Sequence record: PQ471516.1
Strand: one strand, 5' to 3'
DNA: 64,000 bases
Shown here: positions 1-64,000 of the stretch, piece by piece
How the letters are laid out: each line of letters begins with the position of its first letter
Position numbering within the stretch: position 1 is the first letter of the stretch
The notes under the pieces: model-generated
Database searches by the model: none
Seen by the model: the letters and a program-made list of their open reading frames with translations, nothing else
Told to the model about the DNA's origin: nothing
Program-made: the position numbers and the translations under genes

Positions 1-39
1 GGACGGATATTTTTAAAAATTTTTTCAGTACTGAATTTT

Positions 40-86
40 GGGCGTAACTATGCACCCGGTGGGCTTGAGTCTTTCTCGACTTGATG
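40..86 (-). ncRNA. Candidate small RNA, CCC-ANN-GGGUGC family, copy A
   Basis: Minus-strand promoter TTGCTT(119-114)-N16-TATAAT(97-92), then AGUC-GAGAAA-GACU and GCCC-ACC-GGGUGC; no ORF follows. Confidence 0.55.
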
Positions 87-186
87 GAACTATTATACAG
101 TACTGAAAAAATAAAGCAATACCATAAACGCAAAAAGTTTTAATTAATTTGCTTGTTATCCTGGGGCGTATTGTGGTACTATAGTT

Positions 187-240
187 CAGTACTGAGAAAG
201 TGCGTTTACCTGCTAGGGTGCGGGAGTGTATCCTTTTTTT
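187..240 (+). ncRNA. Candidate small RNA, family copy B (variant) with terminator-like end
   Basis: TG-extended TACTAT 177-182; GUACU-GAGAA-AGUGC; GGGUGC-GGGAGU-GUAUCC followed by a T tract. Confidence 0.5.
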
Positions 241-254
241 ATATCTTGAATTTT

Positions 255-301
255 GGGCGTAATTCCGCACCCTCTGGGGTTTCCGCTTTCTCGCGTCTAT
301 G
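255..301 (-). ncRNA. Candidate small RNA, family copy C
   Basis: Minus promoter TTGACT(334-329)-N16-TATAAT(312-307); CGC-GAGAAA-GCG; CCC-AGA-GGGUGC. Confidence 0.55.
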
Positions 302-697
302 TAGTAATTATACGCTTTTTCAGGATCAAGTCAATACCTAAAAACAAAATAATTGAAAATAATTTAACGCGTTTAAACGGCCCGTAAAGCCCTGGAATGA
401 TTGGAATGGTGCAAATGTATAGCTTAGGTGTATTAATGCGTTAGAATGCGTCTGAGGCCGTTTTACGGGGTATAGGGATGATTTGGTGGATTGATTCAGT
501 ACTGAATGATAGTACTACTATATAGAAAGATAGTTCCCCTGGATGGTTGCAGTACTGAATGATAGTTCCCCTATATAGAGAGAAAACTATTTTAAAAGTA
601 CATGTAGAAAGTACTTGCAAACTAAGTTTAACGGCGTATAATGTTTTACATCGAGAGCGGGAACACTTCCCGCTACATATTACGAGAGATTAAAACG

Positions 698-1060
698 ATG
701 GCGACTCAAATCACTAAAATTATTGCTAACCTGGTTAACTTCCGCGACGAGATGAAAGATCTTCCGGCTGAAACGGTAAAAATTCACATCGCAGCTTATC
801 GGGAACTTATTGCAATGTTGCCGCTTAAGCGTGAACAATACGCCGCTACCGTGATGCTTGATGCGATGATCCATAAGATGATCGCCAGTGATTTGACGAT
901 GGTTTATCAGTACATGGGCGAAAAATTCTCGGTGTATAGTAAACCAGTACCAGGAATGGAAAGTACAGAAGTATTACACGGTTTAAATTTAAAACAAGAT
1001 GCATGGGATAATATGCCTCGTTTCCTGGTATGGGCTGACAGTGGCAAAATTTACGAATAA
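698..1060 (+). CDS. Hypothetical early protein
   Basis: ORF track 641..1060; start moved to ATG after promoter, hairpin and RBS. Confidence 0.8.
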   Translation: MATQITKIIANLVNFRDEMKDLPAETVKIHIAAYRELIAMLPLKREQYAATVMLDAMIHKMIASDLTMVYQYMGEKFSVYSKPVPGMESTEVLHGLNLKQDAWDNMPRFLVWADSGKIYE

Positions 1061-1154
1061 GTTTAATAAAGTACTTGCATACTAAGTTAAAACAAGTATA
1101 ATACTTTCTATCAGGTGGGGAATAGTTCCCCACTATAATTAAGAGATTAATTTT

Positions 1155-1388
1155 ATGAGTACTATTTTAACTGTTTCTCAATCCGTTGCACTGACTGACC
1201 TATTAAACGCTTTAAGCCGTTGCACTGAGGTTGGCTTGTTTGATGTGGTTGACGTTGCACCGGACGTTATTAATCATTTTTGTGATGCGATGGAAGAATG
1301 TAAGGAAGATGATAGCCGTATGATGGCGGTCGCCTTTGAGGAAGTACAGCCAGGTGAGATCAAAGGTTTACCAGTACTGAAAAAATAG
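1155..1388 (+). CDS. Hypothetical early protein
   Basis: ORF behind own promoter cassette. Confidence 0.8.
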   Translation: MSTILTVSQSVALTDLLNALSRCTEVGLFDVVDVAPDVINHFCDAMEECKEDDSRMMAVAFEEVQPGEIKGLPVLKK

Positions 1389-1470
1389 TACTTGCAAACT
1401 AAGTTTAAAAGCGTATAATACTTTACATCAGGTGGGGAATAGTTCCCCACTATATAAGAGGATTAAAAAA

Positions 1471-1710
1471 ATGGCTAAATCAAAAATGTTCTTAGGTCAC
1501 AAAAACAAAACTCATTGGAATGTAAGCCTTTGGATTAATAACGATGAGTCATTGTACCGGTTGGCCCAGGACTTTATTAACGATAGCACTAATCGCAATG
1601 ATGCGGCCCGTCATATGATGTTATTTTTAGAACAGACTGGACAAGATAAAACACCGGACGGATTCAAATATAGCACTACTGCGATCCGTGCTGCGATGGT
1701 TGGAATGTAA
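1471..1710 (+). CDS. Hypothetical early protein, paralogue of 3871..4110
   Basis: RBS GAGGA; shares GHKNKTHWNVSLWINN and TPDGFKYSTTAIRAAMVGM. Confidence 0.85.
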   Translation: MAKSKMFLGHKNKTHWNVSLWINNDESLYRLAQDFINDSTNRNDAARHMMLFLEQTGQDKTPDGFKYSTTAIRAAMVGM

Positions 1711-1795
1711 TAGAATTTATTTAAAGTACTATCATTTTTTGCGATAGTACTTTATAATAGTGTTTTATTCATACACCAACGATAAGGGTAACAGC

Positions 1796-2062
1796 ATGAA
1801 TATTAAGTATTTTGCGACGCGTGAACAAGCTCGGATCGCCGCACGCCAGGACGGGGCAACGTTTAAAGATATGGGAGCGGGATCGGCAAGTGGTAAACGT
1901 TGGGCCATTGTAAAGCGTAGTACCGCCAGATCATTACAGTACTGGCTATCTGCTTTAAAGCGTCCTGATAGTGTATCGCGTCGAGTGGTAGAAATAAAGC
2001 ACGACCGCAAGGGCAATCGCGTTACCGTGTACCGTACTAAAAAGATAGCAGTACTTGAATAA
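1796..2062 (+). CDS. Basic hypothetical protein, paralogue of 14694..15098
   Basis: Shares K(Y/F)FATREQARI and HDRKGNRVTVY. Confidence 0.8.
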   Translation: MNIKYFATREQARIAARQDGATFKDMGAGSASGKRWAIVKRSTARSLQYWLSALKRPDSVSRRVVEIKHDRKGNRVTVYRTKKIAVLE

Positions 2063-2149
2063 AAAGTACTTGCAAACTAAGTTTAAAAGCGTATAATGTT
2101 TTACATCGAGAGCGGGAATAGTTCCCGCCTATAACCAGGAGTAATAAAA

Positions 2150-2380
2150 ATGGCTAATATGTATATGACCGAAGTTAAAACCGTAAAAGATACTACCACT
2201 AATAAAACTACTTACTTACAGCGGATCTGTGGTGTATGGCAACGTATCAGCAAATCAAAGTACTTTAAATTAACATCATATGCAAACCGTTCGGATTCAT
2301 TCAGTACTGAAATAAAAGGTAATAAAGTACACCAATACGGCACTTATTATTATTACAGCCTGGACGCGATTGCAGTATAA
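2150..2380 (+). CDS. Hypothetical early protein
   Basis: Promoter cassette, RBS AGGAG. Confidence 0.8.
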   Translation: MANMYMTEVKTVKDTTTNKTTYLQRICGVWQRISKSKYFKLTSYANRSDSFSTEIKGNKVHQYGTYYYYSLDAIAV

Positions 2381-2445
2381 GCAGTTTACAAATCTTTACA
2401 ATTGCCGGTATTGACTTATTTTGTCAGTACTGGCATAATGTATTC

Positions 2446-2490
2446 ATTGGCAGATAAGCCGTAGCCCATAGGGTGCGGGAGTGTATCTAT
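2446..2490 (+). ncRNA. Candidate small RNA, family copy D
   Basis: TTGACT 2411-N17-CATAAT 2434; GGC-AGAUAA-GCC; GCCC-AUA-GGGUGC. Confidence 0.55.
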
Positions 2491-2510
2491 AGAAAAAGTA
2501 GTTTATTACA

Positions 2511-2548
2511 GTTACAATTGTGCACCCGGTGGGTTAGCTGTTGTCATG
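2511..2548 (-). ncRNA. Candidate small RNA, family copy E
   Basis: Minus promoter TTGACA(2583-2578)-N17-CATAAT(2560-2555); ACCC-ACC-GGGUGCACAAUUGUAAC. Confidence 0.55.
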
Positions 2549-2664
2549 GGGTATATTATGCCAGTACTTGATAATGCTGTCAATACTTTTTTTTACTATT
2601 CAGTACAGAAAACTATTTTTAAAAAGTACTTGCAAACTATGTTTAAAGGCGTATAATGTTTTAC

Positions 2665-2739
2665 ATCAGGACGGGGAACGAAATAAGTAACTTCCCGTTA
2701 AGTAGCCCAGGAGTAAGGCACACGAAAAACTCCCCTGAT
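2665..2739 (+). ncRNA. Candidate pseudoknotted RNA motif, copy 1
   Basis: Starts right after promoter 2630-2657; AUCAGG/CCUGAU, ACGGG/CCCGU, pseudoknot GCC/GGC plus GGAG/CUCC. Confidence 0.65.
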
Positions 2740-2806
2740 AAAATAGTTTGACAATTGTTTTTAAAAGCGTATAATACTTACATCGATACTGAATGAGGGT
2801 TACAAA

Positions 2807-3418
2807 ATGAAAACTATCACTACTACTACTTTTGTTATGGCTTTTTCTGAACTGACCGCAGAACAACAAGCGGCGGCTATCGAACTGGTTCGGGAACGTG
2901 AAAAAAACTTAAACGATGATTATTTTTCTGAAAGTGAAATTGAATACTATAAAGAAACAGTACTACCGGAATATGGCATAGATGAAGCTGAATTGCAATT
3001 CAGTGGTTTTTGGTCCCAGGGTGACGGTGCATCAATCAGTACTGACCACGTTGACGCAGTGAAGTTTTTACGCAAGATTAAAGCATTAACTAAGTATCGC
3101 TCGATCCGTCACCTGCTGAATGAAGATGATTTGGCGATGAGTGTAAAGCGTTCTCACTCCCACTACTCGCATGAGAATACTGTAAGCGGGTACATTGAAT
3201 CGGCTTACACTGATTTAACCGCAAAACAAGAAACGTTAGTTAATGAGCTTGAGGAACTACTCACTGAAACTATTCGTGAATTATCCCGCAAGTTGTACCG
3301 TGATTTAGAGAATGCATATGAGGATCAATTCACTACTGAAAACATTACGGCACTGATTGAGGGTAACGAATATCAATTCAATGTCATTGATGGTGTAGTA
3401 GAATCAATCGAATATTAA
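2807..3418 (+). CDS. Acidic hypothetical early protein
   Basis: 203-aa ORF, RBS GAGGG, promoter 2748-2775; FSGFWSQGDGAS segment. Confidence 0.85.
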   Translation: MKTITTTTFVMAFSELTAEQQAAAIELVREREKNLNDDYFSESEIEYYKETVLPEYGIDEAELQFSGFWSQGDGASISTDHVDAVKFLRKIKALTKYRSIRHLLNEDDLAMSVKRSHSHYSHENTVSGYIESAYTDLTAKQETLVNELEELLTETIRELSRKLYRDLENAYEDQFTTENITALIEGNEYQFNVIDGVVESIEY

Positions 3419-3511
3419 TTTAAAAAGTACTTGCAAACTAAGTTTAAAGGCGTATAATACTTTATATCGAGGCGGGGAATGGTTCCCCGCTCACACTAAA
3501 AGGGCAACAAA

Positions 3512-3778
3512 ATGAAAACTTTAAATATCACAACTGCACATCAATTGGTTCGGGATGCGATGGATCATGTGCAAGATTTCTTCCCTGATGTAAGTGTAGT
3601 GACTTATGAAAAAGGTACTTGGACTTATTCAACAATCAACGGTTATGAGCCTGATTTTGATGATCTGGAAGAAATGGAATTTAATTTTGATCTGCTGAAT
3701 GATGCCGCCCGTGAAGTGGAAAACGATGTTCAATACATTGATGGAGTAGTCGCACCTGATGCAGTAAAAGGATTATAA
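3512..3778 (+). CDS. Hypothetical early protein
   Basis: Promoter cassette. Confidence 0.8.
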   Translation: MKTLNITTAHQLVRDAMDHVQDFFPDVSVVTYEKGTWTYSTINGYEPDFDDLEEMEFNFDLLNDAAREVENDVQYIDGVVAPDAVKGL

Positions 3779-3870
3779 AATTTAAAAAGTACTTGCATTG
3801 TAGTTAGATTAACGTATAATACTTTATATCGAGGCGGGGAGTGGTTCCCCGCTCAAACGAGGATTAAAAA

Positions 3871-4110
3871 ATGGCTAGTACTAAAACTTACAACGGACAC
3901 AAAAACAAAACTCATTGGAATGTTTCCTTATGGATTAATAACGGTGAGTCATTGTATCGGCTTGCTCAAAGTTGCATTGCACAAAGTAAAACTAAAGATA
4001 TTGCTGCGGAATGTATGTACCGCAGATTAAAAGCCAACGGTACTACAACCACGCCAGACGGCTTTAAGTATAGCACTACTGCGATCCGTGCTGCGATGGT
4101 TGGAATGTAA
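3871..4110 (+). CDS. Hypothetical early protein, paralogue of 1471..1710
   Basis: Near-identical 3' end at DNA level. Confidence 0.85.
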   Translation: MASTKTYNGHKNKTHWNVSLWINNGESLYRLAQSCIAQSKTKDIAAECMYRRLKANGTTTTPDGFKYSTTAIRAAMVGM

Positions 4111-4168
4111 TATTCAGTACTGAATCAATGGCGGGGAATGGTTCCCGCCTTTATTGAGGGTTTATCTA

Positions 4169-4447
4169 ATGAGTAAAGTAATTAACTATACAGTACTAAG
4201 CAAGTCATTGTCTATAAGTGAGTGCACCAATGGTTTTTGGCTGTACGACGAAACGCGTGGCATGAATTTAGCTATGCAGGAGAAAACTGCTGATGCGGCA
4301 TATCTTAAAGCACTGGAATACTACCAGGAACGTTTGAAGGAAGTAGAAAACAATTATCAAAATTTAAAAGAGAAAGTAGATCATTTCGTCGGTCAATTCG
4401 TTGACGATGACGGGCACTACTGCGACCGTTGCGGATCTTACAGTTAA
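4169..4447 (+). CDS. Hypothetical protein with C-terminal CxxC
   Basis: RBS GAGGG; hairpin 4131-4149 upstream. Confidence 0.75.
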   Translation: MSKVINYTVLSKSLSISECTNGFWLYDETRGMNLAMQEKTADAAYLKALEYYQERLKEVENNYQNLKEKVDHFVGQFVDDDGHYCDRCGSYS

Positions 4448-4464
4448 GTACTGAGGATTATCTA

Positions 4465-4668
4465 ATGAGTGATTTAATTGAACGTATCAAAGAGCTTGAA
4501 GAAAAAGAATTGCAGTTGATCGGCTTACAGAATAAAATCTATCATGATTTGGGGAGTTTTATCAATGCCTGGGATAGTGGCGATCCTGATGCGTTACCTG
4601 CTAACCGCACGGCAATGATCAATGATGTGCGTGGTGTCTTTGATTATGTTTTAAAGCAATTAAATTAA
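4465..4668 (+). CDS. Hypothetical protein
   Basis: RBS GAGGA; start adjusted. Confidence 0.75.
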   Translation: MSDLIERIKELEEKELQLIGLQNKIYHDLGSFINAWDSGDPDALPANRTAMINDVRGVFDYVLKQLN

Positions 4669-4755
4669 AAAAAGTACTTGCAATTAGTTTTTAGTACTGT
4701 ATAATGGTTTACATCAAAGGGAGAAATGGTTCTCCCTGGTAATGAGGAAAATACA

Positions 4756-4977
4756 ATGGCTAATATCACTACTCTTTCCCAACTGGAAGCACTGGTTAAA
4801 TCTATGCGGGAACATGCCGACAAAATCGGCGTACAAGATCCAGCCGTTTGCTTTTGCGACGAATTGAATGATGATACCCTGGTAATAGCAGAAGTCCAGG
4901 ACGTTTCTAACTATTCCTCGCGTTACACTGGCGGCGTAGCAAATAAAGGTGACTTCTGTTTATACCTTACAAAATAA
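4756..4977 (+). CDS. Hypothetical early protein
   Basis: Promoter cassette, RBS GAGGA; start adjusted. Confidence 0.8.
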   Translation: MANITTLSQLEALVKSMREHADKIGVQDPAVCFCDELNDDTLVIAEVQDVSNYSSRYTGGVANKGDFCLYLTK

Positions 4978-4982
4978 CAACG

Positions 4983-5012
4983 CGGGGAGATAATAACTCC
5001 CCGTTACTTTTT
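4983..5012 (+). terminator. Intrinsic terminator
   Basis: CGGGGAG-N7-CTCCCCG plus T-rich tail after stop. Confidence 0.6.
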
Positions 5013-5032
5013 CAGTACTGAATCATTTAATA

Positions 5033-5077
5033 GACGGATCTCGGCACCCGGTGGGTTAGTGACTGTTTCGTCTTGAT
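5033..5077 (-). ncRNA. Candidate small RNA, family copy F
   Basis: Minus promoter TTGACA(5112-5107)-N17-CATAAT(5089-5084); GAC-GAAACA-GUC; ACCC-ACC-GGGUGC. Confidence 0.55.
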
Positions 5078-5220
5078 GTAGTAATTATGCCAGTACTGGA
5101 TGCACTTGTCAACAATTATTTTTCAAATACTTTTTATTAAAATACTTGCAATTAGTTTTTAAACGCGTATAATGTTTTGCATAGGGGGAGCGGTTCCCCT
5201 GGTAACTAAGGAATAAGAAA

Positions 5221-5457
5221 ATGGTCGAACAAATCAAATCAACGTCTTCGAATGTAACGGGAACGGTAGCACACTTTACTAGTGATGAATCGCGGGGCGT
5301 TCCCTATTGTGCTGTACATGTAAACACTGAGGGTAACTACTGGTTTACGGTTTACGGATCATATTCATTTGGACGGCCAGGGCATCAAAAAATTCTGGAT
5401 AAAGTACAGCCAACGGGTAAAAATATCACTGCTGAAATGTTTTATAAAAAATCATAA
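5221..5457 (+). CDS. Hypothetical early protein
   Basis: Promoter cassette, RBS AAGGA. Confidence 0.8.
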   Translation: MVEQIKSTSSNVTGTVAHFTSDESRGVPYCAVHVNTEGNYWFTVYGSYSFGRPGHQKILDKVQPTGKNITAEMFYKKS

Positions 5458-5542
5458 AGTACTTGCAATTAGTTTTCAGTACTGTATAATCTTTTACATC
5501 GACACGGGAAAACGGTTTCCCCTGGTAACTAAGGATAATCAA

Positions 5543-5842
5543 ATGAAAGTTGCAATCATCGCCCTGGCTTTATCTGTATCGTCTTTCGCTGTTAACGCTT
5601 CCGTTGATGTACCGCGTGAAAAATTCATTCAGTGCACTGTTGCAATGACTAACGAGGAAACGGCTGAGATCGTTACCAAATCCCTGGAACTGGCCCCTGC
5701 GATGTTTGCCAATGGCCCGTATCATGAAGAAGATGATCAGGGTAGCACGACCATCTATTACGATGCAAAAAGTAAACGCGGTTCAGTTACTGTAATGGAT
5801 ACTGAGAAAGTTACATTCACGGGAGTAATTAATTGTTTTTAA
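5543..5842 (+). CDS. Exported protein with signal peptide
   Basis: MKVAIIALALSVSSFAVNA fits a Sec signal peptide; RBS AAGGA; start adjusted from 5369. Confidence 0.7.
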   Translation: MKVAIIALALSVSSFAVNASVDVPREKFIQCTVAMTNEETAEIVTKSLELAPAMFANGPYHEEDDQGSTTIYYDAKSKRGSVTVMDTEKVTFTGVINCF

Positions 5843-5858
5843 TGAAGTACTGAATCAT

Positions 5859-5887
5859 AAGCCCACTATAAGAAGTGGGCTTTTTTT
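5859..5887 (+). terminator. Intrinsic terminator
   Basis: AAGCCCACT-N6-AGTGGGCTT plus T tract. Confidence 0.8.
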
Positions 5888-5964
5888 ATTGTAGTACTGA
5901 ATACTTTAAAAATAGTTTTGAAATAGTAGTTGACATTACCAGGGAAAGGCGTAGAATGTATTAC

Positions 5965-6027
5965 ATCAGGACGGGGAACACTAAGTAGACCGCCAGTAAG
6001 TCGAACGAAAAACTGGACACGACCTGG
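5965..6027 (+). ncRNA. Candidate pseudoknotted RNA motif, copy 2 (divergent)
   Basis: After promoter 5930-5957; UAAGUA GAC CG CCAG UAA GUC GAACGAAAAA CUGG. Confidence 0.6.
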
Positions 6028-6072
6028 AAACTTTGATAAACTAAATTACACTTTAATTGAGGAATTAAAAAA

Positions 6073-6552
6073 ATGGCAAATGTAAAATCATTCTTTAAAG
6101 CACTGGTATCTTCTGACGTATCTATCGCCGCTGAATTGCTGGCTGACCTGGATAATGATACCATGAAAGCAGTACGCAATAATTTTAATATGGCGTACAG
6201 TGCAGCAAAAGAACTGCAAGCCAAAAAGGTAGCAGAACTGGAAGCGGCAAAGGCAGAACGTGAAGCAGAACTGCAAGCAACAATCGAAAGCATCCAGGCG
6301 GCGGTAAGTGGATTGGATATCGAGATCGTAACCGATATGGCACATAAAGCCCTAGCTGCAAAATACGGTGAAGTAAAAGCGGTTAAAGAAAAGAAATGGA
6401 TTCAGGACCGCGTTAACGTAGTACTAGACAACGGGGAAGAATATCTTATTCCTGTACGCGGTAACTGCATTGCCGTAGTACTGGACGCGATTAACTCCAG
6501 TGGTATGACACGCGAGGAATGGATCGAAGCTCATCGCAAAGTTGAAGCATAA
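6073..6552 (+). CDS. H-NS-like protein (coiled coil plus H-NS-type C-terminal domain)
   Basis: Ala/Glu coiled coil; C-terminal NGEEYLIPVRGNCIAVVLDAINSSGMTREEWI aligns without gaps to E. coli H-NS [32 protein letters not shown] (from memory). Confidence 0.55.
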   Translation: MANVKSFFKALVSSDVSIAAELLADLDNDTMKAVRNNFNMAYSAAKELQAKKVAELEAAKAEREAELQATIESIQAAVSGLDIEIVTDMAHKALAAKYGEVKAVKEKKWIQDRVNVVLDNGEEYLIPVRGNCIAVVLDAINSSGMTREEWIEAHRKVEA

Positions 6553-6573
6553 CAATAAAAGTACTGAATCACT

Positions 6574-6600
6574 AGCCCACCTTAAACGGTGGGCTTTTTT
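6574..6600 (+). terminator. Intrinsic terminator
   Basis: AGCCCACC-N6-GGTGGGCT plus T tract. Confidence 0.8.
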
Positions 6601-6837
6601 GTGTTTATCGTTTACCAGGCCACCAGCACCGCCTAGAAACGATTCTAACGCATTAAACTGATTATCCGATGCATTGCCCTAGCTGGTGGCGTTAAGGCTG
6701 TAAGAACGCGATTGAGAGCGTTTAAAGTATTTTGCAAAAAGTAATAAAAAGTACTTGCACGATTAAGAGATTAGCGTATAATGTTTTACATCGAGAGGGG
6801 GAAACGGTTCTCCTTCCAAATCAAAGGAATCAAAACA

Positions 6838-7065
6838 ATGGCTATTATCATTACTCGCGTATCTGGTACTACTGGCAACGAACAAGTAGTTGCAGTCATT
6901 ACCAACAAGGAAGGTGCGGAATTGCAAAATGCAATGAATACCTGGGCCGTTAATGAGTTCGGTCAGTGGGCAAGTGTAGCATACATTGAAACCTATCAAG
7001 TGCCGTCGATTAGTTTAACTGATTTGGGCGTTGAGCGTATCCTTTGCCTTGATGAATTAAATTAA
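6838..7065 (+). CDS. Hypothetical early protein
   Basis: Promoter cassette; start adjusted. Confidence 0.8.
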   Translation: MAIIITRVSGTTGNEQVVAVITNKEGAELQNAMNTWAVNEFGQWASVAYIETYQVPSISLTDLGVERILCLDELN

Positions 7066-7151
7066 AAAAGTACTTGCAAAGTAAATCGAATAAAGTATAA
7101 TACATTACATCAAGGGGAGAAAATGGTTCTCCCCACTACAAGGAAACTAAA

Positions 7152-7295
7152 ATGAAAACTTGTCAATGTGGTCAGAAATCTATTACGGGTTTAAAGCGGG
7201 GCGTTGCTCTTTGCCAGTACCATTATAATTTACAAGTATGGGGTAAAGAATGGGCCGACCAGGTGGAAGCAATCAAGAAAGCAAAAAGTAAGTAA
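7152..7295 (+). CDS. Small Cys/His protein (47 aa)
   Basis: Own cassette, RBS AAGGA; CQCG...CQYH; below ORF-track cutoff. Confidence 0.7.
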   Translation: MKTCQCGQKSITGLKRGVALCQYHYNLQVWGKEWADQVEAIKKAKSK

Positions 7296-7374
7296 AAATA
7301 TTATCACAGTGCTATTGACATAGTTTGATAGTACTGGCATAATAGATTTTATCAAGACAACTGAGGAAAATAAA

Positions 7375-7587
7375 ATGGCTATCATTACTAAAATCAAAGT
7401 AAACAAATCACTGGTTAAGCTGGAAGAAGTGAAAGCAGGTTATAAAGTATCGTGGTGCGGTATGTATCGGATGTTCGCAGATATTGATGAAGCGATCAAT
7501 TATTACAGCGACACGGTTAAAAACTTTGTTCGTGCTGATGTGGTTATGGCAGTGGTAACGCACAAAGCAGCGAAAGAAAGTAAGTAA
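7375..7587 (+). CDS. Hypothetical early protein
   Basis: Promoter, RBS GAGGA. Confidence 0.8.
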   Translation: MAIITKIKVNKSLVKLEEVKAGYKVSWCGMYRMFADIDEAINYYSDTVKNFVRADVVMAVVTHKAAKESK

Positions 7588-7676
7588 AAATATTATCACA
7601 GTACTATTGACATAGTTTGATAGTACTGGCATAATAGATTTTATCAAGACAACATATTAATTTAAGGAATACAAAA

Positions 7677-8000
7677 ATGGCTAAAACTATCATTAACACC
7701 GTTTCCCTGGCTGCAATCCGTGCAATCAATGTTGACGGTAAACGTTGGACTGATTCATATGGCAATACTTATCATTCTTGTCATGTAAGCGTTGAACTGG
7801 ATAACGGTTTGAATGATCTGGCGGTTGAATCATTTACTTATGGCTATGAAGATGCATATCAACAAACGGCGTTAGATCTCTTAAAGGAATCAGTAGACGG
7901 GCTTAATACTGATGAAACCTCCCTTACTCGTTTGTGCAATGATCTTAATATCCCGTTGCATTGTACTGTACAGAATGTTAAACGCAAAAAAGATCTTTAA
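7677..8000 (+). CDS. Hypothetical protein, paralogue of 14280..14603
   Basis: Shares RWTDS(Y/H)GNTYHSC and FTYGY. Confidence 0.85.
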   Translation: MAKTIINTVSLAAIRAINVDGKRWTDSYGNTYHSCHVSVELDNGLNDLAVESFTYGYEDAYQQTALDLLKESVDGLNTDETSLTRLCNDLNIPLHCTVQNVKRKKDL

Positions 8001-8080
8001 TTAGCTTTACTTTATGCAGATACTTTGATATAGTGTCTGCATAGGGGAAAGAAATTAAATTAACTTAAGAGGATCGTATA

Positions 8081-8350
8081 ATGAAAAATATCAGTACTTT
8101 AATCGATGCAGGTACACATGTTCGGCGGTCAATGGTTGCAACCAGTACTACAAAACAAGTAGCGAGCGGTTATCTTGTATTTGTGCACGATGGTAAACTC
8201 CTGGAACGTTCAATCAATTTTGATGTTAAAAACAATTGCCGTTTTATTATCTTTAAGCGTGAGCAATATAAAATTGATTTACCAGCAAAGCCCATTAGTG
8301 GGGCGTACAACGTGCAATCATTGTTTGAACGTCAACCATACACCTATTAA
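8081..8350 (+). CDS. Hypothetical protein
   Basis: RBS GAGGA. Confidence 0.7.
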   Translation: MKNISTLIDAGTHVRRSMVATSTTKQVASGYLVFVHDGKLLERSINFDVKNNCRFIIFKREQYKIDLPAKPISGAYNVQSLFERQPYTY

Positions 8351-8401
8351 TCAAAACATCGTTAGCGGTCGATTTAGGCCGCTTATATTGGGGATTATAC
8401 C

Positions 8402-8674
8402 ATGAACGTTAATCAAGTACTGAATGAGATCGAAAGCATCATTAAACCGATGAAGCGTACTGATGCTATGTTAACACCGGAAGAATGCCGCCTTTATGAG
8501 CGTTACAGCGTCGAACAAGTCCAGGCGATGGCTATGGCTACCCCAGCCGTTAAACCGCCTGAGAATGCGTTACAGGACGTTACAGGGGATTATATCATCA
8601 ATCCAGTACTAGGGAAGATGGCTGCAATCACCGAAGATCAACAAGACTACTTAAGCCAGTACTTAAAAGGTTAA
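8402..8674 (+). CDS. Hypothetical protein
   Basis: ORF track, operon context. Confidence 0.7.
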   Translation: MNVNQVLNEIESIIKPMKRTDAMLTPEECRLYERYSVEQVQAMAMATPAVKPPENALQDVTGDYIINPVLGKMAAITEDQQDYLSQYLKG

Positions 8675-8679
8675 TTAAT

Positions 8680-8889
8680 ATGCTTACTGTACAGGATAAG
8701 ATCGACATCTTAAAGGTTAATATGTATGTGATTGATGCAGTACCTGGTAAAGTATTTGCATACGATGACACCACTGTAAGCGATTTCTACTATAGCCAGG
8801 ACGTGGGGGATCTTTCTGTACAGTCGGTTATTGAAAACGTAGTTAATGCAGCGTATGAGCATTTACTTTCAAATAGTACTTGCAATTAG
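8680..8889 (+). CDS. Hypothetical protein
   Basis: ORF track, follows previous gene. Confidence 0.7.
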   Translation: MLTVQDKIDILKVNMYVIDAVPGKVFAYDDTTVSDFYYSQDVGDLSVQSVIENVVNAAYEHLLSNSTCN

Positions 8890-9185
8890 TTTTTAAACGC
8901 GTATAATGTTTTACATGAAGGGGAGAAATGATTCTCCCCACTAATTAAGGAATATGAAATGAAAGCATCAAAAAAGAGTAATACTAAGAAAGCACGTTCA
9001 CCTTTCGCTGGGGTATTCCCTTTACGTTTCGTTGATGAAGTAGTTTCCTACCCGCCGGGCCTTACTCCTGAGATGGTAGAAAGTTTGCGTAAATCTAAAA
9101 AATAGTACTTGCAATTAGTTTTTAAACGCGTATAATGTTTTACATGAAGGGGAGAAATGGTTCTCCCAATAACAGGAGAATCAAA

Positions 9186-9338
9186 ATGAAACAATACAAC
9201 GCTCGGTTTGATGTTACTATCGGTAACGGCAAAGGTCAATTCTCTTTCAGTACTCGCAAAAGTTATACAGAAAACTTCCTGCGTAATTGTGCACTGACCG
9301 CCGCACAAATTAAACATTATTTTCAGGCTAAAAAATGA
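9186..9338 (+). CDS. Small hypothetical protein
   Basis: Promoter cassette, RBS AGGAG; start adjusted. Confidence 0.7.
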   Translation: MKQYNARFDVTIGNGKGQFSFSTRKSYTENFLRNCALTAAQIKHYFQAKK

Positions 9339-9573
9339 AAACATTAGCTTACTATAGTTCGGCCCTGGTCGGTGCATTGATCGCGGCGTTGTTAGTAACC
9401 TATCTATTCTTTATGGTGATTTAAATGAATCCAACAGGTTTAAACTATAAAAGTTGTTCGGCGTTTACGAAAGCAAATAAAGCGAATGCACGTAAAGCGA
9501 AAGTACAGGAATACATCAAGCAAGGCATGACGCGAAAGGCGGCGATTCTAAAAGCTAAAAATAAATGAAAAAA

Positions 9574-9606
9574 GTGGTTGACTCCGGTCAGCCATTTTGC
9601 TATTAT
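9574..9606 (+). promoter_or_regulatory. Palindromic terminator-like element overlapping the promoter of sRNA copy G (also 13315-13349, 16619-16654, 18881-18916)
   Basis: NGG(A/T)TTGAC-TC(C/A)G-GTCAG..CCN then TTT(T)GC-TATTAT; TTGACT-N17-TATTAT with TG extension. Confidence 0.7.
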
Positions 9607-9611
9607 ATATT

Positions 9612-9660
9612 CATTGAGAGATAGCTCACTAGCCCACAGGGTGCATAAGTGTATCTATTA
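9612..9660 (+). ncRNA. Candidate small RNA, family copy G
   Basis: UGAG-AGAUAG-CUCA; GCCC-ACA-GGGUGCAUAAGUGUAUCU; no ORF. Confidence 0.6.
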
Positions 9661-9778
9661 TATAATGTTTGAGTACTGAAAACTATTTTTAAAAAGTACT
9701 TGCAAACTATCTCAATAAGCGTATAATGTTTTACATCGAAAGGGGAAACGGTTTCCCCTGGTAATAAGGAAACAAATC

Positions 9779-10120
9779 ATGACTATCTCAATTGCTCAAT
9801 CTAACTTTGAAAATGAAATCATCGCCCAGGCACTGCGTTTAAATGATGGTCGGGCCGAAATTAATTACGGTTTCAATTCAGGCGGTTGCGAAAACTATCA
9901 GTACTTTGTAACGGCTGATGGCGGTGTCCTGGGTATCAATACAGTTATTGTAAACATCCAAAAAATTAATTTCAATGATCCAGACGATAGCCAGTTTTAC
10001 ATCACTGGCGTAGACGTGAACTATGAGGATGACTCACTAACTGATGATCACACTGGCGAGCGGTTAGAAAGTGCATACGGTGAAGATGATTATCAGTCCG
10101 GTCCAGAAGATTTCGAATAA
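9779..10120 (+). CDS. Acidic hypothetical early protein
   Basis: Promoter cassette, RBS AAGGA. Confidence 0.8.
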   Translation: MTISIAQSNFENEIIAQALRLNDGRAEINYGFNSGGCENYQYFVTADGGVLGINTVIVNIQKINFNDPDDSQFYITGVDVNYEDDSLTDDHTGERLESAYGEDDYQSGPEDFE

Positions 10121-10216
10121 TATAAAAAAATAGTTTGACAATAGATTATAGTACTGTATAATAGTTTACATCAAGGGGAGAAAAACTTCTCCCCACTAAC
10201 AGAGAGAGAAAACAAA

Positions 10217-10429
10217 ATGGCTAATATCCGGTCGAAATTAAAAAATGCAAAACAAGTTTTATTTTCAGATCATGAATACTTTAATAAAGATATTACAGGA
10301 GTTACAAGTATCAAGGAAGTAAAAGAAAAAACCGGCGTTTTGTGTGATGTGCGATTAGTTGGGACATTTGGGAATAACGTGCTATATCGCTGCGGTGATT
10401 ACAATTTTACACTGACTATCATTAACTAA
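10217..10429 (+). CDS. Hypothetical early protein
   Basis: Promoter cassette. Confidence 0.75.
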   Translation: MANIRSKLKNAKQVLFSDHEYFNKDITGVTSIKEVKEKTGVLCDVRLVGTFGNNVLYRCGDYNFTLTIIN

Positions 10430-10512
10430 AAATATTATCACAGTACTATTGACATAGTTTGATAGTACTGACATAATAACTTTTATCAACTACACTACTA
10501 AGGAATTAAAAA

Positions 10513-10692
10513 ATGGCTATCATCGCAAAAACTGAAATCGTTGGTCTGGATTCTATCATCATGACGTTTGAAGATCAAAAAGGTATGTATGTAGTTTCCT
10601 ATGGTGATTATGTTCGGGAGTATGAAACGGTAGACGAAGCCTTTGAAAGTTATATTCGCCAGGTGAATAAAGCATACGACGACTACCGCTAA
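10513..10692 (+). CDS. Small hypothetical protein (59 aa)
   Basis: Promoter 10449, RBS AAGGA; below track cutoff. Confidence 0.7.
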   Translation: MAIIAKTEIVGLDSIIMTFEDQKGMYVVSYGDYVREYETVDEAFESYIRQVNKAYDDYR

Positions 10693-10791
10693 AATATATT
10701 ACCAGTACTATTAAATCTATTGACAACGTTTGATAGTACTGTATAATAAGTTTTATAAACAGTAGTTAACTTAACCTAAGAGAGAAACAAA

Positions 10792-10935
10792 ATGATCGCA
10801 CTGGATTCATTCATCGACGCAGTACTGGCAAAAACTGGCGAGGATCTGACCGCAGAACAATACGCGATGATCGAGCAATGTCAGCAAAACGGTAAATCGG
10901 TGAAAGATACTGTTAAGATTATCCGCAAGATGTAA
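10792..10935 (+). CDS. Small hypothetical protein (47 aa)
   Basis: Promoter 10720; terminator-like hairpin 10942-10968 follows. Confidence 0.7.
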   Translation: MIALDSFIDAVLAKTGEDLTAEQYAMIEQCQQNGKSVKDTVKIIRKM

Positions 10936-11040
10936 TATTATAGCCCACTGGTTAACGCTGGTGGGCTTTAATCATTTACCCTATACAATGCCAGTACTCA
11001 ACCGTTTATCTCGTTAGAATGCGTTACAGGACGTTTAACA

Positions 11041-11238
11041 ATGATTAGCATGAAATCAGTACAAAAACAAATAGAAACATTATCAAAAATTAAACGTAAA
11101 CAGTACTCGTTAGAATATACAATCAATGGTAACTATCATCTAATGAAAGAAAATAATTTTATAGTCATTGATGAATCATTGCAAATTATTAGTATAGTAC
11201 TGAAAGCATTAATTAATGATAGAAAAAAATTAAAATAA
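11041..11238 (+). CDS. Hypothetical protein
   Basis: ORF track; AT-rich, weak RBS. Confidence 0.45.
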   Translation: MISMKSVQKQIETLSKIKRKQYSLEYTINGNYHLMKENNFIVIDESLQIISIVLKALINDRKKLK

Positions 11239-11276
11239 TTGTTGACATACAATGCCAGTACTGGCATAATACTTAC

Positions 11277-11325
11277 ATCAAGACGAGAACGTCACTAACC
11301 CATAGGGTGCACAAATGTAACTATA
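11277..11325 (+). ncRNA. Candidate small RNA, family copy H
   Basis: TTGACA 11242-N17-CATAAT 11265; GACG-AGAA-CGUC; ACCC-AUA-GGGUGCACAAAUGUAAC. Confidence 0.6.
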
Positions 11326-11566
11326 TAACATCGATCAATAAATGATCAAAAAAGTACTGGATCAATTTAGCATAAGGAGTATAATTCTGATCAATTCTTG
11401 TTCAAAGGCAATATACGCAGTTGAATTTATATAGACAGTACAAAGGCGTTACTATCCGTGGTAATGCTGGTGGATATGTAGTATCATATGGTTTGAATAA
11501 GATTAGCACTAGTAGTATTATTGTAGCATTACAGTACTATAGTATTTTTATAATGAGGTTAAAATA

Positions 11567-11824
11567 ATGGCTGTAGGATTTGCGAAGGACGGGGCCGAAC
11601 AAGACGAGATTAACGCAGTGATTCAGGCCGCTGTAAACCACGCTAGAAAGCAAATTAACGCACAAAGAGAATCACTGGTACATTGCCTCGACTGCGGCGA
11701 TAAAATCCCTGAGAATCGACGCCAGGCCGTTATAGGGTGCATGTATTGTATTACTTGCCAGGAGGATCATGATAGTACTTTTAAACGTCAACCGCGTAAT
11801 TGTTGGCATAGATCTATGAGATAA
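11567..11824 (+). CDS. DksA/TraR C4-type zinc finger protein (YbiI-like)
   Basis: CLDCGDKIPENRRQAVIGCMYCITCQ; N-terminus resembles YbiI. Confidence 0.9.
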   Translation: MAVGFAKDGAEQDEINAVIQAAVNHARKQINAQRESLVHCLDCGDKIPENRRQAVIGCMYCITCQEDHDSTFKRQPRNCWHRSMR

Positions 11825-11887
11825 AAAGTATTGACAGTACTGTTAGATAATGTATAATAGTTTACATCTTATCTGAGGATTGAAATC

Positions 11888-12244
11888 ATGGGTATACAAC
11901 ATATCACGCGTACTACTGACAACGGCGAGATCACTGGTTATCAAGTACAGGGCAAAGTAGCACAATTGCAGTACTGGTTTGTTAAACGTGGAATCATTGC
12001 ACCGGATCTTGATTATGACCGTGTAGCGTTTATTGATTCTCTTTATGTTGATCCTGATAGTCGGGGCAATGGTGAAGGTAACGAATTAATGAATGCCTTT
12101 ATCGATGCCGCCGATGATTCAGATTGTATCATCTTAGAATGCGATACGGGAGAAGATAACGCCTTCAATCTTAAAGAATGGTACGAAGGTTTCGGATTCG
12201 AGGTACTGATCGATAGTGAATATCCTATCATGATTTTATCATAG
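11888..12244 (+). CDS. GNAT-family acetyltransferase
   Basis: IDSLYVDPDSRGNGEGNELM acetyl-CoA motif A. Confidence 0.85.
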   Translation: MGIQHITRTTDNGEITGYQVQGKVAQLQYWFVKRGIIAPDLDYDRVAFIDSLYVDPDSRGNGEGNELMNAFIDAADDSDCIILECDTGEDNAFNLKEWYEGFGFEVLIDSEYPIMILS

Positions 12245-12322
12245 TACTTGCATTTAGTTTTCAGTACTGTTATAGTACTTACATCAAGGGGAAACATCTT
12301 CCCCTACTAAGAGGAAATAAAA

Positions 12323-12511
12323 ATGGAAAACTTATCAAGTATTTTAGTACAAGATGATTTCGGTAATCCTGGAAGTGCTATCATTGTTCGGGGCAATAAA
12401 GCAACGTTTGTTATTGCTGGTGGACCCGTACAGCGTAGCATTAAAAATAATGCTGTTACCATTAATAATGTACGCTATCGCTTAGATAAAGAATTAATTC
12501 ATAAACTGTAA
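12323..12511 (+). CDS. Hypothetical early protein
   Basis: Promoter cassette, RBS GAGGA. Confidence 0.8.
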   Translation: MENLSSILVQDDFGNPGSAIIVRGNKATFVIAGGPVQRSIKNNAVTINNVRYRLDKELIHKL

Positions 12512-12596
12512 AAAAGTACTGGACAATAGATTATAGTACTGTATAATAGTTTACATGAAGGGGAGAAATGATTCTCCCCACTAAGAGGAAAGAAAA

Positions 12597-12809
12597 ATGC
12601 AAGGTCAACTAATCGTTCGTAAATGGTCTGATACTAACGAAAAACCGTGGGATGTACAATACATCGCCCCCAATGGTGAATCCAGATATCAACCAGGTGT
12701 AACGCATAGTACTGAGCAATTCGCCGCCGCTCATCGTGAACGTCTGTTACAATCAATGCAGTTCGGTTCCGGTGAAAAATTCATTCAGGATCATTGGCTG
12801 AAAGATTAA
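12597..12809 (+). CDS. Hypothetical early protein
   Basis: Promoter cassette, RBS GAGGA. Confidence 0.8.
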   Translation: MQGQLIVRKWSDTNEKPWDVQYIAPNGESRYQPGVTHSTEQFAAAHRERLLQSMQFGSGEKFIQDHWLKD

Positions 12810-13354
12810 AAAGTACTTGCAATTAGTTTTCAGTACTGTATAATGTTTTACATGAAGGGGAGAATAGTTCTCCCCACTACTAGGAAACAGCATTATGCAC
12901 ATGAATCCGTTTATAGTAGTAATTGCAATCATGATGGCTGTACAGGCCGTGTTAGAATACTTAAGCAAAGCAGGAGTTATCTAAATGATCCAGGTAGAAT
13001 TATCAGTACTCAAAGATCTGTTTTATCGGTTAGGCACTACTGGAGAATACCCGAAAGGTGATACCGCTAAACTATACACTGCATTGGATGTATGGCAACG
13101 TAACGAACTGGCTAACGCCTGGCGTAAAGGTAAATCAGAGGGGATTGCAGCATGAAAGAATTCTTATTCGAAGTAGTGTTTAACCGCGTAGGTGGAAACC
13201 AATTAATTCGCTCAAGTGGTCACAATGTTAATCAAGCGTGGACTAACTTAAAACGAATGTACCCGGACGCGATTACATATCGTAACCCGAAAGAAGTTTA
13301 AAAAGAATTGAAAAAAAGGATTGACTCAGGTCAGTCCTTTTGCTATTATATATG

Positions 13355-13400
13355 CATTGAAACAATCTAGCCCACAGGGTGCATAAATGTATCTATTATA
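13355..13400 (+). ncRNA. Candidate small RNA, family copy I
   Basis: TTGACT 13321-N17-TATTAT 13344; AUUG-AAA-CAAU; GCCC-ACA-GGGUGCAUAAAUGUAUCU. Confidence 0.6.
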
Positions 13401-13484
13401 TGCTGGTGGCTAGTACTATCAAGTACTGAAAACTATTTTTAAAAAGTACTTGCAAAGTATCACGATAAGCGTATAATGTTTTAC

Positions 13485-13557
13485 ATCAGGACGGGGAACG
13501 AAACAAGTAACCCCGTTAAGTAGTCCAGGAGTAAGACATACGAAAACCTCCCCTGAT
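13485..13557 (+). ncRNA. Candidate pseudoknotted RNA motif, copy 3
   Basis: After promoter 13450-13477; AUCAGG/CCUGAU, ACGGGG/CCCCGU, GUC/GAC plus GGAG/CUCC. Confidence 0.65.
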
Positions 13558-13645
13558 AAAATAGTTTGACAATAGTTTTTAGTACTGTATAATATTTTAC
13601 ATCAAGTGGGGAATAGTTCCCCACCTAACAAAGAGAGAAATTAAA

Positions 13646-13921
13646 ATGCGGATTCTACTTACAGCTAACGAAATCGAGCAAGTACTGACTACTAATCTGG
13701 AACAATGGAAACGTGATGCAGATATCCAGGCGGTACAATGGCTTAACGATAAGTTAACGCCGGATGACTTAAGCAAGATTGTAGATCCTCAATTCTACGA
13801 AGATATTCACGACACCGCGTTAAGCGTCGAGGATGTACTTGATAAGCACTTTATTGATACAGATTTACAGGTTTACGGTCGTAAAAACTTTATCACTATT
13901 CACGACATTTACAATACTTAA
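13646..13921 (+). CDS. Hypothetical early protein
   Basis: Promoter cassette. Confidence 0.8.
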   Translation: MRILLTANEIEQVLTTNLEQWKRDADIQAVQWLNDKLTPDDLSKIVDPQFYEDIHDTALSVEDVLDKHFIDTDLQVYGRKNFITIHDIYNT

Positions 13922-14009
13922 GTATTGACAAAGTATCTTAGTACTGTATAATAGTTTACATCAAGTGAGGGGAAACGGTTCCCCTCCTAACAAAGAGAGA
14001 GAAATAAAA

Positions 14010-14192
14010 ATGGCTAAGTGCACTATCTGCAAGAAAGAAATAGTATTAGTTCCAAGTGCCCGTGAACGTGCCGCTCGGTTTGGTGGCAAAGCGTCAGACT
14101 ATACAAAAATGTTTACTGCCCATACAGCTTGCCAGGTAGCAAAACGTTCACAAGAAAGCGTAGAATTAATGCGTAAACTTTCCAAAAAATAA
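14010..14192 (+). CDS. Small putative Zn-binding protein
   Basis: CTIC...HTAC; promoter cassette; start adjusted. Confidence 0.75.
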   Translation: MAKCTICKKEIVLVPSARERAARFGGKASDYTKMFTAHTACQVAKRSQESVELMRKLSKK

Positions 14193-14279
14193 GTATTGAC
14201 AAAGTATCTTAGTACTGTATAATAGTTTACATCAAGCGAGGGGAATGGTTCCCCTCCTAACAAAGAGAGAGAAATAAAA

Positions 14280-14603
14280 ATGGCTATGATCCTTACCCAG
14301 AAAGTAGAACTGAAAATTGTAACCTCCTTTGACATTAAAGTTAATCGGTGGACTGATAGCCACGGCAATACTTACCACTCCTGCTACGTGTCCGCATTGA
14401 TTGGTGATCGCTGGGAAGACCTGGGACACGAAACCTTTACATACGGTTACGGCACACAAGGCGAGTACACGGGTTTAGAAATCATTAAGGAAACTGTAAT
14501 AGGTTTCAACCCGAAAGAGAAAGTACTACACAGAATTGAGAAAGAGATCAACAAAGAAATTACAGTTCGCTACTACGATGTAAAACGTAAGAAAGACATG
14601 TAA
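14280..14603 (+). CDS. Hypothetical protein, paralogue of 7677..8000
   Basis: Shared motifs; cassette nearly identical to the one before 14010. Confidence 0.85.
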   Translation: MAMILTQKVELKIVTSFDIKVNRWTDSHGNTYHSCYVSALIGDRWEDLGHETFTYGYGTQGEYTGLEIIKETVIGFNPKEKVLHRIEKEINKEITVRYYDVKRKKDM

Positions 14604-14693
14604 TAGAATCCATTTAAAGTACTATTTGACATTGCCCAGATAGTACTTTATAATAGACTCTAACTTGTAGTACTAATTAACTTAACTAATAGG

Positions 14694-15098
14694 ATGTACA
14701 CCATGATTACTAAATTCTTCGCTACCCGTGAACAAGCTCGCATCGTTGCCCGTGAGGAAGGTGAAACATTTAAAGACATGGGTAAAGATTCTCCTACTGG
14801 TAAACGCTGGGCGGTACAGTTCAAAGAGATCTCTGATATTGTGAATTCACCTGAGCCTGTACTTACAGCAGCAGAACTAAAGCAAGCTCAAGAACTGGCT
14901 GAAGTACTGAACGCTCAAGATGACTTCTTGAAAGGTTCTGATATTGAAGTTACAGTTAACGCAAATGCATGGACTCACGCGGATCACCTGGCAAACCTGA
15001 AGCGTCCAAGTGAACTGGTTCGCAACCAGAAAGAGATCCGTCATGACCGTAAAGGAAACCGTGTAACAGTATACAGTAAACGCCGCCAGGTTATCTAA
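14694..15098 (+). CDS. Hypothetical protein, paralogue of 1796..2062 with acidic insert
   Basis: Shared N- and C-terminal motifs. Confidence 0.85.
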   Translation: MYTMITKFFATREQARIVAREEGETFKDMGKDSPTGKRWAVQFKEISDIVNSPEPVLTAAELKQAQELAEVLNAQDDFLKGSDIEVTVNANAWTHADHLANLKRPSELVRNQKEIRHDRKGNRVTVYSKRRQVI

Positions 15099-15122
15099 TA
15101 ACTTTGCAGTACTAACCAACAC

Positions 15123-15149
15123 GGCGGGATATCAGTTCCCGCCTTTTTT
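15123..15149 (+). terminator. Intrinsic terminator
   Basis: GGCGGGA-N7-TCCCGCC plus T tract. Confidence 0.7.
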
Positions 15150-15163
15150 ATGGGAGAAACAAA

Positions 15164-15418
15164 ATGATTAAGGTTCAACTATCAAACGATAATGTATTAC
15201 GGGTACACTATAAAGCTCCACAAAGAATCATCACAAAGGCCGTACAGCTTGCTAATGAGTTTATTAATGGTAGTCTATTACCCAGGAAGTTAAGCAACGG
15301 GAAACTACGCGTTATCGATGTAGACACTAACAATAGAATAGTAATTGAGAGTACAGGAAAGATAAACCTTTATGAACACCAACAATATAACAAGAAAATA
15401 AAACTAATATCACGTTGA
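15164..15418 (+). CDS. Possible ParE-like (RelE/ParE fold) protein
   Basis: KA..L...F..G...RKL....VIDV...RIV......LYEHQQYN resembles the ParE-like toxin family pattern (from memory). Confidence 0.45.
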   Translation: MIKVQLSNDNVLRVHYKAPQRIITKAVQLANEFINGSLLPRKLSNGKLRVIDVDTNNRIVIESTGKINLYEHQQYNKKIKLISR

Positions 15419-15471
15419 CAGTACTCAATTGTTTTAGTACTATGTACATATACCAACACGGGAGAAACAAA

Positions 15472-15690
15472 ATGAAATTATCTAAAATCGAAAAGAAAAC
15501 TATTGATGAAGCAGTTAAGCACGGTTATACATTTCGTAATGATTCACATTTTACCAATTTTCAACAAGGGTATCGTACTATTAAAAAACTTATTGACAAA
15601 GGTTTATTAGTTGAAGTCAATAACGGGAACGGTATCGAGTATCAACCAACACAGGACGCATTTTATTTTAAGAAATATAATATTATCTAA
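15472..15690 (+). CDS. Hypothetical early protein
   Basis: Promoter 15415, RBS GGAG; start adjusted. Confidence 0.75.
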   Translation: MKLSKIEKKTIDEAVKHGYTFRNDSHFTNFQQGYRTIKKLIDKGLLVEVNNGNGIEYQPTQDAFYFKKYNII

Positions 15691-15748
15691 TTGACAGTAC
15701 TCAAATGTTTTAGTACTATGTACATATACCAACACGGGGGAAAACAAA

Positions 15749-15991
15749 ATGATTACTTTAGAAAAACGTATCAAAGAAACTACATCGCTGGTGGAACTGT
15801 TAACAGTACTGAAATGTAAAACAACACCATTCAGCACGCCGGACTTTATTAATATGGTTGATGTTAATGGTCGCTATCGCATCACGGTCGAACAAGGAGC
15901 GGCTAAAGTATTCAGTACTAAAAACACTAAGGAAGTGATTCACGCGGTCAGTACTAAAAAAGTAGTTGCCATTTATAGTAAAGTACTGTAA
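15749..15991 (+). CDS. Hypothetical early protein
   Basis: Promoter 15691. Confidence 0.75.
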   Translation: MITLEKRIKETTSLVELLTVLKCKTTPFSTPDFINMVDVNGRYRITVEQGAAKVFSTKNTKEVIHAVSTKKVVAIYSKVL

Positions 15992-16022
15992 GATAGTTTC
16001 ATTAACTCAAGGAGATAACACA

Positions 16023-16607
16023 ATGCGTAACTATACTAAATTCATCCGTACACTTCATGCAATGGAAACTAATAAAGAGATCCTTACAGCTTGTCGGTTA
16101 GCTGGACTGGAGATCGTCGGTGCGGGTTCTTCCCGTATTGTATTCGCTTTGAATGATCGGTTAGTGATTAAGGTCGCAAATTGTGACGCTGGCGTTGAAC
16201 AAAATGAAACTGAATGTAAGGTATGGAATTTTTTAGATTATGACCGTCCACACCTTAAACAGTACTTTGCAAAGGTGCATATGCATTTATGCGATCCTGA
16301 TAATATGTTTATCGTTATGGATCGGTTGAGTACTGCAAGTAAAGGCAGTGTGAAGCACGTTAACGCGTGCAACGAATTAAAGTACAATATTAAACGTAAT
16401 GCTATTGAACGCCAGCACCGCTTTGCTGATGCTCTCAATCACGTTGATGATACATTATCAACACTAACAATCAGAGATATCAGAAAACAGAATATCGGCC
16501 AGGATCGTAATGGACTTATTAAAGTACTTGATTACGGTTTAACCCGCAATATCTGGAATCAGTACTATAAAAAACGTGATGTTAATGCGATAACTATAAC
16601 ACGATAA
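16023..16607 (+). CDS. Protein kinase-like (PKL fold) protein
   Basis: GAGSSR glycine loop, VIKVA, EQNETE, RDIRKQNIG, VLDYG; RBS AAGGAG; start adjusted. Confidence 0.75.
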   Translation: MRNYTKFIRTLHAMETNKEILTACRLAGLEIVGAGSSRIVFALNDRLVIKVANCDAGVEQNETECKVWNFLDYDRPHLKQYFAKVHMHLCDPDNMFIVMDRLSTASKGSVKHVNACNELKYNIKRNAIERQHRFADALNHVDDTLSTLTIRDIRKQNIGQDRNGLIKVLDYGLTRNIWNQYYKKRDVNAITITR

Positions 16608-16659
16608 AAAAGATTAAAAAAGGGATTGACTCCGGTCAGTCCCTTTGCTATTATATATT

Positions 16660-16708
16660 CATTGAGAGATAACTCACTGACCCATAGGGTGCATAAGTGT
16701 ATCTATTA
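16660..16708 (+). ncRNA. Candidate small RNA, family copy J
   Basis: TTGACT 16626-N17-TATTAT 16649; UGAG-AGAUAA-CUCA; ACCC-AUA-GGGUGCAUAAGUGUAUCU. Confidence 0.6.
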
Positions 16709-16829
16709 TATAAGTATTCAGTACTGGAAACTATTTTTAAAAAGTACTTGCATTGTACTTAGAATCAAGTATAATGTTTTATATCGAGAGGGGGAAATGG
16801 TTCTCCCTGGTACATTAAGGAATAAAATC

Positions 16830-17051
16830 ATGACTACAATGACTTGCATTCACGCTTCAAACCTGCTTAATGATGCGGCCTTTAATGTTGAAACAGAATA
16901 TCAATGTTATCGGGATGAAAATAAAAAAGTTTTTGTAGTTGATAATAATGGTTTCCATATTGAATTGCAATCCGGCTTCACTGGCGTTGATGGTAAATCA
17001 GTATGGGGCGTACAGGATGATAAAGGTACATATCATTTTAAACGTAATTAA
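16830..17051 (+). CDS. Hypothetical early protein
   Basis: Promoter cassette, RBS AAGGA; start adjusted. Confidence 0.8.
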   Translation: MTTMTCIHASNLLNDAAFNVETEYQCYRDENKKVFVVDNNGFHIELQSGFTGVDGKSVWGVQDDKGTYHFKRN

Positions 17052-17137
17052 GTATTGACAAAGTATATCAGTACTGTATAATAGTTTACATCAAGGGGAG
17101 AATAGTTCTCCCCACACCAATAAAAGGAAACAAAATT

Positions 17138-17410
17138 ATGTCCAGCTACTCCGCTACTATGATCATCAAAGATATGAACGGTAATCCTACTTCTGCTGGT
17201 GGATCATTTGGAAACATTAACTTAGATGGTCGGTTATCCATGCAATCAGCCATTGATGCAGCGAAAGAAGTTTTTAAGAATGAATGTACTGTAAGCAAGC
17301 TGGATTATATGGGCTTCGCTATCGAGAAAACTAATCGTTTTGTGGACTACAAAAAGCCTATGATGATTGATACTAACCTGAAAGCTAACGAAGTGGAATA
17401 CTTATTATGA
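17138..17410 (+). CDS. Hypothetical early protein
   Basis: Promoter cassette, RBS AAGGA. Confidence 0.8.
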   Translation: MSSYSATMIIKDMNGNPTSAGGSFGNINLDGRLSMQSAIDAAKEVFKNECTVSKLDYMGFAIEKTNRFVDYKKPMMIDTNLKANEVEYLL

Positions 17411-17598
17411 CAGTAGAAGAAGTTAAAAAAGTACTGGCAGTACTACGCTATCATAATCATTGTAAGGTGAAGAATGATCCTGATTATCTTGATTCATCCC
17501 TGGAGGAAGACACCTTAAACGCGATAAGCTATATGCAAACATTAGCAAAGCGTATGACCGAAAAGAATAGGCCGGACTATATAGGAAATAAAATTTAA
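17407..17598 (+). CDS. Hypothetical protein
   Basis: ATGA-coupled to previous ORF. Confidence 0.7.
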   Translation: MTVEEVKKVLAVLRYHNHCKVKNDPDYLDSSLEEDTLNAISYMQTLAKRMTEKNRPDYIGNKI

Positions 17599-17685
17599 AA
17601 AGTACTTGCATTGTAGTTAGATTAACGTATAATGTTTTATATCGAGAGGGGGAAATGGTTTCCCCTCAAGTCCAGGAGATACACC

Positions 17686-17949
17686 ATGAACACTATCGAA
17701 ATCACTATCAATGCACACGTATACGACAACGTAGTACTGCAAACTACTATGACCGCTAATGATACCAGTACTTTGCGGAATACTGTTATTAGTGCCGTAT
17801 GTGCTGCAATCGGTGATGTATCCCTGGAAAATGCAGAACATATCAACAACGGTTTCACTATGTGCAAGCGTGATAACGCAAAACATATCATCGTGGAAGG
17901 TTACGGCGGTGTAGAATTTAATGTTTATATGAAAAAAGTACTTGCATAA
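17686..17949 (+). CDS. Hypothetical early protein
   Basis: Promoter cassette, RBS AGGAG; start adjusted. Confidence 0.8.
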   Translation: MNTIEITINAHVYDNVVLQTTMTANDTSTLRNTVISAVCAAIGDVSLENAEHINNGFTMCKRDNAKHIIVEGYGGVEFNVYMKKVLA

Positions 17950-18016
17950 TAACTAAAACAAAGTATAATGTTTTGCATAGGGGGAGATATCCTCCCCCAC
18001 TAAAAGGAGTAATAAA

Positions 18017-18241
18017 ATGGCTAACTTTGATGAACTGATGCGGGAAGTAGCTAACCTGGCAGAAGAGAAGAAATCATTCGATTCTATCTATAACACCGCT
18101 CACCGTGATTCAGTACTGGCATGTAACCAGGATCAAAAAGATGAACTAATCGCCACCTATCATGAAGCATGGAAGTACTACCGACAATGGGAGAAAGAAG
18201 AAAGTGAGTCTACCATTGACGGCCTCAATAATCTAATCTAA
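18017..18241 (+). CDS. Hypothetical early protein
   Basis: Promoter cassette, RBS AAGGAG. Confidence 0.8.
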   Translation: MANFDELMREVANLAEEKKSFDSIYNTAHRDSVLACNQDQKDELIATYHEAWKYYRQWEKEESESTIDGLNNLI

Positions 18242-18317
18242 AAGTTTTATTTCAGTACTATTGACATAGCTTGATAGTACTGATGTAATAACTTTACTAA
18301 CTACAAGGGGAAACATA

Positions 18318-18575
18318 ATGGAACAGTTCACACAATATCGGGTAAATCATCAAGCTATGGCCTACGTAGAAGACCATAAAACGTTACCAGTACTGCAACC
18401 AGTTAAAGGCCATATCTATCGTGCAATGTCGTGGTGTACGGCTCAGGATGGCTATAAAACCGTAGCCGTTGGTATGTATTGCGGTAATGGTGAATGGTTT
18501 GATCCAAATAATCCGGTAGCCATTGACAGTACTGAACAAATGAAATGGGCCGACTATATCGAGGATATCTCATAA
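18318..18575 (+). CDS. Hypothetical early protein
   Basis: Promoter 18261. Confidence 0.75.
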   Translation: MEQFTQYRVNHQAMAYVEDHKTLPVLQPVKGHIYRAMSWCTAQDGYKTVAVGMYCGNGEWFDPNNPVAIDSTEQMKWADYIEDIS

Positions 18576-18664
18576 AACTATTTGACAGTACTAACCAGTA
18601 ATGTATAATGTTTTACATAGAGCGGGGGAATAGTTCTCCCGCCAATAGTTTGGAGTAAAACATT

Positions 18665-18865
18665 ATGTCTATCGCTATCGCCCTGGTTGAAGTACTGAAA
18701 GAAGCTAAAGCCAACCTTATCGATGTACAGATTAAGGAATTGCAAAACGGCTTAATCGGCTGTACTTGTACCGCTGGTGGAGCGGCAGACTATCGAGAAC
18801 ACGAATCACTCGAATCACTGGTTCGGTATCTTACCATGATCGTTGATGATTGGAGAATCATCTAA
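18665..18865 (+). CDS. Hypothetical early protein
   Basis: Promoter cassette, RBS GGAG. Confidence 0.8.
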   Translation: MSIAIALVEVLKEAKANLIDVQIKELQNGLIGCTCTAGGAADYREHESLESLVRYLTMIVDDWRII

Positions 18866-18921
18866 CAAAAAAGAATAAAAAAAGGGATTGACTCAGGTCA
18901 GTCCCTTTGCTATTATATACG

Positions 18922-18962
18922 CATAGACAAAAACTAGCCCACAGGGTGCATAAGTGTATCCA
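18922..18962 (+). ncRNA. Candidate small RNA, family copy K
   Basis: TTGACT 18888-N17-TATTAT 18911; GCCC-ACA-GGGUGCAUAAGUGUAUC. Confidence 0.6.
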
Positions 18963-19112
18963 AAATATATAGTTAATAACGGTGAGTAACTATCTGCTGG
19001 TGGAGTGAAAACTATTAATAAAAAAAAGTATTGACAAAGTATATCAGTACTGCAATAATGTATCTCGTAGGGCGGCAATGGTGCGACGGCCCACAAAGTT
19101 AGGAGATTCAAA

Positions 19113-19445
19113 ATGACTACTTCAATCGCTATCGTTAAAGCTTTCATCCGTACTAATGTTTCCTCTGTATTCATCGACGGCCTCGACCGTAACGTAGAAT
19201 ACTCAATCATTATCGCACAAACGGCAAACGGTTCTCGGTACATCCTTAATGATAGTGAAGCAAATCACTACTACTTCACTAAAGCCACTGGCTTTAAACG
19301 CATCGATGCTGATGTAGTATACGCTAAGATGAATAAGCTGGTAGACAAGATTAACGCGAAAGGTACTATCGATTTACAGTACTGGACCGAAACCGATCCA
19401 GAATATGGATCTCACCGCTACCTGAATCCGGGTATTAAAATGTAA
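19113..19445 (+). CDS. Hypothetical early protein
   Basis: Promoter 19031, RBS AGGAG. Confidence 0.8.
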   Translation: MTTSIAIVKAFIRTNVSSVFIDGLDRNVEYSIIIAQTANGSRYILNDSEANHYYFTKATGFKRIDADVVYAKMNKLVDKINAKGTIDLQYWTETDPEYGSHRYLNPGIKM

Positions 19446-19534
19446 AAAGTACTTGCATAGTACTTAGATTCATGTATAATGTTTTACATAGAGAGGGGGA
19501 AATGGTTCTCCCTCCTAAATTAAGGAGTTTTATC

Positions 19535-19936
19535 ATGACCTTCTCAATCACTTCCTTCGCTGACGTTTTAGTACTGGCTCGGACTTTTGGTAAAGATGCA
19601 CTGGAGTACGCTGTAAGTAATGGCACTCTCCAACCGGATCAATGCCGCATCATTGGAAACTGCAAACGTTGGGCGGTATCCAATACTATTGCACTAGAAA
19701 ACTTCAACGATGGTAACAATGAGTATTCAGTTGATGCAGTATTCGAAGCCGTTGATCTTGGCGGTATCTATAACACTAACCTAAATGATGTGCGTATCGT
19801 TCGCACTGGCTTCGGTGCTTATGATGTATCTATCCGTGAAGCTATGGACAAGGGATACATTAGCAAGGACTTACTTGCTCACATCATGCAGCTATGGACG
19901 GAACGTAACGAAGCACGTACTATCTTAGGGCTGTAA
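19535..19936 (+). CDS. Hypothetical early protein
   Basis: Promoter cassette, RBS AAGGAG; start adjusted. Confidence 0.8.
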   Translation: MTFSITSFADVLVLARTFGKDALEYAVSNGTLQPDQCRIIGNCKRWAVSNTIALENFNDGNNEYSVDAVFEAVDLGGIYNTNLNDVRIVRTGFGAYDVSIREAMDKGYISKDLLAHIMQLWTERNEARTILGL

Positions 19937-19997
19937 CCATCACTAAACATCATAGGCCGCTCTCTAGCGGCCTTAACTATATCAGGAGTAACCTACT

Positions 19998-20207
19998 ATG
20001 TATTACACCGTATACAGTGTTCTAGGCACTATTGCAGGCGTACATGATAACGTCGATAGTGCTATGCGTACAGTACTGCAACAGGTTCCACTAAAGCCTA
20101 AGACCATTAAGCAGATGACAGCACGACTAACCAGGGCGACGGCTGGCGTGGAAGTATGGCAGGACTATGGGGATACACAGATAATCGTAAGCGTAACGAA
20201 GGATTAA
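19998..20207 (+). CDS. Hypothetical protein
   Basis: RBS AGGAG. Confidence 0.75.
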   Translation: MYYTVYSVLGTIAGVHDNVDSAMRTVLQQVPLKPKTIKQMTARLTRATAGVEVWQDYGDTQIIVSVTKD

Positions 20208-20353
20208 TGCGTAAAAGGATTTAGTACTGATGCATTTTAAATTTTATGCATTTTTTAAAAACTACGCAAAAAATAACGAAGGATTAATGCGTAAAAGGAT
20301 TTAGTACTGATGCATTTTAAATTTTATGCATTTTTTAAAAACTACGCAAAAAA
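20194..20353. repeat. Perfect 80-bp tandem duplication
   Basis: 20194-20273 is identical to 20274-20353. Confidence 0.95.
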
Positions 20354-20521
20354 ACTAAACCAATACCTTAGCGTTATAGTTTAGGGATTGGACTATGTTT
20401 TTATGCGTGGGGGGGCATGGTGCGGGTAACCTTAGCGACTTCGAGAAAGTTGCCATAGGGGTATTGACTTTTTATATGGAACGTGTAAAATCTGAATGAT
20501 ATAAATTATCAAGGAGTCCCC

Positions 20522-20752
20522 GTGAAAAACTTAAGTAAAGATGAATACGATGAGTTACTTATACGAACTGTTAATAAAGCCTTTGGAGCCGCTACACCGT
20601 TGATACGTTTGGATTACTTCCTTTCGGCTACTCTAGGAACTAACTATCAGGATTTTTGGATAGATAAGTATATTGCACAACTAAAAGAAGATATAACTTA
20701 CAAGGTAGTCAATTACACTATACAAAACGCTATTACTAAAGGTAACAAATGA
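20522..20752 (+). CDS. LGTxxQ-family protein
   Basis: TLGTNYQD; promoter TTGACT 20464, RBS AAGGAG, GTG start. Confidence 0.85.
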   Translation: MKNLSKDEYDELLIRTVNKAFGAATPLIRLDYFLSATLGTNYQDFWIDKYIAQLKEDITYKVVNYTIQNAITKGNK

Positions 20753-20976
20753 AAGTCATAACACAAACACAAGCGTATTCACTTATGCTGCTTTACATGG
20801 ATGACTTAACCAGTATCTCCCGTGACCTCAATCCTTTGATTAGGGGTCATCTGCAATGTGAGATTCGCATGTTGGCTGTACTGGGGACCAACTTTCAACT
20901 GGAGTACGTTGAAGAATATCTTTACGCACTGAAGAGGTATATTGCACATGAAGCACATCTCGCCGGACGAACATGA
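20749..20976 (+). CDS. LGTxxQ-family protein
   Basis: VLGTNFQL. Confidence 0.85.
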   Translation: MKVITQTQAYSLMLLYMDDLTSISRDLNPLIRGHLQCEIRMLAVLGTNFQLEYVEEYLYALKRYIAHEAHLAGRT

Positions 20977-21166
20977 AGAAATCATTAGAAAACTCACACA
21001 GCAAGCATTAAATCTGTATAACGATCCATCTAAAACATGGTATGAAAATAGAATCGCAGTGAGTGACTTATGGGTTCTGCACTTTATCGGGACACAGTAT
21101 CAAGAAAGGTATCTGGATCAATTGATTGGACATTTACTGCAAGGAATTATAATTAAATGCGAATGA
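20948..21166 (+). CDS. LGTxxQ-family protein
   Basis: FIGTQYQE. Confidence 0.85.
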   Translation: MKHISPDEHEEIIRKLTQQALNLYNDPSKTWYENRIAVSDLWVLHFIGTQYQERYLDQLIGHLLQGIIIKCE

Positions 21167-21405
21167 AAATCCTAAGCGAAGTAGAATTTTCTGAAAGAAT
21201 GAAACTAGGAAGAAACGCCAGATTAAAAGTCTACGATGAAGTGGGGTTAACTAACACACAAAGGGCCGTAAAGCGTGCGGAAATAACATTACCTTACTTC
21301 CTTGGGACGAACTATCAGGAAACGATGATTGAGAACTATATAAATGACCTTAAATTTCACATCCATGAAACATATAAAGGTGTACTGAATGAAAAAACTA
21401 AGTAA
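21163..21405 (+). CDS. LGTxxQ-family protein
   Basis: FLGTNYQE. Confidence 0.85.
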   Translation: MKILSEVEFSERMKLGRNARLKVYDEVGLTNTQRAVKRAEITLPYFLGTNYQETMIENYINDLKFHIHETYKGVLNEKTK

Positions 21406-21631
21406 TTACGATTACTTCAAACTATTGGACGGCATCAAAGGTGACATACGTTTAATTCATAAAACCGAAACCATTCCAAGGGACGATAGGATTATTATTG
21501 TATCAGAAATGAAACTCAAACTCCTTGTGGGAACCGATAGACAGAATATCGCGGTGGACTTACTTATATCATCCTTACGCAATAAGATATGGAACCAATA
21601 TAATGAAGACAATCGACATAAAGGAATTTAA
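21389..21631 (+). CDS. LGTxxQ-family protein
   Basis: LVGTDRQN. Confidence 0.85.
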   Translation: MKKLSNYDYFKLLDGIKGDIRLIHKTETIPRDDRIIIVSEMKLKLLVGTDRQNIAVDLLISSLRNKIWNQYNEDNRHKGI

Positions 21632-21830
21632 CATTAGACTGGCTCGAACTCGTGCACTAAGACAACAGATTTTCTACGATACAAACACACCACAAACCAA
21701 AAAGGATGTTGCAATATCAGAGATTAACATGTATAGTACCTTGGGAACGCAATACCAAGAGATGTACGTCCAAGAGCATGTACTGAACTTGAAAAAGGAA
21801 ATCCAACATGAAATACATCGATGCCGCTGA
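21603..21830 (+). CDS. LGTxxQ-family protein
   Basis: TLGTQYQE; start adjusted. Confidence 0.85.
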   Translation: MKTIDIKEFNIRLARTRALRQQIFYDTNTPQTKKDVAISEINMYSTLGTQYQEMYVQEHVLNLKKEIQHEIHRCR

Positions 21831-22047
21831 AAAACAACGTAGATTAATGGAATCGCTTAAAGCATGTAAAAAGATTTTCAATGACTATACGATTACACAT
21901 GAAGAACGAATGGTGCTAATCGCTGAAACCCGCGTTCTGGTTATGCTGGGAACATCTGAACAGGAAGGTGCAGTTGAAATCTTACTTAAGGAAATGCAAT
22001 TCCACTTAAAACGAAGAGACAAAGATGAAACACTTGACAAGCGATGA
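21808..22047 (+). CDS. LGTxxQ-family protein
   Basis: MLGTSEQE. Confidence 0.85.
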   Translation: MKYIDAAEKQRRLMESLKACKKIFNDYTITHEERMVLIAETRVLVMLGTSEQEGAVEILLKEMQFHLKRRDKDETLDKR

Positions 22048-22285
22048 ATTGAATGCTAAATTAAACCATGCTTTCACGTTAAGAACAAGAATTATGATGA
22101 ACAAGAATTACAGCATAAACGAAAAACGTATCCTCTGCGTAGAAGCTACTATGGGTGTACTGTTAGGAACTACCAAGCAAGAGCATCACGTTAATCTTGT
22201 TATCATGGAATTACTCCAGGAAATCAAAGGTAAAATCTATATTCAAAATATGAGAAAAGCTATCCACAGGAAGGATACTGTATGA
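22025..22285 (+). CDS. LGTxxQ-family protein
   Basis: LLGTTKQE. Confidence 0.85.
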   Translation: MKHLTSDELNAKLNHAFTLRTRIMMNKNYSINEKRILCVEATMGVLLGTTKQEHHVNLVIMELLQEIKGKIYIQNMRKAIHRKDTV

Positions 22286-22500
22286 AGATGTTGAGTCCTC
22301 TGGAATACATTTTAAAAATAAGCTCTACTAAACCAACCTATAATAACCTTTGTTCTACTCTGGACTTAACCAAAACAGAAAAAGATCTACTAAGGCGTGA
22401 TTTGGAGTTGGGTGTACTGTTAGGGACAAACTATCAAGAAAATTATGAAGTGTACTTTATCGAATCTTTAATCAGAGAAATAGAATGCAAAATGAAATGA
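22282..22500 (+). CDS. LGTxxQ-family protein
   Basis: LLGTNYQE. Confidence 0.85.
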   Translation: MKMLSPLEYILKISSTKPTYNNLCSTLDLTKTEKDLLRRDLELGVLLGTNYQENYEVYFIESLIREIECKMK

Positions 22501-22739
22501 TATACTTAACAAACGATGAACTAAAAGTAAGGCTCGTTAAATCCAGAAGAGATATCGATAACATACCAAAAGACCCTATGCAATCCCCAGCAGCAAGGAG
22601 TGCTGAAGTATTATATGCACAACTCTTGTACTTTCTAGGAACTGATATACAAGAACATTACGTTCAATCCTGGCTTAGATACACTAAATTTACTATTCAA
22701 GAAAAGATGCATGAACAAGAATTTCCTAAATCGGAGTAA
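22497..22739 (+). CDS. LGTxxQ-family protein
   Basis: FLGTDIQE. Confidence 0.85.
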   Translation: MIYLTNDELKVRLVKSRRDIDNIPKDPMQSPAARSAEVLYAQLLYFLGTDIQEHYVQSWLRYTKFTIQEKMHEQEFPKSE

Positions 22740-22743
22740 TAGA

Positions 22744-22968
22744 ATGCAAAGACCTAAACCACTAGGAACAGCAGAATACATTGAACTAATGGCAGTGAAT
22801 TTCTCTGCATTTAAGAAACTGCTACAAGAATCAAAGAATGATTTAGAGTATAAGATTAAGGGTTCTGATTTAAGATTGTTACTTACTTTAGGAACAGACA
22901 TTCAGGATAAATCTGTTCAAGAGCATATCAGAGCACTTACACATAGCATCTGGCATAAACATTCCTAA
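22744..22968 (+). CDS. LGTxxQ-family protein
   Basis: TLGTDIQD; RBS GGAG. Confidence 0.85.
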   Translation: MQRPKPLGTAEYIELMAVNFSAFKKLLQESKNDLEYKIKGSDLRLLLTLGTDIQDKSVQEHIRALTHSIWHKHS

Positions 22969-22982
22969 ATTGGAGAAATACA

Positions 22983-23210
22983 ATGCAAGCCCCAATCAAA
23001 ATTCTAACAACTAAAATGTATCACGATGGTTTAATGAAGAGATCTCAACAGCTACTGAATATTTCCTTAAGCGATAAAAGTGATGAAGAGATTGAAATGC
23101 TCAGACAGGAAGTCAGACTAGATATCACGATAGGCACTGATGCACAATCAGAATACCTTGGTTATTATATTGATTGTACTAAAGATTACATCAAGAGCCT
23201 ATGCCAATGA
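22983..23210 (+). CDS. LGTxxQ-family protein
   Basis: TIGTDAQS. Confidence 0.85.
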   Translation: MQAPIKILTTKMYHDGLMKRSQQLLNISLSDKSDEEIEMLRQEVRLDITIGTDAQSEYLGYYIDCTKDYIKSLCQ

Positions 23211-23215
23211 CATAT

Positions 23216-23250
23216 TAGTACTGAATACTTAGTACTTAGTACTGAATACT
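23216..23250. repeat. Short AGTACT-based tandem repeat
   Basis: TAGTACTGAATACT-TAGTACT-TAGTACTGAATACT. Confidence 0.85.
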
Positions 23251-23272
23251 AAATTTTAATTAGGAAAATAAA

Positions 23273-23641
23273 ATGAAAAACATTTGGGGAATTGATAGTA
23301 CTAGTACTAAACAAAATGATTTAGCACTTTCAGTAATTGGCGTTGAGTTTATTAATCTACAAGGAAAGACATTCTTTTTATCTTGTTCTTCTGATGATGA
23401 CGTTAATATGTGTTTTGAATTAGATAAACATAACATTTCTTTATCGTACATTAAAAGTGAAGGAACATTAGTATATAGAGTGTATGATACTGATAGTACT
23501 AATAATGAGAGTACTGATAGTACTGTTTATTACATCCACGATAATACAGAAATGATAGTAGATCAAAATGGAAATGAACACAATCTATTTGGTTTATCTT
23601 ATAAGGATAGTTCTTATTTAATTTCAAAGATTATGGAGTAA
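23273..23641 (+). CDS. Hypothetical protein interrupting the LGT array
   Basis: RBS AGGA; no LGT motif. Confidence 0.75.
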   Translation: MKNIWGIDSTSTKQNDLALSVIGVEFINLQGKTFFLSCSSDDDVNMCFELDKHNISLSYIKSEGTLVYRVYDTDSTNNESTDSTVYYIHDNTEMIVDQNGNEHNLFGLSYKDSSYLISKIME

Positions 23642-23644
23642 TTA

Positions 23645-23869
23645 ATGCACATAATAACACCAAAGGAACTATGGCGTAGGCTAGGACTAACTGCTACTAA
23701 CTCTAGTCCAATCAGGACTGACCCAAATCTGACAGTACTAGAGAAGCGTGTTTTAATGCATGAATTACAATTGCACAAAACCATAGGAACAAACTACCAG
23801 GAGCAGTTCGTGGGAATTTACCTCAAGAGTTTACAAGATTTAATTAAACAGAATAAAAGGACATTATGA
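23645..23869 (+). CDS. LGTxxQ-family protein
   Basis: TIGTNYQE; close paralogue of next gene. Confidence 0.85.
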   Translation: MHIITPKELWRRLGLTATNSSPIRTDPNLTVLEKRVLMHELQLHKTIGTNYQEQFVGIYLKSLQDLIKQNKRTL

Positions 23870-24105
23870 GCATCATCTCAATAAACCAAGATGAACTATT
23901 GCGTAGGATAGGACTAACAACTGCACGTGCTATTGCAATTCGTAATAATCCAAACTTTACAGTACTAGAAAAGTACGCTTTAATGTATGAAGTAAAATTG
24001 AATGCTATTTTAGGAACAAACTACCAAGAACTATTCATTGAAAGTTACTTAAGTGCATTAAAAGATTTAATTGAACATAATAAAAAGGAATATACCAGAA
24101 TATGA
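23866..24105 (+). CDS. LGTxxQ-family protein
   Basis: ILGTNYQE. Confidence 0.85.
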   Translation: MSIISINQDELLRRIGLTTARAIAIRNNPNFTVLEKYALMYEVKLNAILGTNYQELFIESYLSALKDLIEHNKKEYTRI

Positions 24106-24347
24106 GAATCATTACATCTCAAGAGTACAGAAACATTATGCTCAATACTATCCCTGATTGCAGGGCAATAGATAAACTAACCTTAAGACCTGATGAGCGA
24201 AAGTGCAAGTACTATGAACTTATGTACTTTAACTTACTAGGTACTAACTACCAGGAGCATCATATTAAAGCGTACTTAAATGTTTTAAAGGAAAGTACCG
24301 AATACCTTATTGAACAATCTAAGAAAGCTAAAAAGAGACAGAAATGA
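24102..24347 (+). CDS. LGTxxQ-family protein
   Basis: LLGTNYQE. Confidence 0.85.
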   Translation: MRIITSQEYRNIMLNTIPDCRAIDKLTLRPDERKCKYYELMYFNLLGTNYQEHHIKAYLNVLKESTEYLIEQSKKAKKRQK

Positions 24348-24604
24348 CAGCAATGAAAGAATTAAGACACGAAGATTACTTTACTTTTATTTCAAAGCAC
24401 AACCAACAGTACAAAGAATTTAAAGAGCAGAGTACTTCCCATTATGAGTACTGCGTATTAAGTACTGATTATACTTTAGGTTTTACAGTAGGAACTACAT
24501 TACAGGAATACTCTATTGGTTTGCACTTAAATGCATTAGAAAGATTAATTCAAAGTAAAGTCCTAGAACATGAACAAGAAAATAAAAATACTAACAAAAA
24601 GTGA
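24344..24604 (+). CDS. LGTxxQ-family protein
   Basis: TVGTTLQE. Confidence 0.85.
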   Translation: MTAMKELRHEDYFTFISKHNQQYKEFKEQSTSHYEYCVLSTDYTLGFTVGTTLQEYSIGLHLNALERLIQSKVLEHEQENKNTNKK

Positions 24605-24806
24605 ATACGCAGAAATCATTTTCAATTCTATACACAAGTACCAGTACTTAAAAGATAATTACGAATCGATAGAGTTAGAAGTTAAAAAAGCAGACTTAGA
24701 TGTATTAATAGCTTTAGGTACTAATTATCAAAAGTACAGTACTCCAAGATTAATAGAAGTATTACTACAAGAGGTCCAAAGTAAATGCAATGACAATAAC
24801 AATTAA
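24570..24806 (+). CDS. LGTxxQ-family protein
   Basis: ALGTNYQK. Confidence 0.85.
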   Translation: MNKKIKILTKSEYAEIIFNSIHKYQYLKDNYESIELEVKKADLDVLIALGTNYQKYSTPRLIEVLLQEVQSKCNDNNN

Positions 24807-25056
24807 TAAGAACATAGTAGTAATACAGTACATGAGTTCTGTGCAGTACAAAAATGAAATTGCTAAAATGCAGAGCAATAGTACAGAAGACCGTTCTAAG
24901 TACTTGTGGTTAGTACAATCCAGAGAAATCGTTTTAAATAAATTTATAGGGACAGATGCACAAGAGTATTGCTTAGAGCAGTACATTGAAGCGTTGATGA
25001 TGCACATCAGAGGTCTTAAGAAATTACGTTACAGTATTGACAGTACCAGAAAGTAG
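24790..25056 (+). CDS. LGTxxQ-family protein
   Basis: FIGTDAQE. Confidence 0.85.
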   Translation: MTITINKNIVVIQYMSSVQYKNEIAKMQSNSTEDRSKYLWLVQSREIVLNKFIGTDAQEYCLEQYIEALMMHIRGLKKLRYSIDSTRK

Positions 25057-25094
25057 TGCTATAGTACCTGTACGTTCAATAAAGGGTAGAGATT

Positions 25095-25331
25095 ATGATT
25101 AAATTAGCATTCGGTATTGTAGTACTGGCACTTGCAATCAGCTTAGGTCTAGCTGCACTAGAAGTTAATGAATTAGAAGAGATGCATTGCACAAAGACAG
25201 GACAGAGTAGAGTTGAAACGGTTATGATACCCGTGACGGTTATTGTGAATAACATGCCTATCACAAATCTGATTCCTACCCTAACGACAACGTACAAGTA
25301 CACTTGTGATGACGGAGAGCGATGGAGATAA
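25095..25331 (+). CDS. Membrane-anchored small protein
   Basis: N-terminal hydrophobic helix, two Cys; promoter TTGACA 25037-N17-TATAGT. Confidence 0.75.
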   Translation: MIKLAFGIVVLALAISLGLAALEVNELEEMHCTKTGQSRVETVMIPVTVIVNNMPITNLIPTLTTTYKYTCDDGERWR

Positions 25332-25570
25332 TGCATTACAAACATCTTCCAGAAATGGAATTCAGACGCATGTCCAAATCAATCAGACAAAAATACATTG
25401 CAACACAAAGGTACAACCTAAAGTACAAGCACAATATCCATGACGAACGATTGCTGTACGTAGTAGGGACCGAGTATCAGGATAGGGTTGTTAATTCATA
25501 TTTGTACGCCCTAAAAGAGTACATCCTATATCTTTGTAATAACACACAGCACATACAGGACATAAAATGA
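25331..25570 (+). CDS. LGTxxQ-family protein
   Basis: VVGTEYQD. Confidence 0.8.
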   Translation: MHYKHLPEMEFRRMSKSIRQKYIATQRYNLKYKHNIHDERLLYVVGTEYQDRVVNSYLYALKEYILYLCNNTQHIQDIK

Positions 25571-25887
25571 AATTTAATATCCTAAGAGTATCAAAAAGAG
25601 CGATTTATGCATATGAGTTTAATTATGATCAATTTGATGTAGATATCATTTTGTACAAGAACCGTGAAGGTGAAATGCTTTTTAAGTACCAAAATAGTGA
25701 AGCAGATAATATTCCTTTACCGGATTTAACCAAAATGCAAGAGGATGAATTCTTTCAGCAGAGCTTAGTATACGATATTGATTTTTATAGTATAGATATT
25801 CTTTTAGCTTTACAGAAAAAGATGCACGAAATCTTTAATGATTTAGCCCAAGGCGATGATAGTGCAAGGTTCGTATTCAATGTTTAG
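25567..25887 (+). CDS. FQ-motif family protein (short type)
   Basis: PDLT...EDEFFQQSLVYD. Confidence 0.85.
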   Translation: MKFNILRVSKRAIYAYEFNYDQFDVDIILYKNREGEMLFKYQNSEADNIPLPDLTKMQEDEFFQQSLVYDIDFYSIDILLALQKKMHEIFNDLAQGDDSARFVFNV

Positions 25888-26083
25888 AAACATAGATCCC
25901 AGTCAGTACGCAACCATGTACAGAGATTATTGGATGCAAAGTTCCAGTACCAAGTCCCTTGCGGAATTTCGTATGATATATTTTCTTGGTACAGAGAATC
26001 AAGAAGAAACGATGCTGGACTATCTTGAAGTACTAAAGGTTGAAGTACAAGATGAATACATATTAGGGGTTATAGAGCAGTGA
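25880..26083 (+). CDS. LGTxxQ-family protein
   Basis: FLGTENQE. Confidence 0.8.
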   Translation: MFRNIDPSQYATMYRDYWMQSSSTKSLAEFRMIYFLGTENQEETMLDYLEVLKVEVQDEYILGVIEQ

Positions 26084-26574
26084 AATCGAGATTCGTTTCA
26101 GAGTTCAGTACAGATGCGGTGTACGCTAAGGATTTAGTACAGTTATTAATTACATTGCTCAAGGCTAAGGATAATTCAGAAGTTCAAGATTTGTGTAGTT
26201 CTTGTATCCGAGATGCAGGTGGTAATTTGTATATTAAGATAGATGGATTAGAACGTCTTATATATAAACAATCAAAATTCATCCAAAGTTGGACATACCT
26301 TGATTTTGACAGTACATATTCAGCGTACACAAAAAGAAGTACAAAAACCTTTTTTACAATCCAGGGTAAAACGTATAATTTGTTAAAAGAGCCATTAACA
26401 GAAGAAATGTATTTCCAGATGCAATGCTTAGGATTAAGTACAGAAGCGTTAAATGCTTATGTGCTTATTGATGCTATGGAATATTTAGATTTAGATAAGT
26501 ACGTTCCAGACGGATGGAGAATGTCTTTACCTTCGTTATTTGCAGTGTACAATACAATACATGGGGAACCTTAA
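26080..26574 (+). CDS. FQ-motif family protein
   Basis: EEMYFQMQCL. Confidence 0.85.
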   Translation: MKSRFVSEFSTDAVYAKDLVQLLITLLKAKDNSEVQDLCSSCIRDAGGNLYIKIDGLERLIYKQSKFIQSWTYLDFDSTYSAYTKRSTKTFFTIQGKTYNLLKEPLTEEMYFQMQCLGLSTEALNAYVLIDAMEYLDLDKYVPDGWRMSLPSLFAVYNTIHGEP

Positions 26575-27085
26575 AGTGAATTTTAATGTAATTGATGTTC
26601 CTGAATTAGCAAAGAAGATTCAAACAATCCTGTACATAGGCAGTTCAATACGAAGTACAGGTGATTTCATCAGGACAGATAAAGTAAGAATGCAAGGTAT
26701 GCGTTCATCATATGATGTTAAAGGTATGTGCACATTTGATATGGTTTATACAAAATACGGAAAGGAAAAGAATGCAATATGTTTATTATCGTTTCCACCG
26801 AACCCTATAGCACCGAGAAATCCTAACAATACATTATGGTACGAGCAAGGTGCAGATACATTAGAGTTCAAGGGTACATTTTATGATGTAGAAGATATTC
26901 CAGCAACAGAAGAAGGAGCATTTCAGTACAGCCTATTGTATCCCGATGATGTAATATTTTATAAGAAGTTATTTTGGGAGTTAAACAATTTACCTCATTA
27001 CACCCCTAATTTTTCAATAGACCTTGAGTGCGTAGATACCGTATACGAAAGTTTAATGGAGTTCATTAGTTATGAAGTACAGTAA
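26561..27085 (+). CDS. FQ-motif family protein
   Basis: EEGAFQYSLLY. Confidence 0.85.
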   Translation: MGNLKVNFNVIDVPELAKKIQTILYIGSSIRSTGDFIRTDKVRMQGMRSSYDVKGMCTFDMVYTKYGKEKNAICLLSFPPNPIAPRNPNNTLWYEQGADTLEFKGTFYDVEDIPATEEGAFQYSLLYPDDVIFYKKLFWELNNLPHYTPNFSIDLECVDTVYESLMEFISYEVQ

Positions 27086-27662
27086 TCCAGAAGAGACAGT
27101 ATTTGAGTACACATATGAAAATGCTGTAGAGCTTTGTACAAAATTAAAAGAAGTCCTTCAAATATACAATTCCATTGTAAATGACCCAAAGAATAAAGAT
27201 AAAAATGTAATCCAAGTAAATGCATTTTGTTCCATAAACATAGCAAAAGACCATTCAGAATTACAGGTCCATAAAACACAAGATAACGAGGACAAATTCA
27301 GATTCATCAGGAATTATCCAATATCAGATGTTTTATCATATCTTAGTTTTCCACCTGGTCCTTGTTTGAGTAAAGAAGATACGGATTCATTTTGGTATAA
27401 TAGTACATTCCAGTACATGGGTATTAATAACAAGGGTTCAGATGCAACGGACAGGATTGAAGTGAATCAAAGTCCTAAAAGCGAAGAGGAATTCTTTCAG
27501 TACAGTACCCTTATGCATCCAAGAACAATTTTTTATTCATGCGTTTTAGATGCGTTAGTTGAATTAAAGAGTTCAGGTTTAGATTTACCGCATTTACGTT
27601 TCAACCCACAGAGCATTCCTAGTGTGTGGGAAATGTTCAAGAACGAGCCGCCTGTGTCGTAA
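27072..27662 (+). CDS. FQ-motif family protein
   Basis: EEEFFQYSTLM. Confidence 0.85.
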   Translation: MKYSNPEETVFEYTYENAVELCTKLKEVLQIYNSIVNDPKNKDKNVIQVNAFCSINIAKDHSELQVHKTQDNEDKFRFIRNYPISDVLSYLSFPPGPCLSKEDTDSFWYNSTFQYMGINNKGSDATDRIEVNQSPKSEEEFFQYSTLMHPRTIFYSCVLDALVELKSSGLDLPHLRFNPQSIPSVWEMFKNEPPVS

Positions 27663-27739
27663 GATACGGGCTTTTTTGTATTGACAAACGCAAAAGTACC
27701 AAGTACAATACAGATGTATATTAATAAAAGGAACATACC

Positions 27740-28261
27740 ATGAAACCCGTAATCGATTATGAAGTACCACAAACGTTCGAAGAGTGCAATGCGTACATCG
27801 ACAAGGTGCTTTGCATTTTCAAGGCATTCATTGAAGAGGACATTCCAACCTTTGATTACGAACATCCCACCCAAGGGTACAAAAACATGTACACGAGGAA
27901 TAACATGAATGGTATTATTCCTCACATCACGAGTTCAACGTTTTGGTACACAGATAGTTCAAATGGTTCAAAAGATTTCCTTGTAAGCGATTTGCATTTA
28001 AAAGAACCTTCATCAGTACCTATGCTGTTTGAGCCTATTCAATCAGGAGAAGAGTATTTTCAGTACAGCACCTTGTATACAGCATTTGAGTTATTTTGTA
28101 TTCAGATGTACGCAAGAACAAATGCTTACATTAAAGATAATCCAATCAATTTCAAAAGTGCGAAGATTGTCCATCCTGTATTTGCTGATTTATATGATTC
28201 AGTGTATTCAGGTAAAAAGCCAAAGTACACCCACACCGCGTATAGAGCGTTTCGTCCTTAA
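27740..28261 (+). CDS. FQ-motif family protein
   Basis: GEEYFQYSTLY; promoter TTGACA 27681-N17-TACAAT. Confidence 0.85.
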   Translation: MKPVIDYEVPQTFEECNAYIDKVLCIFKAFIEEDIPTFDYEHPTQGYKNMYTRNNMNGIIPHITSSTFWYTDSSNGSKDFLVSDLHLKEPSSVPMLFEPIQSGEEYFQYSTLYTAFELFCIQMYARTNAYIKDNPINFKSAKIVHPVFADLYDSVYSGKKPKYTHTAYRAFRP

Positions 28262-28270
28262 GGAGCTATA

Positions 28271-28882
28271 ATGAGTTACATGAGTTCACACAGATTATTA
28301 GATGTATTAAAGAAGCATCTTGTTTTCCTTCAGGACAAGTTACGTTCCTTTTCAGAGATATTCCCTGATGGTAGTAAGTTGGTAGTTCCTTTTCGTGCAC
28401 CCAATGTGAATGACCAGTTCGTAGTTCACATTAGTACAGATAATATTTCGTTGCGTATTATCAATTCAGATTTAGATTTATTCGGTGTAAGATTCAATAC
28501 AAAACAAACGGTATCGAGTTCGTCCCTAAACAAATGGGATTTTTGTATTGCTCACCCTAATAAAGCTGAAGAGATTTGGATACAAATCAGTGCAGATGGT
28601 CATGAGAGATCGCATTTTGCGTATTATCCTAAAACAGATAAGTTTCCAGAATCAGTGTATTACAAGAGAACAGATTATGAAACATTGGATTCATTTTTGT
28701 TCCAGCAGCAGATGTTTGAAGGAGTAAGAAATCAAGATGAAATCCAGAAGGACATTGATACAATCCTTGATATTCAAAGTTATCTTGATGAAGACATGTA
28801 CGTATATCATGGTAATTCAGTTATTTTTGAAAATGTATTACCGTCCTTTATCAATACATTACAAGATATTAAGGTGTTTTAA
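28271..28882 (+). CDS. FQ-motif family protein
   Basis: DSFLFQQQMF. Confidence 0.8.
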   Translation: MSYMSSHRLLDVLKKHLVFLQDKLRSFSEIFPDGSKLVVPFRAPNVNDQFVVHISTDNISLRIINSDLDLFGVRFNTKQTVSSSSLNKWDFCIAHPNKAEEIWIQISADGHERSHFAYYPKTDKFPESVYYKRTDYETLDSFLFQQQMFEGVRNQDEIQKDIDTILDIQSYLDEDMYVYHGNSVIFENVLPSFINTLQDIKVF

Positions 28883-29115
28883 TGATTTTATTCAATACAG
28901 GTCCGTGTTCCTTAGAAGTGATGTTTTCAAGAAATCGTTTATGGAATCAAAATTTCAGGGACGATACGTTGTTTCACAGGATGGTACAAACCTTCGAACA
29001 TGAGAAAGAAGAAGAATACATGCACAGAATCATGTACATAGTAGTCCTTAGTACACCTGAATATTACGAGCGTTTGAGAGAGTTCAATTCCAAGATACCA
29101 AAGGAGCCTATGTGA
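28882..29115 (+). CDS. Hypothetical protein
   Basis: Coupled to neighbours. Confidence 0.65.
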   Translation: MILFNTGPCSLEVMFSRNRLWNQNFRDDTLFHRMVQTFEHEKEEEYMHRIMYIVVLSTPEYYERLREFNSKIPKEPM

Positions 29116-29504
29116 AACCAGTACCGTTAAGATATCAATTTTGTGCTTACGCAGTGCAAATGTACAGTTCAGAGGGTATATGTCAATACGAGTTTGATAT
29201 TGAGTCACAGGAGACGAATGAAGAGGTGTACACGGTACGTTACCTTTACGGGAAGTACACCTTCGCTATCAAAGACAAGCACAGAAACATATTCCCTGTT
29301 CCTAATTTTGTGCACGAACCGGAGTTGGAGTTCCAGTACAGCACCTTAAGAGATGACATTCCTGTGCACAAGAAGATGCAGGATGTGCTGATAAAGTTCG
29401 TAGAATGTGTTATGGCGGTTGACAATTACCCGAATATCCTGTACATTACCTTTGATAGTTACGAAATCTTAGAAGATATGTTCGAGGGATGGGAATTATG
29501 TTAA
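29112..29504 (+). CDS. FQ-motif family protein (short type)
   Basis: PELEFQYSTLR. Confidence 0.85.
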   Translation: MKPVPLRYQFCAYAVQMYSSEGICQYEFDIESQETNEEVYTVRYLYGKYTFAIKDKHRNIFPVPNFVHEPELEFQYSTLRDDIPVHKKMQDVLIKFVECVMAVDNYPNILYITFDSYEILEDMFEGWELC

Positions 29505-29692
29505 GCGAAAATCAGATACGTATAGTTGACAGGATGGTATCCCTGCATATCAGTCAGTACCTTTATGATTCCAGAAGAGGTGTTGATACATGGGACATTA
29601 CAATGCAATGCATCAGGCTTTTTTATACGGATTTTAACAATGGATTAAAGTGGCTCCAAGAGAGAAAAGATGAAAAAGTACACCAAAAATGA
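29498..29692 (+). CDS. Hypothetical protein
   Basis: Coupled to neighbours. Confidence 0.65.
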   Translation: MLSENQIRIVDRMVSLHISQYLYDSRRGVDTWDITMQCIRLFYTDFNNGLKWLQERKDEKVHQK

Positions 29693-29864
29693 GTTTATAG
29701 TAGAAATCCAGTTCGTATTTCAAAAGTGGAAAGCCTTGGGTTTAGAGAATTTTCCGTATCAGGATTTTAAATTATTATATTTTTGGGGTAGTAATATGCA
29801 GGACGCTGTATTAAAAGAGTACCTAAAAGAGATGCAGTACAAGATACAGTACAAGAAGGAATAG
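29670..29864 (+). CDS. LGTxxQ-family protein (divergent)
   Basis: YFWGSNMQD. Confidence 0.75.
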   Translation: MKKYTKNEFIVEIQFVFQKWKALGLENFPYQDFKLLYFWGSNMQDAVLKEYLKEMQYKIQYKKE

Positions 29865-29866
29865 CA

Positions 29867-30091
29867 ATGAGTGTCAATCCAAGTCATGAAGTAGTATTTG
29901 ATTCGAGTATAGTACATTTAGTTGTAGAAATGGTTAATGAAGATTTCAAACAAGAAATGGATGAAAAACAATGGGAAATGCTTTTGGAGTTCATATTACA
30001 AAACATCAGGTCGTATTGGGTGGAGGCAGTTCGAGAAGAGATGTTTTGGAGGGGTGAAATTCAAATGATAAATAACGGCATTTTGGAATAA
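29867..30091 (+). CDS. Acidic hypothetical protein
   Basis: RBS AAGGA. Confidence 0.7.
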   Translation: MSVNPSHEVVFDSSIVHLVVEMVNEDFKQEMDEKQWEMLLEFILQNIRSYWVEAVREEMFWRGEIQMINNGILE

Positions 30092-30294
30092 AGAGAAGTG
30101 GCGGTTTTACAGGCCGATGTTTTAGGGGTCAAAAAAATTTCCGCTTTAACAAGGTGGAGATTATCTTTTATATATAGTGTTAGAATTGTGCATAAGCGTA
30201 GAAGGAATTTTCGAAAAAGAAAAAAGACGCGACGCAGCCACGATTCGGCCTGGAAATATATTTCTTTATCTTGTATTTTAATTTGGAGTTTATT

Positions 30295-30639
30295 ATGGAT
30301 TTTGATTATTCGGTTTACAGTATAAAGTACCATGATTCTTTTGAATTGTATTGTAATCTTGTAAAGGGTGATAGCAAGCACGATTGTGAGCAATTCCTGC
30401 GATACGATGGGAAACAATTTCATTTCTATGATTACTGCACTGGAGATAAAGAAGAAGTACCTGATTATACTGCACTGGATGATGCAGAACTATTTCAGGC
30501 TAGACTTGTATTTGATGCAAGATTAGTTTGTACTATTGAAGAGATGATTCCTATACAACAGGAATTAAAAGAACATTCCAAAAAGAAAGTCGAGTACGGA
30601 TATAATCATCGTTATCACTTTAATCTAGAGGATAAGTAA
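30295..30639 (+). CDS. FQ-motif family protein (short type)
   Basis: PDYTALDDAELFQARLVFD; RBS GGAG. Confidence 0.85.
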   Translation: MDFDYSVYSIKYHDSFELYCNLVKGDSKHDCEQFLRYDGKQFHFYDYCTGDKEEVPDYTALDDAELFQARLVFDARLVCTIEEMIPIQQELKEHSKKKVEYGYNHRYHFNLEDK

Positions 30640-31115
30640 TGAGTTTAGAAAGTGCATTAGAATTAGGTCGAAGGATAGTTCCTATTATTAATTTCTACCA
30701 AAAGAATTTATATAAGCTAGGATACTTCAATGATGAAATCCTGACTCCTGAAGAACTGGATTTGGGATACATGTGTATGTTAGCCTTTGGTCAGTATCAT
30801 ACTAGTGGTGATTGTGATGTGAATCTTAGTGGTGGATATCTTGATTTCGAGAGGAATAGTGCACTCCAATTCGTAGACAGAAATGGTTCAGTACAACGCA
30901 TTGAACCGGAAGAGTTTAAAGAATGTAGTACTATGACCGAGGATATGTATTTCCAGTTAAGTACTCTTTACAGTTCAGAGGCACTTGATGCAATGATACT
31001 TTTTGATTACTTATATGGCAGTGATGTTCCTAATTTTGTGTATCTAAGTCTTACTCGTTTGGATATTCTGGAAGAATTATATGAACAGGATTTATTAAAA
31101 CAGGTACATATATAA
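30639..31115 (+). CDS. FQ-motif family protein (long type)
   Basis: EDMYFQLSTLY. Confidence 0.85.
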   Translation: MSLESALELGRRIVPIINFYQKNLYKLGYFNDEILTPEELDLGYMCMLAFGQYHTSGDCDVNLSGGYLDFERNSALQFVDRNGSVQRIEPEEFKECSTMTEDMYFQLSTLYSSEALDAMILFDYLYGSDVPNFVYLSLTRLDILEELYEQDLLKQVHI

Positions 31116-31468
31116 TGGAATTTGAATTTGTAATATCGACACATTGTTTCAAGTTACAGCGTCAGTACTTTTGTAATTTAAACAAAGGTGATATGATACA
31201 TGCTGGGAATGAATATCTTCATTACAGTAGTGGTAAATTTACATTTGTTAATTACGATAATTATCTTTCTCCACACGAAGAGATGCTGGATTATACAGTA
31301 CTACCAGATGGTGAACTATTTCAGCAGTCCCTGGTATTTGATAAGAAGTACATTTGTTCTTTTGAGGAAGTTTGTGCTTTGCAGAAGATCATAAAAGAAT
31401 ACGATGAGAGTACTTCTGGGCGTGATATAATAATTAATGAATATAAGTTCAACCTAGAGGATATGTAA
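31115..31468 (+). CDS. FQ-motif family protein (short type)
   Basis: DYTVLPDGELFQQSLVFD. Confidence 0.85.
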   Translation: MEFEFVISTHCFKLQRQYFCNLNKGDMIHAGNEYLHYSSGKFTFVNYDNYLSPHEEMLDYTVLPDGELFQQSLVFDKKYICSFEEVCALQKIIKEYDESTSGRDIIINEYKFNLEDM

Positions 31469-31905
31469 TGAGTTTAGAAAGAGCATTAGAAATTGCTGAG
31501 TTGATTGATATGTGCAGAACTAAAATCAAAACTGACTGCCTCAATGGGTATCTATATCAGGAAGGCAATTCATATTACCGAATGTTATTTGATGAAAGTT
31601 CTGATAGTATTGAAATGTATGATGATAAGTTAGATACCAGATATACAGTTGAATGCGATGTTAGTTTAGAAGATAATTACATATTCTTTTGTAAGAACTC
31701 TAGTATTGCATTGAATTATAATGAGCTTCTCCCTTATTCAGTACTTGAAGGTAATTGGGGTAGTCCAGAATATTACTTCCAGCAAAGTACTATCTACAGT
31801 GAAGAAGTCCTTGATAAACTCGTCATTTTGTGGTACTTTAATAACACGAGTCCCAATAACTTCTACATGGACTTAGACATATTAGATGTAATGAAAGGGG
31901 GATAA
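31468..31905 (+). CDS. FQ-motif family protein (long type)
   Basis: PEYYFQQSTIY. Confidence 0.85.
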   Translation: MSLERALEIAELIDMCRTKIKTDCLNGYLYQEGNSYYRMLFDESSDSIEMYDDKLDTRYTVECDVSLEDNYIFFCKNSSIALNYNELLPYSVLEGNWGSPEYYFQQSTIYSEEVLDKLVILWYFNNTSPNNFYMDLDILDVMKGG

Positions 31906-31907
31906 AC

Positions 31908-32387
31908 GTGTCATTTGAAAGTGCCTTTATAGAAGCCCAACGAATCCATGAGTACATGATTCGTATTATTAATGATGATAATCCAAATATAACAAAGTAC
32001 TGTGATGCATCATGGACTGAGTACTACCTATGTACACCAGCACAAAAAAATTACATGTTGGATTCAAATACTCGTATTCTACATTTATGCCCTAATAGTA
32101 ATCACTTCTACTGTTGCAGTACAGCAGAGCACAGTACTATGGAGTTCAGTAGGAGTAGTCCTATTATTTTTTATAAATGGAATGTAGAGGGTTCTAACTA
32201 TACTGACTGTACACACCAGATAGATGCAGAAGTACTGGATGAGCCGTGGGATTCTTCTGATTATTATTTTCAGATGAGCACTGTGTACGAAGAAGATGTA
32301 CTTGACACTTTAGTACTGATGTGGTACTTTAAGCACAGAACAGATTATCCAGATTTCTATCTGGAGTACTACCACGACTTAGGCTAA
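31908..32387 (+). CDS. FQ-motif family protein (long type)
   Basis: SDYYFQMSTVY. Confidence 0.85.
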   Translation: MSFESAFIEAQRIHEYMIRIINDDNPNITKYCDASWTEYYLCTPAQKNYMLDSNTRILHLCPNSNHFYCCSTAEHSTMEFSRSSPIIFYKWNVEGSNYTDCTHQIDAEVLDEPWDSSDYYFQMSTVYEEDVLDTLVLMWYFKHRTDYPDFYLEYYHDLG

Positions 32388-32396
32388 GAGGATTAT

Positions 32397-32945
32397 ATGG
32401 ATTACACATTTAATGGTTTAGAGTACAGGCACTGTATTGCAATGGCTAAAGTACTGGAGTACGTTATGACCAGATTGCAATGCAATGAATTTCTTAAGCG
32501 AAATGACTTATATCTAAATTCCGATGGTTTCTTGTTTGCTGACAATGATGATATTGACTTTGATCGTTGCGTTCGTATTGGTAAAGAAACCATATCAAGA
32601 GCCGGATGTATGGGTGCAGTTCTTACGCATTGTATTTCTTTTTACCCAGATGGTCATACGATTCGTATTGTTCAAGGACATGAAAGCTCTTTTTCGTTTC
32701 AAGACAATCCAGATTTTGAATCGTTGTTCTTCCAGAACATTTTAGTACTTGAACCTATGAAAGTACTATATATCGTAGTGTTCAATTATTTGCACAACAT
32801 TAAATGCATAGATTCATTTGATATAGAAATGAGTCTTATGCGTATTATCAATCAAATACCTGAACTTCAGAGTATTACCGAAGAACCGTACTTCGACGAT
32901 TTCACAGAATTATATCGTATGCACCGCTTTGAAGGAGATGAATAA
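32397..32945 (+). CDS. FQ-motif family protein
   Basis: ESLFFQNILVL. Confidence 0.85.
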   Translation: MDYTFNGLEYRHCIAMAKVLEYVMTRLQCNEFLKRNDLYLNSDGFLFADNDDIDFDRCVRIGKETISRAGCMGAVLTHCISFYPDGHTIRIVQGHESSFSFQDNPDFESLFFQNILVLEPMKVLYIVVFNYLHNIKCIDSFDIEMSLMRIINQIPELQSITEEPYFDDFTELYRMHRFEGDE

Positions 32946-33427
32946 TGTCATTTAACGGAGCACTTGAAAAAGCTAATACTATTTTCGAGTACTATAAACT
33001 ATTTCGTAATGGTGACTTGGATGAACTTTTTCATTACAGCGATGATTCTGATTCATACTATCATAACAATAGTGATGGTAAGACATGGATAGTATACAGT
33101 ACTAGTGTATCACATGAAACTATTGAGTACTGCTGCAATCCAGACAGGGAATATATCATGTACAGTCATAATTCTGAATATATTAAACTTGAATTATGGA
33201 CACCTGATGAGTGGACTTACAAGAAGACAACCGCCGATGGTGATGAGTTAAATGCAATGTACCAAGATTGGTTATCAGAAGATTATTACTTCCAGCAAAA
33301 TACTTTGCACAAGGAAATGTATCTTGATGCTATGGTAGTTCTTTCTTATCTTCGTTCTAAGAATTTAAGTCCTTTTTATTTGAATTTAGGTTATCTTGAA
33401 GAAATCAAGAAGTCAATGCAGGGGTAA
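32945..33427 (+). CDS. FQ-motif family protein (long type)
   Basis: EDYYFQQNTLH. Confidence 0.85.
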   Translation: MSFNGALEKANTIFEYYKLFRNGDLDELFHYSDDSDSYYHNNSDGKTWIVYSTSVSHETIEYCCNPDREYIMYSHNSEYIKLELWTPDEWTYKKTTADGDELNAMYQDWLSEDYYFQQNTLHKEMYLDAMVVLSYLRSKNLSPFYLNLGYLEEIKKSMQG

Positions 33428-33430
33428 TCA

Positions 33431-33778
33431 ATGAAAACTGAAATAGATGTAACTAACTTTTCGTACAACGGTACACTGTATTGTATTTTTAAACTCAATA
33501 ACAAAGATGTATCAATTCGTGCTCTTTATAATATTTGTACTACCGAAACTGAATACGATTTGTACATAGTTAAAGATGAACGTGGTGAGCGTGGTAGGAT
33601 TCCTAATTACGCTGAATGTTCATACAGGGATGAATATGAAGCTTTTATGTTCCAGGAATCCTTAGTATGGGAGAAGGATGTTGATTTCTTCTTAGTAAAA
33701 GAAATCCAAGAGTACTTCCAAAGTAATTACAAGAAGTTTATAAATGATGATTCCAAATTTACTTTAATACTAGGATAA
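33431..33778 (+). CDS. FQ-motif family protein (short type)
   Basis: EAFMFQESLVW. Confidence 0.85.
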   Translation: MKTEIDVTNFSYNGTLYCIFKLNNKDVSIRALYNICTTETEYDLYIVKDERGERGRIPNYAECSYRDEYEAFMFQESLVWEKDVDFFLVKEIQEYFQSNYKKFINDDSKFTLILG

Positions 33779-33781
33779 TTT

Positions 33782-34162
33782 ATGACATTCGAAGATTCAC
33801 AAAGAATTGTAAGTAAATGTATGGAATTAATAAAAGAAGATAATGATATATCATATAGTCCTGAGAAAAATGAATTCAAGATAGATGGTGCTTTTTGTTA
33901 CAATCCGCATTGGGATAAAAAAATCACATTCTTCTCAAAAGAGGGTTATAAAACAGATTATCCCCTAGAGCCAGAGCACGATCCTAGTACTGAAGAAGGT
34001 TTCTTTCAGTTGAGTTTACTTTACAATGATGATATAGTCCTGATGTATGCAATATTCGATGCGTTTCAAAAGAGCGATTACGAAGAAATTTTCTTCCCTA
34101 ATTATCGTTTTCATGTTGAACTAACTGGGATGGTGAAATGCAAAATCAAAGTGGAGGAATAG
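33782..34162 (+). CDS. FQ-motif family protein
   Basis: EEGFFQLSLLY. Confidence 0.85.
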   Translation: MTFEDSQRIVSKCMELIKEDNDISYSPEKNEFKIDGAFCYNPHWDKKITFFSKEGYKTDYPLEPEHDPSTEEGFFQLSLLYNDDIVLMYAIFDAFQKSDYEEIFFPNYRFHVELTGMVKCKIKVEE

Positions 34163-34163
34163 T

Positions 34164-34475
34164 GTGACACACGATGAATATAAAAGAGTCTGTACCGTGC
34201 AGAGTTCACTCCTTGATATAACTAAGGAGGATGCTGCATATGCACTTGTTTGTAAGAATATTCTTTCTGATTACCAAGATTTCTTTACAAAGAAATACAC
34301 TGGGCGTTCTGTTTTGTTCACGGTGTACTTGCTAGGAGAAGACCAAATCCAAGAAATGAAAATAAACGGGTACTGTATAAATTTACATGCGGTATTCTTC
34401 AGAGTAGGTAAAAACGGTTCTATCACCTACGCTGCCAGATGTTTCAGTACTGGATACGTTGAATTACTCCCATAG
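34164..34475 (+). CDS. Hypothetical protein
   Basis: RBS GGAGG, GTG start; no family motif. Confidence 0.75.
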   Translation: MTHDEYKRVCTVQSSLLDITKEDAAYALVCKNILSDYQDFFTKKYTGRSVLFTVYLLGEDQIQEMKINGYCINLHAVFFRVGKNGSITYAARCFSTGYVELLP

Positions 34476-34521
34476 TATTGACACTTGGGAGTTTTGTGCT
34501 ATAATATTTTTAGAGGTACTT

Positions 34522-34833
34522 ATGACAACATATACAGTTGAGGTTAGCAGTTACGGGACGTACACGTACAGGGCAGGTGTAGTAGGTAAATTCGATCAGA
34601 TCCTTGCATACGATGCATTTGAAGATTTCTGGTACATTCCATATCCTAATGAACGCAAATACGCTGATATCAGTGAAATCTTTAAGATGAATGAAGAAGA
34701 GTTGTTTCAATTCTCATTAGTATGGGAACATAAAATCCCTATGGAAGTCGTTATTGCACTGAATCCTATCATCATGAATTTGGTGCTAAATTGTGAAACG
34801 CCCCGCAACATGAAGATTACATTTGAGGTGTAA
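34522..34833 (+). CDS. FQ-motif family protein (short type)
   Basis: EEELFQFSLVW; promoter TTGACA 34478-N16-TATAAT. Confidence 0.85.
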   Translation: MTTYTVEVSSYGTYTYRAGVVGKFDQILAYDAFEDFWYIPYPNERKYADISEIFKMNEEELFQFSLVWEHKIPMEVVIALNPIIMNLVLNCETPRNMKITFEV

Positions 34834-35298
34834 ATGATTAATTTAGAGAATAGCAGGACTTTAGCGAATAAGGTTATTACAATTGTTCAGTACTACCATA
34901 CAAACAGGCATCTTCTTACTGAGAATGTTCTGGTAGTTAGCAGGAGTGAAGATTTCGATGTAGATGCCTTAAAGGTATGTGAATGTATATCTGAAGATAA
35001 TTTAACAGAATACAGTGCTCGTTATCAGTACATGTGCTACAATAAGATGAGACGCTTACACATTTCGAGTGACATGTACCCAACTAAAGATGAATTCGAA
35101 GAATTTGATATCACCAAAGATGAGTGCATGTATGCCTGTACTGAAGAAGGTTTCTTTCAATTAGAGACAATGTATTACCCTGAAGTTGTTGAAATTATTG
35201 CAGCTTTTGGTTTCATTTATAATAGCGATATTAACGTTGACTTCTATCTGGACTTAGATTATCTGGATTATCTTTATGCTGAGGCTACTAAAAAATGA
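34834..35298 (+). CDS. FQ-motif family protein (long type)
   Basis: EEGFFQLETMY. Confidence 0.85.
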   Translation: MINLENSRTLANKVITIVQYYHTNRHLLTENVLVVSRSEDFDVDALKVCECISEDNLTEYSARYQYMCYNKMRRLHISSDMYPTKDEFEEFDITKDECMYACTEEGFFQLETMYYPEVVEIIAAFGFIYNSDINVDFYLDLDYLDYLYAEATKK

Positions 35299-35831
35299 AC
35301 ATTAATATTAACAATCCAGAATCACTTGAGTACTTTTATTCTTTTATTACTAAAGCAATTCCTTTGATTAAACGATCATTTCTTGAAGGTACTGAAGATA
35401 AACTTCTGAATTCTAAGTACACTATTGATGGATCAGTCCAGGAAAAATCTTCAGCGTTTCAGTCATGTGAAGTGCGTAATGTATTTTGTAAAAGTGAAGT
35501 TCCTGTTATCATTGGGACAAGTGTGTCTAATTCTTTTATGACAGTAGATGATGATGGTAAAATTCTACGTTTCGAGTACACAAGAAAAAGTAATGTCTTT
35601 GAGTTATTCACTAATACAAAATACAAGTTCAGTTCTTCATGTAACGCATTTCTTATTCCTGAATATAATTACACTGAATTTGAAGAACAATGTTTCCAGT
35701 TGCGTTGTACTGATGAGAACTGTGAACTAATGATTTTCTTAATGAAACTAAGAATGGTTATGAATAATACATTTGCAATGTACTTACCGTTCTTAAAAGT
35801 AAATGAAGTATTCAATGAAGGTGTACTGTGA
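35295..35831 (+). CDS. FQ-motif family protein
   Basis: EEQCFQLRC. Confidence 0.8.
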   Translation: MNININNPESLEYFYSFITKAIPLIKRSFLEGTEDKLLNSKYTIDGSVQEKSSAFQSCEVRNVFCKSEVPVIIGTSVSNSFMTVDDDGKILRFEYTRKSNVFELFTNTKYKFSSSCNAFLIPEYNYTEFEEQCFQLRCTDENCELMIFLMKLRMVMNNTFAMYLPFLKVNEVFNEGVL

Positions 35832-36037
35832 GTAAAATAAAGTACATCAATGATGATTACATTATGAAGAACGCTATTAAGTACTTCAGTAATTCTGCCA
35901 ATCAGGGTGACAATCTTAAGATGGTGGAGATTCGTGTACTCATATACTTAGGAACACAACACCAGGAAAAATTGATTGCAGAATATCTTGATTCACTGAA
36001 GAGGCATGTAGAGAAAATTTATTATGGAATACAATGA
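35828..36037 (+). CDS. LGTxxQ-family protein
   Basis: YLGTQHQE. Confidence 0.8.
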   Translation: MSKIKYINDDYIMKNAIKYFSNSANQGDNLKMVEIRVLIYLGTQHQEKLIAEYLDSLKRHVEKIYYGIQ

Positions 36038-36524
36038 AGTTTTGAAGTTATACGAAGATATTTGTACTGCCATTAAAGTTGTGGAACTTGATACAAAGAA
36101 TCCAAATCCCAAGTTACATACACAAATAGTTAGTCCAGTAGCTTCCTTCCGTAAGATATTAATAAAATCAGACTACGAGTTGGAACACTTAATGTTTGTA
36201 CACGATGAGAAGTTGACTAATATTGTACCGAACTCTCATTTCGAACAAGCGATGCATACGTTCATGTCATTCCACAAGGACAGTACTAAAATCATGTTAC
36301 ACAGTGATATATACACTGAGTATGATATTGTTCCTGTAGAATTAAATGCTGACAGTTATTTTCAGTACAGTTTTGTGTACGACGAGACGCTACTGATGAT
36401 GCAGTTTCTTTCTAATCTATACATGCAGAATAATGACCTTCCGAACTTCATTAAGATTAATATTTCATATCTCAAGATGCCACAGTACTTAAAGATTAAG
36501 GAATACTACAGTGATTTACTCTGA
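36024..36524 (+). CDS. FQ-motif family protein
   Basis: ADSYFQYSFVY. Confidence 0.85.
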   Translation: MEYNEVLKLYEDICTAIKVVELDTKNPNPKLHTQIVSPVASFRKILIKSDYELEHLMFVHDEKLTNIVPNSHFEQAMHTFMSFHKDSTKIMLHSDIYTEYDIVPVELNADSYFQYSFVYDETLLMMQFLSNLYMQNNDLPNFIKINISYLKMPQYLKIKEYYSDLL

Positions 36525-37053
36525 ATACAATTCGTTAATTGAAACTATTGAAAAGTCCAGACGTGCTCATACGTTAATGGTTAAGTACGATATTAATAAG
36601 TATAAGAAATTTAGTATTCAAGAACTTGAACTCGGTGAAAATACCAGGAAATTTCTTTCTTATAGTGGTAGAATGTTTATCTCTCTTAATTTCTTTGAGA
36701 ATCCCGATTTGGAATTGATGCGTTCTATGGTTACATCATATGACGATAAAATACAAAGTATCTATTTCCGAAATGGTAAGAAGATGGAAATCCATGTGTA
36801 CTATCAGTGTGATGACCGTTTATCATATGATATTACAAACTATCCACAATTCAGTACTTCAGACGATGCAGCTTTATTCCAGTACAGTACTCTGTACAGT
36901 AATTTTGATTTCATGTGCTTGTACATAATCAATGCCCTAAGAGAACTGGACTATAACAATTACAACATCAACTGCTCTGTAATGCAGGACGATGGTTTCG
37001 ATGAAGGTATTGATGAACTACTTACTTATCTAAATGAGTACAGTGATGAATAA
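36511..37053 (+). CDS. FQ-motif family protein
   Basis: DAALFQYSTLY. Confidence 0.85.
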   Translation: MIYSEYNSLIETIEKSRRAHTLMVKYDINKYKKFSIQELELGENTRKFLSYSGRMFISLNFFENPDLELMRSMVTSYDDKIQSIYFRNGKKMEIHVYYQCDDRLSYDITNYPQFSTSDDAALFQYSTLYSNFDFMCLYIINALRELDYNNYNINCSVMQDDGFDEGIDELLTYLNEYSDE

Positions 37054-37384
37054 AATAGAAATTACATTCACAACGAACGTAAATTGTGTATCAGCAACTT
37101 TGCCACAAGGTAAAACAGATTTACAAAACGGGTTACGAATTAGAACCACTACTACTGTGAATTATTTCCCAGCATTGAATACATTCTCATTGACAGTACT
37201 TGATTATGAAAATTATTCTATTTACGATACTCCTGATATTACAGAATGCGATGCGGCAAAGTTATTTCAAATACATACCATATGGTCGTTCCCGATTGAT
37301 ATGTATTTGTTCAAGGTAATACAAAAGGAATTAAAAGAAATAAAATCTTTTTGTAATGGTTTTATAAAAGAATTGGAGTACTAA
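37046..37384 (+). CDS. FQ-motif family protein (short type)
   Basis: PDIT...AAKLFQIHTIW. Confidence 0.8.
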   Translation: MNKIEITFTTNVNCVSATLPQGKTDLQNGLRIRTTTTVNYFPALNTFSLTVLDYENYSIYDTPDITECDAAKLFQIHTIWSFPIDMYLFKVIQKELKEIKSFCNGFIKELEY

Positions 37385-37385
37385 T

Positions 37386-37754
37386 ATGAAACAGGTATTT
37401 CGTTATACGTATTACACTACAAAAAAGCAATTGGTTTCTTTATTTGGTTTCAAGACTTTGAAGACGAATGCATATAAAAGGGTATTCATTGGTATTGATG
37501 ATAATGGTTTCTTTCAATTACTGTCCAATGAAAGTGACAAGTCCTATACTATCCCTGACACTACTGTACTGGGAGAAGGTGAATTATTCCAGTTGAGTAC
37601 TGTATGGGATGATTCAGAATATGCATGTAATTTTGAGAATTTTGTTCAGTACCAGAAAATATTACGCACTGATTTTGAGAACTACCCAGTGAAAGTATTA
37701 AGTACTGGAAACGAACAATACAGACAAAAAGTGGTTGATCTTGATGCGTATTGA
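37386..37754 (+). CDS. FQ-motif family protein (short type)
   Basis: PDTTVLGEGELFQLSTVWD. Confidence 0.85.
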   Translation: MKQVFRYTYYTTKKQLVSLFGFKTLKTNAYKRVFIGIDDNGFFQLLSNESDKSYTIPDTTVLGEGELFQLSTVWDDSEYACNFENFVQYQKILRTDFENYPVKVLSTGNEQYRQKVVDLDAY

Positions 37755-38277
37755 AACAATAAGAACACACAGTGCAGAAACATTCTTTGATATTTGGCTT
37801 ACACAGGAGCTAATGACTATTGGTTCTATTCCTACGAAATTATTAAATTACACACATAACAATAATAATTCTGTACAACACCAATCAATTACAGATAGTA
37901 GTGGTGTGGTGTACATGCGTAGTAGTACTAATATTAATAATATAAAAAGTGCATACAATAATTCAAGTGGCTTCTTTACTTATAAATCTGATACTCCAGC
38001 AACATTCAGTACTATATTACAGGGGAATGTAATTTATCTTGACATGTTGAAACCACAAGAGTATACTGACGATGTAATTAATGAAATTAGTACTGCGACA
38101 GATCCGAATCTGGTAATTGCTTCTATGGTATTCTCTTACATGAGATACAGTGCTATGCCGTGTACGTGGGCTTCAGCACCTGATCTCAGGAGATATTTAA
38201 ATTCACTCCTAGGCACAAACTTCAGAGAACATTTAAATGCACGACGATTTATACAAAATAAACTACAGATTGAGTAG
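37744..38277 (+). CDS. Hypothetical protein ending in an LGT-like motif
   Basis: C-terminal SLLGTNFRE. Confidence 0.75.
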   Translation: MRIETIRTHSAETFFDIWLTQELMTIGSIPTKLLNYTHNNNNSVQHQSITDSSGVVYMRSSTNINNIKSAYNNSSGFFTYKSDTPATFSTILQGNVIYLDMLKPQEYTDDVINEISTATDPNLVIASMVFSYMRYSAMPCTWASAPDLRRYLNSLLGTNFREHLNARRFIQNKLQIE

Positions 38278-38590
38278 AAAAGAACTTATACTCAGGATTG
38301 GTTATGACGCACATAAAAAATGTCATAATAATATCATGTACAACAGTACTGAACGTTTTCTTTTTTGTGTTGGATTTACAAGGTACTTCATTGATGACTT
38401 TACGGAGTTAGATGAAGGGGAACTATTCCAGAACATGTGTGTTCTTCCTGATTACATTAATGTAGATATATATGACTTGGTAAAGTATCAGAAAGCATTA
38501 AAGTACTTATACAATAACTACCCATGTACACCAGATCCTAAAACCATAGGTTATGAGGTTTATCACTTACCAGGAAATCTAATATGTTAG
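38237..38590 (+). CDS. FQ-motif family protein (short type)
   Basis: DFTELDEGELFQNMCVL. Confidence 0.8.
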   Translation: MHDDLYKINYRLSRKELILRIGYDAHKKCHNNIMYNSTERFLFCVGFTRYFIDDFTELDEGELFQNMCVLPDYINVDIYDLVKYQKALKYLYNNYPCTPDPKTIGYEVYHLPGNLIC

Positions 38591-39171
38591 ATAAAGATAA
38601 AAAACTACTGTCCCCAAAATCAAATCATTTAAAATTAGATACATTAGAAGAAGCTATCCAATGCGGTAAACAGTTAGTTGAACTAATCAATGCAATTGAA
38701 AATGATGAGATACCACAGATTCAACGCTGTGAAGAAGAATTTGAGGATGATGGCGATCCTTACTATTACAATTTTAGAAAGGAAGATGCTGTAACATCTG
38801 AATACGAAAGTGCACTATATACAGTACAAGGTGATTACGACACAAGTGAATATGATCCATGTTTTCAGGGTGGATTCCTCAGTACTAGTTTAAAATCCGA
38901 TATAATTGTAGTTGACTGGTATGTACACAGAGATGGTAGTTTAGAGGATAATAATGAACTTCGTCTCGATGCATCAGGTATTGAATTTACTGAAGAGTCA
39001 TTCTTCATGCACAGTACATTGTACTCTCAGTACTGCACTGGTGTTATGGTACTGGTGAAGTACTTAAACCAAGAACTCAAAAAACCTATCTATCTGGACT
39101 TAGATATGCTAGAACAAGCATACGAGTACCATCTTCAAGCCAAATCAAAAAGGCATCTAAAAAATAGTTGA
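38584..39171 (+). CDS. FQ-motif family protein (long type)
   Basis: EESFFMHSTLY. Confidence 0.85.
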   Translation: MLDKDKKLLSPKSNHLKLDTLEEAIQCGKQLVELINAIENDEIPQIQRCEEEFEDDGDPYYYNFRKEDAVTSEYESALYTVQGDYDTSEYDPCFQGGFLSTSLKSDIIVVDWYVHRDGSLEDNNELRLDASGIEFTEESFFMHSTLYSQYCTGVMVLVKYLNQELKKPIYLDLDMLEQAYEYHLQAKSKRHLKNS

Positions 39172-39231
39172 CCTTCCTCCTTCTCGTGTGATATAATTCT
39201 TTTAATATCTTTTTAATGGAGTTATATCACA

Positions 39232-39705
39232 ATGAGCACTCATTTTCTTTGCACTTATCAATCAGCATTTGCTTTAGCTCAAAAAATCGAATTCCTTTAC
39301 CACACATTCATTTCCTTCGAGGATGATGAACACATCCAAGTAGGTTCAGAAAGACTTGATTTCAAGGAAAGTCATAACCAAATTATATATAAAAAATGTT
39401 TGTTATTCAGTGTAAATGAAAATTCAGTGAATATCAGGACAAATATAGATCCTTATGTTTGTTATTCCCCAACCATAAAGAGATATAAATTATCTACTGC
39501 AAGGGGTTATTCAAATGATTATGAAGCTGTTGACATTTTCAGTTCTGAAGATTATTTCATGAATTTGTTTTTGTTCCCTGAACTGGACGTATATAATCTT
39601 ACTATCATTTCATACTTCAAGTTAAAGGGCATGGGTTCATTTTATATGGATCTGGATTGCGTTGATGAATTGTATGAGCATTTTTCTGGAGTACATAATG
39701 TATAA
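39232..39705 (+). CDS. FQ-motif family protein (divergent)
   Basis: SEDYFMNLFLF; promoter TTGACC 39168-N18-TATAAT. Confidence 0.8.
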   Translation: MSTHFLCTYQSAFALAQKIEFLYHTFISFEDDEHIQVGSERLDFKESHNQIIYKKCLLFSVNENSVNIRTNIDPYVCYSPTIKRYKLSTARGYSNDYEAVDIFSSEDYFMNLFLFPELDVYNLTIISYFKLKGMGSFYMDLDCVDELYEHFSGVHNV

Positions 39706-40186
39706 GAATGTAATGATGACCGACTACGATTCAGTACTGAAGTTTGCAGAAATCGTATGCAAAATACACTACGAAGCTTACACTGATAATCCATTCGGTG
39801 GTTTATTTTATAAGAAATTTGACTCATATGAACGACCAATCCTAGCTGATCTAAATTATGTAAATGATGAGAATGCAATGGAACGATATTGTGAGTACTT
39901 CAAAGATAGTGATTTCAGTTTAAAAAGTGAATATATGTCATACGCACCTGGAACTGATATATCCATTAATGATGGCAGTGATAAAGTCCAATACAAATCT
40001 GAAGATTTACCAAAGGATTATAGTGAGGATTCATATTTTCAGTACTTATGTATACATGATATCAATACTGTGAATGTATTATTCTTCTATACTATTCTTC
40101 GTAAGAAATATCAGTTGACTAAATGTTTCTTTTTGGATTTTGAATTAATGTCCGAGGCAGTACTGGAGTATCTCAATGCCGATTGA
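39698..40186 (+). CDS. FQ-motif family protein
   Basis: EDSYFQYLCIH. Confidence 0.85.
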   Translation: MYKNVMMTDYDSVLKFAEIVCKIHYEAYTDNPFGGLFYKKFDSYERPILADLNYVNDENAMERYCEYFKDSDFSLKSEYMSYAPGTDISINDGSDKVQYKSEDLPKDYSEDSYFQYLCIHDINTVNVLFFYTILRKKYQLTKCFFLDFELMSEAVLEYLNAD

Positions 40187-40517
40187 AATCGAGTTCATGG
40201 TTGATTCGGATTATGATTGTTTTATCACCCAGACTAAGTACAAAGACGACTTGTACTTAGTTTATATTCACGATAATTCACAGTTCTATATGCATAGAAA
40301 AGTATCAAAAACATTTACACAAGAAAAGAAAATAAAAAACTATACCAAACTAAGTACAGAAGAACTATTCCAAATGAGTTGTTCTGACGACTATGATGTG
40401 CATTTGATAAAAGAATTACAAGTACCGCTTCTTAAATTCCAAAAAGAATGTAATCCTGTATTTGTAAAGCACTTTGGTATCCCGTGGGATTATGCAACAT
40501 TTATGTACGAAGGATAA
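40176..40517 (+). CDS. FQ-motif family protein (short type)
   Basis: NYTKLSTEELFQMSCS. Confidence 0.85.
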   Translation: MPIEIEFMVDSDYDCFITQTKYKDDLYLVYIHDNSQFYMHRKVSKTFTQEKKIKNYTKLSTEELFQMSCSDDYDVHLIKELQVPLLKFQKECNPVFVKHFGIPWDYATFMYEG

Positions 40518-40520
40518 GAT

Positions 40521-40916
40521 ATGAAAACAATGCATGTAATTTTACGTGTTGAAACTGCTTTACGTGTTGATACTGCTCTTAAATATGCAAATAATTCATA
40601 TGATTCAGTAGTATATGAACGTTGGGTTAAGCTTGACAAGACGAACACTTTACGCTATATTTCTAATACAAATAAATTCGATGTGAACTCCGAGAACGTT
40701 CCTAGGCTCGCTCACATGAGTTCTGAAGAGATATTTCAGTACTCATTAGTGCACAAGCACAGTGCTGATTTGAAGGTTCTGAAGGCCGTTCAGGAGGCTC
40801 TATTGGAGAATAACAGGACTCGTTACGTTACAATTGAGGTGGAAGCACCAGATTATATGTTAGATGATGACGAATTCTATGAGAAACATTTCCCTAAGAA
40901 ACAATGGAGGGATTAA
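40521..40916 (+). CDS. FQ-motif family protein (short type)
   Basis: SEEIFQYSLVH. Confidence 0.85.
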   Translation: MKTMHVILRVETALRVDTALKYANNSYDSVVYERWVKLDKTNTLRYISNTNKFDVNSENVPRLAHMSSEEIFQYSLVHKHSADLKVLKAVQEALLENNRTRYVTIEVEAPDYMLDDDEFYEKHFPKKQWRD

Positions 40917-41384
40917 ATGCGAAAGTACAATGATGCTATGCGTTTTGCACGTACCAGTCTAGATGCACTCACGTACCTTGTACTGAACGAAGATAAACTG
41001 CCAAAAGAGTTTGACGTTCGTTATCCAGCTCGTGACGTTATGGTTACATGGCACGGTGCTTATAGTGTTAGTGTTTCGTCGGTAGGAGATCCATCACCTT
41101 ATGTAGCTTCCATATTTGAAAAAGCCAGAACAAACTATGTGTACTTCGCTAAGAACCGTAATACTGTCAATTTCATCACTAAAGACCGTACATTGTGCAA
41201 GATGCAAGTACTGACAGACTTAAGTCCAGAGAATTTCTTTCAACAGAGTCTTCTTTATCCAGAAGATGCAGTACTTGCATTGTTTATGATTTCGTACTAT
41301 AATTTGAACAGTACTATCGGTTCGTTCTCATACGAAGTTGCTGACATGAAGCACTTCATTAAAACGCTGAAGGGATTAAAATGA
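40917..41384 (+). CDS. FQ-motif family protein
   Basis: PENFFQQSLLY. Confidence 0.85.
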   Translation: MRKYNDAMRFARTSLDALTYLVLNEDKLPKEFDVRYPARDVMVTWHGAYSVSVSSVGDPSPYVASIFEKARTNYVYFAKNRNTVNFITKDRTLCKMQVLTDLSPENFFQQSLLYPEDAVLALFMISYYNLNSTIGSFSYEVADMKHFIKTLKGLK

Positions 41385-41926
41385 ATATTGAAGGTATAGA
41401 TAAAATTGTACAAATGTACAAGTTCTTATTATATGCTCGTAAGAATATGGAAGCACATAAAATTTGGTTTGATGCACCTGATGATGAATATATGTTGATT
41501 AGAAATATCGCTGCGGGTACTGATTTTTATGGAAAGGGTGATGGACTAATATTTACAATTCGCCCTGAAGTTCAGGGTGATCATAACCGACGAAACCCCA
41601 ATAGTGCTTCACATTACAAGCACATACTACGCGATGATAATTTCTTCATTAGCTCAAGTGAAAGTGATTTATGTGATGATATTTTCATTAGTTATTTGGA
41701 TGAACCTGTTATAATCAAAATGCCAAGTACGGAAGAAGAGGAATTTCAGTTCTCATTAATTCAGGATGATAATATTCTGTTTATATACTATCTACAGAAA
41801 GCATTGAAAGGTATTATACCAGGTGATGTATGGGTTGGTGGTTATTATGATAGAATCATAAACTACGATTTCAGTACTGTCCTAAGTCTAATTAACACTG
41901 ATAAGATGAAATATGGAAAATATTAA
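41381..41926 (+). CDS. FQ-motif family protein
   Basis: EEEEFQFSLIQ. Confidence 0.85.
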   Translation: MNIEGIDKIVQMYKFLLYARKNMEAHKIWFDAPDDEYMLIRNIAAGTDFYGKGDGLIFTIRPEVQGDHNRRNPNSASHYKHILRDDNFFISSSESDLCDDIFISYLDEPVIIKMPSTEEEEFQFSLIQDDNILFIYYLQKALKGIIPGDVWVGGYYDRIINYDFSTVLSLINTDKMKYGKY

Positions 41927-42431
41927 ATCACCTAAGCATATTATTAAAGTACTTGAATTCATGTTAACTAAAGTACAAAAAACAATAGAGAAAGGTATTC
42001 AAAATTCCATATACGTTAATGGAAAAGATTCTCTACTTATTATCCACCCCGATGGTCAATGCTCTTTGCAGTACAATACTGATCGTAAAATCAATATGTT
42101 CGATGAAAACCTTCAGTACATAAATGAAAGTGTTTCAAGGATTATCATCAGGGGTGATACATTCTTCCTATCTTCACCGAACTCAATGAAGTTGTATCCA
42201 GTCAATGATGTTATTGAATATGAGGGTGCAGAAAAATATGATTTAACTGGTTTCAAGACTGAAGAAGGTCGCTTCATGTTAAGTACAGTCCTCGATGAAG
42301 ATGCAATGAACATACTGGAAATCGACGCGGCTATCGGTCATTTAATCCCAGCCAATCAATACATTAGCTTAAGAACCAATGCCATGTACAGCGAAGCAAT
42401 GCGTGCTATAAGACGTGATTTCAACATATAA
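41913..42431 (+). CDS. FQ-motif family protein
   Basis: EEGRFMLSTVL. Confidence 0.85.
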   Translation: MENIKSPKHIIKVLEFMLTKVQKTIEKGIQNSIYVNGKDSLLIIHPDGQCSLQYNTDRKINMFDENLQYINESVSRIIIRGDTFFLSSPNSMKLYPVNDVIEYEGAEKYDLTGFKTEEGRFMLSTVLDEDAMNILEIDAAIGHLIPANQYISLRTNAMYSEAMRAIRRDFNI

Positions 42432-42450
42432 GACCCTTATGGGTCTTTTT
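42430..42450 (+). terminator. Intrinsic terminator
   Basis: AAGACCC-TTAT-GGGTCTT plus T tract; promoter TTTACA 42462-N17-TATAAT follows. Confidence 0.75.
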
Positions 42451-42520
42451 GTGTTTAGGGCTTTACAGAGCGTTCTAGACGTGTTATAATGCGTATATAT
42501 TAATTGTTTAAGAGGCTATA

Positions 42521-43060
42521 ATGGAAAAAATACTCATAGTTCATGGCATTATAAAAGAGATGGAAGTATTACATAAAAGCGATAAAGTTGTTTCTGATTT
42601 CACTCCAATAACAAACTGCTTTTTAATGAGAAAGATGCACTACGGTGTGAACTTACTACTCAAGGAAGAATCGGCAACGTACTTCACATTTTCGGTGTAT
42701 AGTAGTTCATTCCAATTAGATGATAGTACTGAGACAAAAATCCTGATAGATGGCTCTAACAAATGGGTGTTTATTGAAAGTGCTGAAAATTGCATCCCGT
42801 GCTTAGAGGCTGTCTACGCAGATATTAATCTTGATCTAATTGAAAGTACTGATATTGAGAGTACATACTTTCAGATGTGTACTTTACATGATACTTCTAT
42901 TGTAGATGCATTAGTACTGGAATTCTTACTTCGTGATTGGATGAAGAATAGTCCCCTAGGAAGATTCTACGTTGGTTATGTCAATAAAATGAGTGATTTA
43001 ACTGTTCAAGAGTTGAAAGAACTTCTGGACGCATTAAGGAAATTAAATGCTGAATCGTGA
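42521..43060 (+). CDS. FQ-motif family protein
   Basis: ESTYFQMCTLH. Confidence 0.85.
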   Translation: MEKILIVHGIIKEMEVLHKSDKVVSDFTPITNCFLMRKMHYGVNLLLKEESATYFTFSVYSSSFQLDDSTETKILIDGSNKWVFIESAENCIPCLEAVYADINLDLIESTDIESTYFQMCTLHDTSIVDALVLEFLLRDWMKNSPLGRFYVGYVNKMSDLTVQELKELLDALRKLNAES

Positions 43061-43616
43061 TATACTCTTTAAAATTAGTTCTGCACTTCATAAAGTTGGT
43101 ACTAAGTACGATATCCCAGGTGAGAAAGATAAGTGGATTGATATTGAGGATGTGTACCGTATCGTAATCAGTCCTAGTACTGAATACACGTATAACATCT
43201 GTAGTATCAATACCATTAACTACAACCCAAGAATGGGTCTTCAGCACATCATCATTGCATCATATGTAGGTACTAGCAGAGCTTATACTGATAACATTGG
43301 ATACTATAGTCCGCATATGTTTTCTATACGTTGTGCAAGGGAAAACCAAATAGCAGCAGTTGAATTGTATAATGAGACTGAGTACGCGAATGAAGTGATG
43401 GATATCCCAGTTGTTCTTCAAAACTCAAAAGAGCGTGAATCTTCATGGTTCCAGTACTCTTTACTTGACAACTACAAGCTTTATGATACTATGTGCTTAA
43501 TGTACGATGTGAACAAGATTTTACCTAAAGGGGAAATCTTAATGTACGAGGCATTTGTTAATCTTCAAGATGAAGATCTCCAAAAAATATACGAGGAATT
43601 AATCAAACATGTCTAA
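43047..43616 (+). CDS. FQ-motif family protein
   Basis: ESSWFQYSLLD. Confidence 0.85.
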   Translation: MLNRDILFKISSALHKVGTKYDIPGEKDKWIDIEDVYRIVISPSTEYTYNICSINTINYNPRMGLQHIIIASYVGTSRAYTDNIGYYSPHMFSIRCARENQIAAVELYNETEYANEVMDIPVVLQNSKERESSWFQYSLLDNYKLYDTMCLMYDVNKILPKGEILMYEAFVNLQDEDLQKIYEELIKHV

Positions 43617-44187
43617 CATCATTGATGCTATTCAAAATCCAAATCACAAAATTCTGTGCAATATCATTGCTGATATGAAGCAGCATTTGATTAAAATGAA
43701 AAACACAGAAACGCCTGTGAACTTCAACAAACAATTACAGCACGGGTTGAACTTGAGCTTAAAGTTGAAGCAGAAGATGACATATGATAATTACATCTTG
43801 AACGCAGGTGGGCCGCGTGCTATTGTATTTGTCAATAACGGTTTCAGTACTGATGCGGTGCATGATATCAATGTTGACCATTACATCAATAATAGAAATT
43901 TCGTTGTTATTGATGCCCCATGTGATAAAGTTGTACTTGCTTCGGATACAGGATACAGTAAAGTTAAAATTCTTCGCAGTACTGATGACGTTCAAGGTAA
44001 AGTCTTTCAGATGATTACCGTTGAAGATACCGACAGTATTGATGCATTATTACTGGTATCAGCTTTACACGAACTAATTATTGGTAGTGCAATGAAATTG
44101 ATTATTGATATTGATACTGTCAATAAAATATCAATTGACTCTCTACAGAAAGTACACGAAACTGTACAGGGATTACTTAATGAATAA
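43609..44187 (+). CDS. FQ-motif family protein (divergent)
   Basis: QGKVFQMITVE. Confidence 0.8.
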   Translation: MSNIIDAIQNPNHKILCNIIADMKQHLIKMKNTETPVNFNKQLQHGLNLSLKLKQKMTYDNYILNAGGPRAIVFVNNGFSTDAVHDINVDHYINNRNFVVIDAPCDKVVLASDTGYSKVKILRSTDDVQGKVFQMITVEDTDSIDALLLVSALHELIIGSAMKLIIDIDTVNKISIDSLQKVHETVQGLLNE

Positions 44188-44728
44188 TTTTCAAAATATG
44201 TACGACATGTGTAAGATTATGTCAAATTTCAGTACTAAGATTAAATCGGCTCCAGTAGCGGAAGTTCACATGTCCGACCGCTACTACACGTTCCGAGTAT
44301 CCAGTACTGGTGACAGTATTCGACTGTTCTTAAATGACCGACAGCAATTGTTTGATGTAGTCATTGTAGACCATACTACAAAGGGAAAATATGCATACAA
44401 TATGTATGCAAAAAATCGTTGGTTAGTAATTCGTAATACAATGCAACGATTACGTGCAGCTACAGATATAAACAGTACTGGTGATGATTACGATATTACT
44501 AACATTTTAGATGAATCTGTTTTTAATTTTGAAATGGATTTATCTGTTGATGATCCATTCCTGCGTGACATTTACAAGTTACATGGATGCGTGGTTCGTG
44601 GTACTAAAGATATCAAAGCTGTGTCAATTGAAGTATCCAGAATTCATGAACACAATGTGAACCTGGAATCATTGATTGATAAGATGAATACCAATTTCTT
44701 CTTTTGGAAGTGTAAGGATGAACTATGA
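44180..44728 (+). CDS. Hypothetical protein (possible degenerate FQ member)
   Basis: DESVFNFEMDL; start adjusted. Confidence 0.75.
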   Translation: MNNFQNMYDMCKIMSNFSTKIKSAPVAEVHMSDRYYTFRVSSTGDSIRLFLNDRQQLFDVVIVDHTTKGKYAYNMYAKNRWLVIRNTMQRLRAATDINSTGDDYDITNILDESVFNFEMDLSVDDPFLRDIYKLHGCVVRGTKDIKAVSIEVSRIHEHNVNLESLIDKMNTNFFFWKCKDEL

Positions 44729-45180
44729 CACGCGATGAGTGTATCCTATTATGTAAAGTTGTAGAGAAGATCTTAAGTGATCCTTCTCTTGAAAATAGTA
44801 AAGTACTGAAAAATAAAACACGCAGGTCGTGGACTGATATTGCACTTGTAAGTGATGATATCAATGTTGGAACTTTGTGGCCTTCGAGAACATATACACT
44901 AACAAGTGCAATACACGAAGAAAGTGTAGATTATGTAGGTGAGAAAACTTTCATCCACGGTAGTAGTACTACACCAATAATGCACATCATTGATTTAGTT
45001 GATATGGATGACTTTGATTCGTTATATCTTCAGTACTCTTCGACATATAATACTGAATTAATTTATCAATTGGTTCTTATTTCGAGGATTAGTTATTTGA
45101 TTAAAAATAACAATGATTATTCTTCGCTTTCACTTACGTTCGAATTACTACCTTTTGCAGAGGAATTCTTAAATGAGTAA
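44725..45180 (+). CDS. FQ-motif family protein
   Basis: DSLYLQYSSTY. Confidence 0.8.
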   Translation: MTRDECILLCKVVEKILSDPSLENSKVLKNKTRRSWTDIALVSDDINVGTLWPSRTYTLTSAIHEESVDYVGEKTFIHGSSTTPIMHIIDLVDMDDFDSLYLQYSSTYNTELIYQLVLISRISYLIKNNNDYSSLSLTFELLPFAEEFLNE

Positions 45181-45658
45181 TATCAGTGCACAAGATTACG
45201 TTAAGATTTACAATTTCATGAATAGCTTCTTTGGTCCTGAAACTAAAGAAGTACAACTAACTAAGAACTTACAGTTAGGTGTATACAGTAATACTTATGT
45301 AGGTATTAAGAATACATCAAGTACCACTGAATTTAATACAGATATGTTTCGTATTATCCGTAATACACATAATCGTGAAATTAGTACATTAACACCTAAT
45401 ACAATGATAGCTGAACCTCCGACGAAAAATATCAATGTTATCACATTCAATTCAGATAATGTCGTTGAGATTCCAGAATTTACTTCATTTGATGAATTAC
45501 AGTTTCAGTTGAGTACTCTATATAAAAATGAAAGTATTCTGACCTTCTTATCATATCTTAATAGTATTAATAATAATTATGTGGTTTATTTTGGTTCAAT
45601 CCAGTCTATTAGTATTACACAGGAATTACTTGATTATATTGATAGTATGGAGGAATAA
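45173..45658 (+). CDS. FQ-motif family protein
   Basis: DELQFQLSTLY. Confidence 0.85.
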   Translation: MSNISAQDYVKIYNFMNSFFGPETKEVQLTKNLQLGVYSNTYVGIKNTSSTTEFNTDMFRIIRNTHNREISTLTPNTMIAEPPTKNINVITFNSDNVVEIPEFTSFDELQFQLSTLYKNESILTFLSYLNSINNNYVVYFGSIQSISITQELLDYIDSMEE

Positions 45659-46239
45659 TGGAACTAAATTTCAGTACTTTACTAAAGTTCATTCATCCAG
45701 TACTTTGGGTACTAAAGAATAGAAAATCAGAACATGATACTGTTCAGTACAGTAATGATTACTACAGTCTATTGTGCGGGGTTTATGCTGATGGTGGTTC
45801 CATTATTATGGAGTACAAAGAAGCCAGTGCAAGGGGAACCAATCTAAGAATCGAATTACGCCTACCACTGTACGTAATTAAAAAGGATACACTACTCTTA
45901 AGGGACATTGATTCAAAAAACCGCATTCGTGCTAATATGTTTATTGCCCAGAATACTGAAGAAGAACTATCAGTAAGTGATAACACCGAAAAGACAGAGA
46001 CAGGTGCATATACTATTGACACCTTCAGTGAAGAATGGTATTTTCAAAACAGCCTTCTTCATCATTTACGCCCGTATCAGGATACAAAATCGTTATGGGA
46101 TATCTATCAAGTACTGAAATGTTGGGACGGGGGTTCTATTGATATGTTATCAGAGATGACTTCAAACTATTCCAACAGCACTATTGACACGGATGAAGTA
46201 CTGAAAAAACTATGGAGCATGGTTGCTACTATAGACTAA
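45658..46239 (+). CDS. FQ-motif family protein
   Basis: EEWYFQNSLLH. Confidence 0.85.
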   Translation: MELNFSTLLKFIHPVLWVLKNRKSEHDTVQYSNDYYSLLCGVYADGGSIIMEYKEASARGTNLRIELRLPLYVIKKDTLLLRDIDSKNRIRANMFIAQNTEEELSVSDNTEKTETGAYTIDTFSEEWYFQNSLLHHLRPYQDTKSLWDIYQVLKCWDGGSIDMLSEMTSNYSNSTIDTDEVLKKLWSMVATID

Positions 46240-46305
46240 AAAAACGAGCCGGAGTGTTGACTTCGGCTTTTTTGTTTGGTACTATATCTAAAAATAGGAG
46301 GATTT

Positions 46306-46860
46306 ATGAGTTCAAGTTGTGACACCTTGTTTGAGCTATGCACCGATTCGCAGTTTGAAGGATGGGTGGATAAAGTTAATCAATTAAGCGAACGTTATGT
46401 ACGTTTCGTACAACTCGGTGAGTCTTTAAGTAACTGGCCGTTTACTGAGACTGGGGAAAGAGGAAGATTAAGTTATAAATGTGATGCAGTGCGTTTAATT
46501 TTATCATATAATGATTACCCATTACTAAGATTATATCCACGTTCAAGAAATTCCAATAATTTGAATAATATAATCACACCACTATTTTTAACTTATAATA
46601 GTCACAGTACTACACGATTAAAAATCAACAATGATATGCCAGGGGACGATATATTAACCGTGTATGACATAATGTACAGTCCAGATGAGCATTTCCAGTG
46701 CAGTACTCTATATAGTGTTCCTACCTATGAGAACGCTATTAAAACATTGGAGTTGATGCACAGTATTCAAGTCCAAAGTGAACTATCATTAACGATGGAG
46801 TATTGTTTCTTCAATCATGATATTCTTAATAATCTAGATACAATTTTATACGGGTACTAA
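46306..46860 (+). CDS. FQ-motif family protein
   Basis: PDEHFQCSTLY; RBS AGGAGG. Confidence 0.85.
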   Translation: MSSSCDTLFELCTDSQFEGWVDKVNQLSERYVRFVQLGESLSNWPFTETGERGRLSYKCDAVRLILSYNDYPLLRLYPRSRNSNNLNNIITPLFLTYNSHSTTRLKINNDMPGDDILTVYDIMYSPDEHFQCSTLYSVPTYENAIKTLELMHSIQVQSELSLTMEYCFFNHDILNNLDTILYGY

Positions 46861-46861
46861 T

Positions 46862-47476
46862 ATGCGTAAAGAATATGTTCAATCTTTTGCTATGTTGCAG
46901 CATTTAGAAGAAGTCCTACCACAGTGCATCAATTTTCAAAAAAGTATATACAAGAAGTACAGTATTTGTTCTTATATGTCACTCCAACATAAGAAGTCGA
47001 ATTTCTATACAGTGTATGATGATTATAATATCTTCTTAAAAAAGAACGGGTGTGACCTTCTTCATATTGAAAAGTGCAGTCCTAACAAAAATGACTACAG
47101 TGATGAATATGTGTTTATGCCTGAATATGATGAAGTGTATATTAACCCATGTTCGGATTTCACATTTCTGTTGCACAGCGATGACGATGACTCTGTTTAT
47201 GATGTTTATGGCGTGTATAATGCAAAGTCTAAGATAATGTCATATGATGGCATTGACTTTAAAATTAAAACTAAAGATGATTGCGAAGCAGCACTTGCAC
47301 AAATCTTGACATTAACTAATGTAACTATCAGTACAGACGAAGTGTGGAGTATGATTTCAGTACTTACTTCTTTATACAGAAATAAAGATATACGTAATTT
47401 TAATATATCTTTTACTGAAACGTTTGATATTAAAAATAAACTGGTAACTGGAAATGAACTATTCGAATCTAATTGA
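46862..47476 (+). CDS. Hypothetical protein
   Basis: 204-aa ORF coupled to neighbours. Confidence 0.8.
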   Translation: MRKEYVQSFAMLQHLEEVLPQCINFQKSIYKKYSICSYMSLQHKKSNFYTVYDDYNIFLKKNGCDLLHIEKCSPNKNDYSDEYVFMPEYDEVYINPCSDFTFLLHSDDDDSVYDVYGVYNAKSKIMSYDGIDFKIKTKDDCEAALAQILTLTNVTISTDEVWSMISVLTSLYRNKDIRNFNISFTETFDIKNKLVTGNELFESN

Positions 47477-48050
47477 AAATGCAAGAAACCTGAAAGGAAT
47501 CAAAAACCTTTGGAGTACCTATGAATTTAATTTTCCTAAAAGTTCAGGTCTAGAAAGTTTAAATGTAGATATCAAATTCCGTTATAATAATGGCATGACT
47601 GGAAAGATTAGGCTACATAAACTGGGTGTTACGTTCTATGATGACTGCGACCACAGTGTAGGTTTGGTAGAGTTCATTGACAACATGCAACAGGGTGAAA
47701 ATTACATATGTAGTAGGATTGGTTCTGATGATTCTGAATTTATCATCGGTAATGGTTTACAGTTCCATCTCACTGAAGACTGGGATGAAGATTATTATGT
47801 GTATGATTATGAAAGTAAAAACATTTTTGATGAGAGTGATACTCTTGTCACAGACCTCAACGAGCGTATCTTCCAGAAGAGTACTGTCCAAGATAATGTA
47901 AGAACTCCAGAAGAAATTGTTGTCATGTGCAATGCGTATGATACACTTATGGATATTATGAAAACTGATGGTATCCAGTACATTTATCTTTGCGATGATG
48001 TATACGTGAACCAAATTCTGAAACGACTTGAGACATTTACTAAGAGGTAG
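47454..48050 (+). CDS. FQ-motif family protein
   Basis: NERIFQKSTVQ. Confidence 0.8.
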   Translation: MNYSNLIENARNLKGIKNLWSTYEFNFPKSSGLESLNVDIKFRYNNGMTGKIRLHKLGVTFYDDCDHSVGLVEFIDNMQQGENYICSRIGSDDSEFIIGNGLQFHLTEDWDEDYYVYDYESKNIFDESDTLVTDLNERIFQKSTVQDNVRTPEEIVVMCNAYDTLMDIMKTDGIQYIYLCDDVYVNQILKRLETFTKR

Positions 48051-48052
48051 TT

Positions 48053-48469
48053 ATGTTACTGTATCATGCCAGCCCAGTTAAAATTGAAAACTTTTACATT
48101 CCATTCGGTGGTTTGCATCTGGGCGGCAAGAACAGTGCACTGGAAGCTGCCCTACGCAAGCTGAGAAGCCCTCTGAACGTCGTAGACGCTAATACGGTAC
48201 ATCTGCATACCTGTGAGGTTAACGTCTCTAAAGTGTATTACAGCGATGATTTGGGTAGTGATGATTCATGGCGTGAGCTTATTGAGTACTGCCAAGCTAA
48301 TGGCTATGATGCAGTACAGTACAAGAATGAGTTCGAGCCTGATGCTGTTCCTAGCTACATGATTTGGGATGTATCTAACATTCGCATCGTTGAAGTTGAT
48401 CCTATGCATATGGATGATGCAGAAATGATTTTGGAGGATTTCTATGCAGAATATGAAGGACAATCTTGA
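48053..48469 (+). CDS. ADP-ribosyltransferase-like protein (ART-PolyVal-like)
   Basis: LLYHAS...F...GGLHLG and GYDAVQYKNEFE...SYMIW...I match the YHG(S/T)...GYDG..Y.N..E....Y..F pattern. Confidence 0.55.
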   Translation: MLLYHASPVKIENFYIPFGGLHLGGKNSALEAALRKLRSPLNVVDANTVHLHTCEVNVSKVYYSDDLGSDDSWRELIEYCQANGYDAVQYKNEFEPDAVPSYMIWDVSNIRIVEVDPMHMDDAEMILEDFYAEYEGQS

Positions 48470-48977
48470 GTGCACTAAGGTAATCTTGAAGATTGCTGAA
48501 ATTTTCAGTACTTTATTGAGCGATGGAAAGATTACAGATGATCTGGTTCTTCCATACCCGTGGAAATTTTCTAAATTTTCTATATTTTATAAATTAGAAT
48601 ACAAAGAACATGCTGTACTGGAGTTTAATCCTAAAGCTGATTTCATTGAGAATAGTACACTGTTCGGGAAGAGTGGGTGCTATACATCGGACTTCAAAAA
48701 GATTACTACGCATATTCGTCCTTCTCCAGAAGAAAACGAGTTCCATTCATTTCTGTATCCTGAATTTAAGTTAACAGAAGAACTACTATTTCAGTACTCA
48801 TTATTGTTCGAAGATGTACAAGATTTAGAGTTCTATAAAGAGTTAGTAGAAACTTTTAAGAATGTGAACCTTAAAAAAGATATTCTTATATTCTGGTTCA
48901 TGGAGTATATTTCGAAGGATTTGCTAGATGAGTTTCTTCTAAATATGACAGCAATTAAGGAGAAGTTATATGCTTGA
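48453..48977 (+). CDS. FQ-motif family protein
   Basis: EELLFQYSLLF. Confidence 0.85.
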   Translation: MKDNLECTKVILKIAEIFSTLLSDGKITDDLVLPYPWKFSKFSIFYKLEYKEHAVLEFNPKADFIENSTLFGKSGCYTSDFKKITTHIRPSPEENEFHSFLYPEFKLTEELLFQYSLLFEDVQDLEFYKELVETFKNVNLKKDILIFWFMEYISKDLLDEFLLNMTAIKEKLYA

Positions 48978-49443
48978 CATTTTAGGTAATATTGATACAG
49001 TAAACTATTTCGTACAAGATGCATTGGTTGGGATTACATCTAAGCCATTGCAGGTTCGCAACAATTTCCATCAGGGTGATGGATACATAGTGGACATTAC
49101 TGAACCGAAAAAGAATGTATTCAATGTTAACATTGCAACAACAGGTCGTAACAATATCGCACGAATTATCATTGACAAGAATGAAATTGTTCTTCGTTAC
49201 AATGCTAAGTTCATGATGTTCTTCAAGAGTAAGACTGACATGTTCAGTACTAATCTCTTTGATGAACCATTTAAATTAGAAGATATCGAAGCAGTGTTCT
49301 TTACACAGAGTACGTGCTTTAAGTTCAAAGATGTAGAATTCAGTCCTGATGTAATGGCTGAAACTTTACAAATGCTAAGGATTATCTATTATGGGTTTAA
49401 TGAGTTTGCACAAGAACGAAACCAGGTTAACAACTGTAGATGA
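48970..49443 (+). CDS. FQ-motif family protein (divergent)
   Basis: EAVFFTQSTCF. Confidence 0.8.
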   Translation: MLDILGNIDTVNYFVQDALVGITSKPLQVRNNFHQGDGYIVDITEPKKNVFNVNIATTGRNNIARIIIDKNEIVLRYNAKFMMFFKSKTDMFSTNLFDEPFKLEDIEAVFFTQSTCFKFKDVEFSPDVMAETLQMLRIIYYGFNEFAQERNQVNNCR

Positions 49444-49849
49444 AACAATCGAGGCAGTACTGGCGAATCTTAGCTCCAAGAGGGATTACTGGTACAAAGG
49501 TATCCGTCTGTATCGTTTAACTGATCGTCACAATCAGGTTACAAATCAGTACGGTACACAGCAAGTCAAGTTCACTGCCTCAAAACGTAACACAGGGTTT
49601 GAAATTTCATGTGTAGTGTTAAATCTAAGTAAAAAACTTCTTGAATGCAATGAAGATTGTGCTATAATGTATGCATCTGGTAACGAAGAGATCAAGATTG
49701 ATTACAGTACACTAGATGAAATTGACTTCTTTCAGTACGAATGCATTGGCATTCAGACTCTGGGAGTTTCTCATGATAAACTGAAGAAACTAATTCATAC
49801 ATTAAAGGGTATAATTGAACATGCAAGTAACTCCGCGTCTAAAGCTTAA
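49400..49849 (+). CDS. FQ-motif family protein
   Basis: DYSTLDEIDFFQYECIG; start uncertain. Confidence 0.8.
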   Translation: MSLHKNETRLTTVDETIEAVLANLSSKRDYWYKGIRLYRLTDRHNQVTNQYGTQQVKFTASKRNTGFEISCVVLNLSKKLLECNEDCAIMYASGNEEIKIDYSTLDEIDFFQYECIGIQTLGVSHDKLKKLIHTLKGIIEHASNSASKA

Positions 49850-50324
49850 TTTAGAAAAAATTGCTGATTGTCTTCGTACTAACAATATGGATCATAGTCT
49901 TTCGATTACAAGTGACCATATCCAATGTAGTACTAATGATTATACCGTACTGTTCGGGTTTCATAGCCTACGTTTGTCAGTAGTAAATAATCATGATGAC
50001 ACAGCAATTGTCATTACACCTTGTGATGTACTGAACAATGAAGGTGAAGTACTTCACAAGAAACAAACCGTATTCCATATCTTCAGGGGTGATGAGCCAC
50101 AAGCATTGGAATACGATACACTGAACGTTGATAGTGGTGAATTGTTCCAGTTGGGTTTAGTACACGATTGTACTTTCATGGATAACCGAGTAATTCTTCC
50201 TTTGTTGTTGAATATTCTGGTTAACCTTACAACATCTTCAATCCGACACTTCAACGATTCTATTTTAGTACAGGCGATGATAAACGTTTCAGAGGCAATC
50301 GAGGAATACAAAGTCGCCAGTTAA
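49821..50324 (+). CDS. FQ-motif family protein
   Basis: SGELFQLGLVH. Confidence 0.85.
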   Translation: MQVTPRLKLNLEKIADCLRTNNMDHSLSITSDHIQCSTNDYTVLFGFHSLRLSVVNNHDDTAIVITPCDVLNNEGEVLHKKQTVFHIFRGDEPQALEYDTLNVDSGELFQLGLVHDCTFMDNRVILPLLLNILVNLTTSSIRHFNDSILVQAMINVSEAIEEYKVAS

Positions 50325-50364
50325 CCAATGCACAGGGAGTGCGATAAAGGATCAAGGATAGATC

Positions 50365-50838
50365 ATGGAGACGAAAACTGTTGAGAACGGAAAGATAGAT
50401 GACATTTTAGATTTGGACGCATTTAAAGTTCATGATATAATGTTCAATGTTAAAGACATTATTCAGTGTCTTTTCTTATGTAGCAAAACTATGCATGACT
50501 ACTTTCACAACCCAAATACTAACATCTTTATACTTACTATTAGTACTGAAAACTCTTTCATCATGGGTATGCCTATGAGTACTAATGAAAAGTACATTGA
50601 TAGTGTAATCCGTAATAATGAGAACATAACCCCACAATCTGAAGTTCATAAAAAGAAAAACACTTATACAATTAAAGATGACAAGATAATGATGTGCTGC
50701 ACTAAAGGTTTCATCTTAGATAATTTTAAAATCAAAGATAGTTATCATGATTTTAGAGTATCGGAGAAACAAACTAATGTAGTTTTATATGCCACCGATA
50801 TTGAAAGCCTAACAGTTAAAGATCCTGATTTGGAGTAA
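50365..50838 (+). CDS. Hypothetical protein
   Basis: RBS AAGGA. Confidence 0.8.
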   Translation: METKTVENGKIDDILDLDAFKVHDIMFNVKDIIQCLFLCSKTMHDYFHNPNTNIFILTISTENSFIMGMPMSTNEKYIDSVIRNNENITPQSEVHKKKNTYTIKDDKIMMCCTKGFILDNFKIKDSYHDFRVSEKQTNVVLYATDIESLTVKDPDLE

Positions 50839-50840
50839 TT

Positions 50841-50972
50841 ATGGCTAAAAATGTAAACAACTTCGTTCAGAAACACATGAATGAGTTTAACAAACCTCAA
50901 ACCCATGTGGATCGCAAAAAAGCGATGAAGAATGGAAAAACAAAACACAAGTCGAGATATATTCTCGACTAA
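50841..50972 (+). CDS. Small basic protein of a type common in T4-like phages (43 aa)
   Basis: KHMNEFNKPQTHVDRKKAMKNG..KHK; RBS GGAG. Confidence 0.65.
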   Translation: MAKNVNNFVQKHMNEFNKPQTHVDRKKAMKNGKTKHKSRYILD

Positions 50973-50992
50973 TTTTTTTGCCTGGAGAAAGT

Positions 50993-51826
50993 ATGAAAGA
51001 ATTTGATTACAAAAGTAAGTCAGTACTGGAATACATTGAATTACTAAATTCTAAAAATATTCCATTCGATGATACCAAGCTCCTTGGAAATGGAGATGAA
51101 AATTCATATAGTACTGAAAACTATGTAATCATTATTTCAAATGCAGCACCTGATATTGACATTACTGTACATAAGAAAAATAATACCGCAGTGTTTATGT
51201 ATACTCAAGATAGTAAATCAGAGTACTTACATTTCAGAGATATGAATTACTACAAAGAGAATGGTGAATTTATACTCAAATACAATGTACTAAAGAATAT
51301 CGAATTAAAAAAAGCCCGATACTTTGATGGTGCTTATGACGTTAAAAGTTCAGATAAGCTTTGTATATTCACAATGCATAAAAATGTAGAAAAAGACAAT
51401 GGATGGGTTGAATTTGAAACTAAGTTCAATGAACATGAAGTTTCAAATTTGTCAATACAAGAACGTTATGAAGGTTCAGATGTAGTGTGCAGTGCTGCTT
51501 ACTTTCGTGCATATGATGACAAAACGAAACGTATACAAATGCAAAACATTGACATTACGTTCAATGAAGGGTATAGTACTGTTACTATTTCTTCAGGATA
51601 TCGAAACAAGTTTACATTTGAGGTAGCAGTTCCAGACGGGTCAATACTACACATGTTTGACCCTGAATATATGTTCCAAGTTGAATTAACACTTGACACT
51701 GAGCAGTACGATAAATTACAATTTATTAGAAATTCAATCCAAGAAAAATTGGAATTATACCACTTACTAGGTGGAAAGAATCACAAAGCAACAATAGCAT
51801 TACAAAATATCAAAAGTAAAAGGTAG
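50993..51826 (+). CDS. Hypothetical protein with C-terminal FQ-like motif
   Basis: PEYMFQVELTL; RBS GGAG. Confidence 0.8.
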   Translation: MKEFDYKSKSVLEYIELLNSKNIPFDDTKLLGNGDENSYSTENYVIIISNAAPDIDITVHKKNNTAVFMYTQDSKSEYLHFRDMNYYKENGEFILKYNVLKNIELKKARYFDGAYDVKSSDKLCIFTMHKNVEKDNGWVEFETKFNEHEVSNLSIQERYEGSDVVCSAAYFRAYDDKTKRIQMQNIDITFNEGYSTVTISSGYRNKFTFEVAVPDGSILHMFDPEYMFQVELTLDTEQYDKLQFIRNSIQEKLELYHLLGGKNHKATIALQNIKSKR

Positions 51827-51845
51827 TTAAAGGAGAGGATTTAGT

Positions 51846-52139
51846 ATGGATACTAAATTTACAATAAAGTTTCTAGATGAGCCATGTATTCCATATATTG
51901 GTGACAGGTTCAAGCCTTATGGGGCGAAGGAAGTTACGCACCCTGATGGCAAAACAATATATTTGGCCCCAGCGTCTTATGAGCGAGCAGTTGAAATGCT
52001 TATCATGAATACTAAGCATTGCAAAGACAAATATATTAGTTACTTATACAATGAACATGTGTTAGACTTCAATGACGAAAACATGTTTGTACTGGTAGTT
52101 TCAGATTTTAGTACTTGGCACGAACATCTGTTGTACTAA
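51846..52139 (+). CDS. Hypothetical protein
   Basis: RBS GAGGA. Confidence 0.8.
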   Translation: MDTKFTIKFLDEPCIPYIGDRFKPYGAKEVTHPDGKTIYLAPASYERAVEMLIMNTKHCKDKYISYLYNEHVLDFNDENMFVLVVSDFSTWHEHLLY

Positions 52140-52208
52140 AATAAATTGTGGACATTTAAATCCCTTATGATATAATGTTCGCATCTTTTTTGATAAACGG
52201 AGATATAC

Positions 52209-52595
52209 ATGAATACAAGTTCAGTTCTAAAAGCGATTGGCGGTGTCCTTCTAATTGAAGTTCTAGGTGAGTCAAAACTCTGCTGCGTAGAAGACATGAA
52301 GAGTACTAAATTCTTCAGTACTGGTCAAATCTTCAATGCGATTCGCGTACTGAATGATAAGACTGTTGAAGACTACGGCAAGGTTTGGCCTCAATACCGA
52401 AACCAAGATGGTGAAATCAGTACTGATTGGAAAACCTTAGAAGCAGTTCGTGAAAGCTGCAATAGCGATTGGGAATTCGTTATTGAAGTATGTGACCAAC
52501 TACAAGAAGACGTTCCTGATGTTATCGAACGTAAAGAAGTACAAGCACAACTTGAAAAGTTCCGTCATGGTACACTACCATACGATCTTATCTAA
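52209..52595 (+). CDS. Hypothetical protein
   Basis: Promoter TGGACA 52149-N16-TATAAT, RBS GGAG. Confidence 0.85.
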   Translation: MNTSSVLKAIGGVLLIEVLGESKLCCVEDMKSTKFFSTGQIFNAIRVLNDKTVEDYGKVWPQYRNQDGEISTDWKTLEAVRESCNSDWEFVIEVCDQLQEDVPDVIERKEVQAQLEKFRHGTLPYDLI

Positions 52596-52647
52596 TCTGC
52601 GATTTATCAAAAACATCTAATTAACATTATATAAAAAGGAATTTAAA

Positions 52648-52950
52648 ATGGAAGACAACGGAATGAAATTTGACATGTTTGAAGGTGTACCAGAGTACGA
52701 TTTCACGAAGATTGAAGAAGGTGAACAATCTGAAGTAGTTAGTGTTACACTAAAAGCTGATTCCAAAAAGAAACCAGCAGAGCGTCGTGCTCGTTCCCAA
52801 GAAGAATATGAAACCTTCATCGAGAGCGTACACTACGAAACGTTCTATACTAAAGATGGTGCACCATATGAAGTTCGCGTTACAGTACTGAAGCCTGAAG
52901 TGAACCCACTTGAGAACCTAAAACCAGTCTATTGTTGGGCATCACATTAA
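52648..52950 (+). CDS. Acidic hypothetical protein
   Basis: RBS AAGGA; terminator-like hairpin about 52958-52988. Confidence 0.85.
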   Translation: MEDNGMKFDMFEGVPEYDFTKIEEGEQSEVVSVTLKADSKKKPAERRARSQEEYETFIESVHYETFYTKDGAPYEVRVTVLKPEVNPLENLKPVYCWASH

Positions 52951-53003
52951 TAGACACGAGGCTGGGATATAATCCTGGCCTTTTTTTTATTCAGAGGATT
53001 TAA

Positions 53004-53951
53004 ATGAAATTATACCTAATTCCATGTTATGATGTTGAAGATTACAATTACGCAGAAGATAGCGAAGGTGGTAATCACGCTACCGATATGAATGTATTCA
53101 GCGTAAGTACTCATAAGCATGAACGTTATACTAACTTTAGTACTTTTCTTCAATATAATACTTTTGAAAATTTGACATTTCGCCAGCGTTACAATGCTTA
53201 CGAATACCAACTAATTGATATTTCCGATGATCTAACTTTTCAATTCATGCTATTAGGTCTAAAGGATTTTGATTTCATTGCGTATAATCATAAAACTAAG
53301 AAGATCTATGTAGGTAATAATTCATATCGCATTGCAGGATTAGCATCTGATCCTAGTGAAGAAGAACCAGAACAAGCTAATGCTTCAAGTTCGACTTCAT
53401 TAGCGGGTCGTCGTCGTGCACAATCAAAACAAAATTCTGCGTATGGTGGTCGTAGTAATAGACCATCACAGCGTATGTTTACGTTCAATTCACCACAAGA
53501 AGATCCAGTACCATACGATGAAGAACAAGAAGTTCAGATTCGCATTGACAGTACTAATGGATACGATGAAATTAAAAAAGAATTAATGGTTTACATGGAA
53601 GATATCTACTACAAGATGTTCACTAAAACTGCAATTCATTTACGTAGTTCAGGTAGACATATCATCGGTGAACAGTCTAATAGTCTGTTTAGTGATGATG
53701 GATATTCATCTGTGTATGACCCAAATTCAGTTCGTAACGTAAATCCAGTAGGTTACAAACGTACTAATTCAGCTTATGATGAAGCACTACAATTGACCAC
53801 TGAAGAGTTTGGTTTTCTGTTCGAAGCATACTTGAACGATGATGAATTGTGGATTAATACACAAAAGAAAATCCATCCCCGACACCAGGAATGCATTCGT
53901 GCTTATACTTGTGATGCATGGAAAAAGTTCACAGAATGTGAGACAAAATAA
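53004..53951 (+). CDS. Hypothetical protein with central low-complexity linker
   Basis: 315-aa ORF, RBS GAGGA. Confidence 0.85.
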   Translation: MKLYLIPCYDVEDYNYAEDSEGGNHATDMNVFSVSTHKHERYTNFSTFLQYNTFENLTFRQRYNAYEYQLIDISDDLTFQFMLLGLKDFDFIAYNHKTKKIYVGNNSYRIAGLASDPSEEEPEQANASSSTSLAGRRRAQSKQNSAYGGRSNRPSQRMFTFNSPQEDPVPYDEEQEVQIRIDSTNGYDEIKKELMVYMEDIYYKMFTKTAIHLRSSGRHIIGEQSNSLFSDDGYSSVYDPNSVRNVNPVGYKRTNSAYDEALQLTTEEFGFLFEAYLNDDELWINTQKKIHPRHQECIRAYTCDAWKKFTECETK

Positions 53952-53969
53952 AAATTAGTGATATAATCT

Positions 53970-54002
53970 AAGGTGATAGCAGAGTTGTTATCACCTTTTT
54001 TT
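53970..54002 (+). terminator. Intrinsic terminator overlapping a promoter start site
   Basis: AAGGTGATAGCA-GAGT-TGTTATCACCTT plus T tract; TATAAT at 53962-53967. Confidence 0.75.
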
Positions 54003-54570
54003 AATCCTGAAAGGTTCCATAAGGAAATGATTAAGACCTAATCCACTCGAAAAGTAGAGGGTAGTTGAGTAGTCCTTTCAGTACGAACAGCAAAAGAAAC
54101 CCGTCAGATGTGGGCATAGTTTGAACCCCTCACGGCAATGCGGCTGTATAAAGAACTCCGATAAGCACACAGAGAGTTCCTAGATAGACATATAAGGATC
54201 GCACCTTACGAGATTTGCTAAGGGAGATTTCACTTTGAAATGCGGTCGTAATTTATACAATATAGTTGCGTCCAAAATTTGTGAAATCAAATACAAGTAC
54301 TGTTCATATGGTATTTGTATTATGTGTCGGGATGTTTAAGACCGACGACCGTTGCTACAAGAACCGCAATAGAGAGAAACAGAGCAACCCGCTTTCGCCC
54401 CAGTACTGGGAATTTGTGATATGAATATGTGAAGACCATCAGCGTCAAACTTTTTGTTCTTTCCCCTGCGGGGGGATGAAATATGTTCAAACAAATCCCG
54501 TCAATATTAATTAAACTACTAATAAAGTTGAATTAGACATGCGAAGCGTGTATAATTCAACCGATTTTTA
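53974..54570 (+). ncRNA. Candidate large structured non-coding RNA
   Basis: About 600 nt with no ORF of 60 aa or more, several local helices, bounded by a promoter and a 3' hairpin; strand inferred. Confidence 0.4.
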
Positions 54571-54625
54571 TTGAGTGCTAACGAGATAAAAGTCGTGTAC
54601 ATCCATTGATGTTTCCATAGGAATA

Positions 54626-55168
54626 ATGATGTCTACAAGAAAATCAAGTGTAAGTATTGTGTATAAGTCAAGTAATTTTTTGGATTGTAATGAACCTCAA
54701 GACTTTGAGAGTTTTAGTGGTTTTCAAATTATCAGAGAACGAGGTAAGCTCTCTTATATCAGAGAACTACAAGACGGAATTGAGATTACATCTATTAAAT
54801 TCAGACCTACACAAATACCCACAATCCTCAAAGCACAATATGGTAATTACTTCGAAGAGAGATACAACGGGAACACTATCAGTTCTAAGTGTCACTTAAT
54901 CAACGGAGATTTAGAAGGAGAGTACAGAAAGTATAGCCCCGATGGAACGTGCATTGGCGTTAAATATTACTGTTCAGGAGTCGATGTAACCCAGGAAATC
55001 ATTGACTTTTTGAAATTAAATTGCACAGTACTGACAATACATGAGTATAAGTTCACGGAAGAAGAAGAGTTTGTACTTATGGTCAGATACGGTTCACATT
55101 TTAAGTTTTACTATGAATATAACATTGACAGTAGTACTTTTGATAATATAGTACTTAACTGTCTATAA
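54626..55168 (+). CDS. Hypothetical protein (beta-repeat-like, FQ-like C-terminus)
   Basis: GDLEGEYRKYSPDG resembles a MORN-like turn; EEEEFVLMVRY. Confidence 0.75.
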   Translation: MMSTRKSSVSIVYKSSNFLDCNEPQDFESFSGFQIIRERGKLSYIRELQDGIEITSIKFRPTQIPTILKAQYGNYFEERYNGNTISSKCHLINGDLEGEYRKYSPDGTCIGVKYYCSGVDVTQEIIDFLKLNCTVLTIHEYKFTEEEEFVLMVRYGSHFKFYYEYNIDSSTFDNIVLNCL

Positions 55169-55184
55169 TCAAAGGATTGATAAA

Positions 55185-55712
55185 ATGAGTGAAAAGGATT
55201 CTACTCAAACAAATAAACATTCAGTACACTTCAGTACTGGAAAGGATAACTGGACTACACCAAAGCAATTATTTGAAGATTTGGATGAAGTCTGGGAATT
55301 TACATTAGATGCTGCTTGTGTTAAAGAAACAGCACTATGTGAGAAGTACTTCACACCAGAAGATGATTCACTTTCACAGGATTGGGGTAAGAATATTTGC
55401 TGGCTCAACCCGCCCTATAGTGATTTGAAAACTTGGTTATCTAAGGCGGTTGATGCATACAATAAAGGTGCAACAGTAATGATACTAGTACCTTCAAGGA
55501 CTGATACTATTGCATTTCAACAGTACGCAGCTAAGGTATGTGATTGTGTATGTTTCATTAAAGGTAGATTGCGTTTTGGTATTCCTGAAGAACCTGAAAA
55601 GAAAACTGATTCAGCCCCCTTCCCTAGCTGCTTGATAGTACTGGATAAGTACTTAACTCCCGCTAAACTAAATTATCTTAAATCTCTTGGATTGGTGATG
55701 AAGAACGTATGA
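55185..55712 (+). CDS. dam: Phage DNA N6-adenine methyltransferase (Dam-type)
   Basis: WTTP, FTLDAAC, CWLNPPYS, LVPSRTDT, FIKGRLRFG, APFPS motifs. Confidence 0.92.
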   Translation: MSEKDSTQTNKHSVHFSTGKDNWTTPKQLFEDLDEVWEFTLDAACVKETALCEKYFTPEDDSLSQDWGKNICWLNPPYSDLKTWLSKAVDAYNKGATVMILVPSRTDTIAFQQYAAKVCDCVCFIKGRLRFGIPEEPEKKTDSAPFPSCLIVLDKYLTPAKLNYLKSLGLVMKNV

Positions 55713-56248
55713 AAGAAGCATGTATAGTATCTTTTATGAGATGTAACCCGATACATCATGGACATGGATTAGTGTTTGAAAAGGCACGATCCCTACAAGA
55801 ACAGTACGACGCGGACTTAAAGATCTTTCTAAGTACCAGTACTGATACTGTTAAAAACCCCTTACCACCTGAATTGAAAATGTATTACACAGAGGGATTC
55901 TATCCTAATGTGCAAGAAAACATTTGCATTGAGGACAATTTATTTGATATAATGAGAGAGTTAGATGGGAAGTACATGGATGTGTTGTTCATCTGTGGCT
56001 CTGACAGGATTAACTCTTTCCAAAAAACTCTTGACAGCTACAATGGTAAGCTGTATAATTTCTGTAATATTAAGGCAATCCAAGCAGGAATTGACCGTAA
56101 TGTTAGTAAGTACAGTTCAACACAAATGCGTTCCTTTGCTAAGAATGATGACTTCGAAAGCTTCAGTTCATTTTTACCAGGGAATGATATCGACTTAAAA
56201 CAAAAACTCTTTGAAGATGTAGTAAAATACATGAGGAAAGAATTATGA
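55709..56248 (+). CDS. Cytidylyltransferase-like (HIGH superfamily) protein
   Basis: SFMRCNPIHHGH, NPLP, GSDR, AG..R, SSTQMR. Confidence 0.85.
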   Translation: MKEACIVSFMRCNPIHHGHGLVFEKARSLQEQYDADLKIFLSTSTDTVKNPLPPELKMYYTEGFYPNVQENICIEDNLFDIMRELDGKYMDVLFICGSDRINSFQKTLDSYNGKLYNFCNIKAIQAGIDRNVSKYSSTQMRSFAKNDDFESFSSFLPGNDIDLKQKLFEDVVKYMRKEL

Positions 56249-56535
56249 CAGTACTGTTCAAAACAAGCCCATTACTATGGGAACAAAATGAAGCAGCAGG
56301 ATATCGTAAAGTTCATGTAGAGTACGAGGGTAACACTATCCTTGCTTTCGTTGCGAATCGTACTTTCGGTAAGTGGACTTCACTGCTTATCCCAATGGGG
56401 TACACTTACAATCGTTCTGAAGTAACTGCTATCTCTAAGCTGTACAATAATGCTCCGGTAATTATGGATCTACTTAGTAAAGACGATTTGACACATGAAG
56501 ATGTGATTAAATTTCTGGCAACCCTAAATGCATGA
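56245..56535 (+). CDS. Hypothetical protein
   Basis: ATGA-coupled. Confidence 0.8.
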   Translation: MTVLFKTSPLLWEQNEAAGYRKVHVEYEGNTILAFVANRTFGKWTSLLIPMGYTYNRSEVTAISKLYNNAPVIMDLLSKDDLTHEDVIKFLATLNA

Positions 56536-56806
56536 GATTGAACTAACAGGATACTTTATGCAAGAATCCATGATAGAAGCTTTCCACAATTTAGAGGCAC
56601 TTGAGAGTACTCAAATGTGGCAGGTAAAATCAATTTTTGGCGTTTTCAGTACAGAACACCAAGAACTATTGAATAAGTTATCGAGTACTGGTATACTGTG
56701 TACAATAAAGATTGGTGTTCATGTCCACAAAGGGTATGTCATTTATTTTGACAAATCCAGATATTTTTATATTGTAAAGGAGCAATACATTGACAAATAC
56801 AAATAG
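56528..56806 (+). CDS. Hypothetical protein
   Basis: Coupled. Confidence 0.75.
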   Translation: MHEIELTGYFMQESMIEAFHNLEALESTQMWQVKSIFGVFSTEHQELLNKLSSTGILCTIKIGVHVHKGYVIYFDKSRYFYIVKEQYIDKYK

Positions 56807-57407
56807 TAATACTTATTTCCGCTACCTACGTCTCGGCCTGTCTCTACGACCAATTCGTGGTAAATGTGATTCTTTAGCGGACTTAGATTACGCTTATGCA
56901 TTGCATTGTGATGGTGTACAATATGTCCTAGGTGACTTCGGTACGTTTGAAGAAACCAATGACAGTACTGAACTAAAGACTGGTATTGATAATCTCAATC
57001 TCATTACCAACAGTTCACGTCATGATATTGTTCTTGAAATTCAAAACTTCATTGAACAAAATACTGGTAAGCGTACTTGGTCATATGTCGGTACTGATAC
57101 CCAACTCTCTGTAGCGTTCGGTAATGACGAGGGTTATGTAGCCCAACTTATTATGGACTTTGAGAACGAAGAGAAGTTCCTTGAGTTCAAGGATAAGATT
57201 ATGCAATCCTTGATTCATATGGGTATTCAAGAAGAGAATATGCCAGAGATTAAAGATATTGAAGAGTTTGTTTTAATCCCATCTGATGAGAAGTATGATG
57301 CGATGTTTACCAATCTCAAAGTTCCAGGAGTTATCGTGGAGTTCTTTGATGATGGTGATGACAGCATTTACATCGACCTAGATGACGATGGTGACGATGA
57401 CGAATAA
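56790..57407 (+). CDS. Hypothetical protein with acidic tail
   Basis: TTG start; terminator-like hairpin about 57416-57440. Confidence 0.8.
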   Translation: MTNTNSNTYFRYLRLGLSLRPIRGKCDSLADLDYAYALHCDGVQYVLGDFGTFEETNDSTELKTGIDNLNLITNSSRHDIVLEIQNFIEQNTGKRTWSYVGTDTQLSVAFGNDEGYVAQLIMDFENEEKFLEFKDKIMQSLIHMGIQEENMPEIKDIEEFVLIPSDEKYDAMFTNLKVPGVIVEFFDDGDDSIYIDLDDDGDDDE

Positions 57408-57453
57408 TTTTTATTGCCCGATGTATGTCGGGCTTTTTTGTAAGGAATGATAT

Positions 57454-57738
57454 ATGAAATCAGAAGATATAGAATTTACATATAGAGTTCTTTATAAAAT
57501 GTATGCAAATCCAGTTGAAAATGATTTCACTTACTATGAAACACTTAGAACAATATGGATGGATTACTTACACAGTATTAAAGATTATTTCATAGGAAAA
57601 CATGTAACTATTAATAACATAAAATATAAATGTACTGATGTTACTAGTTATAGTGGGAAACTATCTATTGAATTTTATCATCAAAATTCTTTTTATAGAA
57701 GATATCTTTTGGAGGTTAATTTGAATGATATTCAGTGA
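57454..57738 (+). CDS. DxxFTY-family small protein
   Basis: DIEFTYRVLY...SYSGKLSIEF. Confidence 0.8.
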   Translation: MKSEDIEFTYRVLYKMYANPVENDFTYYETLRTIWMDYLHSIKDYFIGKHVTINNIKYKCTDVTSYSGKLSIEFYHQNSFYRRYLLEVNLNDIQ

Positions 57739-57997
57739 TTTACAATTCACGTATAAATGTATATTCGATATTAAAGCGTCAGATAAATTACTTGAGAATG
57801 TGTGGAGAACATATCTAGAAGAAATACGTGAATATTTTTCGAAAGATGGTGGCTACACTTTTCTTTACAATAACGTAAAGATGGAGTACCAATACCTCCA
57901 TAGTTACAATGGGAGAATCGAGGTTAGATTCTTTTCTAATCAAATTGGTGGAAGGGACTTTCTTTTGGAAGAATTAGATGAATACGAAACAGTATAA
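57725..57997 (+). CDS. DxxFTY-family small protein
   Basis: DLQFTYKCIF...SYNGRIEVRF. Confidence 0.8.
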   Translation: MIFSDLQFTYKCIFDIKASDKLLENVWRTYLEEIREYFSKDGGYTFLYNNVKMEYQYLHSYNGRIEVRFFSNQIGGRDFLLEELDEYETV

Positions 57998-58283
57998 AGA
58001 CTGGCAATTCACATACAGATATTTGTACCGCCAGCACATCGATAGTATAGTTGAGAATGACGCATTTCGAATATTATGGCGTAGAGAGTTAGAAAAGCTT
58101 CGTTCACATTTCGTGGATTCTATATTCACTAAAGATGGTCACATTTTCAAATGCGTTAGTGAGTACAACATTCACTCATATGATGGTAACGTTGCTATAA
58201 GTTTTCATAACATAACTGACGTTGATGATGGAAGAATATATACATACGAGATGACAAAATTACCGGAGAATCTTAGAACATGA
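57978..58283 (+). CDS. DxxFTY-family small protein
   Basis: DWQFTYRYLY...SYDGNVAISF. Confidence 0.8.
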   Translation: MNTKQYKDWQFTYRYLYRQHIDSIVENDAFRILWRRELEKLRSHFVDSIFTKDGHIFKCVSEYNIHSYDGNVAISFHNITDVDDGRIYTYEMTKLPENLRT

Positions 58284-58480
58284 TACGCTGTCCACATTGT
58301 AACAGTACTCAAATCGCTCGCTTCCGTCTTGATTCAGACTGGGCTAGTGGTGCTGGTGATTTCTTTCCCGTCAATGATGATGCGGAATATACGGAAGAAC
58401 AACATAAAGATTTCGATAAATCATGGCGACCTGATATTGAATGCTTTTACTGCCTAGTGTGTGGTCGTATCCATGACTAG
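58280..58480 (+). CDS. Zn-ribbon protein
   Basis: CPHC...CLVC. Confidence 0.8.
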   Translation: MIRCPHCNSTQIARFRLDSDWASGAGDFFPVNDDAEYTEEQHKDFDKSWRPDIECFYCLVCGRIHD

Positions 58481-58706
58481 AGGTGAATTAGCCAGACGTA
58501 CATTATCTATGCTTAAAGACTTCAACCACCAAAAAACAACTGAATATTACATTTCAACTTTACTTGATTATTACTACCAGAGAAAAGTAATCCTGGGTCG
58601 TCATGAATTCACAGTACTGCACATGTACAGCAATGGTTTAGTATCTGTTAAAAATGAAACTTATGGTGCACAAATTTTAGCATTAAACATTCTTGGAGAT
58701 ATATAA
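58473..58706 (+). CDS. Hypothetical protein
   Basis: Coupled; start adjusted. Confidence 0.75.
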   Translation: MTRGELARRTLSMLKDFNHQKTTEYYISTLLDYYYQRKVILGRHEFTVLHMYSNGLVSVKNETYGAQILALNILGDI

Positions 58707-58883
58707 ATGAGTAATAAACTATTCTTTTTCCTATGGAGTCTTTTCTCTCTTACAGTACTGTCAATTGCAGGTGCTTATTTGTTTTTAAGCGTGGATACAT
58801 GGTATATCAATTTACTATGTCCATTTGTTGCAGTTGGATTGGGATTTACTTTACATAGTGTAATTAAAGACTTTAAAGAATGA
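58707..58883 (+). CDS. Small two-helix membrane protein (58 aa)
   Basis: Two hydrophobic segments; RBS GGAG; below track cutoff. Confidence 0.7.
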   Translation: MSNKLFFFLWSLFSLTVLSIAGAYLFLSVDTWYINLLCPFVAVGLGFTLHSVIKDFKE

Positions 58884-59170
58884 ATACAGAATCCAGTACT
58901 AAACTGCTACTAAAAGACATAGAATTCACTACAAAGGTTTTATATGAGTACTGGTCAGACAAAATTTTAGTTCAGTGTAATTCTGCTATGACAGATTTAT
59001 ATTTCAATACAGTTGATATTTTTAGAAATGAATTAATGCACAAACCTGTATTGTACAGGAATGAAGAGTACCAAATAGCTGCTGTTTCAACCAGTGCAGG
59101 AATGCTATTCTTGGATATTGAAAATTATAATTCATTTAGACCTGATGTACATTGGAAAACTTTAAGATGA
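58880..59170 (+). CDS. DxxFTY-family small protein
   Basis: DIEFTTKVLY. Confidence 0.8.
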   Translation: MNTESSTKLLLKDIEFTTKVLYEYWSDKILVQCNSAMTDLYFNTVDIFRNELMHKPVLYRNEEYQIAAVSTSAGMLFLDIENYNSFRPDVHWKTLR

Positions 59171-59421
59171 ATCACAAACTAATTAATAATACAGCTACTA
59201 TGCTTGCAGATAGTACGTATGAAATGGGGTTTGTCTCTAGGGGAATGCTCAAGCGTGAATTTAGAGATAATATTCAGACATTGTATAAAGAAAAATATCC
59301 AAACGTTATTGAAATATTGTTCACCTTTGATATACGTGTTTGCTTTACGAATTGCAGTAATCAACGTGAGCACTGCCCTTTGGATAAATTTGATATCTAT
59401 TTCTCTACACCAGAGGTTTAA
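59167..59421 (+). CDS. Hypothetical protein
   Basis: ATGA-coupled. Confidence 0.75.
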   Translation: MNHKLINNTATMLADSTYEMGFVSRGMLKREFRDNIQTLYKEKYPNVIEILFTFDIRVCFTNCSNQREHCPLDKFDIYFSTPEV

Positions 59422-59700
59422 ATGACTCAACTTATTAACTGCAATCTTACCCAGCAGACTATGAGTATGCTTCATAAAAGCCTCCATGAAGAAAATATGA
59501 ACATACAGAATGATTTGAGAATGAAGATAAAAAATAATCTCAATCGAATAATCAATATGTATTACAAGACTAAACACAGTTCTATAATCAGTACATATTA
59601 TGATTATGACCGCATTCGTGTTTCATACATCAACCGTGGCGGCAGTTTATGTGAGTCATACCTTGATACTGTTATTGTTGAAAATATCCGTACAATTTAG
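59422..59700 (+). CDS. Hypothetical protein
   Basis: RBS GAGG. Confidence 0.75.
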   Translation: MTQLINCNLTQQTMSMLHKSLHEENMNIQNDLRMKIKNNLNRIINMYYKTKHSSIISTYYDYDRIRVSYINRGGSLCESYLDTVIVENIRTI

Positions 59701-59761
59701 TCTGAACAAAATCACAAGAAGTGATATAATATTTGGTATGGAATAATAACTAACACAAGGA

Positions 59762-60499
59762 GTGTGTAAAGTGCTTGACCGTATCCGTTTTGCGACAGAG
59801 ATCGCTAATCAAATGAATATTGCAAATTTTCAAATGCTCACATCTGTTATGGCTGAACATGCAACAGCGTATTCAGTAAGTGGTGTTCAGTGTGGACAAG
59901 AAAACCTTTTGGCTGATGTTTACAGTGAAGTCCAAAGTAAACAGTACAGCGTTAAAACATTCAGAGATAAGTTTGTTAGTCTCTATATGAATGAAGATAT
60001 TAAAGAAGACCGTAAATTCACGGACTTTATTATCGAACGAAGAGTGTCGGGAGTATCAAATCCTAATGCAGATAGTGATTCTGTATTTGCTGAAGTACTG
60101 AAAGATATATACGAAAATGAAGCTAAAAGTCTTAATCATTACAATGTACGTGAAACTAACACAGTGCTCTTGGGATATGATGAAGATGACCAGTACTACT
60201 ATTTTCGTATGACCGAAGTACCATTTGAGTACCCTACACCACAAAGCACTTCAATTAAAGAGTTCACCGAGAAAAGTAAAAACTTCAAAATGCACGAAGG
60301 AAATCGTTGCAGTGTAGAAGGTTATGATGAAAACGGCACACATGTCTATAGCTGGGTTCACCCTAACTGTCAGACATATACTCGTTGCTTAAAGAAACGT
60401 TATAATCTTGAAGAACATGAATCTTTTTACTTTAAAGTTAAAAAACAAGAATACAATCGCCCTGCTGACTCTGAGCTAATGGGAATGATTTACTTCTAA
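59762..60499 (+). CDS. Possible PD-(D/E)xK restriction-endonuclease-like protein
   Basis: AEHATA...ENLLADV...QYSVKT fits E-helix / D / S-V-K spacing; own promoter (TATAAT 59725), RBS AAGGAG, GTG start. Confidence 0.4.
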   Translation: MCKVLDRIRFATEIANQMNIANFQMLTSVMAEHATAYSVSGVQCGQENLLADVYSEVQSKQYSVKTFRDKFVSLYMNEDIKEDRKFTDFIIERRVSGVSNPNADSDSVFAEVLKDIYENEAKSLNHYNVRETNTVLLGYDEDDQYYYFRMTEVPFEYPTPQSTSIKEFTEKSKNFKMHEGNRCSVEGYDENGTHVYSWVHPNCQTYTRCLKKRYNLEEHESFYFKVKKQEYNRPADSELMGMIYF

Positions 60500-60509
60500 G
60501 GACTATAGT

Positions 60510-60782
60510 ATGATAAATGATGAATTGAAGCGTGATTTATGGACGTATGATTATCTGGTTGATTTGGATTGTGGTTGGAAATATAACTATGTAACACATG
60601 CTATACTATCTGATCACAGTATTAAGATATATAACACGTACCATAAGAAGCCAATTCATCACTATGGAATGAATAAGTCTGGAATAATTGATGACATTGA
60701 ATTTGACGTATTTGGTGTATACATACACGTTTCCTTCCTTGATGGTACACAGGGTTTATACACTATAGATGAAATGAATTAA
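60510..60782 (+). CDS. Hypothetical protein (possible DxxFTY relative)
   Basis: DLWTYDYL; terminator-like hairpin about 60785-60808. Confidence 0.75.
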   Translation: MINDELKRDLWTYDYLVDLDCGWKYNYVTHAILSDHSIKIYNTYHKKPIHHYGMNKSGIIDDIEFDVFGVYIHVSFLDGTQGLYTIDEMN

Positions 60783-60821
60783 TGACCAGCACTGTGCTGG
60801 TCTTTTTTGTAGGAATACATA

Positions 60822-61511
60822 ATGATTAAAGATATAGATAAAGTACTGTTTGTACTAAAAGGTATAGTCACTTTGTATCGTGATATTACAAATATGCAAT
60901 CCACCTTTGGATTAAAAGACATGGAAACTGAATATACACATTTGGAATACCTTAAATCGTCCCTATGTACAGAGGATTCGGAGTACTCAATTCATCCAGT
61001 ACTGGTAGAGCCATTTCAGGGTACTGGTTTCGGTATTTTCGATAAGAACATGGAACTAATTTCGATGTTCAGAGTTATGGACGGTCTTATTAACAGAACT
61101 GTACTATACAGTACGTGGGCTAACATAAATCCAAAATATCCAACGATTAAAGCCTTTGATGGTTCCCAAAAAGAAATAACCGTCGATGTTGATGAGAACA
61201 TGACAGAGGAAGAACACTTCCAGACTTTAATGTTCAGACAAATGCCAGAGTATCAACATATGATTGATGCAATCAATTATACCAAAGAGATACTTCCTGC
61301 ACTTGAAGTAAACAAATTCATGCACCCAGTTGACTACAATCACTTGAACTTAGATTTATCTAATACACACTTCTCTGAAAATGTATTACAACGTATTCAA
61401 GAAGATACTAAGTTCGATTTCCTAAAAATATTAAAAGAAAATCCAAGAACAGATTTCTTTAAAGAATATAATAATTCGTTCAGTACTGGCGATACTTCAT
61501 GGTGGAAATAA
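60822..61511 (+). CDS. FQ-motif family protein (outlier)
   Basis: TEEEHFQTLMF. Confidence 0.8.
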   Translation: MIKDIDKVLFVLKGIVTLYRDITNMQSTFGLKDMETEYTHLEYLKSSLCTEDSEYSIHPVLVEPFQGTGFGIFDKNMELISMFRVMDGLINRTVLYSTWANINPKYPTIKAFDGSQKEITVDVDENMTEEEHFQTLMFRQMPEYQHMIDAINYTKEILPALEVNKFMHPVDYNHLNLDLSNTHFSENVLQRIQEDTKFDFLKILKENPRTDFFKEYNNSFSTGDTSWWK

Positions 61512-61774
61512 TGGATATACAATCTCAATTACAATTGTTAACAGTGCTTGAAGATTCTGCGTTTCAGGTTGTATCAGATATAATCAAATCACTCCCACCT
61601 GGAACTAAAGTACGTGTTAGAGAGAAGAGTTATGATACTTTCGAAATAGTTGAACAGGAATTAACTGTAAAAAAAGTAACTTATTATGACTCATCATTAT
61701 GTATTCAGTGTGAGGATAAAGACGAGATGTTATTGTATTATAATCAACACACAGATATAGAGGTAATATCATGA
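61511..61774 (+). CDS. Hypothetical protein
   Basis: Coupled; start adjusted. Confidence 0.75.
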   Translation: MDIQSQLQLLTVLEDSAFQVVSDIIKSLPPGTKVRVREKSYDTFEIVEQELTVKKVTYYDSSLCIQCEDKDEMLLYYNQHTDIEVIS

Positions 61775-62913
61775 CACATTTACAAATATACGAAGACTTA
61801 ATGCACTTGTGCAAAACAAATGAAGCATTTTATTATGTTGATCATAAAAGTCCGGCTGGTGGTACATACCGTGTATTCTCATATCGTCTGGCTTCTTATA
61901 CTGATTTCAGTCTTCCCAATGCACTGGAAACACGTGGTTCTATGTGGGAAATTGATGAAGATGGTGAAATGATTCGTTGTGCAGCAAGAACAATGGAAAA
62001 GTTCTTCAATGCTTACGAGAACCCATTCACTATGTTCAGTTCAGATACGACTTGTGAAGATATTTCGGTAGCGATGCCTAAACTTGACGGTTCAATCATC
62101 AGTACATTTCGTGATAACGATGGTGAAATCCGTTGTAAATCACACACTTCCTTGTCATCTGACCATGCAATTAACAGTACTCGACTATTGAACGAGAACC
62201 GTAATTTGTATGATTATGTAGACGAAGCAGACCGTTTGGGTTATACTGTGAATCTGGAGTATACAAGTCCAGAGTACCGAATAGTATTACCATATCAAGT
62301 AGAACAATTATTTGTACTCAATGTTCGTCATCGTAAAAGTGGTGAGTTGTTATGCGGAGCAGCACTACGTAAGAAGTTCCCTTGTTTAGCACAATACAGT
62401 ACTAATATGACGGGTAATAACATATGTTCATCATTTCCGGTGCGTTCTACCTTCAAAGAAAGTGTAGAAGAAGTCCGTAAAATGGTTGACATTGAGGGGT
62501 TTGTGTGCATCCTAAATAATGGTACAATGTGTAAAATTAAAACGGATTGGTATTGCTCCTTGCATTTAACAAAGGATAGTATTATCATAGATTCCCATTT
62601 ATATGAAGCTGTATTAAATGGTAGTAGTGATGACCTAAAGCAGTTGTTCAGTACTGATGCATATGCTATGCAGAAGATATTAAAAATGGAACAACATGTA
62701 TTTGGATGCTATAATGCTTTACAAGATGAGGTAGAAAGCTTCGTCCAACAATACAAGCACTTGGAGCGAAAGGAATTCGCAATGAAGGTTCAGGAATGTC
62801 TTAAGAATGAACTGAACCGTCAGGGCTTGGCCTTTGCGTTGTACAACGGTAAAGTGGTGAATTATAAAGAAACTTTATTGAAGTACTACAAAGATGTACT
62901 AAAGGATTTTTAG
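61771..62913 (+). CDS. rnlA: T4 Rnl1-type RNA ligase
   Basis: RVFSYRL, ETRG, KFFN, PKLDGS (motif I), NLEY, NRIV-like YRIV, EGFV, KIKTDWY. Confidence 0.93.
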   Translation: MTHLQIYEDLMHLCKTNEAFYYVDHKSPAGGTYRVFSYRLASYTDFSLPNALETRGSMWEIDEDGEMIRCAARTMEKFFNAYENPFTMFSSDTTCEDISVAMPKLDGSIISTFRDNDGEIRCKSHTSLSSDHAINSTRLLNENRNLYDYVDEADRLGYTVNLEYTSPEYRIVLPYQVEQLFVLNVRHRKSGELLCGAALRKKFPCLAQYSTNMTGNNICSSFPVRSTFKESVEEVRKMVDIEGFVCILNNGTMCKIKTDWYCSLHLTKDSIIIDSHLYEAVLNGSSDDLKQLFSTDAYAMQKILKMEQHVFGCYNALQDEVESFVQQYKHLERKEFAMKVQECLKNELNRQGLAFALYNGKVVNYKETLLKYYKDVLKDF

Positions 62914-62942
62914 TACTAACTAGCCTAGCACAAGGAGAAGTG

Positions 62943-63197
62943 ATGGCTAAACCTAAGTATAAAAATGACGGTTCCCTTTCTCCGACCGAGTTCAGGAAAA
63001 TACAACAAGATATCGATGAATTACAGCACAAACGCTCAAAGAAAGGTGTGAAGATTAGTAAGAAAAGAATCGAGAATACTTTTGGGTGTAGTAGTACTGA
63101 ATACAAGAAGAAGAGGAAACCAAAAGACGTGCAACCGAGAATACATGATGTGTCTCGACATACGTCTAAGCGTGAAAACAAATTCGATCCACTATAA
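62943..63197 (+). CDS. Basic hypothetical protein
   Basis: RBS AAGGAG; Lys/Arg rich. Confidence 0.75.
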   Translation: MAKPKYKNDGSLSPTEFRKIQQDIDELQHKRSKKGVKISKKRIENTFGCSSTEYKKKRKPKDVQPRIHDVSRHTSKRENKFDPL

Positions 63198-63206
63198 GGA
63201 GTTCAT

Positions 63207-63437
63207 ATGAAAGTTGAAGTTCAGCATAGTATTGTACAAGATATGTCCGTTGTGAAATTTCTATCATTGAAAGATTATTTCAGATGCATCAAGTTCCTAG
63301 AAGAATCGCAACTACAGTGGACACCGTTGAAGTACAGTTCATCCAATGATACAGCCAGTATTCGTTGTGATGAATCTGTACTTGTGAAAATCTCTAAGAG
63401 ATTTGGGGTAGGTAAAGTTAATGAGCACAGTAAGTGA
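63207..63437 (+). CDS. Hypothetical protein
   Basis: RBS AAGGAG. Confidence 0.8.
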   Translation: MKVEVQHSIVQDMSVVKFLSLKDYFRCIKFLEESQLQWTPLKYSSSNDTASIRCDESVLVKISKRFGVGKVNEHSK

Positions 63438-63675
63438 TCTAAAATACTACAACAAAACTGCGGAAACGTTTATTAATCATTTATATGATGAATTTAGTCG
63501 TATCCGCAAGGAATATACTGGTAAATGTATTTTATATTGTTCTTATCATAGTGGTGGAATTGAACGTGCTTACATTACTAAAGTAAAGTTTTCTGATGAC
63601 TATCAATTACTCTTTGAATTAGATAATTGTTTCGTTATTGAAGCTAGTTTGATAATGGATGTACTGGATAATTGA
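63421..63675 (+). CDS. Hypothetical protein
   Basis: Coupled. Confidence 0.75.
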   Translation: MSTVSDLKYYNKTAETFINHLYDEFSRIRKEYTGKCILYCSYHSGGIERAYITKVKFSDDYQLLFELDNCFVIEASLIMDVLDN

Positions 63676-63681
63676 GGACAT

Positions 63682-63996
63682 ATGAATAAAGAACTTGCAC
63701 ATGAAGGTATCGAAAAGTTAAAGTACATTGAAAAGGAACTAATAGAATCCATTGAATCAATGGTCGAAGATTACGTTTTCGATTTTAAGAAAACATTGAT
63801 TGGATGTAAAGTTAAATGCTGGGATCATACTATCAGAGAATGGTTCAGTACTATTATTCTTGATGTTAAAGTATCTCGTACTGCTATTGGTAACTTAGTA
63901 AATGGTGAATGTTTTGTATACACTGAATACAATAACGGAACACGACACCTTTCAAAAGGATGGCACAGACTCGAAGATGTAGAATTCATCGAGTAA
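63682..63996 (+). CDS. Hypothetical protein
   Basis: RBS GAGGA. Confidence 0.8.
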   Translation: MNKELAHEGIEKLKYIEKELIESIESMVEDYVFDFKKTLIGCKVKCWDHTIREWFSTIILDVKVSRTAIGNLVNGECFVYTEYNNGTRHLSKGWHRLEDVEFIE

Positions 63997-64000
63997 TAAG

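What the first reader, a model, noticed from the sequence alone, without database searches (positions are those of the whole stretch)
20522..26083. Tandem array of about 20 tiny helical paralogues sharing only LGTxxQ
Seen: 18 nearly contiguous, translationally coupled 70-90 aa ORFs (20522-25056) plus 25331, 25880, 29670 and 35828. All carry phi-(L/I/V)-G-T-x-x-Q-(E/D) at about two-thirds of their length, followed by an amphipathic helix (Y(L/I)..LK). The rest has diverged beyond obvious DNA similarity, yet all frames are intact. Inference: long-maintained diversification of one small scaffold, such as a panel of inhibitors or decoys for variable host defence proteins, or subunits of a hetero-polymer.
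Basis: partly seen in the sequence, partly recalled or inferred. Interest (0 to 1): 0.8.

Follow-up and report, generated by a model that had tools for sequence, protein, structure and literature searches.

The report
Tandem small-protein gene family, jumbo coliphage
A giant E. coli phage carries 22 copies of one tiny helical protein gene, 18 of them packed in a row just inside its terminal repeat; the family is real and kept by selection, is known only from RaK2-like giant phages, and has no known function.

Summary
The window is bases 1-64000 of Escherichia phage Turkey5, a 351-kb Asteriusvirus. Each member is recognised by a profile built from the other 21 (E 2e-7 to 8e-20); shuffled copies score E >= 1.3.

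The family is PHROG 4148, function unknown. AlphaFold gives a confident small helical fold (pLDDT 96). That fold has no significant match in the PDB, and in BFVD it matches only its own family.

The array starts about 100-250 bp after the ~20.4-kb direct terminal repeat. A sigma70-type promoter sits just upstream and is conserved in four phages.

Members are under purifying selection (dN/dS 0.27-0.37). Most duplications are old: 18 of 22 members match a fEgEco12 gene better than any paralogue in their own genome. Copy number varies from 21 to 31. Surface charge is diversified (pI 4.2-10). None is in the published phAPEC6 virion proteome.

Relatives occur only in Asteriusvirus phages and, scattered in smaller clusters, in Klebsiella phage RaK2 and its relatives.

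Best reading, which is inferred: early, non-virion intracellular binders built on one scaffold, acting in host takeover or counter-defence. Function is untested.

The parts
20196..20352 (+). Two near-identical ~77-bp tandem copies at the point where similarity to the 20,993-bp direct terminal repeat of fEgEco12 ends. Probably the inner boundary of the left terminal repeat.
   Evidence: Direct reading of the sequence. Identity to fEgEco12 falls from about 96% to 71% at 20258-20520. The repeat length in fEgEco12 comes from PMC13070987.
20464..20491 (+). Sigma70-type promoter (TTGACT-16-TAAAAT), 30 nt upstream of the first member.
   Evidence: The promoter, the leader gggtaaccttagcgacttcga and the ribosome-binding site ggagtccc occupy the same position in Turkey5, JNE01, fEgEco12 and phAPEC6.
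20522..20752 (+). Member 1 (76 aa, GTG start).
   Evidence: PHROG 4148 E 6e-13.
20749..20976 (+). Member 2 (75 aa).
20942..21166 (+). Member 3 (72-74 aa; the ATG at 20948 fits the family N-terminus). Not annotated in GenBank.
21157..21405 (+). Member 4 (82 aa). This is the protein that was modelled.
   Evidence: AlphaFold pLDDT 96.6; PHROG 4148 E 1e-17.
21389..21631 (+). Member 5 (80 aa).
21603..21830 (+). Member 6 (75 aa from the internal ATG). Not annotated in GenBank.
21808..22047 (+). Member 7 (79 aa).
22025..22285 (+). Member 8 (86 aa).
22282..22500 (+). Member 9 (72 aa). Missing from the closest relative, JNE01, because of a 173-bp difference.
22485..22739 (+). Member 10 (84 aa). 66% identical to a fEgEco12 orthologue.
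22744..22968 (+). Member 11 (74 aa). 79% identical to a fEgEco12 orthologue.
22983..23210 (+). Member 12 (75 aa).
23273..23641 (+). Non-member ORF (122 aa) that interrupts the array. No family match.
23645..23869 (+). Member 13 (74 aa). Recent duplicate of member 14 (52% aa, 71% nt).
23866..24105 (+). Member 14 (79 aa).
24102..24347 (+). Member 15 (81 aa).
24344..24604 (+). Member 16 (86 aa).
24570..24806 (+). Member 17 (78 aa). Not annotated in GenBank.
24832..25056 (+). Member 18 (74 aa; the ORF is open from 24790).
25037..25065 (+). Strong sigma70-type promoter (TTGACA-17-TATAGT with an extended -10 TG) that ends the 18-gene run.
25095..25331 (+). Non-member (78 aa) with a hydrophobic N-terminal segment. 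PHROG 8826, function unknown.
25322..25570 (+). Member 19 (82 aa).
25567..25887 (+). Non-member (106 aa). PHROG 13866, function unknown.
25856..26083 (+). Member 20 (67-75 aa; the most acidic member, pI 4.2).
29670..29864 (+). Scattered member 21 (64 aa, with GS in place of GT).
   Evidence: E 1.4e-8 against a profile that did not include it; AlphaFold pLDDT 96.0.
35828..36037 (+). Scattered member 22 (69 aa).
   Evidence: E 1.6e-11 against a profile that did not include it.

Best explanation
The array is a genuine multigene family (PHROG 4148) of small, soluble, mostly helical proteins of about 75 aa.

Shown:
- The genome has 22 intact paralogues, 18 of them in one tightly packed run.
- That run begins immediately inside the left ~20.4-kb direct terminal repeat of an Asteriusvirus jumbo phage.
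- A conserved host-type (sigma70) promoter precedes the run.
- Each paralogue is old and under purifying selection.
- The set gains and loses members between phages.
- The proteins are absent from a published virion proteome of a related phage (phAPEC6).

Inferred:
- The run is one early operon read by host RNA polymerase.
- The conserved positions build the fold and do not form a shared active site. These are MK-x-L at the N-terminus, L-G-T-x-x-Q before the last helix, and the V/Y/I/L/I stripe of the last helix. In the model a one-residue beta-bridge links residue 4 to the T of LGT, stapling the N-terminus to the start of the last helix.
- Everything else, meaning the exposed helix faces and the C-terminal tails, has diversified.
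- The most likely job is therefore a panel of early intracellular binders. Each would grip a different host protein (or a protein of a competing phage) to shut it off or redirect it. That makes the role host takeover or counter-defence.

No target is known.
For: - Family is real and separates cleanly from noise.
- PHROG 4148 hits for all ten members tested, E 3.6e-6 to 1e-17.
- One confident fold for a typical and an outlier member (pLDDT 96.6 and 96.0).
- Beta-bridge between residue 4 and residue 51 in the DSSP string.
- Conserved profile positions are mostly hydrophobic with i, i+3, i+4, i+7, i+11 spacing in the last helix.
- pI 4.2-10.0, negative GRAVY in all but one member (20749-20976, +0.04), no hydrophobic segments.
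- dN/dS 0.27 (Turkey5 vs JNE01; neighbouring genes 0.22) and 0.37 (fEgEco12 vs phAPEC6).
- Old, roughly collinear orthologues at 32-79% aa identity, plus recent duplicates.
- Copy number 22, 21, 31, >= 29 and >= 17 in five genomes.
- One member is missing in JNE01, which is 96.5% identical over the array.
- Array starts right after the terminal repeat.
- Promoter conserved in four phages.
- 18 near-consensus sigma70 promoters lie in the preceding 19 kb, which marks an early region.
- No terminator-like site on the + strand inside the run.
- No array gene (gp467c-489c) among the 62 phAPEC6 virion proteins.
- Genes from 20.5 to 45 kb are only 22-59% identical to fEgEco12, against 96% in the terminal repeat. 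The array therefore opens a fast-evolving accessory region.
Against: - There is no functional evidence of any kind: no homologue of known function, no target, no expression data for any Asteriusvirus.
- Whole-gene dN/dS is well below 1, so no arms-race signal is seen at this resolution.
- Recent amino-acid changes are spread over the protein and are only mildly depleted at conserved sites (5 observed against 10 expected).
- Early timing rests on promoter-like sequence only.
- The virion proteome is from a different species of the genus, and mass spectrometry can miss 9-kDa proteins.
- The structural role assigned to LGTxxQ rests on a DSSP string, not on inspected coordinates.
Confidence: 0.45

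Rival explanations
1. Adaptor family. The conserved polar residues (K2, E8, E39, T48, Q51 of the profile) form one shared docking site for a common partner, such as host RNA polymerase, a protease or a phage enzyme. The variable faces would bring in different substrates.
For: A few polar positions are as conserved as the hydrophobic core. Some relatives carry extra C-terminal modules, as expected of a modular domain: a 269-aa protein in phage UB, and 117-135-aa proteins in RaK2 and in metagenome locus L004.
Against: It cannot be tested here whether those residues cluster on the surface. They may just as well be caps and salt bridges of the fold. No partner is known.
Confidence: 0.15
2. Small nucleic-acid-binding regulators with a degenerate helix-turn-helix. 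They would tune phage or host transcription, each paralogue with its own site.
For: Weak Cro/C1-type hits exist: Pfam HTH_26 at E 0.05-0.07 for members 23645 and 23866, and the HipB antitoxin model at E 0.065 for one member. Helix 1-G-helix 2 of some members reads like a helix-turn-helix. Median pI is 8.5.
Against: All these hits are far below the curated cut-offs. The glycine between helices 1 and 2 is not conserved in the family. Foldseek finds no helix-turn-helix protein at E < 1 among 350,542 PDB chains for either model. Sequence searches of the PDB find none either. There is no similarity to the annotated regulator at 15472-15690. Several members are acidic, down to pI 4.2.
Confidence: 0.1
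3. Subunits of a hetero-oligomer or polymer, either a virion or inner-body component or an intracellular scaffold.
For: Tight packing and overlapping stops and starts suggest co-ordinated, roughly equal expression. All members share one fold.
Against: None is among the 62 phAPEC6 virion proteins, although a 4.7-kDa protein was detected there. Copy number ranges from 21 to 31 and differs between near-identical phages. In RaK2 the members are scattered in groups of one to three. Charge is very heterogeneous.
Confidence: 0.05
4. Largely dispensable birth-and-death gene family. Duplication next to the terminal repeat would create copies faster than they are lost, and each copy would have little or no individual function.
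For: Copy number is variable. The whole 20.5-45 kb region turns over fast. Synonymous divergence between adjacent orthologues ranges from 0.0 to 0.74, showing frequent recombination.
Against: All frames are intact in every genome examined. dN/dS of 0.27-0.37 is similar to neighbouring genes. Most paralogues predate the split of Turkey5 from the 121Q-like phages and stay roughly collinear. The family also persists in Klebsiella phages.
Confidence: 0.1

Closest known systems
PHROG 4148 (automatically clustered phage protein family, function unknown)
   Same: All ten members tested match over nearly the full 74-position profile, at E 3.6e-6 to 1e-17. This is the same family.
   Different: The PHROG entry carries no function, structure or genomic description. 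The tandem organisation, its position next to the terminal repeat and the copy-number variation were not found in the papers read for phAPEC6, fEgEco12, Sharanji, JP4, CBB and RaK2, or in the Iyer et al. jumbo-phage review.
Host-takeover module in the terminal redundancy of Bacillus phage SPO1, and the pre-early genes in the terminal repeat of coliphage T5 (from my own knowledge)
   Same: Many small genes of unknown fold sit at the genome end that carries a long direct terminal repeat. They are driven by strong host-type promoters and are thought to act first in infection. Window 1-20.2 kb has just this look, and the array follows directly.
   Different: Those modules consist of unrelated genes, each with its own promoter. 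Here a single family is repeated about 20 times in one packed run, outside the repeat itself. Early timing is not measured here.
Terminal multigene families of large eukaryotic DNA viruses, such as African swine fever virus MGF110/360/505 and poxvirus ankyrin or Bcl-2-like families (from my own knowledge); and the ~35-copy zinc-ribbon expansion in Bacillus phage G (PMC7824862)
   Same: All are lineage-specific expansions of one small scaffold near a genome end. Copy number varies between strains, paralogues have diverged and each copy is under purifying selection.
   Different: There is no sequence or fold relationship. In the eukaryotic viruses a role in immune evasion or host range has been demonstrated. 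Here it is only inferred.
Polymorphic internal proteins of T-even phages, such as IPI, which inhibits the GmrSD restriction enzyme (from my own knowledge)
   Same: A variable set of small proteins shares only a short conserved motif, and at least one member is a counter-defence protein.
   Different: The T-even proteins are packaged and injected, and their shared motif is a capsid-targeting and cleavage signal. The proteins here are absent from the phAPEC6 virion proteome, and their motif is internal.

Membership tests
PHROG 4148 | Significant full-length match to the family profile | tested here: met
   Ten of ten members tested match, E 3.6e-6 to 1.1e-17. Nine of the ten cover most of the 74-position profile.
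Cro/C1-type helix-turn-helix (Pfam HTH_26, PF13443) | Score above the Pfam gathering threshold (22 bits) | tested here: not met
   Best scores are 14.2 and 13.9 bits, for two of ten members only.
Cro/C1-type helix-turn-helix (Pfam HTH_26, PF13443) | Fold similarity to solved helix-turn-helix domains | tested here: not met
   Foldseek against the PDB gives a best E of 1.2 with TM <= 0.52 for model 1, and only two hits at E > 6 for model 2. No helix-turn-helix protein scores below E 8.
Known anti-phage defence proteins (PADLOC-DB 2.0) | Consistent match of the family to one model | tested here: not met
   Only two single-member hits, both at low score: 24570-24803 to a cyclase model (18.1 bits, E 4e-4) and 21808-22044 to an E1-E2 model (14.8 bits).
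Virion structural or internal proteins | Detection in purified particles | tested here: not met
   The phAPEC6 array genes are gp467c-489c. None is in Table 1 of PMC7247149, which lists 62 virion proteins. This is indirect, because it comes from another species of the same genus.
Anti-defence or host-takeover proteins (a functional class) | Demonstrated inhibition of a host system, or binding to a host target | not testable with these tools
Early genes | Transcription in the first minutes of infection | not testable with these tools
   There is only a conserved sigma70-type promoter upstream and an early-type neighbourhood. No Asteriusvirus transcriptome was found.

The most novel reading that the evidence does not exclude
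The array could be a phage counterpart of the terminal multigene families of poxviruses and African swine fever virus. It would be a previously unrecognised small helical scaffold, expanded to 20-30 copies. Each copy would neutralise a different host defence or host factor, so the set of copies a phage carries would help decide which E. coli or Salmonella strains it can grow on.
Probability: 0.3. Interest if true: 0.8.

Novelty: new member of a known kind. Interest (0 to 1): 0.5.

Why it matters
Over 80% of Asteriusvirus genes have no known function, and these phages are being isolated repeatedly as therapy candidates.

This family takes up about 5 kb of the genome. It is easy to recognise, has a confident predicted fold with no solved relative, and varies in content between otherwise close phages.

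If the members are target-specific binders, the array would be a ready-made library of 20-30 natural inhibitors per phage, roughly 90 sequence clusters in all. It could also be a determinant of host range. If they are not, the family is still a clean case for studying how a phage builds and keeps a large tandem gene family next to its terminal repeat.

Tried and rejected
- Pfam, NCBIfam and PADLOC gave no consistent hit. The two PADLOC hits, to a CBASS cyclase model and an E1-E2 model, are single members at 15-18 bits and I treat them as chance.
- The profile search of PDB sequences returned only interferon omega at E 0.028, which is chance. A single-member search returned nothing.
- Foldseek of both models against the PDB found nothing at E < 1. 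Foldseek of model 1 against BFVD found only the family's own members in slurp01, UB, 121Q and PBECO4.
- I first concluded the family was restricted to the genus, because tblastn with the profile consensus found only the 36 Asteriusvirus-type records. A DNA-pattern scan of IMG/VR then turned up Klebsiella phage RaK2. A profile scan of 43 kb of RaK2 found 12 members at E < 0.001, so I withdrew the genus restriction.
- The search for related loci could not use the alignment because it has no conserved stretch long enough.
- I looked for a functional clue in fused domains. The extra parts of the 269-aa UB protein, and of the 117-135-aa RaK2 and L004 proteins, match nothing.
- A profile comparison with the annotated transcriptional regulator at 15472-15690 showed no relation.
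- Mapping recent amino-acid changes onto the fold showed no strong clustering.
- Literature searches found no description of this family.


Full report
**Source of the window.** It is identical to bases 1-64000 of Escherichia phage Turkey5 (PQ471516.1, 351,311 bp). Its closest relative is vB_EcoM_JNE01, 96.5% identical over 20000-27000, which is classified in the genus Asteriusvirus. All annotated genes in the first 45 kb lie on the + strand, and all but four are labelled 'hypothetical protein'.

- The ORF list shows the run of 70-90-aa ORFs at the stated coordinates, and every one has G-[TS]-x-x-Q at 0.51-0.73 of its length.
- A profile built from the 20 ORFs between 20522 and 26083 was searched against all 614 six-frame ORFs of at least 40 aa in the window. 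It returns 22 hits at E <= 1.4e-8 and nothing else better than E 0.5. Two of the hits, 29670 and 35828, were not in the seed.
- In leave-one-out tests each member is recognised by the other 21 (E 2e-7 to 8e-20), while a shuffled copy of each scores E >= 1.3.
- In the 22-sequence alignment G and Q are invariant, T is nearly so, and pairwise identity to the first member is 19-30%.
- DNA similarity between members survives only in one pair (23653-23858 vs 23880-24085, 71%) and in the ~20 nt that encode LGTNYQE.
- Twelve of the 17 gene junctions between 20522 and 25056 overlap by 4-35 nt.
- Three ORFs inside the region are not members: 23273-23641, 25095-25331 and 25567-25887.
- The GenBank record misses three members and truncates others.

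**What the proteins look like.**
- AlphaFold2 with only the 22 paralogues as alignment gives a very confident model for 21157-21402 (pLDDT 96.6, pTM 0.81). It has a one-residue strand at position 4, helices 8-17, 19-26 and 33-48, a one-residue strand at T51 of LGT, then a long helix 54-81.
- The weakest member, 29670-29861, modelled with a 38-sequence alignment, also folds confidently (pLDDT 96.0) into a shortened version with three helices. Because both models rest on family alignments, they show compatibility with one fold and are not independent proof.
- In a profile of 162 family sequences the most conserved positions are M1, K2, L4, E8, Y9, E39, L42, L46, G47, T48, Q51, V55, Y58, I59, L62 and I66. 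Those in the last helix follow the i, i+3, i+4, i+7, i+11 spacing of one buried face.
- I therefore read LGTxxQ as a fold-building element: a turn whose T pairs with the N-terminal strand, followed by the first turn of the last helix. This is inference from the DSSP string, because coordinates could not be inspected.
- The proteins are hydrophilic, have no hydrophobic segments, and range in pI from 4.2 to 10.0.

**Relatives of known function.** None were found.
- Pfam gives nothing above threshold; the best are HTH_26 at 14 bits for two members.
- NCBIfam and PADLOC give only isolated weak hits.
- PDB sequence searches give nothing.
- Foldseek of either model against 350,542 PDB chains gives nothing at E < 1.
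- All ten members tested match PHROG 4148, a family of unknown function.

**Distribution.**
- An exhaustive HMMER search of 1.84 billion representative proteins finds only 90 clusters at E <= 0.001. All but two are 44-95 aa long, and 96 of the 101 retrieved sequences carry the motif.
- The clusters that could be traced come from Escherichia phages or from metagenomic contigs, some of 100-357 kb.
- tblastn with the family consensus against 50,697 phage records finds 36 records, 32 Escherichia and 4 Salmonella, the same number and host breakdown as the nucleotide search of the region.
- A degenerate DNA pattern for GTNYQE...Y, scanned over IMG/VR, found 121Q and also a 345,809-bp contig identical to Klebsiella phage RaK2.
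- A profile scan of 43 kb of RaK2 finds 12 members at E < 0.001, in groups of one to three. Two of them have an extra C-terminal module of about 55 aa.
- The family is therefore shared by at least two genera of RaK2-like jumbo phages, Asteriusvirus and Alcyoneusvirus. The long uninterrupted array was seen only in the Asteriusvirus-type genomes examined. GAP32 and CBB were not scanned with a profile.

**Genomic setting.**
- fEgEco12 has an experimentally confirmed 20,993-bp direct terminal repeat, and its record starts at the physical left end (PMC13070987).
- Window 1-20258 aligns to that repeat at 86-98% nucleotide identity. Identity collapses between 20258 and 20520, where Turkey5 has two tandem ~77-bp copies.
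- In fEgEco12 the first family member starts about 60-100 bp after the end of the repeat.
- Proteins encoded in 1-20.2 kb have a median 96% identity to fEgEco12. From 20.5 to 45 kb the collinear genes are only 22-59% identical, or have no match at all.
- Beyond about 42-52 kb nucleotide similarity to other Asteriusviruses returns, at about 80%. The array therefore opens a fast-evolving accessory region of about 25 kb that also holds other small paralogue families.
- The terminal repeat region looks like an early region. It has about 55 small genes separated by ~90-nt spacers, and 18 promoters within one mismatch of TTGACA-N16-18-TATAAT on the + strand. The minus strand of the whole window has only 4.
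- A 10-of-12 sigma70-type promoter lies 30 nt before the first member. Together with its leader and ribosome-binding site it is conserved in Turkey5, JNE01, fEgEco12 and phAPEC6, although the coding sequence downstream is not.
- No terminator-like site on the + strand lies inside the run. A strong promoter follows the 18th member.

**Evolution.**
- Between Turkey5 and JNE01 the pooled dN/dS of members is 0.27; for 41 neighbouring genes it is 0.22. Only one 3-nt gap occurs, in one member.
- JNE01 lacks most of member 22282-22500.
- Between fEgEco12 and phAPEC6, 26 collinear orthologue pairs give a pooled dN/dS of 0.37. Synonymous divergence ranges from 0.0 to 0.74 between adjacent genes, which points to gene-by-gene recombination. 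Five members have no clear orthologue.
- For 18 of 22 Turkey5 members the best match in fEgEco12 scores higher than the best paralogue within Turkey5, in roughly collinear order and at 32-79% identity. Members 23645 and 23866 are a recent duplicate pair at 52% identity.
- Copy numbers are 22 (window), 21 (JNE01 locus), 31 (fEgEco12 locus), at least 29 (phAPEC6, in 10 kb), at least 21 (121Q locus) and at least 17 (a more distant metagenomic phage with the same layout).
- The picture is an old expansion that is maintained by purifying selection and remodelled by duplication, loss and recombination.

**Function.** Nothing is shown directly.
- The published virion proteome of phAPEC6 lists 62 proteins, one as small as 4.7 kDa, and none of gp467c-489c.
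- Four features fit a set of early intracellular proteins that use one scaffold to bind different targets: the early-type promoter, absence from the virion, diversified charge, and position at the head of a fast-evolving accessory region next to the terminal repeat.
- I commit to that reading at about 0.45, with host takeover or counter-defence as the likely purpose.
- The rivals are an adaptor with a shared docking site (0.15), small nucleic-acid-binding regulators (0.10), a largely dispensable birth-and-death family (0.10) and a hetero-polymer (0.05).

**Comparison with what is known.**
- By membership, the family is PHROG 4148 and nothing else that I could test.
- By analogy, it resembles the host-takeover genes in the SPO1 terminal redundancy and the T5 pre-early genes. 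As a tandem expansion of one scaffold near a genome end, it also resembles the multigene families of African swine fever virus and poxviruses, and the ~35-copy zinc-ribbon expansion noted in phage G (PMC7824862).
- The RaK2 and CBB papers mention that paralogues are common but do not describe this family. The phAPEC6, fEgEco12, Sharanji and JP4 papers do not mention it.

**Verdict.** The feature is real and well defined, and I found no description of it in the papers searched. It is a new example of a known kind of thing, a lineage-specific multigene family in a jumbo phage. Its predicted fold has no solved relative, and its function is unknown but readily testable. Interest 0.5.

Noticed in passing
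window 20196-20352: Two near-identical tandem copies of a ~77-bp AT-rich unit sit exactly where similarity to the fEgEco12 direct terminal repeat stops. They may mark the inner repeat boundary or a packaging or recombination site.
   Followed up: partly
window 1-20258: About 55 small, mostly monocistronic genes are separated by ~90-nt spacers that resemble each other. They carry 18 near-consensus sigma70 promoters. Their proteins have a median 96% identity to fEgEco12, although the rest of the genome is only about 80% identical or unalignable. The terminal repeat seems to be exchanged or swept between species.
   Followed up: partly
window 26080-48000: The tightly packed genes after the array encode 110-200-aa proteins of unknown function that are only 22-59% identical to their collinear fEgEco12 counterparts. 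They include two further four-member paralogue families (30202-38587).
   Followed up: partly
L002 (fEgEco12) and L006 (phAPEC6) arrays: Synonymous divergence between adjacent orthologous array genes ranges from 0.0 to 0.74. This indicates a mosaic of segments with different histories, that is, frequent recombination inside the array.
   Followed up: partly
P0095 (phage UB, 269 aa); L022 7690-8097 and 11373-11723 (RaK2); L004 14156-14554: Some relatives are fused to extra C-terminal parts. The two RaK2 extensions are weakly related to each other (E 0.004-0.01). None of the extensions matches any known family.
   Followed up: partly
window 25037-25331: A strong promoter is followed by a 78-aa ORF with a hydrophobic N-terminal segment (PHROG 8826, function unknown). 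The ORF is conserved at 59% identity in fEgEco12. It is a likely membrane or exported protein embedded between array members.
   Followed up: no
window 24570-24803 and 21808-22044: Single weak PADLOC hits link one member to a CBASS-type oligonucleotide cyclase model (18 bits, E 4e-4) and another to an E1-E2 (Cap2-like) model (15 bits, E 1.8e-3). They are probably chance, but both models belong to the same defence system.
   Followed up: partly
window 20942-21166, 21603-21830, 24570-24806: Three family members are not annotated in GenBank record PQ471516.1, and several others are annotated with late start codons.
   Followed up: yes

What the first reader, a model, noticed from the sequence alone, without database searches (positions are those of the whole stretch)
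25567..51826. About 45 hypervariable proteins united by one acidic-FQxSxL(Y/W) docking-like motif
Seen: across 26 kb most ORFs (105-280 aa) have unrelated-looking N-terminal two-thirds but share (E/D)-(E/D)-x-phi-F-Q-x-S-(T/L)-(L/V)-phi near the C-terminus, followed by one or two helices (EEFFQYSTLM, EEYFQYSTLY, DMYFQLSTLY, GELFQLSTVW, ELQFQLSTLY, ELLFQYSLLF). Outliers occur at 60822 and possibly 53004 and 54626. Inference: a constant peptide on variable bodies is adaptor logic, as with F-box proteins or capsid-targeting signals. All may plug into one partner (phage hub, host protease, RNA polymerase or capsid) while the variable domains recognise different targets. This is the best candidate for an undescribed modular protein system. 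The motif is often encoded by TT(C/T)CAGTAC or AGTACT (27497, 28058, 30951, 36877, 45503), so a DNA-level shuffling role is also possible.
Basis: partly seen in the sequence, partly recalled or inferred. Interest (0 to 1): 0.9.

Follow-up and report, generated by a model that had tools for sequence, protein, structure and literature searches.

The report
Jumbo-phage multigene family, invariant FQ motif
About 45 neighbouring early genes of a 351-kb E. coli jumbo phage encode one uncharacterised protein family whose members share only a 13-residue acidic-F-Q-x-S block inside a new predicted fold; the family is real and ancient, but what it does is still unknown.

Summary
The window is bases 1-64000 of Escherichia phage Turkey5, a 351-kb Asteriusvirus-type jumbo phage. 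Between 25567 and 51826, 45 of 57 + strand genes carry (T/S/D)-E-E-x-phi-F-Q-x-S-(T/L)-(V/L/I)-(Y/W/H/F)-(D/S/E/N) at about two-thirds of their length. The strict form occurs in 19 genes against 0.03 expected, and in none of 100 genes outside.

With the motif removed, the bodies are unrecognisable to one another by sequence. AlphaFold nevertheless gives a long and a short member the same core: beta-meander, motif helix, long helix, final strand. Neither model resembles any solved structure.

The family is confined to RaK2/121Q/GAP32-type jumbo phages, at 30-50 copies per genome. The arrays are collinear, with one-to-one orthologs under purifying selection that diverge far faster than neighbouring genes.

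The genes sit in conserved sigma70-type operons. Family members are absent from two published virion proteomes. The proteins are acidic and lack membrane segments.

The constraint is on protein, not DNA: synonymous sites vary freely. AGTACT is 13-fold over-represented across the whole genome, not specifically at the motif.

Best reading: an early, non-virion host-interaction family with a constant helical keystone and diversified bodies. A common-hub adaptor role is untested but not excluded. Capsid targeting and DNA shuffling are not supported.

The parts
25567..51826 (+). Array of about 45 FQ-motif family genes among 57 + strand genes, split into about 7 sigma70-type operons
25567..25887 (+). 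member, short form, 106 aa, motif EDEFFQQSLVYD
26080..26574 (+). member, 164 aa (GTG start), EEMYFQMQCLGL
26576..27085 (+). member, 169 aa, EEGAFQYSLLYP
27072..27662 (+). member, 196 aa, EEEFFQYSTLMH
27740..28261 (+). member, 173 aa, GEEYFQYSTLYT
28271..28882 (+). degenerate member, 203 aa, DSFLFQQQMFEG
   Evidence: weak, hhalign probability 13%
29112..29504 (+). member, 130 aa, PELEFQYSTLRD
30295..30639 (+). member, short form, 114 aa, DAELFQARLVFD
30639..31115 (+). member, long form, 158 aa, EDMYFQLSTLYS; modelled (pLDDT 80, pTM 0.73)
31115..31468 (+). member, short form, 117 aa, DGELFQQSLVFD; modelled (pLDDT 89, pTM 0.84)
31468..31905 (+). member, 145 aa, PEYYFQQSTIYS
31908..32387 (+). member, 159 aa (GTG start), SDYYFQMSTVYE
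32397..32945 (+). member, 182 aa, ESLFFQNILVLE; only 78% identical to its JNE01 ortholog
32945..33427 (+). member, 160 aa, EDYYFQQNTLHK
33431..33778 (+). member, short form, 115 aa, EAFMFQESLVWE
33782..34162 (+). member, 126 aa, EEGFFQLSLLYN
34522..34833 (+). member, short form, 103 aa, EEELFQFSLVWE
34834..35298 (+). member, 154 aa, EEGFFQLETMYY
35295..35831 (+). member, 178 aa, EEQCFQLRCTDE
36024..36524 (+). member, 166 aa, ADSYFQYSFVYD
36511..37053 (+). member, 180 aa (GTG start), DAALFQYSTLYS
37046..37384 (+). member, short form, 112 aa, AAKLFQIHTIWS; no ortholog found in the close relative JNE01
37386..37754 (+). member, short form, 122 aa, EGELFQLSTVWD
38237..38590 (+). member, short form, 117 aa (the deposit annotates the start at 38336), EGELFQNMCVLP
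38584..39171 (+). member, 195 aa, EESFFMHSTLYS (Q replaced by M)
39232..39705 (+). member, 157 aa, SEDYFMNLFLFP (Q replaced by M)
39698..40186 (+). member, 162 aa, EDSYFQYLCIHD
40176..40517 (+). member, short form, 113 aa, TEELFQMSCSDD
40521..40916 (+). member, 131 aa, SEEIFQYSLVHK
40917..41384 (+). member, 155 aa, PENFFQQSLLYP
41381..41926 (+). member, 181 aa, EEEEFQFSLIQD
41913..42431 (+). member, 172 aa, EEGRFMLSTVLD (Q replaced by M)
42521..43060 (+). member, 179 aa, ESTYFQMCTLHD
43047..43616 (+). member, 189 aa, ESSWFQYSLLDN
43609..44187 (+). member, 192 aa, QGKVFQMITVED
44725..45180 (+). degenerate member, 151 aa, DSLYLQYSSTYN (F replaced by L)
45173..45658 (+). member, 161 aa, DELQFQLSTLYK
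45658..46239 (+). member, 193 aa, EEWYFQNSLLHH
46306..46860 (+). member, 184 aa, PDEHFQCSTLYS
47454..48050 (+). member, 198 aa, NERIFQKSTVQD
48444..48977 (+). member, 177 aa, EELLFQYSLLFE
48970..49443 (+). degenerate member, 157 aa, EAVFFTQSTCFK (one residue inserted between F and Q)
49391..49849 (+). member, 152 aa, EIDFFQYECIGI; not annotated in the deposited record but 100% conserved in JNE01
49821..50324 (+). member, 167 aa, SGELFQLGLVHD
50993..51826 (+). doubtful member, 277 aa, PEYMFQVELTLD near the C-terminus
   Evidence: HMM E=0.025
60822..61511 (+). solitary distant member outside the array, 229 aa, EEEHFQTLMFRQ
27650..27709 (+). intrinsic terminator (27650-27671) followed by promoter TTGACA-17-TACAAT; terminator and -35 box conserved at the syntenic site in phAPEC6
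34478..34505 (+). consensus promoter TTGACA-16-TATAAT with TG (extended -10)
39168..39197 (+). promoter with extended -10 TGTGATATAAT, conserved in phAPEC6
42430..42490 (+). terminator followed by promoter TTTACA-17-TGTTATAAT; terminator and -35 identical in phAPEC6, -10 differs by one base (TGTTATACT)
46246..46285 (+). terminator overlapping promoter TTGACT-17-TACTAT; hairpin and TTGACT conserved in phAPEC6
50950..50970 (+). terminator-like hairpin closing the array before 50993, conserved in phAPEC6

Best explanation
This is an ancient multigene family specific to RaK2/121Q/GAP32-type jumbo myoviruses. Its members are small, acidic, cytoplasmic, non-virion proteins of a previously undescribed alpha/beta fold.

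The genes lie in tandem in sigma70-type operons. These are presumably read early by host RNA polymerase.

Each protein has two parts:
- a beta-meander body that has diverged beyond sequence recognition, with or without an N-terminal helix;
- a constant C-terminal module of motif helix, long helix and closing beta-strand.

The 13-residue block is the helix N-cap (T/S/D), the first helix (E-E-x-phi-F-Q-x-S) and the linker (T/L-V/L/I-aromatic-D) that tie body and module together. Part of it (-6, -2, -1, +5, +6) adapts to the body type. The invariant face (E-4, E-3, F0, Q+1, S+3) is kept in every member, as the keystone of the fold and possibly as a shared interaction site.

Inferred function: a battery of host-takeover or anti-defence binders, with the diversified bodies recognising different targets.

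Shown: family, motif statistics, distribution, synteny, selection, predicted fold, conserved regulatory elements at syntenic positions in phAPEC6.
Inferred: early timing, cytoplasmic location, target binding, structural role of F and Q.
For: One family, tandem, confined to the array:
- Iterative HMMs started from the short and the long sub-clusters converge on the same 36-37 genes. None lies outside 25.5-50.3 kb.
- A duplicated short+long gene pair is still visible in the DNA (repeat D10).

Shared predicted fold:
- Long form pLDDT 80, pTM 0.73; short form pLDDT 89, pTM 0.84. Both have the same order of core elements, with the motif as the first helix.

New fold, uncharacterised family:
- Best PDB Foldseek E-values are 0.9 and 0.26.
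- BFVD matches are almost all uncharacterised proteins of this phage clade.
- No Pfam, NCBIfam, PADLOC or PDB-sequence match.
- Only 145 profile hits among 1.84 billion representative proteins, 141 of them with FQ.

Ancient and individually maintained:
- At least 42 members in phAPEC6 and at least 32 in RaK2.
- 53 reciprocal best hits between the window and the syntenic phAPEC6 locus are collinear, rho 0.99.
- dN/dS is 0.26 overall and 0.10 at the motif.

Fast long-term divergence typical of host-interaction genes:
- Family orthologs are 21-58% identical, against 63-89% for the other genes in and just after the array and 96% for the phage ClpP-like gene.

Early-type expression:
- Near-consensus sigma70 and extended -10 promoters and terminators sit in the gaps, most of them conserved at syntenic sites in phAPEC6.
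- The CBB paper assigns the equivalent region to early or host-takeover genes (PMC5259590).

Not virion components:
- No phAPEC6 gp400-466 among its 62 virion proteins (PMC7247149).
- RaK2 virion proteins map to other genome clusters (PMC3622015).

Physical properties: median pI 4.7, net charge -9; two of 44 members (32397, 43609) pass a crude hydrophobicity threshold for a membrane-like segment.

Packing-type constraint on Q: its only substitute is M, a two-base change. None of the single-step replacements appears in the top-six residue list at that position (Q 98%, M 1%) for 211 non-redundant sequences.
Against: - There are no experimental data on expression, localisation or partners for any member.
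- Both models rest on alignments anchored by the motif.
- The bodies are not demonstrably homologous by sequence. A shared fold rests on two models and the tandem arrangement.
- Conservation of polar E-E, Q and S (2.3-4.8 bits) far exceeds that of ordinary core positions in the same proteins (0.3-0.8 bits).
- The invariant residues form a helix face that ignores body type. Both points fit a shared binding site at least as well as a purely structural role.
- The short/long co-variation may partly reflect shared ancestry rather than packing.
- Anti-defence function is inferred only from gene class and evolutionary pattern. The PADLOC scan of ten array proteins gave no family-member match, which is uninformative because PADLOC models defence, not anti-defence.
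Confidence: 0.5

Rival explanations
1. Adaptor model. The invariant acidic-F-Q-S helix face is a surface docking site for one common hub, and the variable bodies recruit different targets to it. The hub could be a host or phage protease or unfoldase, RNA polymerase, the sliding clamp, or a phage modifying enzyme. The family would then work like F-box proteins.
For: - The conserved block is sharply bounded at 13 residues, with invariant polar residues.
- On an ideal helix, E-4, E-3, F0, Q+1 and S+3 share one face. These positions do not co-vary with body class, while the opposite face does.
- The phage encodes candidate hubs: three ClpP-like subunits at 74.4-80.7 kb, a Ser/Thr kinase, a phosphatase, a sirtuin-like deacylase and a GNAT acetyltransferase.
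- From memory only: Q-x-S-L-x-aromatic resembles the bacterial beta-clamp-binding hexapeptide. The RaK2 paper reports no gp45 clamp homolog.
Against: - The motif is an integral, high-confidence helix of a folded domain, not a flexible peptide.
- Q is replaced only by M, which suggests packing rather than an exposed hydrogen bond.
- ClpP-like genes are far more widespread than the family, so co-occurrence says nothing.
- The clamp-motif resemblance is short, degenerate and recalled from memory.
Confidence: 0.25
2. Processing-site model. E-E-x-Y-F-Q|x-S is a cleavage site for a Gln-specific protease; it resembles 3C/NIa-type sites (E-x-x-Y-x-Q|S/G). Cleavage would release the roughly 50-residue C-terminal module from the body.
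For: - The sequence resembles such sites at P6, P3, P2 and P1 (the protease-site consensus is from memory).
- The distance from the motif to the C-terminus is constant, median 50 residues.
Against: - The motif is helical and among the most confident blocks of each model, which makes a poor protease substrate.
- P1' is variable, and the conserved S is at P2'.
- No 3C/NIa-like protease is annotated in the 214 kb of the genome examined; the annotated proteases there are ClpP-type.
- Q-to-M variants are retained in orthologs.
Confidence: 0.05
3. Virion cargo model. The motif is a capsid- or inner-body-targeting signal, and the proteins are packaged and injected, like T4 internal proteins.
For: - phAPEC6 has an inner body (PMC7247149).
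- T4 internal proteins combine a constant targeting peptide with variable bodies (from memory).
Against: - No member is among the 62 phAPEC6 virion proteins, and the family genes lie outside the clusters to which RaK2 virion proteins map.
- The motif is internal, at 0.67 of protein length, and structured.
- The promoters are of sigma70 early type, not late type.
Confidence: 0.03
4. DNA-level element. The conserved TTYCAG...AGTACT sequence is selected as DNA, as a recombination or shuffling site or a protein-binding site, rather than for the peptide.
For: - CAG is preferred over CAA at the motif Q, 35:9 against a background of 100:138, p=5e-6.
- AGTACT often encodes the S-T of the motif.
Against: - dS at the motif (0.092) is not below the rest of the genes (0.063-0.075).
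- F codons are unbiased at 25:20.
- DNA repeats at the motif are 17-40 nt at 65-96% identity.
- The motif occurs only in frame on the + strand.
- AGTACT is 13-fold enriched throughout the window and in phAPEC6 and RaK2.
Confidence: 0.02

Closest known systems
PHROG families of unknown function (phrog_9317, 12674, 15629, 13866, 34017, 19795, 35972, 27741)
   Same: Individual members match these phage ortholog groups (E 1e-5 to 1e-52), so the genes were already clustered in a public resource.
   Different: PHROGs splits the family into many unlinked groups with no function, motif or fold. Their unity through the FQ block is not recorded there.
Tandem gene array of phage 121Q noted by Hua et al. 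2017 (PMC5646251); paralog remarks in the RaK2 and CBB genome papers
   Same: Same phage clade. Tandem duplication is recognised as a route to genome growth.
   Different: [quoted passage not shown] It is unclear whether the FQ family or the neighbouring 57-88 aa family is meant. No motif, structure, evolution or function is analysed.
Multigene families of large DNA viruses (ASFV MGF360/505, poxvirus ankyrin/PRANC proteins, herpesvirus US22; phage G zinc-ribbon expansion, Iyer et al. 2021, PMC7824862)
   Same: Lineage-specific tandem expansions of dozens of divergent paralogs. Some animal-virus families carry a small constant module on variable binding domains and act in host interaction.
   Different: The fold is different and apparently new. 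The constant part is a 13-residue helix block, not a recognisable domain. The host is bacterial and no function is known.
T4-type internal proteins with an N-terminal capsid-targeting sequence
   Same: A short constant peptide on hypervariable bodies in a phage locus.
   Different: The T4 signal is N-terminal, cleaved and directs packaging. Here the block is internal, structured and the proteins are not found in virions.
Bacterial polyimmunity arrays (SUKH/Imm superfamilies)
   Same: Tandem arrays of small, highly divergent alpha+beta paralogs.
   Different: No Pfam hit and no Foldseek match to any solved structure. The genes are in a lytic phage's early region, with no adjacent toxin genes.

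Membership tests
F-box / SCF-type adaptor proteins | A 40-50 residue F-box domain (Pfam PF00646) that binds Skp1 | tested here: not met
   No Pfam domain in any of 10+10 proteins scanned. The constant block is 13 residues.
F-box / SCF-type adaptor proteins | All members dock on one common hub | not testable with these tools
   No multimer prediction or interaction data were available.
T4-like internal proteins (capsid-targeting sequence) | Targeting peptide at the extreme N-terminus, removed by the prohead protease | tested here: not met
   The motif lies at a median 0.67 of protein length, inside a helix.
T4-like internal proteins (capsid-targeting sequence) | Presence in the mature virion | tested here: not met
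   Absent from the phAPEC6 virion proteome; family genes lie outside the genome clusters to which RaK2 virion proteins map (PMC7247149, PMC3622015).
Viral lineage-specific multigene family (tandem paralog expansion) | Many paralogs in tandem, on one strand, restricted to one virus lineage | tested here: met
   45 members in 26 kb. At least 42 in phAPEC6 and at least 32 in RaK2. Only 145 hits in 1.84 billion proteins.
Viral lineage-specific multigene family (tandem paralog expansion) | Paralogs retained under selection rather than decaying | tested here: met
   dN/dS 0.26; collinear 1:1 orthologs, rho 0.99.
Beta-clamp-binding-motif proteins | QL[SD]LF or QLxLxL peptide in a terminal or flexible segment | tested here: inconclusive
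   Q-x-S-(T/L)-(V/L/I)-aromatic partly fits, but it lies in or next to a structured helix. The clamp-motif consensus is from memory.
Beta-clamp-binding-motif proteins | Binding to DnaN | not testable with these tools
   No complex prediction was available.
SUKH / polyimmunity proteins | SUKH fold and Pfam SMI1_KNR4-type profiles | tested here: not met
   No Pfam hit. No PDB fold match for either model.
PHROG ortholog groups listed under Closest known systems | Significant HMM match | tested here: met

The most novel reading that the evidence does not exclude
The roughly 50 paralogs are interchangeable substrate-recognition subunits of one phage-directed machine. Each docks through the invariant E-E/F-Q/S helix face onto a single hub. 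Candidate hubs are the phage's own ClpP-type proteases working with a host AAA+ unfoldase, or the host sliding clamp. The diversified beta-sheet body would deliver a different host protein (defence systems, nucleoid or transcription factors) for degradation or modification. This would be a bacterial-virus analogue of F-box/SCF targeting.
Probability: 0.2. Interest if true: 0.9.

Novelty: new variant of a known kind. Interest (0 to 1): 0.6.

Why it matters
These phages (121Q, PBECO4, phAPEC6, RaK2, K64-1, GAP32 and relatives) are the main jumbo myoviruses of E. coli, Klebsiella and Cronobacter, and several are studied for therapy. They devote about 26 kb, roughly 50 genes or 7-8% of the genome, to this one family, and nothing is known about it.

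The family combines a new predicted fold, an unusually sharp 13-residue signature, extreme divergence of everything else, and long-term retention of every paralog. That pattern points to a large, organised interface with the host.

Working out the role of the F-Q block would show how non-nucleus-forming jumbo phages take over cells or evade defence. It would also give a compact scaffold of about 110 aa that tolerates near-total resurfacing.

Tried and rejected
- The word-indexed homolog search with the family alignment found only 4 proteins. It is too insensitive for this family, so the exhaustive profile search was used instead.
My first degenerate DNA pattern had too few fixed bases. A tighter pattern worked.
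- My early statement that profiles cover the full protein length was inflated by self-inclusion. The leave-one-out test and body-only hhalign corrected it.
- Pfam, NCBIfam, PADLOC and the PDB sequence profile gave nothing.
- Looking for a fused known domain in the longer or solitary members gave nothing.
- Motif-less genes inside the array (34164, 37744, 44180, 46862, 48053, 50365) could not be tied to the family. They cannot tell us whether the fold survives without the motif.
- The distribution of ClpP-like genes is much wider than that of the family, so it is no evidence for a protease hub.
- Cluster look-up of distant hits returned unnamed metagenomic contigs.
- Rfam found nothing in the window.
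- Model coordinates are not exposed by the tools, so solvent accessibility of F and Q could not be computed.
- Genome positions 150-301 kb were not scanned for further members.

Full report
**What the window is.** The window is identical to positions 1-64000 of Escherichia phage Turkey5 (PQ471516.1). This is a 351,311-bp jumbo myovirus. Its close relative JNE01 (96% DNA identity) is classified in Asteriusvirus, the 121Q/PBECO4 group. Nearly all genes lie on the + strand. Every gene in 25-52 kb is annotated 'hypothetical protein'.

**Observation check.**
- The strict motif occurs 18 times in the three + strand frames and never on the - strand.
- In 25.5-52 kb, 40 of 57 genes carry an acidic residue followed within five residues by FQ. 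Shuffling each protein gives a mean of 8.6 and a maximum of 17.
- The strict form [DE]x0-3-phi-FQx[ST][TLVIC][LVIMT] occurs in 19 genes. Shuffles give a mean of 0.03 and a maximum of 1.
- Among the 100 genes outside the region, the counts are 6 and 0.
- I count 45 members between 25567 and 51826, four of them degenerate.
It does not support 53004 or 54626.
- More solitary members lie elsewhere in the genome, near 100.6, 116.5, 308.4, 313.6, 329.2 and 347.1 kb.

**Are the bodies unrelated?**
- BLAST links only small sub-clusters, of 8, 5, 4, 2 and 2 genes.
- Iterative HMMs started from the 'long' (about 145-200 aa) or the 'short' (about 105-130 aa) cluster converge on the same 36-37 genes. None lies outside the array.
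- That convergence is carried by the motif. With the motif and everything after it removed, a leave-one-out profile of the bodies recognises 0 of 43 members. The median score is 2.3 bits, no better than non-family controls. The C-terminal tails alone recognise 4 of 43.
- 286 bodies from several phages fall into 181 BLAST clusters. Among 21 sub-family body profiles, only 5 of 210 pairs reach 50% hhalign probability, against 0 in reversed-sequence controls.

**Structure.**
- AlphaFold2 on the paralog alignment models the long member 30639-31115 at pLDDT 80 and pTM 0.73. The order of elements is: N-terminal helix, four strands, motif helix 101-108, helix 113-126, strand 133-137, C-terminal helix.
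- A short member, 31115-31468, was modelled with 31 short forms from several phage genera, at pLDDT 89 and pTM 0.84. The order is: five strands, motif helix 65-74, helix 83-99, strand 107-112.
- Both therefore share a beta-meander, motif helix, long helix and closing strand. The motif is among the most confident blocks of each model.
- Foldseek finds no solved structure (best E 0.9 and 0.26, TM at most 0.42).
- In BFVD the significant matches are almost all uncharacterised proteins of SP27, 121Q, RaK2, GAP32 and fHe-Yen9-04.

**Anatomy of the motif.** I used 211 non-redundant sequences anchored on F.
- The conserved block is 13 residues long and sharply bounded:

| Position | Residues |
|---|---|
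| -5 | T33 / S27 / D14 |
| -4 | E74 / D11 |
| -3 | E71 / D10 |
| -1 | Y / L / F |
| 0 | F |
| +1 | Q98 / M1 |
| +3 | S82 |
| +4 | T48 / L40 |
| +5 | V / L / I |
| +6 | Y / H / W / F |
| +7 | D / S / E / N |

- Information falls below 0.5 bit on both sides of the block.
- Position -5 and position +7 carry typical helix N-cap residues, for the motif helix and the next helix respectively (inference).
- Q is replaced only by M, a two-base change. None of the single-step substitutions appears in the top-six list at that position. This looks like a steric, packing-type constraint.
- Positions -6, -2, -1, +5 and +6 differ strongly between short and long forms (p from 1e-5 to 1e-16). E-4, Q+1 and S+3 do not (p at least 0.47).
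- On an ideal helix, the class-dependent positions fall on one face and the invariant ones (E-4, E-3, F0, Q+1, S+3, +4) on the other.
- I read the first face as packing against the variable body. The second is either the contact with the constant helical module or a shared surface site. Shared ancestry of the short forms may inflate this contrast.

**Protein constraint or DNA constraint?**
- F codons at the motif are unbiased: TTT 25, TTC 20.
- Q prefers CAG, 35:9 against a background of 100:138, p=5e-6.
- Between Turkey5 and JNE01, dS at the motif is 0.092. That is not lower than in the rest of these genes (0.063-0.075). dN/dS there is 0.10.
- DNA repeats at the motif are 17-40 nt at 65-96% identity.
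- AGTACT occurs 275 times in the window against 20.3 +/- 4.4 expected. It is found in all coding frames and in intergenic DNA. It is also enriched in phAPEC6 (107 vs 13.5) and RaK2 (154 vs 13.4).
- The DNA pattern at the motif is therefore a by-product of coding plus a genome-wide oligonucleotide bias.

**Distribution and evolution.**
- A profile search of 1.84 billion representative proteins returns only 145 hits (93-200 aa), 141 of them with FQ.
- A degenerate motif-coding DNA pattern hits, in IMG/VR, almost only contigs of 345-378 kb. Their lengths match RaK2, GAP32 and 121Q. 59 members were harvested from those loci.
- phAPEC6 has at least 42 members at the syntenic place (gp404c-gp466c), and RaK2 at least 32.
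- Turkey5 and phAPEC6 share 53 reciprocal best hits over the window and the syntenic phAPEC6 locus, in collinear order (rho 0.99).
- Family orthologs are 21-58% identical. The other genes in and just after the array are 63-89% identical. A ClpP-like gene 25 kb away is 96% identical to its PBECO4-type orthologs.
- Between the close pair Turkey5 and JNE01, the family is under purifying selection:

| Region | dN/dS |
|---|---|
| Whole family | 0.26 |
| Body | 0.31 |
| Motif | 0.10 |
| Tail | 0.21 |
| Neighbouring genes | 0.14-0.28 |

- One member (37046-37384) has no ortholog in JNE01, and one (32397) is only 78% identical.
- A 50-nt repeat at two gene junctions shows that a short+long pair was duplicated as a unit.
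- The array is thus old, each paralog is kept, and the family diverges much faster than the rest of the genome.

**Expression and location.**
- The few intergenic gaps in the array carry near-consensus sigma70 or extended -10 promoters, often just after an intrinsic terminator: 27650-27709, 34478-34505, 39168-39197, 42430-42490, 46246-46285, 52149-52176.
- Most of these elements are conserved at syntenic positions in phAPEC6, although the flanking proteins are only about 30% identical.
- The CBB genome paper assigns the equivalent region of short ORFs with RpoD-like promoters to early, host-takeover genes (PMC5259590). Early timing here is an inference from promoter type.
- None of phAPEC6 gp400-466 is among its 62 virion proteins (PMC7247149).
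- RaK2's virion proteins map to two other genome clusters, and ORF337-435 are all annotated 'hypothetical' (PMC3622015).
- The proteins are acidic (median pI 4.7, net charge -9) and aromatic-rich. Two of 44 pass a crude hydrophobicity threshold for a membrane-like segment.

**Interpretation.** The best-supported account is an ancient, clade-specific multigene family of early, cytoplasmic, non-virion proteins with a new alpha/beta fold. The 13-residue block joins a freely diversifying beta-sheet body to a constant helical module.
- I commit to a host-interaction role (host takeover or anti-defence binders) at about 0.5. The grounds are gene class, acidity, accelerated long-term divergence with purifying selection, and individual retention of paralogs.
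In its favour, polar conservation is extreme and lies on a body-independent face. Against it, the block is an integral helix and Q exchanges only with M.
- Candidate hubs encoded by the phage include three ClpP-like subunits, a kinase, a phosphatase and a deacylase. The ClpP distribution is much broader than the family.
- A protease-site reading is unlikely for a structured helix. No 3C/NIa-like protease is annotated in the 214 kb examined.
- Capsid targeting and a DNA-level role are disfavoured by the data above.

**Comparison with what is known.**
- Members fall into several PHROGs of unknown function.
- The literature contains only passing remarks. [quoted passage not shown] - A 2026 review repeats the latter. 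The comparative study of Iyer et al. does not mention this expansion in the passages matching the search terms used.
- In kind, it resembles the multigene families of large DNA viruses and the constant-peptide/variable-body logic of T4 internal proteins. It fails the defining features of F-box, internal-protein and SUKH families tested here.

**Limits.**
- No coordinates, no multimer prediction and no expression data were available.
- 150-301 kb of the genome was not scanned.
- The helical-wheel argument assumes an ideal helix over positions -4 to +5, as in the short-form model.

Noticed in passing
whole window; e.g. 1070, 1373/1387, 5458/5478, 7600/7622, 12515/12535: The palindrome AGTACT occurs 275 times against 20.3 +/- 4.4 expected (CAGTACTG 55 times). 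It is found in all coding frames and in 87 intergenic sites. The same excess is seen in phAPEC6 (107 vs 13.5) and RaK2 (154 vs 13.4). Two stretches lack it entirely: 20309-23216 and 26035-30926. No explanation; possibilities are a binding site, a DNA modification target or a promoter element.
   Followed up: partly
window 1-20000, intergenic gaps (e.g. 1061-1154, 2063-2149, 3419-3511, 13922-14009, 17052-17137): Dozens of small genes each have a stereotyped unit. AGTACT abuts a -35-like TTGCAA/TTGACA and/or forms an extended -10 (AGTACTGTATAAT). A conserved 5'-UTR hairpin GGGGAA(T/C)(A/G)GTTCCCC follows, just before the ribosome-binding site. The FQ array uses plainer sigma70 promoters without these features.
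   Followed up: partly
window 20749-26083 and 35864-36037: A second tandem paralog family: 19 proteins of 57-88 aa with an invariant G-T-x-x-Q signature (consensus LGTNYQE) and 27% mean column identity. There is no Pfam match. phAPEC6 has an equivalent run of about 28 small ORFs upstream of its FQ array. [quoted passage not shown]
   Followed up: partly
window 9569-9680, 11239-11330, 13302-13410, 16608-16720, 18866-18990 (and diverged copies near 2465-2533): A repeated unit of about 100 nt. It has a hairpin containing TTGACT, then TATTAT, then a conserved transcript-like segment ending ...CCCAYAGGGTGCAYAARTGTA. There are 5 exact-pattern copies against 0 expected. No Rfam match. It is a candidate small RNA or regulatory leader family.
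   Followed up: partly
window 20194-20353: A perfect 80-nt tandem duplication (2.0 copies, 100% identity) inside a 541-nt non-coding gap between the early small-gene region and the G-T-x-x-Q family.
   Followed up: no
window 49391-49849: A family member (152 aa, EIDFFQYECIGI) is not annotated in the deposited Turkey5 record. It is 100% conserved in JNE01 and has a phAPEC6 ortholog.
   Followed up: yes
outside the window: PQ471516.1 74424-75119, 78140-78751, 80141-80743; also 68421-69164 and 80978-81730: The record annotates three ClpP-type or ATP-dependent protease subunits, a Ser/Thr phosphatase and a sirtuin-like deacylase, all outside the structural module. The window itself holds a weak kinase-like gene (16023-16607, below the Pfam cut-off) and a GNAT acetyltransferase (11888-12244).
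   Followed up: partly
outside the window: PQ471516.1 330035-345731, - strand: A run of 14 - strand genes; 11 are annotated RCC1- or HERC1-like and one Kelch-domain. phAPEC6 proteins annotated 'DNA condensation protein' (gp003-009, gp549, gp551) are in its virion proteome and may be the counterparts; homology was not checked. This would be a third, unrelated paralog expansion in the same genome.
   Followed up: no
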